Source of the DNA: a bacterium
GTDB taxonomy: Bacteria > Patescibacteriota > Minisyncoccia > UBA6257 > 02-FULL-45-10c
NCBI GenBank assembly: GCA_030646915.1
Contig: JAUSKT010000019.1
Coordinates: 1-50,820 of the forward strand
Direction: 5' to 3'
Length of the DNA: 50,820 bases
The translations under genes and the position numbers were made by a program. The stretch's first letter is position 1. The number at the start of each line of letters is the position of its first letter. Below, in pieces: positions 1-50,820 of this stretch. The notes beneath the pieces are model-generated. The model did not search any database and had not been told where the DNA came from. It was given only the letters and a program-made list of their open reading frames with translations.

Positions 1-86
1 CAGCACTACACCTAGGTGTAGTGCTGGACAATCGAAGCTTGCGACATAAAAGAAACCACGGAATTTAGTCCGTGGAGTGGCCTTCA
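1..86 (+). mobile_element. 3' part of a structured IS200/IS605-right-end-like non-autonomous element (copy 1, truncated by window edge)
   Basis: Hairpin cagcactacacc-ta-ggtgtagtgctg, then gaagcttgcga..aagaaaccacgg-aatttagt-ccgtggag..ttca; homologous to 21738-21815 with compensatory changes. Confidence 0.6.
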
Positions 87-96
87 TTTTTTTAAA

Positions 97-651
97 TTAA
101 TCCGCATTCGGTTCGCCTGGTATTCTTATAAGCCTTGCGCTTAAAGTGGTTTGGAGATTAGTAAAAGCTTCGGCAAAAGGCGCTCCTACGGCTCCGACTT
201 GCATAATTAAAGTAATCCTAGGCGCTTTTTTGTCTCCTAGGGCTTGGCCTTGCAAATAAAAAGCCATATTTTTAATATCCACATTATCTGCGGTAATTGG
301 AGTTGGCGTGCCGCCTTTTACTGCTCTAAGTATAGGTTTTGGCTGGGCACTCGCTGCTGGATCCCAGCGATACTCAACGCTTTCGCCGTTAGCATTAGTA
401 AATTTTAATTCATCAGGCCGGCAGGTACTTAGGCAAAAATTAGTTCCTGTTCTTATTTCTCTTGCGATTTGTTCAATTGCGAGGCTGGCATTGCTGTTTG
501 CGGCCATAAGAGCGGTAATAATCCGCTGAGTCCGGAGAGAATTTATAAAAATTGCAGAAGTAATAGAAATTATAATCGTAAAAAGCGATACGGAAATTAA
601 AAGTTCAATTATTGTGAAGCCAGATTTTTTTTGAAGCATAATATTTTGCAT
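97..651 (-). CDS. Minor type IV pilin (PilW/PulJ-like)
   Basis: Class III signal KKSG|FTIIELLISV, hydrophobic helix, then A..QIAREIR motif. Confidence 0.85.
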   Translation of the reverse strand: MQNIMLQKKSGFTIIELLISVSLFTIIISITSAIFINSLRTQRIITALMAANSNASLAIEQIAREIRTGTNFCLSTCRPDELKFTNANGESVEYRWDPAASAQPKPILRAVKGGTPTPITADNVDIKNMAFYLQGQALGDKKAPRITLIMQVGAVGAPFAEAFTNLQTTLSARLIRIPGEPNAD

Positions 652-654
652 TAT

Positions 655-1257
655 TTAATTTTCAGTATCAGCATCTGGAGAGAAACATTTTAGGATGTCC
701 GCCATATCTATTAAGCCGTTGCCATTATTATCTAAGCCATCATTGCATTGATAAGGCCTCCATCTGAAAAAATGATCTTCCAAATTTATATCTGAAGCTG
801 ATCCGCCGCGGCCAGTCCAAGTTACAATGGAATTTACTTGAATTTCATCTGCCCTACTCACATCTATTTTTATTTTCCGTCTAAAGCGGGTGCTTTGCTC
901 GGTGCCGCCATAGCTATAAATTCCCGTACTAGGATCAAAATTTAAAAATCTATTATCGTCGCCGCAAGCAGAATTTAATTCATATTCATAATTTATGTCT
1001 ATTTCATGGTCGCCGTTAGTAAGGCAATTGCCTTCGTTCCATGCCCGGAATCCGCTGCCTTGAAGCACATTGTTATCAATTAAATTTTTCACCAACTCAA
1101 TTCCCTCCATGGCTAAATTGGAAGCCACGAATTGGTCGCTGACTACTTTGTTTAAGCCAAGAGATTGGGTAAGTAAAGAAAAAACTCCCAATAAGCCTAC
1201 GCCGGCAACAGTTATTGCCACTAATGCCTCAATTAATATTTGCCCCTTTTGTTTCAT
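655..1257 (-). CDS. Minor type IV pilin (PilV-like) with C-terminal Asp/Asn-rich Cys-bounded motif
   Basis: KG|QILIEALVAI prepilin motif; ASNLAMEGIELVKN; tail CNDGLDNNGNGLIDMADILKC. Confidence 0.8.
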   Translation of the reverse strand: MKQKGQILIEALVAITVAGVGLLGVFSLLTQSLGLNKVVSDQFVASNLAMEGIELVKNLIDNNVLQGSGFRAWNEGNCLTNGDHEIDINYEYELNSACGDDNRFLNFDPSTGIYSYGGTEQSTRFRRKIKIDVSRADEIQVNSIVTWTGRGGSASDINLEDHFFRWRPYQCNDGLDNNGNGLIDMADILKCFSPDADTEN

Positions 1258-1259
1258 AA

Positions 1260-1817
1260 TTAGTTAGTGCTGATTTGGCCAAAGCTGTTTACTTTGACGG
1301 TTTTTATAGTGCCGTTGTTGCTAATGCTGACAGTAAAAGTTCCAGTTGGAGCGGGGTTGCCATTGATTGCCACTCTAGGTTCTGGCGGAAGAAAAACTAT
1401 GTCATTTAGTTCCATCGGTTCTCCTATAACAAAATCAACTCCTAATTTTTCCATAATTGGCGGATCGAGATTTTCAGTAACAGGATTATATTGATAGTCT
1501 GGCCCCTCAGCTTTATTGGGGTTGGAGCAATCTTGTGATAACCCGCTTCCATTACTCGGTGAATCTTTGAAAATCCGGACTTCTTTAGCTGGCCTATCAA
1601 AATGCACTCCGTATCCGCAGGGCGCGCCAGCTTGAATATAGGCGCCGAGAGCAAAAGATTTTGCCCGTAAAATTAAGCTGATAATTTTTGCCTGTTCTCT
1701 AAATAGAAGAATTTGCCGTTCTCCAGTTCTATTGTAGGTCAGTAAAATTCCTGACATAAGAGTCAGAATGGTAAAAACTACCAGGATTTCTATAAGTGTG
1801 TACCCCCCGCGGTTCAT
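1260..1817 (-). CDS. Minor type IV pilin (FimT/GspH-like)
   Basis: G|YTLIEILVV; GYGVHF; C-terminal VKVNSFGQI; TATAAT 6 nt upstream of ATG. Confidence 0.85.
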   Translation of the reverse strand: MNRGGYTLIEILVVFTILTLMSGILLTYNRTGERQILLFREQAKIISLILRAKSFALGAYIQAGAPCGYGVHFDRPAKEVRIFKDSPSNGSGLSQDCSNPNKAEGPDYQYNPVTENLDPPIMEKLGVDFVIGEPMELNDIVFLPPEPRVAINGNPAPTGTFTVSISNNGTIKTVKVNSFGQISTN

Positions 1818-1877
1818 TATCTAATTATATCCTTCTATTTTTCAGATGTCATTTAGAAATATGCTATAATAAAAATT

Positions 1878-2300
1878 ATGGATAATAATTTAAGGCTTTA
1901 TAAAAGCTTAGTCTTGATTTTAGCATTAGTTTTATTAGTGATTGCGGTTGGCAATTTTTATTTTGCCCGCCAGCCAAAACAGCTGATTTTAAATCAAATT
2001 GGCGATTGGCTTCCTTCAGAATTTATTTTAGAATCCTCAATCCCGGAGCAAGTTAATATTAGTCAGTATACAGACAGGAAGGAATCAATATTTGTTTTTA
2101 AATCGGAAAAAAATTTAGAGGAAAATCTTCAATTTTATTTAAATCTTTTAACTAAAAATACTTGGAAGGTTGAGGATAGAAAAAGCGATAGTAGAAATGC
2201 TTATTTAGTTGGCGACAAAGCGGATCAGCACATTAGCATTGTTATTTCTGTTGATGATAAAGATATTACTCAAGTGGGTATTTCTTATGTTACAAAATAA
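1878..2300 (+). CDS. Hypothetical membrane-anchored protein
   Basis: N-terminal hydrophobic helix, 140 aa; TATAAT at 1865-1870. Confidence 0.7.
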   Translation: MDNNLRLYKSLVLILALVLLVIAVGNFYFARQPKQLILNQIGDWLPSEFILESSIPEQVNISQYTDRKESIFVFKSEKNLEENLQFYLNLLTKNTWKVEDRKSDSRNAYLVGDKADQHISIVISVDDKDITQVGISYVTK

Positions 2301-3828
2301 ATTTTTAATAAATAGCTTTTTAAAGTTATCTTTTTTTACAATTTTAGTTATTTTCAGTTTTTCTTTTTTAGCTAATAGCGCGAAAGCAGCTTGCGTACAG
2401 CAATCCAGCGGCAGCGGAAACAGTTGGACGTATTGGTTTACTGTCAATAATACAAAAGTAACATATGAAGCTAATAGTTTTCCTTGGACTAGCGGTCCAA
2501 CCACAGTAGGTCCTTGCACTCATCCATCGGGGACTGATTCTTATAGAACTCATTGGTATTATTACGGCGGCGCTACTAGGCAAGCTGCCTATTATTCCAG
2601 TTGTACAAATGGATATTCAATTCAACAAGTTACGCCAACCATAAATTATGGGGATAATATCTCAGGATTTAAAGTAGTTGGTAGTTTAGCAACTTGGAAT
2701 TTTTATAGCAGTATTTCTAGGAATTGGAGTTCTGGATCTAAAACTTTAAGCAGCTGTACGCCACCACCACCGCCGCCTCCACCACCAACCTGCGCTGCGT
2801 CAACTTCTTGTGTTCCGCAATATTGCCAGTATGGGGGCGACCTAAAGATATGCACCGTTAAGAATACTAATTGTTCTACTTCTTCATATACTACTGGAAG
2901 TTGCTTGCCTCCTCCGCCAACCTGCACCCCGTCAACTTCTTGTGTTCCGCAGTATTGCCAGTATGGGGGTGATTTAAGCCAATGTACCGTTAAAAATACT
3001 GACTGCTCTACTTCTTCATACTCCGCAGGAAGCTGCTTGCCTCCTCCGCCCCCATTATTATTAAATGTTAATAAATTAGGTACTGGGGATGGAATTATAA
3101 TTAGTGATGTGGGAGGAATAAATTGCGGGGGTGGGGGCAGCTGCTCTACTTCTTTTACTAACGGAGCAAATATAAATGTGACTCTTACTGCATCTCCGGC
3201 AATTAATTCAAATCTTGCCAGTTGGTCTGGCTGCGACAGCACTAATGGAACTTCTTGTATTGTGAATATGAATAATAGCGATAGGTCTGTTACTGCTAAT
3301 TTTACTAAAACTTATGAATTATCTATTAATACGTCTGGAGGCACAGGTGTTGGAACTGTAAATATCAGTCCGGCTGGAAATAATGGATTAAGTACTTGCA
3401 GTGGCGCTTGTTCGGATTTTTATAATGAAGGTACAACTATAACTGTTACTCTCCCTCCGCCACCCAAATTTACTCCTTTTAAGCCTCTTTCAATATCTCC
3501 TTCTACCTCATCTTCTGTTTTTGACCATTTTTCTGGCTGTGATAATGGTGTTACTACAAATCCCTGCGCTGTAACTATGGGTGGAGATAAATCTGTTACC
3601 GCATTTTTTAATGTTGCTTGCAAGACAGATATTTGGTCTTGCACTAATTGGAACGCATGTTCTTCCAACGGCACTCAGACTTGCGCAAACTGGGTTATGA
3701 CTTGTAACAGCCCCACTGTTGTTATTCCGCAACCAACAACTTCCCAATCTTGCACGCCGCCCGCTCCAGTATTCACGCCAACGAGCAGTTTATTCTTAAA
3801 GAAATTCAAGGAGCTTCTTCCGTTTTAA
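2287..3828 (+). CDS. Secreted Cys/Pro-rich adhesin-like protein with InlB-B-repeat-like modules
   Basis: Start moved to in-frame ATG 2287, which gives a signal peptide ending SAKA|A; poly-Pro linkers; two 44-aa Cys repeats; VTLTA..WSGCD..C.V.M...SVTANF modules; ends LFLKKFKELLPF. Confidence 0.75.
   Translation: MLQNKFLINSFLKLSFFTILVIFSFSFLANSAKAACVQQSSGSGNSWTYWFTVNNTKVTYEANSFPWTSGPTTVGPCTHPSGTDSYRTHWYYYGGATRQAAYYSSCTNGYSIQQVTPTINYGDNISGFKVVGSLATWNFYSSISRNWSSGSKTLSSCTPPPPPPPPPTCAASTSCVPQYCQYGGDLKICTVKNTNCSTSSYTTGSCLPPPPTCTPSTSCVPQYCQYGGDLSQCTVKNTDCSTSSYSAGSCLPPPPPLLLNVNKLGTGDGIIISDVGGINCGGGGSCSTSFTNGANINVTLTASPAINSNLASWSGCDSTNGTSCIVNMNNSDRSVTANFTKTYELSINTSGGTGVGTVNISPAGNNGLSTCSGACSDFYNEGTTITVTLPPPPKFTPFKPLSISPSTSSSVFDHFSGCDNGVTTNPCAVTMGGDKSVTAFFNVACKTDIWSCTNWNACSSNGTQTCANWVMTCNSPTVVIPQPTTSQSCTPPAPVFTPTSSLFLKKFKELLPF
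2785..3048 (+). repeat. Tandem duplication, 2 x 132 bp (44-aa, six-Cys module)
   Basis: ccaacctgc at 2785 and 2917; TCxxSTSCVPQYCQYGGDLxxCTVKNTxCSTSSYxxGSCLPPPP twice. Confidence 0.95.
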
Positions 3829-3859
3829 ATTTTGTAATAATTAGCCCACAATTAATTCT

Positions 3860-4282
3860 ATGAATAAAAAAACGGTTTATAGTTTGATTTTGCTGGTTTT
3901 ATTAGCTGGCTTGGCGTATTTTGGTTACTTTTACTTTTTTACTAAAAATTCTTTGCAAGAAGCAGAGGATCGCGGAATTAATAATCTAAGCGGGGAAGTG
4001 ATAAAAGTTTCGGATAATTCTATTGAAATTTCCGCAGAGGTTCCGGAAAGATTAGATCTTTCTGGCAATCCGTCAAAATTGGCGCAGAAAATTTACGCGG
4101 TGAATATTCCGAAAGATTTTAGAATTGATATCGTGCTTAATAACAATTTTAGTAATCCGGGTATTTTGAAATCCGCTAAAGATATAAAAGTCGGCGATAT
4201 TGTCTCAATCGTCGCTCAAGAAAATATTATTGGCGCAAGCTCGGTTACTGCTAAAGAATTAGTAATTTTGCGATTTAATTGA
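3860..4282 (+). CDS. Hypothetical membrane-anchored beta-rich protein (DUF5666-like)
   Basis: N-terminal TM; SGEVIKV...DIKVGDIVSIV...VTAKELVI pattern. Confidence 0.65.
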   Translation: MNKKTVYSLILLVLLAGLAYFGYFYFFTKNSLQEAEDRGINNLSGEVIKVSDNSIEISAEVPERLDLSGNPSKLAQKIYAVNIPKDFRIDIVLNNNFSNPGILKSAKDIKVGDIVSIVAQENIIGASSVTAKELVILRFN

Positions 4283-4286
4283 ACTT

Positions 4287-5732
4287 ATGAATTTAAAGAA
4301 AAATTTATTTAAAAAAGTATTTGTCTTTTTGTTAATTAGTTTAGCAACCTCCCTTTTTTCTTTGAATATCAGTTTTGCCGGTTCCTCAAACCCGGCTTAT
4401 CAAAGCGTTGATTTTAAGAAAAATTCCAGTTCTTTATCTTGGTATCCCTCAGTTTTTGATTGCGTTCCTGGCACTGGCATTTATGGTTTTGAGAATCTTC
4501 GTTATGCCGGATTTTATAATTATGGCGGTTCGGGTGGCATTTGGGGTTCTCTCTCGGAAGGAAATTGGAATTCAAGGCTTGGGACTTTAACTTCTTGGCA
4601 AAATTGTTTGTCTGCTAATGGTTATTCTGCAAGCACAGCCAGTTGGATGAGCGGGCGTTTCTATAACGGCCCTTGCGTTGGGCTTTATGCTCCGGGCGGC
4701 GGAACAATTAAATATTATAAATGCGGCATGACTTATGATTCTTGGAATGGAATTTATAATGGGACAGATCGCATGCAGTTCAGATATTCCGCATACGCTT
4801 CTGGCGATATGCAGCAGTTTTCCGGAGTTACGATGTATACTATCACTTGCAATAATGTAAAATATCCTCAGAATTTATCTAATTGCATTAAATATACCGG
4901 TTCTTCTCCGCCTAATAGATCAGCCAATATAAATATCAAAGCTAATAATTCCGATGGGCCGCTGGCTGATTATTATGGAACGCCGGTAACGCTTTCTTGG
5001 ACTGCTGATTCGGGTTTTAGCAGCTGTGTTGCTTCAGGAGATTGGTCCGGTTCTAAAAATCCTAGCGGATCAGAAGCCGTAGGCAGTCTTCTATCAAATA
5101 AAATCTATAATTTTACTTGTTCTTTAAGCGGCGGGCAATTATCGGCTTCGGTTTCTGTCAGCACTTATCCGACTTTAACCGTTAACGTTGCGGGAACCGG
5201 ATCTGGCACAGTCACTGCTTCTCCAACTGGCAAAACTTATACTAATCCAAACGGAATTTTAAATTGTTCCAGCAATTGCGTTTCAAGCTATCCTCCGCCT
5301 ACTGGCGTTACGGTTTACGCTTTGCCGGCAAGCGGTTCCGGCATTACAAGTTGGTCCAATTGCGATAGCGTCAGCGATAATGCTTGCAATATTAATATTA
5401 ATTCTAATAAGGCGGTTACAATAAAATTTGATATATTACCTCCTTCTTGTACTGCTGATACTTGGTCTTGCGCTGATTGGAGTGTCTGTTCTTCTGGCGG
5501 CACCCAGACTCGCCCTCTTTGCACTATGACTTTTAATTGCCCAACTGCTGTTACTCCTTCTCCGGAAATATCCCAACCTTGCACGCCTCCTCCGCCTGTT
5601 TGCGGCAATAATATCTGTGAATCTGGAGAAACTTCTTTAAGTTGCAAGGCAGATTGCGGTAGTGGAAGTCCGGGTACTGGCGGATCAGTAAGCTTATTCT
5701 TGAAAAAATTAAGGGAACTCTTGCCTTTTTAA
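4287..5732 (+). CDS. Secreted Cys-rich adhesin-like protein, paralogous in its C-terminal part to 2287-3828
   Basis: Signal peptide; Ig/PKD-like VTLSW..C.ASGDWSG; B-repeat-like module; C.xD.WSC.xW.xCSSxGTQT; CGNNICESGE; ends LFLKKLRELLPF. Confidence 0.75.
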   Translation: MNLKKNLFKKVFVFLLISLATSLFSLNISFAGSSNPAYQSVDFKKNSSSLSWYPSVFDCVPGTGIYGFENLRYAGFYNYGGSGGIWGSLSEGNWNSRLGTLTSWQNCLSANGYSASTASWMSGRFYNGPCVGLYAPGGGTIKYYKCGMTYDSWNGIYNGTDRMQFRYSAYASGDMQQFSGVTMYTITCNNVKYPQNLSNCIKYTGSSPPNRSANINIKANNSDGPLADYYGTPVTLSWTADSGFSSCVASGDWSGSKNPSGSEAVGSLLSNKIYNFTCSLSGGQLSASVSVSTYPTLTVNVAGTGSGTVTASPTGKTYTNPNGILNCSSNCVSSYPPPTGVTVYALPASGSGITSWSNCDSVSDNACNININSNKAVTIKFDILPPSCTADTWSCADWSVCSSGGTQTRPLCTMTFNCPTAVTPSPEISQPCTPPPPVCGNNICESGETSLSCKADCGSGSPGTGGSVSLFLKKLRELLPF

Positions 5733-5749
5733 TTTGTTATAATTTAATA

Positions 5750-6160
5750 ATGAGCGGAACGAATAATGGCGGCCAAGTAATGCTTATTACCGTATTGGCG
5801 TTATCAGGCACTATTTTAGGAGCTACTACTATTGCCGGCCTTTTAATGCTTTATCAGATCCGGCAGGCAACGGATGTGGTGAATTCCACCAAAGCAATTT
5901 TTGCCGCGGATTCCGGGTTTGAATGGCGGCTTTATAAATTTTATAAAACCGACAATAAAACTTGCGGCAGTGATTGCCCGCCAGGGGACAATTCTTGTTC
6001 TCCGCCAATAATGACGAATATTAATTTGCCTCCGGATCAAGCAATTTTAACCCGTTGCGTTTCTAATTCTAATCCTGACGGAACTTTAACTTTTGATATT
6101 CAATCAATCGGGACTTCTGGAAATAATCGAAGAGCTTTTGGCGTTCAATTAGCTCCTTAG
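5750..6160 (+). CDS. PilX-like minor pilin
   Basis: G|QVMLITVL (no Glu5), hydrophobic helix, KAIFAADSGFE motif, IQSIG...RAFGV. Confidence 0.75.
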   Translation: MSGTNNGGQVMLITVLALSGTILGATTIAGLLMLYQIRQATDVVNSTKAIFAADSGFEWRLYKFYKTDNKTCGSDCPPGDNSCSPPIMTNINLPPDQAILTRCVSNSNPDGTLTFDIQSIGTSGNNRRAFGVQLAP

Positions 6161-6180
6161 CCATAAAAATTTTTATGGAT

Positions 6181-8339
<2,159 letters not shown>

Positions 8340-8395
8340 TTTAATAGACGTAAGTTTAGATAAGTATATTTTTAATAACCGCAAAGGAGAGTCAA

Positions 8396-8707
8396 ATGCC
8401 AACGGACGGCGATGATGCTTATGATAAAGAACTGAATAAAAAATATGTAAATAAGTGGGTGCTTTGTCGAAATTTGGAACTCTTTAAAGTGATTGGCTTA
8501 GTTTGGACAACTATGGATCTGTGGGGTGGTCCGATCAATTATGCAAACGTTAATGAGGCTAGAATAGATTGTGTATTTAGTAAAAATGGTACGCTCACAA
8601 GTTTTACAGGAGAAATAAGTTTTATTGTTCATATTTTTGGCGAAGATTATCCTTCAGAAGCAGAAGTGGAGAGTATAAAAAATGAGTATAAAACAAAGGG
8701 GCAATAA
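8396..8707 (+). CDS. Hypothetical protein (stand-alone cassette)
   Basis: 103 aa; AAGGAG SD; TTGACA at the end of ligA; stop inside a hairpin terminator. Confidence 0.6.
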   Translation: MPTDGDDAYDKELNKKYVNKWVLCRNLELFKVIGLVWTTMDLWGGPINYANVNEARIDCVFSKNGTLTSFTGEISFIVHIFGEDYPSEAEVESIKNEYKTKGQ

Positions 8708-8722
8708 AAGCCCCCTTTTTCT
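8695..8722 (+). terminator. Intrinsic terminator
   Basis: aaaggggc-aataaaa-gccccc followed by a T-run. Confidence 0.65.
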
Positions 8723-8751
8723 TTTCATTAAAATTTTCGTATAATTTTAAT

Positions 8752-9039
8752 ATGCTTACAAAAAAAGATTTAGCGCATTTGGCAGAACTGGCAAGGATTG
8801 AATTAAAAGAGGGGGAGGAGCAAAAGCTTCAAAAAGATTTGGGGGCGATTTTGGATTATTTTCAGGAATTAAAAAGCGTAGATACGGAAAATGTTGCTCC
8901 GATGACTGGCGGAACAGAATTAAAAAGTGTTGTCCGGGAAGATGTAATTAGTCCAAAGTCCAAAGTCAAAAGTCAAAATGGCGTCGAAGCTTTTCCAGAA
9001 ACAAAAAATGGTTACTTAAAAGTGCCGCCGGTATTTTAA
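8752..9039 (+). CDS. gatC: Asp/Glu-tRNA amidotransferase subunit C
   Basis: HLAELARI...IL.Y...L..VDT...P; ends GYLKVPPVF; precedes gatA. Confidence 0.95.
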   Translation: MLTKKDLAHLAELARIELKEGEEQKLQKDLGAILDYFQELKSVDTENVAPMTGGTELKSVVREDVISPKSKVKSQNGVEAFPETKNGYLKVPPVF

Positions 9040-9041
9040 AT

Positions 9042-10523
9042 ATGCATTTGCACGATTTAACAATTAAAAAGTTTCATGATGGGCTTTTAAAAAAAGAATT
9101 TTCCGCTTTGGAAATGACTCAAAGTTTTTTTGACTGGATTGAGAAAAGAGATAAAGAGGTTGGCGCTTATTTAAGTTTAAATAAAGATTTAGCCGTTAGA
9201 CAGGCAGAAGAAACAGATTTAAAAATTGCTAAAAATATGCCGGTCAGTATGATGGCTGGTGTGCCAATGGCTATTAAAGACAATCTTTTAATAGAAGGTT
9301 TGCCGGCAACTGCCGCTTCAAAAATTTTAAAAGATTATACTGCCAGCTACGATGCGACGGTGATTAAGAAATTAAAATCCGCAGGAGCAGTTTTTCTTGG
9401 AAAAACTAATATGGATGAATTTGCTATGGGTTCTTCTACGGAAAATTCCGCATTCCAGAAAACTAAAAATCCTCATGATTTAACCCGGGTTCCCGGCGGT
9501 TCTTCTGGCGGATCAGCTGCAGCAGTGGCATCGCATATGGCAGTGGCAGCGCTTGGTTCAGATACCGGCGGATCAATTAGGCAGCCGGCGGCTTTTTGCG
9601 GAGTAGTGGGGTTAAAGCCGACTTACGGGGCAGTTTCTCGTTTTGGGGTAATTGCGATGGCTTCCAGCTTGGATCAGATCGGGCCGTTTACAAAAACCGT
9701 TGAAGATTCCGCGATTTTATTTAAAGAAATCCTTGGCCAGGATGGTTTAGATTCGACCAGCGTCAATGCTGATTATGGCGAGGAATTATTAAATCCAAAA
9801 TTAGAAAATATTAAAAAATTAAAAGTCGGCATTCCGGAAGAATACTTTGTGGAGGGATTAGATAAAGAAGTTGCGGAAAAGGTAGATGAAGCGATTAAAG
9901 CCATTCAAAGCCTGGGCTTGGAAATTAAAAAAATAAGTTTGCCTAATACCAAATACGCTCTGTCGTGCTATTACATTATTATGCCAGCAGAAGTTAGTTC
10001 TAATTTAGAAAGGTTTGATGGCATTCGCTATGGTACCAGGCAGAAAGCGGAAAATTTGTTAGAATTATATAAGAAGAACCGCGAAGCTGGATTTGGTGCT
10101 GAGTCGAAAAGAAGAATTCTGCTGGGAACTTTTGTGCTTTCTTCCGGATATTACGATGCTTATTATGCCAAAGCCCAGAAAGTCCGCCGGCTGATTAAAG
10201 AAGATTTTGACAGGGCATTTAAGGATGTGGATGTGATTTTAACTCCAGTTACTCCTACATTGCCGTTTAAAATCGGAGAAAAAACCAGTGATCCTTTGTC
10301 TATGTATTTATCTGATATTTTTACTATTCCAGTGAATTTAGCCGGACTTCCCGCAGTATCTATACCCATTAAGTCAAATGTCAAAGGTCCCGCCGAAGGC
10401 GAGGCTCGCCAAGGGCGGCAAATGTCAAAAGATTTGCCGGTTGGATTCCAATTAATCGGCAAGCCGTGGCGGGAAGCAGATATTTTAGGAATAGGGCAAT
10501 ATTACGAAAAATTATCCCGTTAG
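9042..10523 (+). CDS. gatA: Asp/Glu-tRNA amidotransferase subunit A
   Basis: IKDN, KTNMDEFAMGSS, PGGSSGGSA, GSDTGGSIRQP amidase signature. Confidence 0.98.
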   Translation: MHLHDLTIKKFHDGLLKKEFSALEMTQSFFDWIEKRDKEVGAYLSLNKDLAVRQAEETDLKIAKNMPVSMMAGVPMAIKDNLLIEGLPATAASKILKDYTASYDATVIKKLKSAGAVFLGKTNMDEFAMGSSTENSAFQKTKNPHDLTRVPGGSSGGSAAAVASHMAVAALGSDTGGSIRQPAAFCGVVGLKPTYGAVSRFGVIAMASSLDQIGPFTKTVEDSAILFKEILGQDGLDSTSVNADYGEELLNPKLENIKKLKVGIPEEYFVEGLDKEVAEKVDEAIKAIQSLGLEIKKISLPNTKYALSCYYIIMPAEVSSNLERFDGIRYGTRQKAENLLELYKKNREAGFGAESKRRILLGTFVLSSGYYDAYYAKAQKVRRLIKEDFDRAFKDVDVILTPVTPTLPFKIGEKTSDPLSMYLSDIFTIPVNLAGLPAVSIPIKSNVKGPAEGEARQGRQMSKDLPVGFQLIGKPWREADILGIGQYYEKLSR

Positions 10524-10636
10524 AGACAACCAAACTATGTTTAATGAATATTCAAAATTAGTATTTATAATTAATCGTCAGGAGCAATTTAGGCGGCCGG
10601 GCTACGGTCATCTAAAGATGACCTGTCTCTAACGGG
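10516..10636. mobile_element. MITE-like element, same TIR family as 6181-6284
   Basis: atcccgttagagaca / tgtctctaacgggat; left TIR contains the gatA TAG, right TIR abuts ATG 10637. Confidence 0.8.
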
Positions 10637-11278
10637 ATGGCAGGATTTAAAAAACCAGAAGTTAGCAGCAAACCATCAGGATTGGATTTATTGATTATTG
10701 GAGTTTTAATGGCCTCGTTTATTTCAGTAAGCGGAATTTTAGCTTTTTTATTGACGCCTCTGACAATTTTATACAGGATAAGAGATTTCTTTGCGCCTTT
10801 TTTTGAAAAATATCTTTTAACTTTTGAAATCAGCGCTATATTGCTTTCTATACTTTTTATTTGGGGAATTATTTATATTATTGATAAGACTAAGTATTTT
10901 GAACTTAAAAAAGAGCAGTTTTTGGATATTTTAGGGAAAGGCCATGTTTCCAAGCGCCGTTCCTTAAAGGGCTGGAAGCAGATTTTAGAAAGATTAAAAT
11001 CTTCCGAGCAAAATAGCTGGAAGCTTGCGATTTTGGAAGCTGATCATATTTTAAATGAAATTTTGAAAATGTCAGGTTATCTTGGTCCCAAACTGGAAGA
11101 TAAATTGGATTTGATTACTGCAGCCCAGATTTCAAATATAGACGATATAAATAAAGTCCATAAAATAAGGGATAAGATTGCTACTGACCCAGCTTTTCAG
11201 ATTACAAAAGAAGAAGCTGAGCACATTATTTCAGTTTATAAAAAAGCTTTCGTGGAATTGAATTTAATCAGAGAATAA
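10637..11278 (+). CDS. Hypothetical membrane protein
   Basis: Two TM segments, then a helical domain WKLAILEADHILNEILK..GY.G. Confidence 0.75.
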   Translation: MAGFKKPEVSSKPSGLDLLIIGVLMASFISVSGILAFLLTPLTILYRIRDFFAPFFEKYLLTFEISAILLSILFIWGIIYIIDKTKYFELKKEQFLDILGKGHVSKRRSLKGWKQILERLKSSEQNSWKLAILEADHILNEILKMSGYLGPKLEDKLDLITAAQISNIDDINKVHKIRDKIATDPAFQITKEEAEHIISVYKKAFVELNLIRE

Positions 11279-11314
11279 ATTAGTATTTGAGCAGTTCTTA
11301 ATAAAGGATATTAA

Positions 11315-11656
11315 GTGAGTCTTAAGCGGGGCTCAGAAGAAGAATTTGAAAAATGGCGGTTAAAAATGCTAAATGCCAAGAGAACGAACATTTTAGAAAG
11401 TTTCGCAGAAGTCTGCCAGTTGCTGGAAAGCGGTTGTTTAGAAGAGAAAGTGGCGGAAAAATTAGCCAAAGTTAAATTAAAAACAAAAATTAAGCTTAAG
11501 GATTTAGGATATCTTGCTCTTGCCATCTCGGCATTTCACGAAAGAGGAGCCCCCTTTAGATTTAATTGGAATAAATTTTGGCAAGGCGAAGATTGGGCTT
11601 TGGATATGGAGTTATCTGAAAAAAGAGTTTTTGATCCATATGGCGAAAAAGAATAA
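11315..11656 (+). CDS. Hypothetical protein
   Basis: 113 aa, GTG start after AAAGGA, followed by hairpin atcccc-attac-ggggat plus T-run. Confidence 0.55.
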   Translation: MSLKRGSEEEFEKWRLKMLNAKRTNILESFAEVCQLLESGCLEEKVAEKLAKVKLKTKIKLKDLGYLALAISAFHERGAPFRFNWNKFWQGEDWALDMELSEKRVFDPYGEKE

Positions 11657-11711
11657 TCCCCATTACGGGGATTTATTTTTTTAGAAATTAGTGATAAAGT
11701 TTATTTAAAAT

Positions 11712-11771
11712 GCGGTGGTAGCTTATCACCGCCTACGGCGGGACCCCGCCAACGGCGGTGGGCGGCGTGAG
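11712..11771 (+). repeat. tRNA-Asp 5'-end look-alike plus GC palindrome cluster
   Basis: gcggtggtagctta matches tRNA nt 1-14 at 13/14; followed by ccgcc-tac-ggcgg and ccgcc-aac-ggcgg, then TATAAT at 11772. Confidence 0.65.
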
Positions 11772-11786
11772 TATAATTAAAATATT

Positions 11787-11860
11787 GCGGTAGTAGCTTA
11801 GCGGCCTAAAGCGCCTCCCTGTCACGGAGGAGACCGTGGGTTCAAATCCCATCTACCGCG
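11787..11860 (+). tRNA. tRNA-Asp(GTC)
   Basis: Acceptor gcggtag/ctaccgc; anticodon arm cctcc-ctGTCac-ggagg; T arm gtggg-ttcaaat-cccat; G73; CCA not encoded. Confidence 0.95.
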
Positions 11861-11867
11861 CAAAATT

Positions 11868-11891
11868 AAAACTAGCTTTAAGCTAGTTTTT
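11868..11891 (+). terminator. Terminator after tRNA-Asp
   Basis: aaaactagct-tta-agctagtttt. Confidence 0.7.
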
Positions 11892-11951
11892 CTTTGCTTA
11901 AACATCAATAATCCCTTAATATGAAATCAGTTTTTTGAATCAACAAAATTC

Positions 11952-12377
11952 ATGGCAGATCCTAGGTTTGCGCCTTTTGTGGTTGTATTTGTAGTTTCAG
12001 GATCAATTTTTGTAATGGGATTTTCGCTGTTTGTCTGGAAATTAGTGGAAAAATTTAAAAGAATTTATTGGAATTATAAAATAGCCAATTGGCTATATAG
12101 TTTGTGGGAAGATGCTTATCGCGCCGGCTATAATGACAAAATGCTCTATCGCCCTTATTCTTTTTCGGAGAATTTTATTGAACAATCCAGCGTGGTTTCT
12201 GAAATTATCAAGAATGGCTATTTGGAAGGCTATGACGATGGAATTATGCAAAAAGGGCATAAAGTTAATGAGTATAAATATTTCAGGAAAGAAAAATATC
12301 CTCCAGTTTGGGAATATATCCAAAGATTGGTTAAAGATTCAGATGAAAAGATTTTTAGATTAAAAACCCTGCAGTAG
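11952..12377 (+). CDS. Hypothetical membrane-anchored protein
   Basis: N-terminal TM; AYRAGYND / GYLEGYDDG motifs; shares a hairpin terminator with the convergent gene. Confidence 0.6.
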   Translation: MADPRFAPFVVVFVVSGSIFVMGFSLFVWKLVEKFKRIYWNYKIANWLYSLWEDAYRAGYNDKMLYRPYSFSENFIEQSSVVSEIIKNGYLEGYDDGIMQKGHKVNEYKYFRKEKYPPVWEYIQRLVKDSDEKIFRLKTLQ

Positions 12378-12384
12378 CGGGGTT

Positions 12385-12840
12385 TTATAATATTCGTTTA
12401 ATCATTACTATTGCCCCCATTTTTCCTGTAACTGAATCCAGATTTTCTTCTGTAATTTTTCCTTGCTTTGAAGACCCGTGGATTAAAGAATTACTGCCTG
12501 CATATAAAGCAACATGTCCAATATAGATTGTTCGTCCGCCAAACAAAGAATCTTCATAATGTCCTTTGCTGCCGCGGAAAAACAGCAAATCTCCAATTTG
12601 TAAATTAGAGATTTGCTGTCCTGAGCTTGCCGAAGGATTTACATTAATTTCCTTTCCTGCCCGGCTTGCCTGCAAAATAGTGCTTCTTTCAATATCTATC
12701 CCGATTTGCTTATAGGCGTATTGGGTAAAAGAAGAGCAATCCAATGCCTTGGGCATATCTTCCGACTTAGCGGCATATTTGTATGGAGTGCCGATTAGAG
12801 ATCGGGCAATATTTAAAATTTGTTCCTGATTTGAATTCAT
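12385..12840 (-). CDS. NlpC/P60 (C40) peptidase
   Basis: IGTPY, LDCSSFTQY, GDLLFF, GHVALY; no signal peptide. Confidence 0.92.
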   Translation of the reverse strand: MNSNQEQILNIARSLIGTPYKYAAKSEDMPKALDCSSFTQYAYKQIGIDIERSTILQASRAGKEINVNPSASSGQQISNLQIGDLLFFRGSKGHYEDSLFGGRTIYIGHVALYAGSNSLIHGSSKQGKITEENLDSVTGKMGAIVMIKRIL

Positions 12841-12866
12841 ATATATTTTCTATTATAGTATGAAAC

Positions 12867-12942
12867 AGCGGGGTAGAGCAGTAGTTAGCTCGCCTGGCTC
12901 ATAACCAGGAGGCCGTTGGTGCAAATCCAACCCCCGCGACCA
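12867..12942 (+). tRNA. tRNA-Met(CAT), probably initiator
   Basis: Unpaired 1:72; agcggggtagagcag 5' end typical of fMet; cctgg-ctCATaa-ccagg; encoded CCA. Confidence 0.9.
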
Positions 12943-12949
12943 CGCAAAA

Positions 12950-12980
12950 TAAAAATCCAGCCAAAAGGCTGGATTTTTAT
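12950..12980 (+). terminator. Terminator-like hairpin after tRNA-fMet
   Basis: taaaaatccagcc-aaaa-ggctggattttta. Confidence 0.75.
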
Positions 12981-13079
12981 CGCGTGGCGAGCCATAGGGC
13001 GAGACTCTTTGCGTGAGCCCCGCGATGAAATCATTGATTTCATTTTGCGGGGCAATGTGATATAAATATTAAAAAATAT

Positions 13080-13337
13080 ATGTATTATGTTTATGTTTTA
13101 GAGAATCAGGATGATAAAAGTTTTTATATAGGATTTACGATTGATTTGAGGCGACGGATTTCGGAACATAATGATGGTAGAGGCGGCAGAACCACCAGCT
13201 TAAAAAAGCATTGGAAAATTATTTATTTTGAAGGCTATTTAAATAAGTCAGATGCTTTGGGGCGTGAGAAATTTTTAAAAGGGGGTTCTGGAAGAAAATA
13301 TTTGAATAAGCAGTTAAGACATTATTTTAGTTTTTAA
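13080..13337 (+). CDS. Small stand-alone GIY-YIG nuclease
   Basis: YYVYVL..FYIGFT.DL.RR..EHN.G...ALGREKFLK.G.GR. Confidence 0.92.
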   Translation: MYYVYVLENQDDKSFYIGFTIDLRRRISEHNDGRGGRTTSLKKHWKIIYFEGYLNKSDALGREKFLKGGSGRKYLNKQLRHYFSF

Positions 13338-13429
13338 CATCCTGATTCTCTGCCGCATATTTTAACAAAAAAATACTCGAAAAGATATTTTTTGAATTTT
13401 ATCTTCATTTATTTTATATTGATATAGTC

Positions 13430-13501
13430 GCCTGTGTAGCTCAGTGGTAGAGCGAGGTCTTCATAAGGCCGAGGTCGCAGGTTCGATCCCTGCCACAGGC
13501 A
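13430..13501 (+). tRNA. tRNA with CAT anticodon (elongator Met or Ile2)
   Basis: gcctgtg/cacaggc acceptor; tagctcagtggtagagc D arm; ttCATaa loop; gcagg-ttcgatc-cctgc. Confidence 0.9.
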
Positions 13502-13545
13502 CATTGAACAAGGCTTTAGGTTGCCTTATAATTTAAAAATCAGAA

Positions 13546-14163
13546 ATGAGGCGTTATTTTGGCACATTGGCAGTTTTAATTTTTTCCGGCATTGGCCTTT
13601 ATTTAGTCTTTAATAAGGAGAATGTTTCCAGCTATCGATTTCCCAACTCCTTAAATTTAAAAGGCCGGGAAATTGTTTCAAATTTGAGGGGTTTTACCAG
13701 CAGTTTAGCGAGCAGCACTCTTGCTGTAACTTCTGGAGCAAAGGATAAATTAATCAGCCAAATCAGCAAAAAAAGTGAAGAGTTATTTTCTAGGGCCGTA
13801 GAAGGGGCAAAGACTCAAGCTTTTAATCTGGTAAAACAGGAGGTCAATAAAAATGTTGATAATTTAGGCCAAAATTTTGGCATTAGCTTAGGGGGCTCTA
13901 ATTCAGAAGTTCCTTCCCCCATAACTTTTGCAATAAAAATTAATCAGCCTGCATATTTTACTGTTAAAAATACCGAATCAACAGCAGTAGAATATGAAAT
14001 AGATTGGCAGGATAATTTAAAGGATAGCGGGCAATTAAGCGCTAACACGGGGAAAACCCTGTCTCATCAATGGAAGAACCCCGGAATTTATGAACCAATA
14101 TTTAAAATTATAAAAAAAGACGGACAATCAGAAGAACACAAAGTAGTTATTTCTATATTTTAA
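13546..14163 (+). CDS. Membrane-anchored protein with C-terminal PKD-like domain
   Basis: N-terminal TM; YEIDWQD...LSHQWKNPGIY. Confidence 0.7.
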   Translation: MRRYFGTLAVLIFSGIGLYLVFNKENVSSYRFPNSLNLKGREIVSNLRGFTSSLASSTLAVTSGAKDKLISQISKKSEELFSRAVEGAKTQAFNLVKQEVNKNVDNLGQNFGISLGGSNSEVPSPITFAIKINQPAYFTVKNTESTAVEYEIDWQDNLKDSGQLSANTGKTLSHQWKNPGIYEPIFKIIKKDGQSEEHKVVISIF

Positions 14164-14169
14164 TTTATG

Positions 14170-14312
14170 CCAGGTAGTAGAACTGCGACTAGAATTTAAC
14201 TAAATCAATTCGCGTTATGTATCTAGATTAAATATGTTGGTATTAATATAATAGTTTGTCATAATTAAATAATGTTAAATTCTGCGAATTGCATCGCAGT
14301 TTCACTACCTGG
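14170..14312. mobile_element. MITE-like element on the pheS start codon (second TIR family)
   Basis: ccaggtagtagaactgcga..agaatttaac / gttaaattct..tcgcagtttcactacctgg; TATG directly repeated at 14166-14169 and 14313-14316. Confidence 0.75.
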
Positions 14313-14313
14313 T

Positions 14314-15477
14314 ATGTTAGAAGATTTAAAAAAACTAAAAACTGAAGCTCAAAAATTCTTAAAAGAAGTTAAAGATTCCAAAGAATTGGAAAATTTGAGA
14401 GTTAAATATTTAGGCAGAAAAGGGGAGCTGAATAAATTTTTTGATGTTTTAAAAAGCCTGTCTCTTGAAGAAAAGCGGAAATTTGCGCCTCCGCTTCAAA
14501 AATTAAAAAAAGAATTGGAAGAAATTTTGGATAAGAAAATTTCTGAACTTAGCCAATCTTTAAAATCTTCCGGCGGATTGGATATTACGATGCCAGGAAA
14601 GAAAATGTCCATGGGGCATTTGCATCCGCTGACAATTGTTGAAAAAGAAATCAGAGAAATTTTTAAAGCAATGAATTTTTCTGTAGTTGAAGGTCCGGAA
14701 GTGGAATCCGAATACTATAATTTTGACGCTTTAAATATTCCCAAAAGCCATCCAGCAAGAGATATGTGGGATACTTTCTGGTTACGAAGTAACCAGAAAC
14801 AATTGACAATTGACAATAAACAAATAACCAGCGGTAAAAGGTCAAATGTCAAAGGTCAAATGTTATTAAGGACTCATACCAGCCCAGTTCAGATCCGATA
14901 CATGGAACAGCATAAGCCCCCATTTCAAATAATTGTTCCCGGCAGAGTATTTCGTTTTGAAGCTACTGATGCCTCCCATGAAATCAATTTTTATCAGGTT
15001 GAGGGCTTAATGGTCGGGAAAGATGTGAATTTAGCGAATTTTAAATTTGTCATCCAGGAATTTTTTCAGAGGCTTTTTAAGAAAAATCTTAAAATCCGGC
15101 TTCGGCCAAGTTACTTTCCATTTGTTGAGCCCGGCTTAGAAGTGGATGTGCAATGCATCAGATGTGAGGGAACTGGAAGATTAGACGGCCCCGTAAAATC
15201 TGCTTCGCAGATCACGGGGCTCACTCAAAAGGGCTTGCCACGAGGGGGCGAAGCCCCTTTTCGTGGCTGTAATCTTTGCAAGGAATCCGGTTGGCTGGAA
15301 GTAATGGGCGCTGGAATGGTTCATCCGAGAGTTTTTGAGTCCGCGGGATATAATCCAAAAGATTTGCAAGGATTTGCTTTTGGTTTGGGATTAGAAAGAA
15401 TCGCCATGATTAAATATAATATTCCAGACATCCGCTTATTTTATTCCGGAGATTTAAGATTTATAAGACAGTTCTAA
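14314..15477 (+). CDS. pheS: Phenylalanyl-tRNA synthetase alpha subunit with two in-frame insertions
   Basis: GHLHP, HPARD, LLRTHTS, FPFVEP, GFAFGLGLER; ATG 14314 preferred because ATG 14272 lies within the MITE. Confidence 0.97.
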   Translation: MLEDLKKLKTEAQKFLKEVKDSKELENLRVKYLGRKGELNKFFDVLKSLSLEEKRKFAPPLQKLKKELEEILDKKISELSQSLKSSGGLDITMPGKKMSMGHLHPLTIVEKEIREIFKAMNFSVVEGPEVESEYYNFDALNIPKSHPARDMWDTFWLRSNQKQLTIDNKQITSGKRSNVKGQMLLRTHTSPVQIRYMEQHKPPFQIIVPGRVFRFEATDASHEINFYQVEGLMVGKDVNLANFKFVIQEFFQRLFKKNLKIRLRPSYFPFVEPGLEVDVQCIRCEGTGRLDGPVKSASQITGLTQKGLPRGGEAPFRGCNLCKESGWLEVMGAGMVHPRVFESAGYNPKDLQGFAFGLGLERIAMIKYNIPDIRLFYSGDLRFIRQF

Positions 15478-15484
15478 TAATAGA

Positions 15485-17482
15485 ATGAAATTTTCTTTTT
15501 CTTTAATTAAAAAATTAGCGCCTGGCAAATACACCAAATCCGAATTGGTTGAAAAGTTTAATTTGCATTTGTTTGAAACCGTAGATTTAGGAGGCGATGC
15601 TTTGGAAATTGTAGTTTCGCCGAACCGTTTCAGCGATGCTGCGTCTCATCTGGGGATTGCGATGGAAACAGCGGCTATTTTTGGAACTAAATTATCAGAT
15701 CCTAATTCGGGCGAGTTGAAATTTAATTCAAAAAGTCCGGGAGTTTTTCGGGTAAATATCCAGGATAAGAAATTAAGCAGGCGGTATTTGGCTGGTTATG
15801 TTTCCGAGGTTAAAATTGCTTCTTCTCCGATTTGGTTGAAAGAAATTTTGGAAACCTGCGGGCTTCGTTCAATTAATAATGTCGTTGATATTATGAATTA
15901 TGTAATGCTGAAAACCGGCCAGCCAATGCATGCTTTTGACGCGGATAAGGTTTCCGGAGGAATCGTTGTTCGGAAAGCAAAAAAAGGAGAAAAAATTGAT
16001 ACAATTGATAACCAGACTTTTTCTTTAGATAAAGAAATGCTGGTGATTGCGGACGCTAAAAAGAATCTGGCGATTGCCGGCATTAAGGGCGGAAAAAATA
16101 GTGAAATTGATTCTAATACCAAAAGAATTTTGGTTGAATCAGCTAATTTTGACAGCGCCAGCATTTATGACACTTCCAAAAAATTAGGATTGCGGACAGA
16201 CGCTTCGGTGAGATTTTCTCACAATCTTAGTCCAGAACTTGCTGAATTGGGAATAAAAACTGCCTTGGATTTGCTCCAAAAATTTGCCGGAGGGAAAATT
16301 CATCCCTATATTGATGTTTATCCAAAAAAACAATCTAAAAAATTATTACGGCTGGATATTGATAAAATGGCAAGTTTAATCGGGAAAGATTTAAAAGAAA
16401 AAGAAGTTGTAAATTTACTGAGCCAGCTGGGCTTTTCCGCCAAAGGCGGATTCGCCTCAGGAGGAAAAAAGCAAGGCAAGAATATAGAAGTTCCGGCTTT
16501 GCGGACGGACATTAACGATTCGGAAGATTTAGCAGAAGAGGTGGCGAGGCTGATTGGTTACAATAATTTAATTGCAAAGCCTCCTGCGGTTGCTTTAGGA
16601 TTCGCAGCCGAAGAAGAATTAATTTTGCTTAAAGACAGAATTAGGAATTTTTTGGCTGGAGCGGGGTTTAGTGAAGTTTATAATTATTCACTAATTTCCA
16701 AAGAAGATTTGGCCTTGGGGCCGGTAAAGATTTTTGGAAGCGGAGATGGCGTATTACTAGCAAATCCTATGAGCCGGCAATTGGCAGTGTTAAGAGACAG
16801 CCTTTCGCCTGGATTACTGAAAAACTTAAAAGATAATTTAAGATTTTTTGAAGAAGTCAGAATTTTTGAAATTGGCAATGTTTTCAGCCAGTCAAAAACC
16901 GGAACAGACGAAAAAACTCTTTTGGGGATTGCATTGGCGTCAAAAAATGCAGTTTTAGAATTGAAGGGATTACTAGATATTTTATTGGAGAAATTGGGGT
17001 TGGTGGATTATTTTTTGCCGGATTTAAATTATGACAATAAGCTTTTGAAAACTGGGGAGTCTTTAAGAATTGAAACTGGCGATCACAAAGTTTTGGGGTA
17101 TATGGGGTCGGTCCATGGAGTTAAAGGCGCAATTTTAGAATTAGATCTGGGAAAATTATTAAAATTAGTTGACGAAGAAAAAGAATACGAACCGCTTTCA
17201 AAATTTCCTTCCGTAATGAGGGATATTTCGATTTTAGCAGATAATCAAATTAGAGTTGGGGAAATTCTGGCAATGATTCAACGCATTAGTCTGAAATTAG
17301 TAGAAGATGTAGATTTGATTGATTGGTATCAAGATGAAAAATTAGGAGATAATAAAAAAAGTTTAACCTTTCGGATTGTTTTTCGCGCAGAAGACAGGAC
17401 TTTAACTGACCAGGAAGTGGATCGGGAAATGGCTGCAATTAATCAAATTTTAATTAATAAGTTTGATGTAGAATTAAGGTAA
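15485..17482 (+). CDS. pheT: Phenylalanyl-tRNA synthetase beta subunit (short form)
   Basis: PNR.D, INNVVDI.NYVM...GQPMHAFD, DLAEEVARL.GY, C-terminal FDX-ACB; 665 aa. Confidence 0.96.
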   Translation: MKFSFSLIKKLAPGKYTKSELVEKFNLHLFETVDLGGDALEIVVSPNRFSDAASHLGIAMETAAIFGTKLSDPNSGELKFNSKSPGVFRVNIQDKKLSRRYLAGYVSEVKIASSPIWLKEILETCGLRSINNVVDIMNYVMLKTGQPMHAFDADKVSGGIVVRKAKKGEKIDTIDNQTFSLDKEMLVIADAKKNLAIAGIKGGKNSEIDSNTKRILVESANFDSASIYDTSKKLGLRTDASVRFSHNLSPELAELGIKTALDLLQKFAGGKIHPYIDVYPKKQSKKLLRLDIDKMASLIGKDLKEKEVVNLLSQLGFSAKGGFASGGKKQGKNIEVPALRTDINDSEDLAEEVARLIGYNNLIAKPPAVALGFAAEEELILLKDRIRNFLAGAGFSEVYNYSLISKEDLALGPVKIFGSGDGVLLANPMSRQLAVLRDSLSPGLLKNLKDNLRFFEEVRIFEIGNVFSQSKTGTDEKTLLGIALASKNAVLELKGLLDILLEKLGLVDYFLPDLNYDNKLLKTGESLRIETGDHKVLGYMGSVHGVKGAILELDLGKLLKLVDEEKEYEPLSKFPSVMRDISILADNQIRVGEILAMIQRISLKLVEDVDLIDWYQDEKLGDNKKSLTFRIVFRAEDRTLTDQEVDREMAAINQILINKFDVELR

Positions 17483-17498
17483 TTATTTTTTAAATACT

Positions 17499-17825
17499 AT
17501 GGATAAATTTGAAAACGGCATTCCTAAAATAGAACATTTAACGCCTCATTCTGAAGAACTTAATAAGCTGGAAGAAAAAGCAGTGCAATATTTGACGCAG
17601 CGGACTTTATATAAAGAAGATTCAATAAAGGGATTAGAAAAAGCCATGCAGTTGGAAGATGTGGACAATATCCTTTATTTTAGGAATGAAATTAAAAAAT
17701 CAGAAGAAGAAATTGAAAGCGGAAAAGGATTATTGAAGGCTATAGATGAGCGGCGAAAGGGTTATAATGTTGCCCAGCAGCTTTCTAAAGAAGCCAGTAA
17801 AGATTTTAAAGATAAAAAAGATTGA
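17499..17825 (+). CDS. Hypothetical charged helical protein
   Basis: 108-aa E/K-rich ORF filling the pheT-gyrB gap. Confidence 0.55.
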   Translation: MDKFENGIPKIEHLTPHSEELNKLEEKAVQYLTQRTLYKEDSIKGLEKAMQLEDVDNILYFRNEIKKSEEEIESGKGLLKAIDERRKGYNVAQQLSKEASKDFKDKKD

Positions 17826-17906
17826 TTTTTTGTTTGCTTTTGGGATAGGAATTTGCTATAGTTTAAATATAAAAAGCGGAGGCTTTTTTAGTTTGGGGAA
17901 TATATT

Positions 17907-19865
17907 ATGGCAAAAAATAAAGAAGAAAAATCAAAAAAAAATCCTTCAGTGGCGGGGCAACCATCTTATACCGCCAAAGATATTTATGTTTTAACGGGTT
18001 TGGATCCAGTCCGAAAGAGGCCGGGTATGTATATCGGCTCTACCGGAGTAGAGGGCCTGCATCATTTAATCTGGGAAGTAGTAGATAATTCTATAGACGA
18101 AGCAATGGCCGGATACGCAAAAAATATCCGGGTAGATTTATTGCCGGGGAATAAAATCAGCGTGGAAGACGACGGCCGCGGCATTCCAGTGGAAACCCAC
18201 AAGCAAACTAAGAAATCGGCCTTAGAAACGGTCTTGACCACATTGCATGCTGGCGGAAAATTCGGCGGTGATTCCTATAAAGTTTCCGGCGGCTTGCACG
18301 GAGTTGGCGTTTCGGTGGTAAATGCCTTATCGATTTGGCTTAAGGTGGAAGTTTGCCGTGATGGAGATATTTGGGCGCAGGAATACGAAAGGGGAAAGCC
18401 TAAATATAAAGTTAAGAAAGTTGGAAAATCTAAAACGACTGGCACTAAAGTAACTTTTATTCCCGATAGTGAAATTTTCGCAAAAATTGAATGGAATCTA
18501 AAAACTATTATTGATCATCTTAGGCAGCAAGCATTTTTAACCAAAGGAGTAAAATTAGAGATTGTGGACCAGCGGGAATTGCCGGCTAATTATCAAGGAT
18601 TTTATTTTGACGGCGGGCTTTTATCTTTTATTAAATATTTAAATCAAACTGAAAAGCCGCTGCAAGAAGATCCTTTTTATGTCCAAAAGGAATATGAAAA
18701 AATAGATGTGGAAATTGCTTTTTTATATAATGATGAATTAGAAATGAGAGAATTGAGTTTTGCGAATAATATTTACACTCCTGACGGCGGAATGCATTTG
18801 ACTGGTTTTCGCTCCGCATTAACCAGAACTTTAAATGATTACGCTGGAAAAGAAGGCTATATTAAGGGCAAAGATGAGGGTCTTACCGGTGATGATGTAA
18901 GAGAGGGGCTTTCGGCAATTATAGCCGTAAGGCTACGAGAGCCGCAATTTGAAGGCCAAACCAAGGCCAGGCTTGGCAACCCTCCGGCAAGAACTGCGGT
19001 AGAAAGCGTAGCTGGAGAAGCTTTAAAGGATTGGCTTGAGCGCCACCCGGCTGATGGAAGGAGAATTATTGAAAAGTGCCTGCTTGCGGCTAAGGCCAGA
19101 AAGGCTGCCAAGGCGGCGAAAGACACAGTGCTTAGAAAGGGCGTTTTAGACGGCCTAACTTTGCCAGGAAAATTAGCAGATTGTATTTCTAAAGATCCGT
19201 CGGAATCCGAATTATTTATAGTTGAGGGCGATAGCGCAGGAGGCAGCGCCAAACAAGGGCGGGATCGGCGGACTCAGGCAATTTTGCCGTTAAAAGGCAA
19301 GATTTTAAATGTGGAAAAATCCAGGATTGATAAAATGCTTTTAAATAAAGAAATTAGAGCTTTAGTTGTTGCCTTAGGTACCGCAATCGCGGAATCTTTT
19401 GACCTCACTAATCTTCGCTACCATAAAATTATTTTAATGACCGACGCGGATGTGGATGGCGCGCATATCAGGACTTTGCTTTTGACTTTGCTTTACAGAT
19501 ATTTACAGCCGTTAATCACTAATGGGCATGTTTATATCGCCCAGCCTCCGCTTTATAAAATTCAAAAAGGAAAAGAATCCCAATATGTTTATAGTGATAA
19601 TGAAAAAGAAAAATTGATTAAAAAACTTTCTTCCGGAAATAGCGATAAAATTAATATTCAGCGGTATAAAGGTTTGGGAGAAATGAATCCAAGCCAGCTT
19701 TGGGAAACTACAATGGAACCGGCAAATAGGGTTTTAAGGCAAGTAAAAGTTGCGGATGCGGTTGCGGCAGATAAGCTTTTTGATATTTTAATGGGCCAAG
19801 AAGTTGAGCCACGGAGGAATTTCATCCAAGCCAGGGCATTATTGGTTAAAAATTTAGATATTTAA
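17907..19865 (+). CDS. gyrB: DNA gyrase subunit B
   Basis: VRKRPGMYIG, EVVDNSIDE, EGDSAGG, PLKGKILN, TDADVDG, QRYKGLGEM. Confidence 0.97.
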   Translation: MAKNKEEKSKKNPSVAGQPSYTAKDIYVLTGLDPVRKRPGMYIGSTGVEGLHHLIWEVVDNSIDEAMAGYAKNIRVDLLPGNKISVEDDGRGIPVETHKQTKKSALETVLTTLHAGGKFGGDSYKVSGGLHGVGVSVVNALSIWLKVEVCRDGDIWAQEYERGKPKYKVKKVGKSKTTGTKVTFIPDSEIFAKIEWNLKTIIDHLRQQAFLTKGVKLEIVDQRELPANYQGFYFDGGLLSFIKYLNQTEKPLQEDPFYVQKEYEKIDVEIAFLYNDELEMRELSFANNIYTPDGGMHLTGFRSALTRTLNDYAGKEGYIKGKDEGLTGDDVREGLSAIIAVRLREPQFEGQTKARLGNPPARTAVESVAGEALKDWLERHPADGRRIIEKCLLAAKARKAAKAAKDTVLRKGVLDGLTLPGKLADCISKDPSESELFIVEGDSAGGSAKQGRDRRTQAILPLKGKILNVEKSRIDKMLLNKEIRALVVALGTAIAESFDLTNLRYHKIILMTDADVDGAHIRTLLLTLLYRYLQPLITNGHVYIAQPPLYKIQKGKESQYVYSDNEKEKLIKKLSSGNSDKINIQRYKGLGEMNPSQLWETTMEPANRVLRQVKVADAVAADKLFDILMGQEVEPRRNFIQARALLVKNLDI

Positions 19866-19913
19866 TATTTGACACGAGATAAAAATTACTATATAATATA
19901 AACTATCAATTTT

Positions 19914-20102
19914 ATGTTTACAAAATTAACCTCATTTTTACAAGAATCTAAACAAGAATTACTGAGAGTGAATTGGCCAAGCAGGGAAGAAACTGTCCGA
20001 TTAACTGCTGTTGTTATTGGTATTTCTCTTTTAGTGGCGTTTTTCTTAGGCGCCTTAGACTTTGTATTTGCGCGGTTATTAGAGATATTAATTCTTAATT
20101 AA
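19914..20102 (+). CDS. secE: Preprotein translocase SecE
   Basis: EL.RVNWP.R.E plus one TM; precedes nusG. Confidence 0.93.
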   Translation: MFTKLTSFLQESKQELLRVNWPSREETVRLTAVVIGISLLVAFFLGALDFVFARLLEILILN

Positions 20103-20105
20103 AAA

Positions 20106-20690
20106 ATGTCAGATCAAAATCAAAAACCAAAAGAAGGTTCTAAGATGGTGGAAATTAAAAATAAAGAAAGGCATTGGTATGCTGTGCATACTTATTCCGG
20201 CTATGAAGACGCCGTAGCGCGGTATTTAAAGCAAAGGGTAGATTCGCTTTCTATGAATGACAAGATTTTTAATATTTTGGTTCCGAAAGAAACAAAAATT
20301 AAAATTAAAAATGGGAAAAGGCGGGAAGTTGAAGAAAAAATTTATCCAGGCTATGTTTTGGTGGATATGATTTTAATGGAAGATTCTTGGTATGTAGTGC
20401 GAAATACTCCTCGGGTTACTGGTTTTGTCGGTCCGGATTCTACCACTCCAGTTCCGCTTTCCCGCGATGAAATTGATGCCTTGATGGCAAGAATGGGCAG
20501 CCAGGAAAAGAAATTTAAAGTTGACCTCAAAGTAGGAGAAATGGTAAAAGTTATAGACGGTCCATTCAAGGATTATGACGCGAAAGTGGCTGAGGTGGAT
20601 GAAGAAAGGGCAAAAATAAAAGTTTTTATTCCAATTTTCGGAAGAGAGACTATGGTTGAATTGGATTCATTACAAATACAGAAGATATAA
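20106..20690 (+). CDS. nusG: Transcription factor NusG
   Basis: WYAVHTYSGYE, YPGYVLV, TPRVTGFVG, KOW DGPF, IFGRET. Confidence 0.98.
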   Translation: MSDQNQKPKEGSKMVEIKNKERHWYAVHTYSGYEDAVARYLKQRVDSLSMNDKIFNILVPKETKIKIKNGKRREVEEKIYPGYVLVDMILMEDSWYVVRNTPRVTGFVGPDSTTPVPLSRDEIDALMARMGSQEKKFKVDLKVGEMVKVIDGPFKDYDAKVAEVDEERAKIKVFIPIFGRETMVELDSLQIQKI

Positions 20691-20756
20691 AAAGCTTTTT
20701 AGGAAAATTAATTATCCTAATAAGCTAAAAAGCTAATTAACTAAAAAATTAAAATT

Positions 20757-21182
20757 ATGGCAAAACCAATTAAAACAGTAATAAAACTTCAATTAGAAGC
20801 TGGAAAAGCAAATCCGGCGCCTCCAGTTGGAACAGCGCTTGGTCCGCACGGCCTTAATATTATGGACTTCTGCAAGAAGTTCAATGAAGCGACTAAGGAT
20901 ATGACGGGCGATGTGGTTCCGGCAGAAATTACTATCTATGAAGACAGGAGTTTTGATTTTAAATTAAAGACTCCGCCAGCTTCAGCGCTTTTGAAAAAAG
21001 CCGCTGGCATAGAAAAAGGCTCTGCTGATCCATTAAAAGTAAAAGTAGGAAAAGTTACCAAAGCTGACCTTCGCGCTATCGCAGAAAGAAAAATGGTTGA
21101 TCTTAATGCCTATGACATAGATGCGGCAATGAAAATCATCGCCGGCACCGCAAGGAATATGGGGATAGAGATAGTAGATTAA
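20757..21182 (+). CDS. rplK: 50S ribosomal protein L11
   Basis: [30 protein letters not shown]. Confidence 0.98.
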
Positions 21183-21208
21183 AAATCCGGCCAATAAGCC
21201 GGATTTTT
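21181..21208 (+). terminator. Terminator after rplK
   Basis: aaaaatccggc-caataa-gccggattttt. Confidence 0.8.
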
Positions 21209-21275
21209 AATTATTGACACAAGAGCACATTCTTATATAAGCTTTTAAATAGCATTAAACTTTTAAAACTTAATA

Positions 21276-21575
21276 ATGGACGACACGATTGATACTGGAT
21301 TCGGGTCTGTCTCTTTTTTGTCGCAAAGATTATTCGGCCGAGCAGTAGTAACATTATATGTTAATCATCATAAAACTTTGAAAAAGCTGGTTCGATATTG
21401 TAAGCAAGAGAAATGGTCTTCAAGTAATCTTACATATAGAGAAGTACAATTCCTTCAAAAAATACGTATTCTTGATGCCAGTGAAAATGTTAATGATGAA
21501 GCTAGAACAGTAATTCTTTCTATGGCTTACTTAAAAAAAGATGGAGCTGTAGAATTGCGAAAAGCTTATCAATAG
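21276..21575 (+). CDS. Hypothetical protein (stand-alone cassette)
   Basis: 99 aa; TTGACA at ~21214; hairpin aatcggc-aatca-gccgatttttt after the stop. Confidence 0.55.
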   Translation: MDDTIDTGFGSVSFLSQRLFGRAVVTLYVNHHKTLKKLVRYCKQEKWSSSNLTYREVQFLQKIRILDASENVNDEARTVILSMAYLKKDGAVELRKAYQ

Positions 21576-21620
21576 AAAGAAAATTTAATCGGCAATCAGC
21601 CGATTTTTTATATGCCGAAA

Positions 21621-21815
21621 CACATTACTAAACCTCCGCACTTAACAATCCGGAGGTAATTATTAAGTGTAGATGTGAAACCATGGCTGTTTGCAGCTGG
21701 CTTGTCGAACTATTGGGCCGTGGATAGTTGGCATATCCGGCACTACACCTCGGTGTAGTGCCGGATATGTGAAGCTTGCGATATAAAGAAACCCCGGCCG
21801 TAAGGCCGGGGAGTT
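21621..21815 (+). mobile_element. Structured non-coding element, IS200/IS605 non-autonomous or reRNA-like (copy 2)
   Basis: Left hairpin acctccg..cggaggt; ~19-bp stem gcatatccggcactacacc/ggtgtagtgccggatatgt; right hairpin ccccggcc-gtaa-ggccgggg; homolog at 1-86. Confidence 0.65.
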
Positions 21816-21882
21816 TTATTTGATTTTAGGGTATTTTGTTGTTACTATTTTAAATAGTTCATTACAAAATAGATTGATAGAT

Positions 21883-22383
21883 ATGGAATCTGAAAATTTT
21901 GGAATCCAGAAATTTCTTGAAGATTTATCAGGAAAATTAAAAAACGAGACAAAGAAAGATTCATTGATAGATTTAGACGACCCAATTGTAGTTCTTTGGA
22001 GAAAAAGAGAATTAGAAATGCAGGCACGGAAGCAGGGATATATTGCAAGATGTCCGAGTCCTGGATGCTGTTATATTGTTCCATTGACTATGATGACCGG
22101 AGAGGCTGAATCGGGAAAGCGGTTTTGCACTATCTGCGAGAAAGAATTTGATTATGATGAAGCGGAAAAAGAGGCAAAGAAATATTTGAGGTATGAGACT
22201 TTAATTAATTATGAATTGCAAGTGGCTGGGTTTAATGGAAGGATTGGCAATTTAAAAAAAGATAGCCGAGAAGGCCTGCTTTTTGGATACAATAGGGAAT
22301 TTATAGAAGAAATTAAAAATAGAAATGAAAGATTTAAATCTATATTTAAAGAAATTATTCCAGAAGAAGACAGAAAAATATAA
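21883..22383 (+). CDS. Hypothetical protein with possible Zn ribbon
   Basis: CPSPGC...FCTICE; in-frame ATG 21883 preferred over TTG 21820. Confidence 0.6.
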   Translation: MESENFGIQKFLEDLSGKLKNETKKDSLIDLDDPIVVLWRKRELEMQARKQGYIARCPSPGCCYIVPLTMMTGEAESGKRFCTICEKEFDYDEAEKEAKKYLRYETLINYELQVAGFNGRIGNLKKDSREGLLFGYNREFIEEIKNRNERFKSIFKEIIPEEDRKI

Positions 22384-22436
22384 ATTCGGCCAAGGGCCGA
22401 TTTTTTAATTTAAATTTTGTTATACTTAATGAGAAC

Positions 22437-23069
22437 ATGCAAAAAAAGATAAGGGGAAAATTTATTGTTTTGGATGGCGTTGATGGCTGCGGAAAGGGGA
22501 CTCAGGCAAAAAAACTCGCTAATTATCTTTTTGACAGGATAAAAAGAAGCCATGTTTTTTTGACTCGGGAGCCGTATAATTCGGAATATTACGAAGAAAT
22601 CAGGAGAATTTTAAAAGAAAGTAAAAACCCTCGAGATAATGCGGAGCTTTTATCGGGGCTTTTTATTAAAGATAGGAAGGTTCACGCCGAGATAATTGAA
22701 AAAAATTTAGATGAGGGAATTCATGTTATTTCTGATAGGTACAAGTACTCTACTTTGGTTTATCAGCAAACTCAAGGGATTTTATTGGATAAATTAATTA
22801 AGATGCACATAGGGGTGCTAGTTCCGGATTTAGTGTTAATTATTGATGTTCCCGCAGAAGTGGCCATGAAAAGAATTGCAGAAGATGCAGGAAGGGAATA
22901 TAAGGAGGTATTTGAAGATTTAGCTTTTCAGGAACAGCTTCGCCATAATTTTTTGGCTTTGCCAAAACAATTACCAGAAGAAAGAATCGTAGTTATTGAT
23001 GGAAATAAATCGGTTTTAGATGTTTTCGTATCAGTAAAACAGGAAGTTGATGAGCTATTAATTTGGTAA
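22437..23069 (+). CDS. tmk: Thymidylate kinase
   Basis: FIVLDGVDGCGKGTQ P-loop, TREP, SDRY, PDL. Confidence 0.95.
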   Translation: MQKKIRGKFIVLDGVDGCGKGTQAKKLANYLFDRIKRSHVFLTREPYNSEYYEEIRRILKESKNPRDNAELLSGLFIKDRKVHAEIIEKNLDEGIHVISDRYKYSTLVYQQTQGILLDKLIKMHIGVLVPDLVLIIDVPAEVAMKRIAEDAGREYKEVFEDLAFQEQLRHNFLALPKQLPEERIVVIDGNKSVLDVFVSVKQEVDELLIW

Positions 23070-23124
23070 ATGAATAAAGGCGGTTAGCCGAAAAGAGATT
23101 TTAGCTTTATAATTAAAATTAAAT

Positions 23125-24429
23125 ATGATTAAGCTTCCAGTCCAAAAAATTATTTCCGATCCTATTTTGGGGCTGATTGATATCAGCACCGTATTGCCGA
23201 TGATTGATACGAAAGCATTCCAGTCTTTGGCTTTTAAATATCAGCTTGGGCCGGCATTTCTTTTATTTCCTTCCGCAACTCATACGAGGAAACAGCATTG
23301 TTTGGGCGCATTCCAGCGGACTAAAGATTTAATGAGGCGGTGGGTAGAGGCTGGCATGGTTACCAAAGATGAAGCAAAAACCGTAACCGCTTATGCTTTA
23401 TACCATGATATCGGCCATGGGCCTTTTTCTCATACCATAGAGCCGCTTTTTGATCTGCTTCCGGACGCGGAAAGAAGCGAACTTAGGGCAGATGACGCAA
23501 TGGCACTTGCGATTGTAAAAGAGCTTAGGCCGGTGATTGAAAAAACTGGCATTGATTTTGACGCGATGTATAAGCTTATGGAGCATAAAAATCCGCTTTA
23601 TCTCGCGGTGCATGATAAAAATCTTGGCGCGGAAAAATTTGATTATTTAACTCGTGATGCGTTTTATACAATTATGGAGATGCCAGGCGTGGATTATTTA
23701 TCCAGATATATTTATTTTGTTGACGGACAAGTGGTAGTGGATGAGCGGGTGATTGACCAGGCAAAGGCGATTCAGGATTTTTATATTAAAATGTCCAAGC
23801 ACGTGTATCTTCGGAAAAAATCAGCAATTCTTCAGCGGGTAATCCAAAAAATGGCTTATGAATTAGTAAAAGAAGGGATGAGCGTTCATGATATCTGGAA
23901 ATTCACAGATTTCGGACTTTTGGGGAGGTTTGAACTTTCTGAAAATTCTTTGATTAAGAATTATTATCAAAATCTGATGTCCGGTAATTTGCCTAAAACT
24001 GCCATAGAAATTAAATCAGAACAATTTGTGCAGATGGACGAAAAACGGAGGGATAAGTCTTTGAATATAATCGGACTTCCCGAAGAAGTTGTAGAAACTA
24101 TGCTTTCACGTAAAAAATTTGGAAGTTTGAAATCGTTGGAAGAAATGGAAACTGGAATTGCTGAATTAGTTGGCGTTCCCCAAAATAATATTTTGATAGT
24201 TCCACCGCTTTCCCACCATCGTTTTATTCCTGAAGATGTCAAAGTTTATGGCCGGGACGGGAGTATTGTCGGTTTAAGCGAGTTTTATCCGAATCATTTT
24301 GCGGCTATGCAGGAATATGGTCGTTCTCACCATCTTTTAAGAGTTTGCGCTTTTCCGGAATATCGCGACCAGCTCCGCGATAATGCCGCAAAGGTTAAAA
24401 ATTATCTTTTAAAACTCGCTAAAATATAA
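23125..24429 (+). CDS. HD-domain phosphohydrolase (SAMHD1/YwfO-like dNTPase family)
   Basis: QLG....FPSATHTR..H.LG, HDIGHGPFSH, DYLTRD. Confidence 0.88.
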   Translation: MIKLPVQKIISDPILGLIDISTVLPMIDTKAFQSLAFKYQLGPAFLLFPSATHTRKQHCLGAFQRTKDLMRRWVEAGMVTKDEAKTVTAYALYHDIGHGPFSHTIEPLFDLLPDAERSELRADDAMALAIVKELRPVIEKTGIDFDAMYKLMEHKNPLYLAVHDKNLGAEKFDYLTRDAFYTIMEMPGVDYLSRYIYFVDGQVVVDERVIDQAKAIQDFYIKMSKHVYLRKKSAILQRVIQKMAYELVKEGMSVHDIWKFTDFGLLGRFELSENSLIKNYYQNLMSGNLPKTAIEIKSEQFVQMDEKRRDKSLNIIGLPEEVVETMLSRKKFGSLKSLEEMETGIAELVGVPQNNILIVPPLSHHRFIPEDVKVYGRDGSIVGLSEFYPNHFAAMQEYGRSHHLLRVCAFPEYRDQLRDNAAKVKNYLLKLAKI

Positions 24430-24510
24430 TACAAATTTACAAATGAATACTAATCTACAAATAACGAATTCGTATATTCGCAGATTCGAATAGATTCGTT
24501 GATTAGTATT
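24428..24510. repeat. Inverted array of degenerate ~8-nt repeats
   Basis: acaaat/acgaat units, then attcg units; aatactaatc pairs with gattagtatt. Confidence 0.7.
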
Positions 24511-24517
24511 ATTTCAT

Positions 24518-26047
24518 ATGAAATATTTTCCCACAATTGGTTTAGAAATTCACTCTGAATTAAAAACCGCAACTAAGATGTTTTGCGATTGCCCGAATGA
24601 TCCGGAAGAAAAACATCCCAATATTAATGTTTGCCCGATTTGCCTAGGCCATCCGGGAGTTTTGCCGACTATCAATAAAAAAGCGATTGAATCAATGATT
24701 AAAATCGGTTTTGCGGTTAATGGTGAGATTAATCCAAGTTTTAAATTTGACCGGAAAAATTATTTTTATCCGGATTTGCCGAAAGGCTATCAAATTTCCC
24801 AATATGATTTGCCATTAGTAAGGGGCGGAGAACTGGATATAACTGCGAGGCTTAAGTCTTCAAAAATTGTTAAGTTGAACAGGGTTCATTTAGAAGAAGA
24901 TGCCGCGAGGCTTATTCATGAGCCGAGTCCCGACTTTGCGTCGGGAGAACAATATGGCAGCTCCGACGCCCAAAAGGGGTCGGAGCGATTAGCGGGTACG
25001 CTAATCGATTTTAATCGAGGCGGGCTTCCCCTTATGGAATTAGTGTCCGAACCGGATATGCATAGCGTAGAGGAGGCAGTGGCATTTGCTAAAGAATTAC
25101 AGCTAATTTTGCGCTATTTAGAGGTTTCTGACGCGGATTTAGAACATGGCCAGATGCGGTTTGATGCCAACGTTTCTCTTAGTGAAGATAAGTCCTTGGG
25201 GACGAAAGTTGAGATTAAAAACCTTAATTCTTTCGGAGCTTTAGAGCAGGCGATTAATTATGAGATTAAAAGGCAGAGCGAAATTTTAGATTCTGGGGAA
25301 AAAGTAAAACAAGAAACTCGCGGTTGGGACGATATTAAAAAGAAAACTGTCAGCCAGCGTTCCAAGGAAGAGGCGCATGACTACCGTTATTTTCCAGAAC
25401 CGGATTTGCCGCTTTTGATGGCTTCAGATTTTGATTTAAAAAATTTGAAATTGTCCGTTCCAGAATTGACTAATCAAAAACGAAAAAGATTCAAAGAGCA
25501 ATTTAAGCTTAATGATGATCAGGTTAATATTTTAGTTGAAGACCGAAAAGAAGCAGAGTATTTTGAAAATGCTGTTTCAGAATTGGAAGCGGATACAGAA
25601 GTCAAAAGTGGAAAGTTGAAAGTTGAAAAGGTTCAGTTATTATTTAATTATTTAAATAGCGATTTAAAAGGATTGATGAAGGAACAAGAATTGGATTTTG
25701 ACAGCTTGAAAATTACTCCGGAAAATTTTGCGGATCTTATTGAAATGGTTTCTATAAATAAAATTTCCAGTCGCACAGCCAAAGATTTATTAGTTAAAAT
25801 GGCGGATTCTGGAGTTGACCCGGATACTTTGGTAAAGAGTGAGGGATTGGGTCAAGTTTCTGATTCGGCAGTATTAGAAGAAGTGGTTCAGCGGGTGCTG
25901 GCGGCAAATCCTGCGGCGAGAGCTGATTTTAAAAAAGGAAAAATGAATGCTGTGCAGTTTTTGATTGGCAAAGCAATGGCAGAATTAAAAGGCAGGGGAA
26001 ACCCAGCAGTTTTACGTAGTCTTTTTGAAAAGCATTTGATTTCATAA
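24518..26047 (+). CDS. gatB: Asp/Glu-tRNA amidotransferase subunit B
   Basis: IGLEIH, FDRKNYFYPDLPKGYQISQ, HLEEDA, DYRYFPEPDL. Confidence 0.98.
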   Translation: MKYFPTIGLEIHSELKTATKMFCDCPNDPEEKHPNINVCPICLGHPGVLPTINKKAIESMIKIGFAVNGEINPSFKFDRKNYFYPDLPKGYQISQYDLPLVRGGELDITARLKSSKIVKLNRVHLEEDAARLIHEPSPDFASGEQYGSSDAQKGSERLAGTLIDFNRGGLPLMELVSEPDMHSVEEAVAFAKELQLILRYLEVSDADLEHGQMRFDANVSLSEDKSLGTKVEIKNLNSFGALEQAINYEIKRQSEILDSGEKVKQETRGWDDIKKKTVSQRSKEEAHDYRYFPEPDLPLLMASDFDLKNLKLSVPELTNQKRKRFKEQFKLNDDQVNILVEDRKEAEYFENAVSELEADTEVKSGKLKVEKVQLLFNYLNSDLKGLMKEQELDFDSLKITPENFADLIEMVSINKISSRTAKDLLVKMADSGVDPDTLVKSEGLGQVSDSAVLEEVVQRVLAANPAARADFKKGKMNAVQFLIGKAMAELKGRGNPAVLRSLFEKHLIS

Positions 26048-26072
26048 TTAATTAAGTTACAATATAAATATT

Positions 26073-26291
26073 ATGGGATTATTTGAAACATCCAAAATGT
26101 ATAAAAAAGGCAGTCCGGAAGTTACTAAAGAAGATAAAGATAGAATGGAAAAAGCCCGTCTTGAGCGTCTTGCTAATGCGCCAGAATCAAGAAAGGCAAT
26201 AGAAAATTTGCAGAAAGAAGTTGATAAATTGCCAAATGAATTAGTAGAGGAAGATCGAAAAGCTTGGAGAGAAGCAGAGGAAAGAGGCTAA
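26073..26291 (+). CDS. Small hypothetical protein
   Basis: 72 aa, charged; TACAAT upstream; terminator downstream. Confidence 0.5.
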   Translation: MGLFETSKMYKKGSPEVTKEDKDRMEKARLERLANAPESRKAIENLQKEVDKLPNELVEEDRKAWREAEERG

Positions 26292-26292
26292 T

Positions 26293-26324
26293 AAAAATCT
26301 CCCGCCAGTTGGCGGGGGATTTTT
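26293..26324. terminator. Bidirectional terminator
   Basis: aaaatctcccgcca-gt-tggcgggggattttt between convergent genes. Confidence 0.75.
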
Positions 26325-26325
26325 A

Positions 26326-27561
26326 TTAGTTTCGGTTTCCTATTTCTTTTTTTATAATTTCAGTCAGGTTATCTATGGCCATTTCTTTTAAATCTCCTTT
26401 TGTATAATGCCGGACAGCAACGGTATTATTGCCAGCTTCTTTTTCCCCGACTATCAAAAGATAGGGGACTCTTCGGATTTCTGCTTCCCGGATTTTTTTG
26501 CCGATAGTGGCGTTATCCGTATTAAGTTTTACTCTAATCCCAGATTTTTTTAATTCCTTAAGGACTTTTTCGCCATATTGATTTTGTTTGTCTGTGATAG
26601 TCAAAATTTCCGCTTGAACTGGCGAAAGCCAAAGCGGAAGTTTGCCGTCAAAATGCTCAAGAAGAACGCCAAGGATTCTTTCAAAAGATCCGAAAACTGC
26701 CCTGTGGATTACCCATGGCATTTGTTTTTTGCCGTTTTCATCAATATAAGAAACTTCAAATTGTTTTGGCAGCATTACCAAGTCCAGTTGCGCAGTTCCT
26801 AACTGCCAATCGCGGTCTTGAGAATCTTTCAGGTGAACTTCAATTTTGGGACCGTAAAAAGCGCCCTCACCTTTTTCAATTGTGTATTTTAATCCGGAAT
26901 TTTTAAGCGCGTTTTCCAAAGCATTTTCTGAGCTGTCCCAGTCTTCTTTTTCCCCAAGGGCTTTTTCCGGCCTAGTGGCAAGCACGTAGCGGGGTTCAAA
27001 ATTAAAAAGCGCATAAAATTTTGCAATCACTCTCAGGATTTTTTCCACTTCCTCTTCTACTTGGTCCGGCCGGCAATAAATATGGGCATCATCCATTGTA
27101 ATTTGCCTTACGCGGAATAACCCGCCAAGAGTTCCAGAGCGCTCATTTCTATGCAATCTTCCTATTTCCGCTAAGCGTAATGGCAAGTCTTTATAGCTTC
27201 GGATAGTGGAATTATAGACATAAGTGGATTCCGGGCAGTTCATTGGCTTTACCACCAAAGTCTCATTTTCATCAGTCGGATTTTTAAACCAAAACATATT
27301 TTCCCGGTAATGGTCCCAATGGCCGGATTTTTCGAAAACTTCTTTTTTAACCATAATCGGAGTGGAAATTTCCATGTAACCTTCCTCTTCATTCATTTCC
27401 CTGGCAAATTTTTCCAGTTCTTTAAAAATCACCATTCCGTTCGGGTGCCAGAATGGCGCGCCAGGAGCAATTTCTTGGAAAGAAAAAAGATCCAGTAATT
27501 GCCCGAGTTCCCGATGGTCTCGGCCTGGTTTTTGCGGGGAATTTTCTTTTTTATTAGGCAT
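26326..27561 (-). CDS. thrS: Threonyl-tRNA synthetase, catalytic and anticodon-binding domains only
   Basis: Starts near RDHR.LG; KPMNCP, HRNE.SG, GAFYGPK, IHRA.FGS.ER; 411 aa. Confidence 0.97.
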   Translation of the reverse strand: MPNKKENSPQKPGRDHRELGQLLDLFSFQEIAPGAPFWHPNGMVIFKELEKFAREMNEEEGYMEISTPIMVKKEVFEKSGHWDHYRENMFWFKNPTDENETLVVKPMNCPESTYVYNSTIRSYKDLPLRLAEIGRLHRNERSGTLGGLFRVRQITMDDAHIYCRPDQVEEEVEKILRVIAKFYALFNFEPRYVLATRPEKALGEKEDWDSSENALENALKNSGLKYTIEKGEGAFYGPKIEVHLKDSQDRDWQLGTAQLDLVMLPKQFEVSYIDENGKKQMPWVIHRAVFGSFERILGVLLEHFDGKLPLWLSPVQAEILTITDKQNQYGEKVLKELKKSGIRVKLNTDNATIGKKIREAEIRRVPYLLIVGEKEAGNNTVAVRHYTKGDLKEMAIDNLTEIIKKEIGNRN

Positions 27562-27684
27562 TTAATTATTATAAGCCATTTTTATTTTCTAATCCAGAAA
27601 ATGAATGTTTCTTTCGGCTTATTTTCTTTTTGACATTTTTAAATAAAAATGATAATCTGTTATCAGTTTTCTTGAAAGAGAAAT

Positions 27685-29100
27685 ATGATGAGCTACGGAG
27701 ATGTGAAATTAGATGCTTATTTTGATTCATTTTTGGAAGTTTGGCAGCGAAAGGGCAAATTAGAAAGCCCCATGCCGGATCTCAAAAATAGGAGAGATGG
27801 TCTGATAAATGTAATAAAAGTTCAAATAGCTGATATTAAAAAAAATCAGAGTTTAGACAAAGAAAAACTAGAGGATCTCACTTTGTTGGCTAAATATCTT
27901 TTAAAACATCTTATTCTTTTAAAAAGAGAGCCGGAAATTATTCAGGAACTTTTTTTACAAACTATTGTCTTTGCCTATTACGACAAAGTATTATTTGAGA
28001 GATTTATCAGCGATATTGCCCAGCCAAGCATTTTGGGGCAGATGATCGCATTTCACAATCTTTTAGTGGAAGAAAAATTCAAGCATGCTGGAATAAATTG
28101 GGATAGATGGCTTTCTTTTAAAGGAGAAGAAGGCATAGACCTAGAACATTTTAAGAAAATTAATCAGGGAAATGCCTGGAAAAAGCTAGATGTTTTGCTT
28201 GCCGAGCTGGAAAAAGGTTTTGAGGCGCAAGGAAACTCTCTTGCCGGATGTGTCAGGAAAGATGTGATTATGCTTAGGAAAAATAAAAACTCTTTAGTTG
28301 TTACTAGCGATGATCTTATTGAAAGAAATGGAACGATGTGGGGATTGGATAATAAGTTTTTTCCAGTTTTTCATAATGGGAGAAGCTATCTTCATAGGAA
28401 TGGGAAACCAGTTATTATACCCAGTGAAGCATTTGTTCTTTTTCCCAAGATACGCAGAAACTTAGCAAAGTTTATTCCTCAACCGGTAAAAAAGAAATTT
28501 TCAGTCAAGCTTTGGAAGAGAAATCCTACTTCTGATTTATTTTTAGGGAATGTAAGCAATTGTTGCATTGCAATAGGAACAGCAAGTCTGTTTCCTGCAA
28601 TTCTTCTTGACGGCGTGCCATATAAGAAGCGTCCAGCTGGCATATTGGATTTTTTGGTTGATAAAGGAATCCAGGTTGCGGAAATTAGTGATGAAAGCGG
28701 GGCGATCGGCCAGGCTTGGCTTTTTGTCACTATGAATAAAGGCAAGCCGATGCTTGTAGTGGATTCCATTGATATTTTAGGTGGAAATCGTTTTTGTGAT
28801 GATGTTTTGTATGGTAAGGCGATCAGGAAATGCTTGTTTAATTTTTTGAAGCGTTATGCTGAAGAAATTGGCGTGCAGTGGATTGTTCTTGGCATAGACG
28901 GCGCTCTTGATAAAATAAAAAATAGACAGCATCAGATTAAACATGATATACCAACTGGGAATTTAGCAGTTCTTCCGACAGATCCAATAGAAAAACTGGG
29001 AGGTTACTGGAATATTTTTCCGTATTTTTTGGAATCCCGCACCGGAAAACTTGCTTACTATATTCTTATGGATGGAATTCCTCTTTTCCCCGTTGATTAA
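27685..29100 (+). CDS. Hypothetical protein
   Basis: 471 aa; helical N-terminal half, alpha/beta C-terminal half (DLFLGN.SNCCI, LVVDSID); own TTGACA promoter and terminator. Confidence 0.75.
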   Translation: MMSYGDVKLDAYFDSFLEVWQRKGKLESPMPDLKNRRDGLINVIKVQIADIKKNQSLDKEKLEDLTLLAKYLLKHLILLKREPEIIQELFLQTIVFAYYDKVLFERFISDIAQPSILGQMIAFHNLLVEEKFKHAGINWDRWLSFKGEEGIDLEHFKKINQGNAWKKLDVLLAELEKGFEAQGNSLAGCVRKDVIMLRKNKNSLVVTSDDLIERNGTMWGLDNKFFPVFHNGRSYLHRNGKPVIIPSEAFVLFPKIRRNLAKFIPQPVKKKFSVKLWKRNPTSDLFLGNVSNCCIAIGTASLFPAILLDGVPYKKRPAGILDFLVDKGIQVAEISDESGAIGQAWLFVTMNKGKPMLVVDSIDILGGNRFCDDVLYGKAIRKCLFNFLKRYAEEIGVQWIVLGIDGALDKIKNRQHQIKHDIPTGNLAVLPTDPIEKLGGYWNIFPYFLESRTGKLAYYILMDGIPLFPVD

Positions 29101-29176
29101 AACGGGGATTTTTTATTCTTGCGGATGTTTTAATACTTTGCTATGCTCCTTACTAGAAACTTGAATTGGAAATATA

Positions 29177-29758
29177 ATGCAGAAAGGTAATAAGGAATTG
29201 GCTGAGCTGTTAAAATCAAGAATTGACGCGGTTTTAAAAGATGATTTTAAACGGCAAAAACAGCTTTGCGATAAGATGTACGCGCCGGTCAGCGGCTTGG
29301 TTCATATAACAGTTTTAGTTCCGGATCGCTGGCTTACTGCAATTTCAAAAAATGTCGCTGATGAATTAGAACGGCTTTATAAATGGGAAAACACGAAGGT
29401 GCGTTTTGACCTATTTGTTATCGGCAAAGAAAAATCAATTTGTATTTGGTTTTTTGGCAAAGATGAGGCAATAGCTTTTGGAGTTCGGGTTTTTGGAGAA
29501 AATCGAGTTCGACTGTTACTTAATAGTCTTAGAGGGGAAATTAACTTGAAATTAAAGAAAGATGAAGGTTTTTCTCATCACGTTAATTTAAAAAAATGGG
29601 ACGCGCATAATATAACTCCGTTGCTTATGGATGATTTAGCAAAGAAATTTAAATGGAAATTTGTAAGGACCGGAATATCAATAAGCGATTCTGGAGATGC
29701 TTATCCTAAATTATATCTAGGAAATAAGAAGGGCCTGCATTATTTTCTGATCTATTAA
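29177..29758 (+). CDS. Hypothetical protein
   Basis: 193-aa ORF between terminators. Confidence 0.6.
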   Translation: MQKGNKELAELLKSRIDAVLKDDFKRQKQLCDKMYAPVSGLVHITVLVPDRWLTAISKNVADELERLYKWENTKVRFDLFVIGKEKSICIWFFGKDEAIAFGVRVFGENRVRLLLNSLRGEINLKLKKDEGFSHHVNLKKWDAHNITPLLMDDLAKKFKWKFVRTGISISDSGDAYPKLYLGNKKGLHYFLIY

Positions 29759-29782
29759 AAACTGCGCTAAAGCGCAGTTTTA
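29757..29782. terminator. Bidirectional terminator
   Basis: aaaactgcgc-taaa-gcgcagtttt at the dnaE 3' end. Confidence 0.8.
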
Positions 29783-32700
29783 TAATTCTTTTACTGTATC
29801 GCAGATTAATTTCGGTTCGCCGTTCCGCCAGGACATTTTTCCGGTTACCATTACAATTTTATTTTCCTGCCAAAGCGGAAGAGTTTTTGCGAGCGTGTCG
29901 GCAAAGACGATAACTTCCATGGAGTCATTTAAATCTTCTATTTTGGCAAAAGCCATTGCTTGGCCGAGCTTGGTATTTATTTTTTTAATTTGGGAAACTA
30001 CTCCGGTAATCTTGGGCTTCGGCCCGTATTCGGAGTCATAATCTTTAGAAAGAAAATGTTTGATCGGCTGGCTGCCTGATTTTTCAATTATATCTTTATG
30101 TTGGCTAAGCGGATGGTCAGAAACATACAATCCAAGCAACTCTTTTTCCCAGGCGAGTTTTTCCTGCTGAGTAGCAGGCGGAGCGGGTTTTAATTTAAGC
30201 GCATTGTGGGAAACAGAGCTCGCTCCAAAAAGCGAAGCTTGGTTGCTTAATTTTGCTTTCCGGACTGTGCTTGTAAAATTTATAATTTCTTCAATATTGG
30301 AAATTCCAACATTCCTTTCAATTCCCATTGAGTCTAGCGCCCCGCATTTTAATAAGCTTTCAAAAGATTTTTTATTCAAATCTTTATGTTCAACCCGTTC
30401 TAATAAATCCACTAAATTTTTAAACGGGCCGCCTTTTTGCCTTGCGCTGACAATCGCGTCAATTACATTTCCGCCGACATTTTTAATAGCCAGAAGCCCG
30501 AATCGGATAGCTTTCTCTTCCGGAACGAAATTAGCCACGCTTTTATTTATATCCGGAGACAAAACCGCAATGCCGGCTTTTTTTACTTCTTGAATTAGGA
30601 ATGCAATACGTTCCACATCTCCGGAGTCTGAATTAAATAAGCTGGTATAAAATTCTACTGGGTAGTGGGCGCGAAGATAAGCCGTGCGATAGCCAATCAT
30701 TGCGTAACAGGCGGCATGCGATCGGTTAAATCCATAGCGGTCAAAAGGCTCGATTAAAGTCCAGAAGTGTTCGGCAATTTCTTTTTTAACTCCGTTTTTT
30801 ATCGCGCCATTGATAACTTTTTCTTTTTGTTCCTGCATCAGCGATTTTATTTTCTTGCCGACAGCTTTTCGGAGGATATCCGCTTCTGCCAGTGAAAATC
30901 CAGAAAGCGCTCTGGCGCCAGCCATCAGCTGCTCCTGATAGATCATTATCCCGTAAGTATTTTTTAAAACCGGCTCTAGTAGGGGATGAAGATAGGACAC
31001 TCTTTCTTTTCCTAATTTTCTTTTCATATATTCCGGAATAAGTTCCATAGGCCCCGGGCGATAGAGCGAGATCATGGCGATGATATCTTCTAGCTCAGTC
31101 GGTTTCAATTCTTTAAGGTAGCGCCGCATGCCGCTGGATTCTAATTGAAAAACTCCAGTGGTATCGGCTAATTGTAGAAGCTCAAAAGTTTTTTTATCAT
31201 CCAAAGGAATTTTACTGATATCAATTTTTTCTCCATTAATATCTTCAATTAGGCGCAAAGTATTTTCTATGATAGTAAGGTTTTTTAATCCTAAGAGATC
31301 TATTTTTAAAAGGCCGAGATCTTCAACACTGTGCATTTCAAATTGGGTGATAATGGTATTTTCATCTTGCGGCGCGTATTGGATCGGCATATATTCAGTG
31401 AGCGGTTCTTTTGCTATAACAGTTCCGCAAGCATGGACAGACGCATGGCGGACTACTCCTTCTAAATTTTTTGCTGTATTTATAAGTTTTTTAGCATCTT
31501 CATTATTTCGGTAAAGATCTCTTAATTCCACGACATCTTTAAGGCATTGGTCCAGCCAGCCTTCTTTCATGCCTTGGGTTGGATTAAAAGGAATAAGTTT
31601 GGCGATTTGGTCGCAAAAGCCGTAGCTTAATCCCATTGCCCGCCCGGCATCACGGATTGCGGCTCGCGCCGCCATAGTTCCGAAAGTAATAATATGGGCA
31701 ACCCGGTCTTTTCCATATTTTTCTTCTAAGTATCCAAAAACTTCATCGCGCCTTGCATCCGCTATATCTATATCAATATCCGGCATTTGAATTCTTTCTG
31801 GATTTAAAAATCTTTCAAAAAGGAGATTATATTTTAGCGGGTCTAAATCAGTAATATTTAAAATATAAGAAATGATGCTGCCCGCTGCCGAACCTCTTCC
31901 TGGCCCGACTACGATTCCGCGGTCTTTCGCCCAGTTTATAAAATCCTGGACAATTAAGAAATAATCGGCAAAGCCAGTTTTTTCGATAACGCCTAATTCA
32001 TACTCAATGCGGCTTTTTACTTCTACAGTTAGTTCTGGATATCGGATAGAAGTGCGTTCTTCGGTAAGTTTTCTTAAGAAAGAATTAGCTGTTTCATTTT
32101 CCGGTAAGGTAAATTCCGGCAATTGTGTTTTCCCTAATTCTAATTCAAAGTTGCAGGCCTCGGAGATTTTAGCGGTATTTTCAAGCGCTTCTGGAACATC
32201 TTTGAAGAATTCAGCCATTTCTTCCGGCGAGCGCATGGAAAAATCGTCGTCTTTTAAGGTAAGGCGGTCTTTATCAGAAAGCTTATTTCCGGTTTGCACT
32301 GCCAATAAAATGTCGTGATATTCTGCGTCTTCTTTTTTTACATAATGGATGTCTTGCGTAGCCACTAATGGAATTCCGGTTTCTGAAGAAAGTCTTTTTA
32401 ATCCTTCATTTGCTTTAATAGTCGGTGCGATGCCTGGATGATGCCCGATTTCCAGATAGAAATTATCTTCTCCGAAAATTTCTCGGTATTCCAAAGCAGC
32501 CTTTTTTGCTTCAGAAAAATTATTATTTAAAATTAATTTCGGAATTTCTCCTGTTATGCAGGCAGAAAGAGCAATCAGCCCTTCATGATATTCCCGAAGC
32601 AGTTTTTTATCCATTCTCGGCTTGTAATAAAAGCCTTCCAGGTGGGAGATGGTTACTAATTTAATTAAATTTTTCCAGCCAGTTTTATTTTTAACAAGAA

Positions 32701-32971
32701 GGATTAAATGATGATACCGGTCATCGCCGCTATTTTCTTTTAACTTATGGTCTTTGGGCGCGATGTAGGCTTCTACTCCGAGAATCGGTTTTATTCCGGC
32801 TTTTTTTGCCTTTTTATAAAATTCTACGGCGCCATAGAGGGCACCGTGATCAGTAATCGCTAGTGAATCCATTCCTAATTCTTTAGTTCGACTTACCAAT
32901 GCATCAATTTTCCCAAGTCCGTCAAGAAGTGAATAATGAGAATGTGTATGTAAATGGGTAAAGCGAGGCAT
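29780..32971 (-). CDS. dnaE: DNA polymerase III alpha subunit
   Basis: HLHTHSHYSLLDG PHP, GRGSAAGS, MPDIDID, YGFNRSHA, C-terminal OB fold. Confidence 0.98.
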   Translation of the reverse strand: MPRFTHLHTHSHYSLLDGLGKIDALVSRTKELGMDSLAITDHGALYGAVEFYKKAKKAGIKPILGVEAYIAPKDHKLKENSGDDRYHHLILLVKNKTGWKNLIKLVTISHLEGFYYKPRMDKKLLREYHEGLIALSACITGEIPKLILNNNFSEAKKAALEYREIFGEDNFYLEIGHHPGIAPTIKANEGLKRLSSETGIPLVATQDIHYVKKEDAEYHDILLAVQTGNKLSDKDRLTLKDDDFSMRSPEEMAEFFKDVPEALENTAKISEACNFELELGKTQLPEFTLPENETANSFLRKLTEERTSIRYPELTVEVKSRIEYELGVIEKTGFADYFLIVQDFINWAKDRGIVVGPGRGSAAGSIISYILNITDLDPLKYNLLFERFLNPERIQMPDIDIDIADARRDEVFGYLEEKYGKDRVAHIITFGTMAARAAIRDAGRAMGLSYGFCDQIAKLIPFNPTQGMKEGWLDQCLKDVVELRDLYRNNEDAKKLINTAKNLEGVVRHASVHACGTVIAKEPLTEYMPIQYAPQDENTIITQFEMHSVEDLGLLKIDLLGLKNLTIIENTLRLIEDINGEKIDISKIPLDDKKTFELLQLADTTGVFQLESSGMRRYLKELKPTELEDIIAMISLYRPGPMELIPEYMKRKLGKERVSYLHPLLEPVLKNTYGIMIYQEQLMAGARALSGFSLAEADILRKAVGKKIKSLMQEQKEKVINGAIKNGVKKEIAEHFWTLIEPFDRYGFNRSHAACYAMIGYRTAYLRAHYPVEFYTSLFNSDSGDVERIAFLIQEVKKAGIAVLSPDINKSVANFVPEEKAIRFGLLAIKNVGGNVIDAIVSARQKGGPFKNLVDLLERVEHKDLNKKSFESLLKCGALDSMGIERNVGISNIEEIINFTSTVRKAKLSNQASLFGASSVSHNALKLKPAPPATQQEKLAWEKELLGLYVSDHPLSQHKDIIEKSGSQPIKHFLSKDYDSEYGPKPKITGVVSQIKKINTKLGQAMAFAKIEDLNDSMEVIVFADTLAKTLPLWQENKIVMVTGKMSWRNGEPKLICDTVKEL

Positions 32972-33073
32972 ATCAATTATTTTATAGGACTAATCTCATT
33001 AATCCAATTGTCTCAGTGGATAACTTTTAACAAAAATAAAAATCCCCGCAATTTTGCGGGGAAGTCTTGATGT

Positions 33074-34363
33074 TTAGTCGTCGCTACTCTTAAGGGTGGT
33101 TTTCACATTAATTAATTTTATCTTTTTCAGCAGAAACTTTCCTTTTCTTAGAATTTGAACTTCTACTTCTTTGCCGGGTTCATAGAGGAGGTTTATTTTG
33201 GCAATATCACTGACTGTTTTTACGATTTTGCCGTCATATCTCTTAATAATATCCCCGGTTATTAGCCATTCGAAAATTTCATTAAGAGAGGAAATCATGG
33301 GGATTGCGCTTTTTTTCTGCAAAACCACGGGTCCTTCCGCATTTATTGAGTCTAATCCCATTTCTTTTAAATGGGGCATTGATAAGGACTCGCTATCTTT
33401 TATTCCATAAGGGAAATCTGATAATTCAATTTCTCCGCCCTTCAATAATCTAGGAAGGATAATTTTTACATCATCGATCCCAGTAAAAAAATGGATTTGC
33501 TCAATGTTTATAATCGGATGGTAAGGCCATCCAAAATCACAAAGCCCGAGCACTTCTCCTTTTAAATTGAGAATTGGCCCGCCGGAATTTCCAGGAAAGA
33601 TTTTTGCTTCCGTAGCCAGCAGTTCTGGCCCTAAATAATATGGCGGGGCGGTTTTTTTGCCGATTTTTCCGCTAGTTAGAAATTCATTAATTGAATATGG
33701 GCCGCCGATTACTATAATGTCTTCACCGGTCTTTGTCTTATCAGATTTACCGAGCGGAGCAAAAACTTTTGCCGCGAAATTCACATCTTTAAATTTCAGG
33801 AGGGCGATATCCATAGTTGTTGATTTAAATGAAGTGTATCCAACAACCTCGACTGCTTTTCTTAAAACTCTATTATGAGTTTTAGAAAAATGCGCCCAAA
33901 TTTCCACTTCTTGTTTTTTGGCTAAATCTTCCACGCAGTGCCCGTCGGTTAAAATATAATGAGTGCTGATAACAATCCCATAGCAGCGGTAGCCGCCTTC
34001 TTTTTTACTAAGTAATGAAGGATCTTCGTCCGGTCCAAGATCAGTTTTTTTATAGAAAGCATGCAGGCTGACGGTGTAAAGCCGCGCCTGATTGAATAAT
34101 TGATTCGCGGAAAAGATTTTTCTTTTCTGGGTTTTTTCTGATTTAGAAATAACTTCTCTTATTTCCTTTTCTAGTTCTGGATCTATTTTGGGTTTTAAGT
34201 TTATTTCTAGTTTAAAGATGGGGATTTCAATTGTTGAATATTTTGAAGACATCAGATTGCCAATGCCAAATAATAAAACCAGGCTTGTCATAAAAAGCAA
34301 ACTCTTCATTTCTTGCTCCGTTTTGAAAGTTCGCGGAAAGAAAAAGACTCCGGGTTTTGCCAT
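33074..34363 (-). CDS. HtrA/DegP-like trypsin serine protease with PDZ domain
   Basis: TDGHCV, DIALLK, PGNSGGP triad motifs; GDII...DG PDZ; true start may be ATG 34309. Confidence 0.88.
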   Translation of the reverse strand: MAKPGVFFFPRTFKTEQEMKSLLFMTSLVLLFGIGNLMSSKYSTIEIPIFKLEINLKPKIDPELEKEIREVISKSEKTQKRKIFSANQLFNQARLYTVSLHAFYKKTDLGPDEDPSLLSKKEGGYRCYGIVISTHYILTDGHCVEDLAKKQEVEIWAHFSKTHNRVLRKAVEVVGYTSFKSTTMDIALLKFKDVNFAAKVFAPLGKSDKTKTGEDIIVIGGPYSINEFLTSGKIGKKTAPPYYLGPELLATEAKIFPGNSGGPILNLKGEVLGLCDFGWPYHPIINIEQIHFFTGIDDVKIILPRLLKGGEIELSDFPYGIKDSESLSMPHLKEMGLDSINAEGPVVLQKKSAIPMISSLNEIFEWLITGDIIKRYDGKIVKTVSDIAKINLLYEPGKEVEVQILRKGKFLLKKIKLINVKTTLKSSDD

Positions 34364-34450
34364 ATGCTCTTCTCAAAGATCGCCCCCCGAAATAATCGGA
34401 GAGTAATCCTTAGGGATAGAGTCGACAGACCAGGAGTCTTTGCCCTTTCC
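34335..34450 (-). promoter_or_regulatory. Structured segment, probable 5' leader of the protease gene
   Basis: ggaaag..aaagactcc (34335-34351) pairs with ggagtcttt..ctttcc (34433-34450), enclosing small hairpins. Confidence 0.45.
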
Positions 34451-34536
34451 TTTCTAGGATTAATTAAGTATATCATATTATATTTAGGGAGCAAGCTAAT
34501 TGCTTTTTAAATAAGTTTTTGCTATTGTATAAAAAT

Positions 34537-34722
34537 ATGGGAGGAGTACCAGTTAAACATCGTTCTAAATCAGCTGTTGGCCATACCAGGTCTCATTTGG
34601 CGTTGAAAAAGATTCCGTTGAATGTCTGCGCGAATTGCAAGAATCCGGCTTTGCCGCACAGGGTTTGTATTAATTGCGGTTCTTATAGAAGTTCTGCGAT
34701 TCCAAAGCAAAGTAAAAAATAA
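34537..34722 (+). CDS. rpmF: 50S ribosomal protein L32
   Basis: VP....SKS....RSH, CxxC...PHRVCxxCG.Y; ATG 34537. Confidence 0.95.
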   Translation: MGGVPVKHRSKSAVGHTRSHLALKKIPLNVCANCKNPALPHRVCINCGSYRSSAIPKQSKK

Positions 34723-35243
34723 TGGCAACTCGACAACTTTGCAGATCAATTGTTCTTCAATCTCTTTATGAGTGGGATTTTTATAAGTCCCGCCGTGCTG
34801 ATTTAAAAAATAAAAATAAAGAAGGCGGGATCCCGCCAGAGGCGGGACAACCTGATTTATTCGAAATTTTAGAAAGAAATCTTTTGGAATTCGGACCGGG
34901 CATTGATGAGCCGGATTTTGCAAAGAAATTAGCCCAGGGGATTATGGACCACAAAAAAGAAATTGATATTATTATTGAAAAAGCCGCGCCCGATTGGCCG
35001 TTAGCGCAGATTGCCGTTATTGACCGGAATGCTTTGCGAGTTGGCTTGTATGAGCTTTTATTTGCGGACCGCAATGAAGTTCCCCCGAAAGTTGCTATTA
35101 ATGAAGCAATTGAAATTGCTAAAAATTATGGAGGGCCGAATTCTGGAAAATTCATCAATGGAGTTTTGGGCACAATTTACAGGGAAATAGGCGAACCGGG
35201 CAGGGACGATAAAGCTCCGGAGAAAATAGTAAATAGTAAATAG
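34722..35243 (+). CDS. nusB: Transcription antitermination factor NusB
   Basis: R...LQ.LYE, DR..LR, VPPKVAINEAIEIAK.YG, FINGVL. Confidence 0.97.
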   Translation: MATRQLCRSIVLQSLYEWDFYKSRRADLKNKNKEGGIPPEAGQPDLFEILERNLLEFGPGIDEPDFAKKLAQGIMDHKKEIDIIIEKAAPDWPLAQIAVIDRNALRVGLYELLFADRNEVPPKVAINEAIEIAKNYGGPNSGKFINGVLGTIYREIGEPGRDDKAPEKIVNSK

Positions 35244-35310
35244 AAATTGGTAACTGGTAATTAGTAATTATGCTTTTGTTTAATTACTAATTACTAATTA
35301 CTAATTACTG
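35225..35310. repeat. Inverted heptamer tandem array
   Basis: (gtaaata/gtaactg/gtaatta)n followed by (taattac)x4; overlaps the nusB stop. Confidence 0.85.
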
Positions 35311-35314
35311 AATA

Positions 35315-36001
35315 GTGAATTTAGACAAATTAGAAAATTTAATATCTTATTCATTTAAGAACGAAAATCTCCTCAAAGAGGCGCTGACTCATCGTTCTTA
35401 TTTAAATGAAAATCCAAAATGGCATTTGCCGCATAATGAGCGTTTGGAATTTTTAGGCGACGCAGTATTGGAATTAGCCACGACGGAATCTTTATTTGAA
35501 CAATTCCCAAGAGAAGCAGAGGGGAAATTAACTACTTTGCGGGCGGCGCTCGTCAATTATGTGATGCTTGCCAAGCTTTCAAAAAAAATTGATTTAGAGA
35601 TTTTTTTATTGATGTCCCGAGGCGAAACAAAAGATATCGGCCGCGCTAGGGAAGTAATTTTGGCGAATGCGATGGAATCCCTTATCGGCGCTATTTATAT
35701 GGACGGCGGTTACGAGCCGGCCAAGAATTTTGTAGTTAAGTTTATTTTATCGGAAATAAAAGAAGTGATTCAAAAAGGCCTTGATAAAGATCCAAAAAGT
35801 TTATTGCAGGAAAAAGCCCAGTCTGATTTAAAATTAACGCCAGTCTATAAATCGCTTAGTGAAAAGGGTCCGGATCATAAAAAGATTTTTATTGTCGGTG
35901 TTTATTTTGGAGATGAAGAAATTGCTCGAGGCGAAGGTTTATCTAAACAAGAAGCCGAAGTGGATGCTGCTCATAAAGCATTGGCGGCTAAGAGTTGGTA
36001 A
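35315..36001 (+). CDS. rnc: Ribonuclease III
   Basis: ALTHRS, NERLEFLGDAVL, dsRBD DPKSLLQE. Confidence 0.98.
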   Translation: MNLDKLENLISYSFKNENLLKEALTHRSYLNENPKWHLPHNERLEFLGDAVLELATTESLFEQFPREAEGKLTTLRAALVNYVMLAKLSKKIDLEIFLLMSRGETKDIGRAREVILANAMESLIGAIYMDGGYEPAKNFVVKFILSEIKEVIQKGLDKDPKSLLQEKAQSDLKLTPVYKSLSEKGPDHKKIFIVGVYFGDEEIARGEGLSKQEAEVDAAHKALAAKSW

Positions 36002-36077
36002 ATAATAGCCTTGCTAGTTTACCCTTTTTGTATTTTACTAAGTAGAGTATTTATTCTTGAAAATAGAATAAAAGCTT

Positions 36078-37889
36078 ATGGCGAACAGCCTGCTTACGCG
36101 GCTAATTGTCGGCATGATGCTATTCTTGTTTTTATTCAGTGTCTTGAATCAATCTTCCCGCTCAAAACAGCTGCCTCCGGACATTATCAATATTCTTCAG
36201 TTAAAGTCGGAGATCGCGTCGGGTAATGTAAAAGAGCTGAAAGTTAGAAAAATTACTCTTTATCGCATTGATGGCGTGCGTAAAATAGTTGACGCATCAA
36301 AGCCTGAATCTTTTACGGCTGATCTTACTGAAACTCAGCTTAATGAAATATCATATTTGTCTGCCCAAAATAATGTGCCCTTAATAGTGCCTATTCCTTC
36401 AAATGGTTTATTTGAAGCAATGCTTTTAAATTTATTTTGGATAGTGTTATTTTTTGGCGCTTATTGGTATTTTGTTATTAGAAATGTGAATAAACAGCAG
36501 AGTACAGCGTTTAGTTTTGGAAAAAGCAAAGCAAAAAAATATCAGTCTAATGAAGGGCGGAAAACTTTTGCCGATGTCGCGGGTTGCGATGAAGCAAAGG
36601 AAGAAGTCCGAGAAGTGGTTGAATTTTTAAAAAATCCTAAAAAATTTCAACGTTTGGGCGCAAGAATTCCCAGGGGCGTATTGCTTTATGGATCTCCGGG
36701 CACCGGAAAAACTTTGCTTGCAAAAGCGGTGGCCGGTGAAGCTAATGTTTCGTTTTTATCTGCGAGCGGTTCAGAATTCGTGGAAATGTTTGTTGGCATG
36801 GGAGCGGCTAGGGTCAGGGATCTTTTTGAAAAAGCGAGATCAATGAAGCCCTGCGTGGTTTTCATCGATGAAATTGATGCGGTTGGCAAAAAAAGAGGAG
36901 TTGCAATCGGCGGCGGCCATGACGAGCGCGAACAAACCTTGAATGCCATTTTAACCGAATTAGATGGTTTTAATACCGGCGATGGCATTGTAGTAATGGC
37001 GGCGACCAATCGCCCTGATATTTTGGACGAGGCCTTAATTCGCCCAGGAAGATTTGACCGGCAAATTGAAGTTCCTAAACCGGATTTAGCCGGACGGGAA
37101 ATGATTTTAAAAATACATTCAAGAAAAGTTCCTTTAGCTGAAAACATAGATTTATTGTCAGTGGCTAAAGATACCGCCGGAATGGTAGGGGCGGATCTGG
37201 AAAATGTTGTTAATGAAGCTACTATGTTTGCTACCCGTAAAGATAAAAAACAAGTGGAGAATTCTGATTTTAGCGAAGCAGTAGATAAAGTTTCCATGGG
37301 GCCGATGAGAAAGTCCATGAAACTTACAGAAAAGGCCAAAAATGTAACTGCGTATCATGAAGCCGGCCATACATTGATCGCAAAATTAATTCCAGAGGCT
37401 GATCCAGTCCATAAAGTCACAATTATTCCCCGCGGTCCTGCTTTGGGATTTACTAAGCAATTGCCCAATGATGACCGGTATTCAATAACTCAAAAACAGC
37501 TGGAGGCTATGGTATTAGTATGTTTAGGAGGGAGAGCGGCCGAAGAATTGGTTTTTAATGAAATTACCACAGGACATTCCAATGATTTTGAAAAAGCTAC
37601 GCATATTTTAAAGAAAATGATTTATGAATTCGGTATGGATGGAGAAGCAGGATTGGCAGTATATAAAGAGAAAACTGATTTTTGGGGAAATCCAGCCGGG
37701 CTGGATGCTTCCCAGAAAACTAAAGAAAAATTGGAAGCAAGACTAGAAGATATTTTAAAGAAAAAATATGATGAAGTAAAAGAATTGCTTAATAAGAATA
37801 GGAGTAAATTGGATGCCTTGGTGAAAGCTCTGTTGGAAAAAGAAACTCTGCAAGCCGAAGATATTGACCAAGTTATTAATTCCGCATAA
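36078..37889 (+). CDS. ftsH: ATP-dependent zinc metalloprotease FtsH
   Basis: Two TM, GSPGTGKT, FIDEID, RPGRFD, HEAGH. Confidence 0.97.
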   Translation: MANSLLTRLIVGMMLFLFLFSVLNQSSRSKQLPPDIINILQLKSEIASGNVKELKVRKITLYRIDGVRKIVDASKPESFTADLTETQLNEISYLSAQNNVPLIVPIPSNGLFEAMLLNLFWIVLFFGAYWYFVIRNVNKQQSTAFSFGKSKAKKYQSNEGRKTFADVAGCDEAKEEVREVVEFLKNPKKFQRLGARIPRGVLLYGSPGTGKTLLAKAVAGEANVSFLSASGSEFVEMFVGMGAARVRDLFEKARSMKPCVVFIDEIDAVGKKRGVAIGGGHDEREQTLNAILTELDGFNTGDGIVVMAATNRPDILDEALIRPGRFDRQIEVPKPDLAGREMILKIHSRKVPLAENIDLLSVAKDTAGMVGADLENVVNEATMFATRKDKKQVENSDFSEAVDKVSMGPMRKSMKLTEKAKNVTAYHEAGHTLIAKLIPEADPVHKVTIIPRGPALGFTKQLPNDDRYSITQKQLEAMVLVCLGGRAAEELVFNEITTGHSNDFEKATHILKKMIYEFGMDGEAGLAVYKEKTDFWGNPAGLDASQKTKEKLEARLEDILKKKYDEVKELLNKNRSKLDALVKALLEKETLQAEDIDQVINSA

Positions 37890-37902
37890 GGCGGAATTTT
37901 TT
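37879..37902 (+). terminator. Terminator overlapping the ftsH stop
   Basis: attccgc-ataag-gcggaat plus T-run. Confidence 0.7.
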
Positions 37903-37947
37903 TATACTTTCTCTAATTTACGAAATTTTTGTTATAATATTTTTATA

Positions 37948-40125
37948 ATGTATCTTAAGCGCTTAGAAGTAATAGGATTTAAGTCTTTTGCGGAAAAAAC
38001 TGTTTTTGATTTTCCTGGAGGCATTGCTGGCATTGTCGGCCCCAATGGAAGCGGGAAGTCTAATATTATTGACGCTATCCGCTGGATTTTGGGCGAGCGG
38101 GAAGCTAAAAATCTTCGCGGAGGAAAAGCTGAAGATTTAATTTTTGCCGGCACTCCTAAGCGTCCTCGGATGGGAATGGCGCAGGTAACGATTAATTTTG
38201 ATAATTCCAGCGGATTTTTTCCGGTGGATTTTAAAGAAGTTTCCATTTTGCGCAGGATTGAACGGGACGGTAATTCAAAATATTTTTTAAATAAAGCTGA
38301 AGTTCGTTTAAAAGACATTATAGATTTTTTTGCTAAAGTTCGGCTTGGGACTCATGGCCTTTCTATTATCAATCAAGGTTCAAGTGATTTATTCGTCCGG
38401 GCGACTCCTCAAGAAAGGCGGGCGATGATTGAAGAAATTTTAGGCCTGCGCCAGTATCAGCTGAAAAAGCATGAGGCAGAAAGGAAATTAAAAAATACCG
38501 GCATTAATATTGAAAAAGTTCGGGCGATGATTGAAGAAATTGCTCCGCATCTCAGGTTTTTAAAACGCCAAACTTCCAAATGGGAAAAGCTTGGAGAATT
38601 AGAAAAAGAATTGCGTGAGCAGGAAAATCTTTATTTTTCCAACAAATTAAAAGATCTTAATGCCGGCTTGGAAAAATTAAATCCGGAAATTAAAAAGCTT
38701 GACCAAGAAATTTCTCATAAAGAAAAAGAACTTAGCCAATTAAAAATAGACTTGGAAAAAGTTGAGGCTGGCCAGCCAAAACAAAAAAATCAAATTAGTG
38801 AATTAAGAAAAAAACGAGAAGAACTGCTTAGGGAGCGTTCGGAAATTGAAAGGGAATCCGGCAAATTGGAAGCTAAATTGGAAATGTTAAATTCGATGGT
38901 AGCCAGTGAAAATATCGATTTGCGGGCGGGGGAATTATTGACTCTTTTAGGAGAAATAAAAGACATTTTATCCGGGCTTTTACAAGAAAAAACTTTAGAT
39001 AAAGTGCATTCAGAGATTGCCTCAATGGTGCAAAAAATTAATTTAGTTACTGATAAAACTGCCAAGAAAAAAGGTGAAATTGAGGATATAAAAGGATTAA
39101 AAGACGCTTTATCGAAAAAGCTTCAGCCGATCCGTTTAGAACTGGATTCTCTTTTAAAAATAGAAGAAGAATCTTCCCATGGATTGGAACATTTTAACGT
39201 GGAATTCCGGGAAGCTTTTGAAAGGCTGGAGAAAAAACGGGAGGAAATCATTAAATTGAATAATGATAAAAATAAAGTTCTTTTTGAGGCAGAGAGATTG
39301 AATTTGCGGAAACAGGATTTGGAATCACAGCTTTCTCAAATTGGCCGGAAGGTTGAAGAATTTAAAAACTTGGCCTTGGCTTCAGCTGGCATGCCAGCTG
39401 AAGAGTTAGTTTCTTTGGAGCGCAAAATGCTTAAATTACGGTCAGAACTTGCCGGCATCGGCGAGGTGGATCATGCGCTGATTAAAGAAGCTCAAGAAAC
39501 TGAAACTAGGCATAGCTTTTTAGCAGTTCAGATTCAAGATTTAGAAAAAGCTGCAACTGATCTGGATCAGTTGATTAAGGAATTGGAAGAAAAAATCAGC
39601 AATGGATTTGATGAATCTTTGAAGAAGATTAATGTTGAATTTGATAAATTTTTTAATCTTATGTTTGGGGGCGGCAGTGCAAAATTATTTTTAGAAAAAC
39701 CGGAAGTTCCTAAAGTCATCGAAGAAGGAGATGAGGCGCAAGAATTAAAAGAGCATCAAAAAGAAATGGAAGAAGATGAATTATCCAAACAGTTAGGAAT
39801 TGAAATTGATTTAAATTTGCCGAGAAAACGCATTCGGGGATTAGACATGCTTTCTGGCGGAGAAAAAAGCTTAGTTTCTATTGCCGCGCTCTTTGCTTTA
39901 ATTTCCGTCAGCCCCCCGCCATTTTTAGTTTTAGACGAAGTGGACGCAGCCTTAGACGAAAAAAATACCAAGCGTTTTGCGGATATTGTTCGGGATTTCG
40001 CCAAGAAAACCCAGTTTATTATCGTTACCCATAACAGAGCGACCATGGAGGCTGCGGATGTTTTGTACGGCGTAACCATGGAAGAGGACGGAGTTTCAAA
40101 AGTATTGTCTCTGAAGTTGGATTAA
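37948..40125 (+). CDS. smc: Short SMC-family ATPase (725 aa)
   Basis: MYLK.L...GFKSF, GPNGSGKSN, coiled coil, LSGGE, LDEVDAALD; ATG 37948 follows TATAAT. Confidence 0.9.
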   Translation: MYLKRLEVIGFKSFAEKTVFDFPGGIAGIVGPNGSGKSNIIDAIRWILGEREAKNLRGGKAEDLIFAGTPKRPRMGMAQVTINFDNSSGFFPVDFKEVSILRRIERDGNSKYFLNKAEVRLKDIIDFFAKVRLGTHGLSIINQGSSDLFVRATPQERRAMIEEILGLRQYQLKKHEAERKLKNTGINIEKVRAMIEEIAPHLRFLKRQTSKWEKLGELEKELREQENLYFSNKLKDLNAGLEKLNPEIKKLDQEISHKEKELSQLKIDLEKVEAGQPKQKNQISELRKKREELLRERSEIERESGKLEAKLEMLNSMVASENIDLRAGELLTLLGEIKDILSGLLQEKTLDKVHSEIASMVQKINLVTDKTAKKKGEIEDIKGLKDALSKKLQPIRLELDSLLKIEEESSHGLEHFNVEFREAFERLEKKREEIIKLNNDKNKVLFEAERLNLRKQDLESQLSQIGRKVEEFKNLALASAGMPAEELVSLERKMLKLRSELAGIGEVDHALIKEAQETETRHSFLAVQIQDLEKAATDLDQLIKELEEKISNGFDESLKKINVEFDKFFNLMFGGGSAKLFLEKPEVPKVIEEGDEAQELKEHQKEMEEDELSKQLGIEIDLNLPRKRIRGLDMLSGGEKSLVSIAALFALISVSPPPFLVLDEVDAALDEKNTKRFADIVRDFAKKTQFIIVTHNRATMEAADVLYGVTMEEDGVSKVLSLKLD

Positions 40126-40157
40126 TTTTCACAGCCCCTCCCTGTCAACCCTCGATT

Positions 40158-40183
40158 TGTGCATAACTTCCCCCTGTGGATAA
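40158..40183 (-). promoter_or_regulatory. Two DnaA-box-like sites
   Basis: tgtggataa (perfect TTATCCACA) at 40175-40183; tgtgcataa at 40158-40166. Confidence 0.55.
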
Positions 40184-40288
40184 CTTGAACTAGGGGAGTA
40201 TGTATAATAAAGAACTTCTTTGCTAAAATTATTAGTGGCAATGAAGCGGAGTATTTAATACTAATTCTAGCTGCTTGCCAACGCCAAA

Positions 40289-41320
40289 ATGAACATGATT
40301 GGCGAACTTACAATTCGAAGTTTAATTCTAATTTTTAGCTTTTCTGCGCTAGGATGGTTTTTTGCTTACCCAGTTTTTATTTATGCAAGCGAAGCCGCTT
40401 CAAATAATTTTTCCATATTAGAATCGGTTATTGCCCCCGGAGAATATTCTGCTTCGGCCAGCTATATTTTACTTGATGCATTAGATGAATTTGTTATCGG
40501 AACCAGTACTGCAAGTAGTTTTCAATTAAATGACGGATTTTTATATTATCCTTTTGTGAGTACGCCGGTTTTATCGGCAACGGCAGGCAATGGTTCAGTC
40601 GCGCTTTCTTGGACGGCCGCGCAAGGATTTTTGGGATGGAATGTGTCTGGCTATAATGTCGGAGTATCGACGGTTTCCGGCAGCCAATATGCTTTTACTT
40701 CGGTTGGCGATGTACTTGCTTCAACTCAGGCAACTTTAACTAACGGCATAATTTATTATTTTATTGTGCGGGCTGAAGACTTTTTCGGAAATTCTATTGC
40801 AACTTCAACAGAAGTTTTTGCAACACCCTCCGCACTTGGAGAAGTTGTCCAAACTCACCCCGGATCCGGCGATGGCGTTCTCATCAGCCTATTGCCATTT
40901 TTTGGCACTACTAATCCTGCCATTCCAAGAATAATTTGCAGTAGGTCAGACTTAAATTGTGATGGAAAAACTGGCCTTGCGGATTTTAGTATTCTTTTGG
41001 CCAAACCGGAACAGGCTGCCAGAAAAATTTTAAGCTATCTTTTCTCCGACTGGACCGAGACTCTCCCAATTCCTAAATCTAATTTGGAAGAATCCAGTGA
41101 ATTTGCATCTAATAAAAATTCCCAGCAAGTTTTTTCAGGAAATAATGAAATTGCCCAGTTTGTAAATATTTTCCCGCCAAGCCAAGCCATTTCAACAGTT
41201 AAAAACTTTTTATCAACTGTTAAATCTTTCCTGGAAAATTTCTGGTCTTTGTTGAAAACCGTTTCGTACTCATTGCTTCAAGGCGCAGAGGAATCAATAA
41301 ATAATATTTTAAAAAGATGA
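40289..41320 (+). CDS. Secreted protein with FN3 domain and dockerin/EF-hand-like motif
   Basis: Signal; LSATAGNGSVALSW...LTNG..YYFIVRA; SDLNCDGKTGLADFSILL. Confidence 0.78.
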   Translation: MNMIGELTIRSLILIFSFSALGWFFAYPVFIYASEAASNNFSILESVIAPGEYSASASYILLDALDEFVIGTSTASSFQLNDGFLYYPFVSTPVLSATAGNGSVALSWTAAQGFLGWNVSGYNVGVSTVSGSQYAFTSVGDVLASTQATLTNGIIYYFIVRAEDFFGNSIATSTEVFATPSALGEVVQTHPGSGDGVLISLLPFFGTTNPAIPRIICSRSDLNCDGKTGLADFSILLAKPEQAARKILSYLFSDWTETLPIPKSNLEESSEFASNKNSQQVFSGNNEIAQFVNIFPPSQAISTVKNFLSTVKSFLENFWSLLKTVSYSLLQGAEESINNILKR

Positions 41321-42555
41321 AAAATAAAATATTTAAAATAATTTTCTTATTATTCCTATTCCAGGGCGGAATAGCTGAAGCTGCCACTTTAAGGCTGACT
41401 CCGGCCATAGGTTCATTCATTTTAGGAAGCACTTTTGATGTTTCGGTAATTATGAATACCAATAATGTGCCAATAAATACGATAGAGGCGGAACTTAATT
41501 TTCCGGCGGATAAATTGCAGATTGCCAATCCATCGCTCGGCCATTCAATAGTCCAAATCTGGGCCAGTCCGCCCACTTTTTCTAATCGCGAGGGAAGAAT
41601 TTATTTTATCGGCGGAATTCCTTCTCCGGGAATCAATACTTCCGAAGGAGTGGTGCAATCTTTTACTTTCCGAGTGGTGGCTCCCGGCGAAGCGAAGATT
41701 TCTTTTGGTAAAAATACTTCCGTACTGGCTAATGATGGGCTTGGCACTGATATTCTCAAGCAAACTTCCCCAGCCGAATTTAAATTGCTTCTGCCGCCGC
41801 TCCAGGGTCCGGATGTTTTTTCTCCAACGCATCCGGAACAGGGGAAATGGTATCGTGATCCAAATCCAATATTAAAATGGTCTGCTTCATCAAATTCATC
41901 AGGTTTCAGTTATCTGATTGACCACAGCCCGAATACCGCGCCTCCTGCTTCGGTTATGGCTACCAGTTCTGAAGCTACTTTTGACAATTTAGAAAGCGGA
42001 ATTTGGTATTTCCATGTCCGGGAAAAAGCCGGTGGAACTTGGGGAGGGACAAGCCATTATATTTTAAATATTGATTCTTTGCCGCCGGCAGAATTTAACC
42101 CAGAAGTTTCTCCGTCTGCCAGAACTTCTAACAAAAATCCAATTTTCCGATTTTTTACCACTGATTCGCTTTCTGGCTTTGATTATTTCCAAATAAAATT
42201 GATACCCCTCAAAAGCGGGCCGACTGAATCATCTTTCTTTTACGAAGTTTCCAGCCCATACCAATTTTCTAATTTAAAAATCGGGCGGTATGAAGCAATT
42301 GTCCGGGCTTACGATAAAGCCGGCAATTTCCGGGATGGATCAGCGGTCCTGAATATTATTTTTTCGCCGCTGAGCTTTATAAATTCTGAAGGAATTGATT
42401 TCATTTTCTTCTTTATGTCCTGGCCGGCCATCCTTTCAATTTTAATCTCCATTACTTTCTTCATGTCAGTTTTTATTTTGATAATTTGGATCCGCCACCG
42501 CCACCATCTCCAGCATGCGTTTAAAGATGATTTTAAAAATTTATGGCCATTTTAA
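41317..42555 (+). CDS. Cohesin-domain surface protein with Ig-like domains and C-terminal TM
   Basis: Signal AEA|A; TFDVSV.....PIN.....LNFP.DKL; VLANDG.GT; SPTHP; G.WYFH; VRAYDKAGN; TM. Confidence 0.8.
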   Translation: MKNKIFKIIFLLFLFQGGIAEAATLRLTPAIGSFILGSTFDVSVIMNTNNVPINTIEAELNFPADKLQIANPSLGHSIVQIWASPPTFSNREGRIYFIGGIPSPGINTSEGVVQSFTFRVVAPGEAKISFGKNTSVLANDGLGTDILKQTSPAEFKLLLPPLQGPDVFSPTHPEQGKWYRDPNPILKWSASSNSSGFSYLIDHSPNTAPPASVMATSSEATFDNLESGIWYFHVREKAGGTWGGTSHYILNIDSLPPAEFNPEVSPSARTSNKNPIFRFFTTDSLSGFDYFQIKLIPLKSGPTESSFFYEVSSPYQFSNLKIGRYEAIVRAYDKAGNFRDGSAVLNIIFSPLSFINSEGIDFIFFFMSWPAILSILISITFFMSVFILIIWIRHRHHLQHAFKDDFKNLWPF

Positions 42556-43127
42556 ATTTTAAAATAACAAAAGCAGTATTAACGGTGATTTTTTCGGCTT
42601 TAGTGCTTTTGGGGATTTTTCTCGGAACCTCAATCAGCTTCGCTGATAATCAAAAAGCTGTTTTACCTCCGCCGGCTTTTGTGAATCCGGAAGATTTTCA
42701 TTCTGTGGAAGAAGTCTTGTATCTGGAGGGAAGAGCAAATCCAAATGCTTCCGTAACTGTGGCAGTGCAAAAGCCCGGAGAAAATTCTTTGCAGCTGACT
42801 GCCCAGGCGCTTGATTCCGGAGAGTGGATAATAGCTAAAAAAATTATTTTGGGTTCAGGAATTTATGAAATCCGCGCCCAGCAGCAATTAGGCAATTTAG
42901 TTTCTGGCTGGTCAGAGCCGCAGATTATGAAATCGATTGTTACCGGGATACATATTTTAGGCCTGAATATCCTTTATATAAATATTGTTTTAGCGCTTTT
43001 AATAATTTTAGTCCCATTGGCTGCTATTTTTTCATACTTTGTACGGCATCACTGGAAATTCCGCATATGGGTTAAAAATGGAAAACCGCATCACCCAATT
43101 TTTTCCAGAGCAAAAATTAAAAAATAA
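42543..43127 (+). CDS. Ig-like membrane protein
   Basis: Signal; G.A.PNA.V.V...G.W...G.Y.I.A; C-terminal TM. Confidence 0.72.
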   Translation: MAILNFKITKAVLTVIFSALVLLGIFLGTSISFADNQKAVLPPPAFVNPEDFHSVEEVLYLEGRANPNASVTVAVQKPGENSLQLTAQALDSGEWIIAKKIILGSGIYEIRAQQQLGNLVSGWSEPQIMKSIVTGIHILGLNILYINIVLALLIILVPLAAIFSYFVRHHWKFRIWVKNGKPHHPIFSRAKIKK

Positions 43128-43133
43128 AAAATT

Positions 43134-46100
43134 ATGAAATCCCTAAGAAAATATCTTAAAAAATTATTGCTGCCAAAATCGCTTATTATCAGCGCAGTGA
43201 TATTTTTATTTTCTTTCGGGAGCGCTGCCGCGGTTTCCGGTACGCCAACGATTATTAATTATCAAGCCAGATTGACCAATTCAAGCGGAAATTTGGTCAC
43301 TGGAACTTATTATTTCAAATTTTCTATTTGGGATAATCCAACAGTGGGTTCCGGAAATCAGTTATGGCCCACTACTGCTGGCGCTCCGCATTCTACTTCA
43401 ACTACAGTCACACAAGGAGTCTTTAATATAAAAATAGGGGATACGGCAAATGGATATCCGGATCCGTTAAATTATAATTTTAATACTAATAATACTGTTT
43501 ATCTTCAAGTTGAAGTTTCCTCAGATAATGCCAGTTTTGAAAAGCTATCACCCAGAAAACAAATCTCTTCCGCCGCTTTCGCCCAAGTTGCCGGAGCAGT
43601 GAGCGGAACTTCCACCCCGTCATCTTTTGGAACAACAACCCCGATTGGAAATTCTATTGTGACGATTGAAGCATCTTCTTCTGGCGCAGTTCCTCTTTCA
43701 ATCCGCGGAGCATCCGGGCAATCAGCGAATATTTTTCAAATCCAAGATTCTACTTCCGCTAATCTTTTATATTTAAATTCCTCTGGAAGTTTATTCGCAT
43801 CCTCATCTCTCCAAGTTTCCGGCACTTCTGTTTTTTATAGCAATTTGGGAATCGGTACTTCCACGCCCGGTTCATTACTCGCAGTTCAAGGCAATGCATT
43901 AATTTCCGGAAATTTAAATGTTGCGAATATTACCGCGACGGGGACTTTGACCGTAGCCGGAACAATTACTTTCAATAACGCTTCCACTACCGGAATGCTG
44001 ACGATTGGTAATGGTTTTATTTCTTCCGCTTCTTCCACGGTGGCTGGGCCGTTCCAAGTTTCCGGAGTTCTAAATGCTTCCTCAACAATCTCTGGAGGAA
44101 CCACGACAATTAATAATTTAATCGTCACCAATACTTCCACTTCCACTTTCACCGGGGGAGTATCCGCTAATACTTTAGGAGTTACTGGAACTTCCAGTTT
44201 AGCCGGATTATCTGCCGGTTTTGGAACATTTTCCGGAAATCTTTTGAGTCTTGGCAATTTGGATATAACCGGCACTTCTACACTTAACGGCTTATCCGCC
44301 GGCTTTGGAACATTCTCCAGCAATCTCGTCACTTCCAAAGATTTAAATGTCAGCGGATTAAGTTCTTTAAGTGGTTTTATTTCCTCGGCGTCTTCTACTG
44401 TTTCAAATACTTTACAAGTTACCGGCAATATACAAGCTTCTTCTTCGGTTTCAATTGGCGGCGTATTAGCATTAACCGGTACAACCGGAACTTCAACAAT
44501 TGCCAATGGACAAGGATTTACTATTGGCTCAACTCAATTAGTGCTTCAGCAGGGCAGTGGAAAAGTTGGAATCGGAACAAATGATCCGTCCACACTTTTA
44601 CATATAAAAGGAAGTAGCCCGATTTTTAGGCTAGATAACTCGGATAATATTTACTGGGAAATCAGAGGAGCTGCTAGTCAACTTATATTCGCTGACCAAA
44701 ACAACGGGCAAAGAGCGGCTATAGATACATCTGGCAATCTGTATTTAAGCGCAGGAAACTTCAAATCTGGAACATTAGGAAGCGCTTCAGCGCCGGCTTT
44801 TACTTTTTTTAATGATGATGATACTGGTATTTTTTCCGGAGACAATATATTAGGATTTGTCACTGGAGGATTAGAGAGGTCGCGCATTAATTCTTCCGGT
44901 CAGTTGGGTATTGCCACTAATACTCCCGGAGCTTTACTGGCAGTTCAAGGAAATGCCTTAATTTCTGGAAATTTAAATGTTGCCAATATCAATGCAACTG
45001 GAACATTAACAATCCCTTATGCTTCTACAACGATGGTGACGATGACTAATGGATTCATTTCTTCGGCTTCTTCCACATTGGCCGGATCTTTGCAGATTGC
45101 CGGCGTCTTGCAAGCCTCCTCCACCATCTCCGCAGGCACCACTACTATTACTAATTTGATTGTCACTAATACTTCCACCTCCACTATTGCCGGAGGATTC
45201 GCGGTTCAAACCAACAAACTCGTGGTAGACAAAGAAACCGGAAATGTGGGGGTCGGCACTACTACTCCAGGCTCTCTTTTCTCAGTTGCCGGTGATTCTT
45301 TATTGGGCGGATTAACAACTATCTATCGAGCTATTTTTGGATCCATTTCTGCTACCGGAACCCTTGATGTTTCCGGACTTTCCACTTTTTCCGGATTAAT
45401 TTCTACTGCATCTTCCACTTTTTCTAATAATCTAAATGTCAGCGGTCCGCTTTCTGCCTCATCTACTTTGAATGTCGGAGGATTAGCTTATCTTTCCGGG
45501 TTTATTTCCACCGCCTCATCCACGATTTCCAATTCCCTCAATGTTTCCGGACCATTATCTGCTTCTTCCACTTTGTCTGTGGCCGGACTGGCTACTCAAG
45601 TTGGAGGTTTTATTTCATCGGCTTCTTCTACGGTTTCTTCCAATCTTTTAGTCTCCGGAGTTTTCAATGCTTCTTCAACAATCTCCGGAGGAACCACGAC
45701 AATCAATAATTTAATCGTCACTAACACTTCCACTTCCACAATTGCCGGCGGCTTGGCGGTTCAAACCAATAAATTAGTGGTGGACAAAGAAACTGGAAAT
45801 GTCGGGGTGGGAACGACTACTCCAGGTTCGCTCTTTTCAGTTGCCGGAAATTCTCTGTTCGACGGACTTCTGACTGCCTATCGAACTCTCTTCGGATCAA
45901 TGACTGCCACCGGCACTCTCAATGTTTCCGGACTATCCGCGCTAACCGGAGGATTTATTTCTTCGGCATCATCAACGGTAGCAGGTAATTTCCACGTCTC
46001 TGGAGTTTTGAATGCTTCCTCAACTTTGCTGGCAAACGGACTTTCTGTTTTGACTGGAGGATTTATCAGTTCTGCTTCTTCCACTGTGGCCGGATCGTTG

Positions 46101-49100
46101 CAGGTAGCTGGCAATCTTCAAGCTTCATCAACAGTTTCAGCTAATGCTCTTTTTGTGGTGGGAAATACTGGTATCGGCACAACTTCTCCAGGCGCACTCT
46201 TTGCAGTCCAAGGCAATGCTTTGTTAGCTGGAAATCTTTGGGCCAATAATATTACTGCGACTGGGACAATCACCGTAACCGGAACTTCTGGGACTTCAAC
46301 AATCGGTTCCATCACTATCGGACCGAATGGCAGATTTGGTTTTAGCACCACTACTCCTAATATCGCCAATTTTGAAGTGGCGACCAGGACGATTGCATTT
46401 AACTCTGGAGCGGATGGATCATTGGGTTCCTGGTCAACTGCCAATGCTTTGCCGGGAATCAGGGGATATCATTCTTCTGTTACTGCTAATGGATATGCAT
46501 ATGTGATTGGAGGAACTGATGGTTCTTTTCAATCTACAATTTATTATGCAAAATTAAATAGTGACGGTTCAACCGGCGCTTGGGCAACCAATGCTAATGC
46601 TTTGCCGGGAATCAGGGGCGGACATTCTTCTGTTGCTGCTAATGGATATGTATATGTGATTGGAGGTAGAGGAATTGCCAATGCTCTTCAATCCACTATT
46701 TACTATACCTCTACTGCCCGGATTATGGTTTCTGGCAATTTGGATTTATTAGGCTTAGCTAGCACCACTCTTTCTGACAGCAGCGATTTTGGTTCTAATG
46801 GCAGTTCTATTTTTGCCGGCGATATATTCAGCAATGGGAAACTAGAAGTAACCGGCAACTCTATGCTTTGGAACGGGCTTGGAGTAAATGGATTATTATC
46901 TGTAACTGCCAGTTCATCTAATCAACAAAATGTTCCGATTTTTAGCATTCAAAATGCTACCGGCACAGTTCCATTATTTCAAGTTTTGTATAATGGCCTG
47001 GCTACTTTATCTAATGGATTTATCAGTTCGGCTTCTTCCACTGTGGCCGGATCGTTGCAGGTAGCTGGCCCATTATCCGCTTCCTCTACTTTGTCAGTAG
47101 CCGGACTGGCTACTCAAGTTGGAGGTTTTATTTCCTCGGCTTCTTCTACGATTTCTTCAAATCTTTTAGTTAGTGGATTTTTAAATGCTTCTTCGTCAGC
47201 AGCTATAGGCGGCGCATTGAGCGTTGGCGGAAACATCACTATTCCAACGGGAGGTTATGGCTTATTTATTAATGGAAATAATAGTGGGCTTAGTTTAGTA
47301 GGAGGACAGAATACTTCTGGTGGAGCAAGTATTTCAATATTTGGTATTGACCATTCAACATTATCGAATGTTATTCAATTCAATAGAGTGACAGGAGGTG
47401 AATCTGCAAGAATAGATACAAATGGACGATTGGGCATCGGAACTACTTCTCCATCCCAGCCCCTTTCGGTTCATGGAGGAGCTTTAATTGCCGGTACTAC
47501 TACTGTTAATGGTTTAATTGCCACGGGTTCGGTGTATATCACCGGAAATGTCGGAATCGGGACGACGAACCCGATAGGCAGTTTGGACGTCAAAGGCGTT
47601 GGTAATACTGCGGGCAGCATCGGTTTGCAGCTGCGAAGTGGCAACTCCTCTGAAGGGTTCCTCGGCAACCAAATAGTTTTTGGAAATTCCGGAACAACTG
47701 ATTATAACCAGGCAATAAAGACCCGTCACAACAACGCAACAAATAACAATGCTTTCGACTTTTATACCTGGCAAACAGGAGATGTGGCCGGGGATATCGG
47801 CAGTCTCTTTAACATGACTATCAACGGTGGCAAAGTTGGCGTTGGTACAACTTCACCCTCTCAACGCTTATCAGTCCACGGAAATGGATTATTTTCTGGA
47901 AATCTTAGTTTGGCTAATTTAACGGCAACTGGGACTTTGACTTTTGCTAATGCTTCCACTACCGGAATGTTAACCATTGGCAATGGTTTTATTTCTTCGG
48001 CTTCCTCAACGGTTTCTTCAAGTCTTAATGTCTCTGGTTCATTTATAGCTTCATCAAGCGTAGCATTAGCAGGGGAAGTTGTTATTGGCCCCGTAGCTCC
48101 TACTGGTTTTGGCAGAGCCTTAACTATTGGCGCTGCAGATATGGCAATTAATGTAATGGATTCAGATGTTGGTGGTACTGGAATTGGGATAGAATGGAAA
48201 AGAAATAATGGTACCGCCGATTTAGGGATAAGCATAACGGGGGGTCAAGTATATTTTTCTGGCAGAGCAGGAGATGTTTTCAATTTTCGCGCCGATGGCT
48301 CTAATAACGGTTTAACTTTGGATGCTAATGAACTTGCAACTTTAGTTAATGCCACTACGACTCAACTTACAGTTACTAATAATACTTATCTTGCAACCGC
48401 TGGAGGTAGTGTCGGCATCGGGACTACTACTCCGGGTAAAAAGTTAGTATTAGAAACAGGGACACATCAAGACGGTATAAATTTAGTTCAAACTAATTCA
48501 GCTTTTGATACTGGATTTAGTATTAATAATAGAAATGTTGTTAGCTACTTTGGGGGATGGTCTACAACTAAACTATTTATAAACGGCATGGCTGACTGGA
48601 CTGGCGGAGTTGAAGTTGGTTCGTTTGCCGGAAGTAAAACAAGTAATTTATTAATAAACGGTAATGTCGGCATTGGGACGGATAGTCCTGACTCCAATCT
48701 CGATGTTGTTAATACTGGTGCTGGTGCGGATAATATAATTTTGACGCTACAAAGCGATTCTGGAACGCCAGCCGCAGAGGACATTGCTAGGATTGACTTC
48801 AAATTCTCGGACGCTGGCGGGAATCAGGATGTAATGGCATCGGTAGTTGGCGTAGATGAAGACCCCGCAGAGGGAACCGAGGACGGTGGTCTTGCATTTT
48901 ATACTAGAGCCGCTGGCGGTTCTGTGACTGAAAAAGTGCGTTTAGGCTCAACTGGCAATCTTGGAATTGGCACTACCACTCCAGGCGCATTATTTTCAGT
49001 CCAAGGTAATGCTTTATTAGCTGGAAATCTTTGGGCCAATAATATTACGGCGACTGGAACTATCGGTATAAATGCAAATCAAAAACTTATATTAAATAGC

Positions 49101-50820
49101 GGGACAGATACTGCTTATCTTACAAGATCTACTGCTGGTACTGCTCATGTTTTAATCTACTCTGATGGAAATCAGCCGCTAGATATAGGTAATGGCGGTT
49201 TATCAGTCGGTACTTACGCAAATGTAACTTCTGCGCCAAGTAATGGAATTATTGTCAGCGGAAATGTTGGGGTCGGAGCATCAAGTCCAGTAGCAAAATT
49301 ACAAGTCAATACTACTTCTCAACCTGGCGTTACAACTTGGTACAATCCATCGGCGATGATGATAGTTGGGACGTCTACTAATGGAGGTTCTACTCTTGCA
49401 AATCCGGAAACCATACTCACTCTTTCAAGAAATGGCGTTGGTGGCACAGCATATGATAATTTTGCGCGCTTTGATTTAAAGCGTTATGTAAATTCCGGCG
49501 TCTCATCTAAAACCCAATTAGATATAAGACTAAGCGACGGAGATTTAAATTCTGAAGGAAATAATACGCCAACAATTATGTCATTGCAATCTGGCGGAAA
49601 CGTCGGCATCGGGACTACAACTCCCGGGGCTTTATTAGCGGTTCACGGCAATGCTTTGATTGCCGGCACGACAACTGTAAGAACTTTGGTTGCTACAGAT
49701 ACTTTATCTGTCGGAGTAACAAGGTTAGTTGTTGATGCTAGCGGAAAAGTTGGCATTGGAACAGATGCGCCTGCCGCAGGTTTGGACATGCGTGGATTTC
49801 AAGAAATGCGCATTGGTGGATCTGCCGCGCCATTCTTGGGCTTCTATCATACCGACAATTCCACCTTATATGGTCGGATTGGCATTGCAACAGCCGCAAA
49901 TCATTTTCTTACTGGGAGTGCCCAAGGCGACACCATTATTGCGGGTCAAACATCAAATTCAAAAATCCATTTTGGGCAGGTTACTAACGATAATCTCGTA
50001 ATGACTGTTGATGGCCAAAATGAGCGTGTCGGCATCGGCACAGTAAACCCAGGGAATAAATTAGAAGTGAATGGGGGCGGAAATGATGTTATCTCTTCTA
50101 TCTTGAGTGGTGGAACAGCAAAGTATGCGGTATTGGCAACGGGTAGGACTGCTATAGAAAATTACATTGGAACCGCTCAAGGAGTTGATGGTTTATCGAC
50201 TGGTGCAGTTGCTGGAGATTTAGTATTCCGTACTGAAAACAAAAATATGCTTTTTAATGTTAATGCCGGCAATAACGCGGCAATGTATATAAAATCAGAC
50301 AGCAAAGTCGGCATCGGCACCACGACTCCTGGAGCACTCTTTGCAGTCCAAGGTAATGGATTATTTTCCGGAAATCTTAGTTTGGCAAATTTAATCGCGA
50401 CGGGCAGTATTACTACAACCGGAACAGCGAGTTCCTCAATATCTCAAGCTCTAGGCATTGCCTCCTCAACTCCTTGGGGGACCTTATCTGTAGAAATGGG
50501 AGAAGTTAATCCTTCCTTTGTTGTAAGTAATAATGGCAGTTCTACTCCTTCCTTCTGGATAGGAGGAGTTAATCAAAATGGTTTTGTAGGGATTGGAACT
50601 TCTACTCCCGATCAACCACTAACTGTTTTTGGCAACATATCTAATTTACAAGCTAGCACCTCAATGAGATTAGTGGGACAGAATCAGGCGGCCGTTAATA
50701 CCGCGAGCAAATCCGATTTACAGGGCAAATATCTATTTTCTGGCACTCAAAACGGAGTATTTGAAATTTGGGATGTTTCTACTTCCACTCCTGCCTTAGT
50801 AAATTCTTTAACTATTTCCT
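43134..50820 (+). CDS. Giant repetitive Ser/Thr/Gly-rich surface or fibre protein, 3'-partial (>=2,562 codons)
   Basis: Absent from the ORF track, consistent with no stop in the window; MKSLRK.. signal, INYQARL, repeated GFISSASSTV and VGIGTTTP; same frame verified at 43134, 46440, 48411, 49602 and 50760. Confidence 0.9.
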   Translation, partial: MKSLRKYLKKLLLPKSLIISAVIFLFSFGSAAAVSGTPTIINYQARLTNSSGNLVTGTYYFKFSIWDNPTVGSGNQLWPTTAGAPHSTSTTVTQGVFNIKIGDTANGYPDPLNYNFNTNNTVYLQVEVSSDNASFEKLSPRKQISSAAFAQVAGAVSGTSTPSSFGTTTPIGNSIVTIEASSSGAVPLSIRGASGQSANIFQIQDSTSANLLYLNSSGSLFASSSLQVSGTSVFYSNLGIGTSTPGSLLAVQGNALISGNLNVANITATGTLTVAGTITFNNASTTGMLTIGNGFISSASSTVAGPFQVSGVLNASSTISGGTTTINNLIVTNTSTSTFTGGVSANTLGVTGTSSLAGLSAGFGTFSGNLLSLGNLDITGTSTLNGLSAGFGTFSSNLVTSKDLNVSGLSSLSGFISSASSTVSNTLQVTGNIQASSSVSIGGVLALTGTTGTSTIANGQGFTIGSTQLVLQQGSGKVGIGTNDPSTLLHIKGSSPIFRLDNSDNIYWEIRGAASQLIFADQNNGQRAAIDTSGNLYLSAGNFKSGTLGSASAPAFTFFNDDDTGIFSGDNILGFVTGGLERSRINSSGQLGIATNTPGALLAVQGNALISGNLNVANINATGTLTIPYASTTMVTMTNGFISSASSTLAGSLQIAGVLQASSTISAGTTTITNLIVTNTSTSTIAGGFAVQTNKLVVDKETGNVGVGTTTPGSLFSVAGDSLLGGLTTIYRAIFGSISATGTLDVSGLSTFSGLISTASSTFSNNLNVSGPLSASSTLNVGGLAYLSGFISTASSTISNSLNVSGPLSASSTLSVAGLATQVGGFISSASSTVSSNLLVSGVFNASSTISGGTTTINNLIVTNTSTSTIAGGLAVQTNKLVVDKETGNVGVGTTTPGSLFSVAGNSLFDGLLTAYRTLFGSMTATGTLNVSGLSALTGGFISSASSTVAGNFHVSGVLNASSTLLANGLSVLTGGFISSASSTVAGSLQVAGNLQASSTVSANALFVVGNTGIGTTSPGALFAVQGNALLAGNLWANNITATGTITVTGTSGTSTIGSITIGPNGRFGFSTTTPNIANFEVATRTIAFNSGADGSLGSWSTANALPGIRGYHSSVTANGYAYVIGGTDGSFQSTIYYAKLNSDGSTGAWATNANALPGIRGGHSSVAANGYVYVIGGRGIANALQSTIYYTSTARIMVSGNLDLLGLASTTLSDSSDFGSNGSSIFAGDIFSNGKLEVTGNSMLWNGLGVNGLLSVTASSSNQQNVPIFSIQNATGTVPLFQVLYNGLATLSNGFISSASSTVAGSLQVAGPLSASSTLSVAGLATQVGGFISSASSTISSNLLVSGFLNASSSAAIGGALSVGGNITIPTGGYGLFINGNNSGLSLVGGQNTSGGASISIFGIDHSTLSNVIQFNRVTGGESARIDTNGRLGIGTTSPSQPLSVHGGALIAGTTTVNGLIATGSVYITGNVGIGTTNPIGSLDVKGVGNTAGSIGLQLRSGNSSEGFLGNQIVFGNSGTTDYNQAIKTRHNNATNNNAFDFYTWQTGDVAGDIGSLFNMTINGGKVGVGTTSPSQRLSVHGNGLFSGNLSLANLTATGTLTFANASTTGMLTIGNGFISSASSTVSSSLNVSGSFIASSSVALAGEVVIGPVAPTGFGRALTIGAADMAINVMDSDVGGTGIGIEWKRNNGTADLGISITGGQVYFSGRAGDVFNFRADGSNNGLTLDANELATLVNATTTQLTVTNNTYLATAGGSVGIGTTTPGKKLVLETGTHQDGINLVQTNSAFDTGFSINNRNVVSYFGGWSTTKLFINGMADWTGGVEVGSFAGSKTSNLLINGNVGIGTDSPDSNLDVVNTGAGADNIILTLQSDSGTPAAEDIARIDFKFSDAGGNQDVMASVVGVDEDPAEGTEDGGLAFYTRAAGGSVTEKVRLGSTGNLGIGTTTPGALFSVQGNALLAGNLWANNITATGTIGINANQKLILNSGTDTAYLTRSTAGTAHVLIYSDGNQPLDIGNGGLSVGTYANVTSAPSNGIIVSGNVGVGASSPVAKLQVNTTSQPGVTTWYNPSAMMIVGTSTNGGSTLANPETILTLSRNGVGGTAYDNFARFDLKRYVNSGVSSKTQLDIRLSDGDLNSEGNNTPTIMSLQSGGNVGIGTTTPGALLAVHGNALIAGTTTVRTLVATDTLSVGVTRLVVDASGKVGIGTDAPAAGLDMRGFQEMRIGGSAAPFLGFYHTDNSTLYGRIGIATAANHFLTGSAQGDTIIAGQTSNSKIHFGQVTNDNLVMTVDGQNERVGIGTVNPGNKLEVNGGGNDVISSILSGGTAKYAVLATGRTAIENYIGTAQGVDGLSTGAVAGDLVFRTENKNMLFNVNAGNNAAMYIKSDSKVGIGTTTPGALFAVQGNGLFSGNLSLANLIATGSITTTGTASSSISQALGIASSTPWGTLSVEMGEVNPSFVVSNNGSSTPSFWIGGVNQNGFVGIGTSTPDQPLTVFGNISNLQASTSMRLVGQNQAAVNTASKSDLQGKYLFSGTQNGVFEIWDVSTSTPALVNSLTIS
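46425..46710 (+). repeat. Two near-identical kelch-like blades in the giant protein
   Basis: ANALPGIRG.HSSV.ANGY.YVIGG...QSTIYY twice, with near-identical DNA. Confidence 0.8.

Follow-up and report, generated by a model that had tools for sequence, protein, structure and literature searches.

Short GC-rich islands interrupt several housekeeping genes of a tiny-genome groundwater bacterium (genome G000, 599 kb, 77% complete), and the question raised by this locus is whether they are copies of one mobile unit. The window (the whole 50,820-nt stretch of DNA that was analyzed) had been described in an earlier note, which proposed that a very short hairpin of the form CCGCC-N3/4-GGCGG was inserted in frame in housekeeping proteins in the manner of Rickettsia palindromic elements (RPEs). 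This reading is largely right, as comparison with orthologs revealed clean inserts. The sequences at issue are listed here by position in the window.

10372..10431, unstranded: 60-nt block, GatA core with GTCAAAN heptamer flanks, matching C15:17410-17469, within a phosphohexomutase-like gene, at 60 of 60 nt
10389..10418, unstranded: divergent GC double hairpin in gatA, 30 nt, stems CCCGCC and CTCGCC, loops GAA and AAG, read PAEGEARQGR
11728..11759, unstranded: intergenic twin hairpin, 32 nt, ACCGCC-TAC-GGCGGG, AC, CCCGCC-AAC-GGCGGT, 28 nt upstream of tRNA-Asp
14797..14863, unstranded: heptamer-array imperfect hairpin translated within pheS, QKQLTIDNKQITSGKRSNVKGQM, of the GTCAAAN kind, as around the GatA core
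15172..15267, unstranded: GC-hairpin insert in the zinc-knuckle loop of pheS, 96 nt (32 aa), different sequence
16436..16465, unstranded: canonical twin-hairpin element in a B5 domain loop of pheT, 30 nt, read SAKGGFASGG
17941..17962, + strand: stretch of the gyrB N-terminal tail, PSVAGQ, no hairpin
26287..26330, unstranded: bidirectional intrinsic-terminator-like palindrome between convergent genes, hairpin at 26301-26316
34788..34847, unstranded: composite insert in nusB, 60 nt, net +19 aa, residues differing from relatives SRRADLKNKNKEGGIPPEAGQ

Hairpin inserts in the window

The window contains 5 CCGCC-N3-5-GGCGG sites where 0.09 would be expected; 0 of 100 shuffles reach this number, and the whole genome contains 19. 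GC-rich 5-bp hairpins number 337, versus 112 to 159 in five Markov simulations, with CCGCC as their most frequent inner stem (19, against 3 in the reverse order), and an architecture-only scan for twin hairpins returned 93 sites, versus 47 to 68 under the null, dominated by AT-rich pseudo-hairpins. The GC-rich hairpins are real and exceed chance; the unit is a 30-nt twin hairpin and not a single one.

The pheT insert, correctly placed and translated in the earlier note, is exactly 30 nt long and lies between TTT and AAA, where the empty site of G008 reads ggttttaaaaag. It has two mismatches to the family consensus, both within the second unit, and is missing in 29 of 29 relatives and in 73 of 73 metagenome orthologs; the metagenome contigs scanned with PheT contained no near-identical strain, the best matches having 62 to 74% identity. 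Among contigs of groundwater DNA runs, the depth bin containing the element peaks at 1026, versus tens nearby, and 12 and 15 contigs diverge at its two edges. The PheT element is a community-wide repeat.

In gatA, the PAEGEARQGR insert previously called one base off is missing in all 28 relatives covering the site; without it, the protein reads SNVKGQMSK, in alignment with SNVSGQISS in G012, and against the solved structure 3H0L there are 16 extra residues (a 16-residue gap) at the insert. A 7-base repeat array surrounds this copy, and at the site of its phosphohexomutase-like twin, relatives have heptamer arrays without the core. The 60-nt identity of the two copies is best explained by gene conversion between look-alike heptamer arrays. 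In G009, the heptamer unit is GCGACAA at two of the sites examined, in the phosphohexomutase-like and PolX-like genes, and the same unit fills the gatA loop of G023. Identical 60-nt copies in arrays that relatives have core-less, together with heptamer units that are genome specific at different loci, favor an explanation without any transposition, in which the element spreads solely by homologous recombination or gene conversion as a passive hitchhiker or through weak molecular drive. Within a genome, exchange would run between similar arrays, AT-rich or heptameric; between genomes, alleles would be replaced once DNA had been taken up.

The insert in nusB, which the earlier note had recognized as 27 nt at 34824-34850, extends over 60 nt. 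In it, 29 AT-rich nt separate the arms of a TCCCGCC/GGCGGGA stem, and an intact TCCCGCC-AGA-GGCGGGA hairpin comes next; the insert folds at -16.6 kcal/mol (z -5.3). The AlphaFold model of NusB shows helix 1 lengthened by the insert and a loop added where helix 1 meets helix 2, a junction at which pLDDT is lowered. Both the NusB and the GatA inserts fall between conserved elements, and the NusB helix junction and the GatA gap against 3H0L agree with the loop positions that had been expected of the inserts once mapped onto structures. The composite is shared with G007 only (1 of 28 relatives) and missing in the 27 others. Its presence in G000 and G007, though G007 groups with G009, which is without it, again favors spread by recombination alone. 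In AU tests, placing G000 as sister to G007 gave p 0.17 and as sister to G008 gave p 0.024, and gain and loss were not distinguished for NusB or IF-2.

That further copies should exist was also borne out, both in hundreds of other genomes and in this one, where IF-2, a PolX-like gene, and the phosphohexomutase-like gene carry copies that the earlier note did not list. The IF-2 copy is shared with G008 only, the PolX-like gene has a stem variant (TCTCCC/GGGAGA) in the same 30-nt architecture, and relatives show exact 10-aa gaps at the inserts of the PolX-like and phosphohexomutase-like genes. A relative of the family had likewise been reported between genes at 11729-11758 and proved to be the 32-nt twin hairpin; 16 community contigs match as far as 11761 and then diverge. 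Because the GatA, NusB, and intergenic copies depart from the consensus at more than 8 positions or in their spacers, architecture alone links them to the family. The GatA and NusB copies are divergent stem variants or composites that probably belong to it. We favor, with some but not strong confidence, the reading that the PheT insert is a copy of a tiny nonautonomous palindromic element of the REP-dimer/RPE kind, as probably are the inserts in GatA and NusB and the intergenic one. In this genome, the element looks inactive, with few copies, mostly decayed, and no candidate mobilizer found.

Two sequences once assigned to the family were not confirmed as members. The gyrB stretch, taken for a decayed copy, does not fold (-0.6 kcal/mol, z +1.0) and lies within a length-variable N-terminal tail. 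The hairpin near 26.3 kb, listed at 26293-26324, has a CCCGCC stem as its sole tie to the others and is an ordinary bidirectional terminator: it is flagged as terminator-like on both strands, folds at -9.8 kcal/mol (z -4.2), and fits the pattern of an intrinsic terminator, a GC-rich stem-loop with a T run after it at a gene end. Nor does the family generate terminators, as had been supposed, since canonical copies have a T run 5' and an A run 3', the reverse of a terminator.

GC hairpin inserts of unrelated sequence occur in pheT of G014, in gatA of G016, and in pheS, where the 96-nt insert was found in this genome alone. Such inserts count against a single-element view, and a more general process is possible.

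Form and distribution of the 30-nt twin hairpin

The canonical element is 30 nt long and comprises two 15-nt hairpin units (TCCGCC-N3-GGCGGA twice), each with a 6-bp TCCGCC/GGCGGA stem and a 3-nt loop. As the units are joined at a central GGATCC, both strands read alike (two-fold symmetry), and as loop 1 is purine rich (2.68 of 3) and loop 2 pyrimidine rich (0.34 of 3), the units are inverted relative to each other. The observation that insert lengths are multiples of 3 holds, but it follows from the unit of 2 × 15 nt itself, in genes and between genes alike.

Across the order, 141 of 401 genomes carry the element, with 559 copies (0 to 24 per genome, zero in 260) and none in a reversed control. 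A database of genome contigs contained at least 126 exact matches, in uncultured bacteria (MAGs) of many phyla; these include 1.6-Mb Ignavibacteriota contigs, so that the copies are not misbinned CPR DNA. Flanks of copies across phyla are unrelated to one another, as are the host genes. A search of the literature found no published description of a 30-nt twin-hairpin element.

Several candidate identities were rejected. An adaptor or assembly artifact is argued against by the variable loops, by copies within long contigs from many projects, and by the source contig, which spans the PheT site without differences. A dif/Xer site is argued against by the many copies per genome, and a DNA-uptake sequence by a number of copies, 0 to 24 per genome, far below the density of such signals. 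Phages are not evident as a vehicle, with only 2 exact copies in a viral contig database.

Hairpins might instead be made locally, by replication or repair errors (template switching or hairpin-primed synthesis) at AT-rich slippery sites, their likeness reflecting only the stability of GC-rich triloop hairpins. The loops favor NRA, a stable triloop type, and a given loop can be filled in different relatives by unrelated GC hairpin inserts, several of which are seen (G014 pheT, G016 gatA, pheS). Against this, 24 specified bases recur unchanged at 126 or more places where about 0.002 to 0.2 would be expected (an estimate from database size), the reversed control finds nothing in 401 genomes, and the inserted bases at PheT and the genus g3 sites are not copied from the flanks. 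We regard local error as a highly improbable account, and for the canonical family such an origin is close to refuted.

Stem variants bear on whether the element is instead kept for host use. Compensatory stem pairs, of 8 types, account for 22 of the 26 two-mismatch copies listed, and the stems are kept paired through these changes. This maintenance, the two-fold symmetry, which would suit a dimeric binder, and the presence of intergenic copies are consistent with a role as an RNA hairpin (in mRNA stability, processing, or translational pausing), as a site to which a protein dimer binds on the DNA, or in signaling uptake. We nevertheless give host use little credence, as copy number is low and erratic, old copies decay (IF-2, PheT, and a copy in G020), the host genes have nothing in common, and the orientation of the flanks is the reverse of that of a terminator.

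Exact insertion between T and A runs

In all four canonical filled/empty pairs (PheT and three genus g3 sites), exactly 30 nt are added and there is no target duplication, and across 77 sites, deletion of exactly 30 nt restores the 7-nt phase at 0.39 to 0.40, versus about 0.28. Of 80 copies, 69 have T at position -2 and 61 have A at +2, and these flanking bases are already present in empty sites. The element inserts exactly, and without duplication, between a T run and an A run. It is frequently embedded in 7-base repeat arrays. That no mobilizer was found in this genome would suit spread by recombination alone. Yet PheT and the three g3 sites lack array homology beyond TTT/AAA, and an identical 30 nt is found in unrelated genes of many phyla with mutually unrelated flanks. 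Recombination as the sole means of spread appears unlikely to us.

About a third of sampled copies (25 of 80) lie within long open frames, and 23 of these 25 are in phase 0, read S-A-x-G-G-S-A-x-G-G. One site of G016 (site A) is empty in its sister species G013 and is a recent gain. Presence and absence among close relatives require recent gain together with either precise loss or repeated gain; in contigs of two groundwater DNA runs, with few bridging the sites, no variant with the 30 nt left out was found at the window's sites.

We found no Y1_Tnp (PF01797) or RAYT-like gene in G000 (77% complete). RAYT-like open reading frames of relatives score 35 to 45 bits, versus a cutoff of 80 bits for NF047646; none is bracketed by TCCGCC hairpins, one of six has such a hairpin about 260 nt upstream, and adjacency of the element to RAYT was sought at 9 loci without being found. 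The element occurs in 54 of 112 genomes with Y1_Tnp versus 87 of 289 without (odds ratio 2.2, p 0.001, uncorrected for kinship), while an underpowered comparison of five phylogenetically independent pairs for the element and RAYT-like genes gave two changing the same way, none the opposite way, and three ties (p 0.5). Of the six genomes richest in the element, four (24, 20, 17, and 13 copies) gave no hit to Y1_Tnp, and the element is missing in 58 genomes with Y1_Tnp. The order-wide link to RAYT-like genes is weak.

We hypothesize that the nonautonomous element inserts on single-stranded DNA through a hairpin-recognizing enzyme supplied in trans, for which a RAYT/IS200-like HUH tyrosine transposase would be the best candidate. 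Copies in genes would persist only if the protein can accommodate ten added residues, and the survivors would mostly be in the frame reading Ser-Ala-x-Gly-Gly twice, a potentially flexible loop. More tentatively, and as a possibility that we would not yet back, the element may be preadapted to coding DNA, with its 3n length, rare stop codons, and a Gly/Ser/Ala linker in one frame on either strand, and may land at T|A junctions and in 7-base repeat arrays, from which precise exit is possible. It could then move between bacterial phyla with no transposase dedicated to it and act as a general maker of ten-residue loop insertions in minimal-genome bacteria.

The 30-nt element would rank among the smallest known DNA units that look mobile and would be routinely absorbed by proteins. 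It accounts for GC-rich islands that look out of place and for SAxGGSAxGG loops of 10 residues in the essential enzymes of ultrasmall bacteria, and it can break assemblies and mislead alignments and orthology calls. Its inserts also constitute a natural experiment on insertion-tolerant protein loops, and precise gain or loss without target duplication, across phyla and with no obvious enzyme, poses a testable mechanistic question.

Comparison with known mini-elements

Di Nocera et al. 2013 (PMC3733652) describe REPs as GC-rich palindromic repeats of 20 to 40 nt, tagged GTAG or CGTC, that are often paired in inverted orientation 1 to 2 bp apart. Some lie wholly within ORFs, encoding 20 to 30 residues, or inside other palindromic targets, and the CGTC superfamily has no dedicated transposase (PMC3733652). 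The element resembles REPs and REPINs in being a short GC-rich imperfect palindrome arranged as an inverted dimer. It differs in having no GTAG or CGTC tag, with a T run and an A run as flanks, in its stems of only 6 bp and units fused at GGATCC, and in the sizable share of sampled copies in long open frames. It also occurs in many phyla, whereas the described REPs occur in one genus or family, and a RAYT gene flanked by its REPs has no counterpart here.

RPE-4 and RPE-6 are equated with CGTC REPs, and RPE-1 is given as longer, in PMC3733652. Like RPEs, the element is palindromic DNA that interrupts housekeeping genes of a reduced genome without breaking their frame and whose added peptide the proteins tolerate, with clean inserts at tolerated positions such as the NusB helix junction and the GatA gap. 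RPE-1 is roughly 100 to 150 bp long, and RPEs sit in surface loops of proteins; the element, with its 30 nt, many phyla, and no CGTC tag, is set apart from them by description.

Yeast mitochondrial GC clusters, as presented by Wu and Hao 2015 (PMC4478555), are GC-rich hairpin mini-elements of an AT-rich genome, with substitutions concentrated in loops, a putative AG target-site duplication, and a mostly intergenic location; their units merge and shuffle, recombination spread at conserved flanks has been observed, and the mobilizer is unknown. The element is likewise a GC-rich hairpin mini-element in an AT-rich genome in which no mobilizer was found, but it has no duplication and many of its copies are translated. 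The absence of target-site duplication in the four filled/empty pairs, with which the 77-site phase test agrees, also separates it from MITEs and class II elements. IS200/IS605-type elements have hairpin ends, insert by a short specific target without duplication, can excise precisely, and are served in trans by an HUH tyrosine enzyme; they are strand specific, their left and right ends differ, and they have guide sequences. The element shows no duplication, a T-rich 5' flank (T at -2), and hairpins, and it may be related to this type, but it is two-fold symmetric, with no room for distinct ends or guides. Our verdict is that the element is a REP/RPE-like selfish mini-element.

Inserts in housekeeping genes of the window

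The window (C14) is a complete 50.8-kb contig from an assembly of 599 kb in 22 contigs, with 39% G+C and 77% completeness; genomes of relatives in the genome library are all 0.5-1.3 Mb, and the sequencing runs containing window DNA are groundwater metagenomes only. Genome size and the labels of MAGs that carry the element mark the source as CPR/Patescibacteria-like. The earlier note had proposed that a family of CCGCC...GGCGG hairpins is inserted in frame in housekeeping genes, a reading that is right in essence and rests on a real observation. Its gene identities are borne out by Pfam:

9042-10523, GatA-type amidase
15485-17482, PheT
17907-19865, GyrB
34722-35243, NusB

CCGCC-N3-5-GGCGG occurs at 5 sites in the window against 0.09 expected, with 0 of 100 shuffles reaching 5, and at 19 sites in the genome. 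This is the commonest type of GC-rich 5-bp hairpin in the genome (reverse order GGCGG...CCGCC, n = 3), a class present 337 times versus 112-159 under a first-order Markov model, a 2- to 3-fold excess.

Orthologs were taken from 40 relatives and aligned at the protein and DNA levels. The ten PheT residues occur in none of 29 relatives and none of 73 additional orthologs from metagenomes; the 22 same-family loci show an exact 10-residue gap in 20, a 9-residue gap in 1, and in 1 (relative G014) a different insert of 7 residues encoded by a CCCCG-CAAA-CGGGG hairpin. With exactly 16436-16465 taken out, the sequence reads ggc ttt / aaa aag caa ggc aag, in agreement with the empty site of relative G008 (ggt ttt aaa aag aaa ggt aaa), which indicates that a clean 30 nt entered between TTT and AAA with zero duplication. 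The in-frame 30-nt insert claimed for GatA also holds: PAEGEARQGR is missing from all 28 relatives compared, removal of the 30 nt yields SNVKGQMSK, aligning to SNVSGQISS of G012, and the insert turn is 16 residues longer than in the solved GatA 3H0L. The loop concerned, which joins VSIP to LPVGF, is of variable length among relatives.

In NusB, 27 relatives read FYKQK-DL where the source genome and relative G007, and only these two, have 19 additional residues. The in-frame insertion therefore stands but its proposed 27-nt length does not, since 60 nt were inserted: first a TCCCGCC/GGCGGGA stem whose arms are 29 AT-rich nt apart, followed by an entire TCCCGCC-AGA-GGCGGGA hairpin. The NusB fold is retained in an AlphaFold model (mean pLDDT 87.8; 65 for block 31-40), where the AT-rich part lengthens helix 1 and the hairpin-coded part (residues 33-45) is a predicted loop. 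We note that in G007 nusB is divided between two contig ends (C18 end, C13 start) exactly at the shared insert, which fits a repeat breaking the assembly.

Folding was computed as single-stranded DNA, with z against shuffles; the four copies are far more stable than their shuffled counterparts.

Predicted folding of hairpin copies in the window
PheT copy: -10.3 kcal/mol, z -3.4
NusB copy (62 nt): -16.6 kcal/mol, z -5.3
Intergenic copy: -13.8 kcal/mol, z -3.8
GatA copy: -10.7 kcal/mol, z -2.3
gyrB stretch: -0.6 kcal/mol, z +1.0

By these values the gyrB stretch, described previously as a decayed copy, has no fold, and it sits within a low-complexity N-terminal tail that is longer or shorter in nearly every relative; we exclude it from the copies. 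The terminator at 26293-26324, also listed as a relative, does not belong to the family.

The GatA and PheT loops are recurrent insertion hot spots. In other relatives the inserts they hold are different, some being GC hairpins of other sequence and some heptamer arrays or tandem duplications (loci L045 in G016 gatA, L047 in G018, L051 in G026 and L042 in G023; L066 in G014 pheT). Overlooked earlier was a 32-residue insert at 15172-15267 in pheS, composed of two other GC-rich hairpins and lying in the loop that joins the two CxxC motifs of the zinc knuckle; it is missing from the zinc-knuckle relatives of the 29-row alignment, a few of which have inserts there that are shorter and differ from it. 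Other perfect GC-containing palindromes occur within long ORFs (39380-39403, 37690-37706, 24928-24946 and 7585-7601), one of them 24 nt long (CTTCAGCTGGCA/TGCCAGCTGAAG). An open frame of >2562 aa (43134-50819) runs past the contig end in a region of 0.43-0.44 G+C, above the remainder of the window.

Anatomy and spread of the twin hairpin

CCGCC-N3-GGCGG is enriched in many relatives, totalling 337 sites over 41 genomes where the reversed control gave 55, and is frequently paired 15 nt apart. These paired sites give a 30-nt consensus, TCCGCC-N3-GGCGGA-TCCGCC-N3-GGCGGA, palindromic around a central GGATCC, from which the PheT copy differs by 2 mismatches and a copy at the IF-2 N-terminus (contig C6:103683, FPPKADQPLVEK) by 3; no other place in the source genome lies within 5 mismatches. 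With up to 2 mismatches, the twin hairpin occurs in 141 of 401 genomes of the order (559 copies, maximum 24 per genome), while the reversed control gave 0 in each of the 401. The exact pattern was found in at least 126 stretches of genome_contigs and in only 2 viral contigs. MAG labels among the matches listed include Kaiser-, Portnoy-, Lipton-, Doudna-, Moran-, Campbell- and Saccharibacteria, together with Omnitrophota, Kiritimatiellae, Ignavibacteriota (1.6-Mb contigs), Planctomycetales, Chloroflexota and others. In the source metagenome the depth bin with the PheT element reached 1026 versus tens nearby, and contigs diverge at the element's edges (12 at 16433, 15 at 16468), so that many other community genomes must carry it.

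In a set of 80 cross-phylum copies, purines dominate loop 1 (AGA 18, AAA 17, GGA 13) and pyrimidines loop 2 (TTT 21, TTC 12, TCT 11, TCC 11), so that the units are inverted and the whole element is two-fold symmetric. In the 5' flank, position -2 is T in 69 copies and position -1 in 52, and in the 3' flank A occupies +1 in 47 copies and +2 in 61; because these bases are present in empty sites, they reflect target preference and are no part of the insert. Three filled/empty comparisons in one genus (g3) each gave exactly 30 nt, zero duplication and a T-run/A-run junction. One g3 copy, in G016, is missing from sister species G013 and is therefore a recent gain; another, in G013, G016 and G020 (decayed) and missing from G002 and G018, must on the tree have been either precisely lost or gained twice at the same position. 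In a count by eye, the two mismatches compensate each other inside a single stem in 22 of 26 listed two-mismatch copies; 8 kinds of such pairs occur, among them CCCGCC/GGCGGG, which is also the stem found in the NusB copy and the intergenic copy of the window. Of the 80 copies, 25 lie in frames that stay open for 60 codons or more to either side; 23 of these read S-A-x-G-G-S-A-x-G-G, 2 use the Arg-rich frame and 0 the Pro-rich frame.

A perfect TCTCCC/GGGAGA twin hairpin, read as SPYGRSPVGR, lies in a PolX-like gene (C6:5709-5738); it has the same architecture and is a clean 30-nt insert versus G008 and G007. A half-decayed TCTCCC/GGGAGA copy lies at C6:12372-12401 in a 153-aa membrane-like ORF.

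Heptamer arrays and inheritance

The GatA core with its flanks of GTCAAAN heptamers (10372-10431, 60 nt) is identical to C15:17410-17469 in a phosphohexomutase-like gene, where the source genome has an exact 10-residue extra and four relatives have core-less heptamer arrays, each with its own unit. Core-less GTCAAAN arrays also occur elsewhere in the genome (e.g., pheS 14833-14863), and the identical pair is most simply a copy handed between two like arrays. At 77 cross-phylum sites, lag-7 self-similarity is 0.33 and 0.31 adjoining the core versus 0.25 farther off, and exact 30-nt deletion restores 7-nt phase (0.39-0.40 versus about 0.28), indicating that the core often lies within 7-base arrays. 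Such arrays (GTCAAAN, ACAATTG, TAATTAC and others) occur within and between genes, as in the window:

14797-14863, in pheS, an imperfect hairpin with two heptamer arms filling a loop that differs in length and sequence across nearly all relatives
8086-8118, array
8950-8978, array
25605-25628, array
35224-35309, array

The units look genome-specific; G009, for example, has GCGACAA at two examined sites, and the G023 gatA loop has it too.

The IF-2 copy is common only to the source genome and G008, and G007, which shares the NusB insert, groups with G009 (SH-aLRT 95), which does not have it. The source genome cannot be exclusive sister of both G007 and G008, so at least one pattern must reflect a precise loss, a repeated gain or a lateral replacement; AU tests (p 0.17 for the source genome with G007; p 0.024 with G008) did not separate these. 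In the source genome the family survives as few, mostly decayed copies and one recently duplicated divergent copy.

Candidate mobilisers and known systems

No Y1_Tnp (PF01797) match was found in the 77% complete source genome. In relatives, 230- to 270-aa ORFs match the RAYT model at 35-45 bits, under the 80-bit cut-off, and at the loci checked no hairpins bracket these genes. Across 41 relatives, the median number of hairpin sites is 18 with RAYT-like ORFs versus 4.5 without (Mann-Whitney p 0.0004); kinship-respecting pairs (n = 5) gave 2 the same way, 0 opposite and 3 ties (p 0.5). In the set of 401 genomes, 54 of 112 with Y1_Tnp carry the element versus 87 of 289 without (odds ratio 2.2, p 0.001, with no correction for kinship), and 4 of the six element-richest genomes have no match.

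Supplements aside, we found no description of the 30-nt twin hairpin in the literature, and it belongs to a widespread, apparently undescribed family of REP/RPE-like mini-insertions. According to Di Nocera et al. (2013; PMC3733652), GTAG- and CGTC-tagged REPs occur as closely spaced inverted dimers, intragenic copies encode 20-30 residues, some REPs sit within palindromic targets, and one super-family lacks a transposase. The twin hairpin behaves like those REPs but differs in having neither GTAG/CGTC tags nor a flanked RAYT. A second analogue is the GC clusters of yeast mitochondria, which have target duplication (PMC4478555), unlike the twin hairpin.
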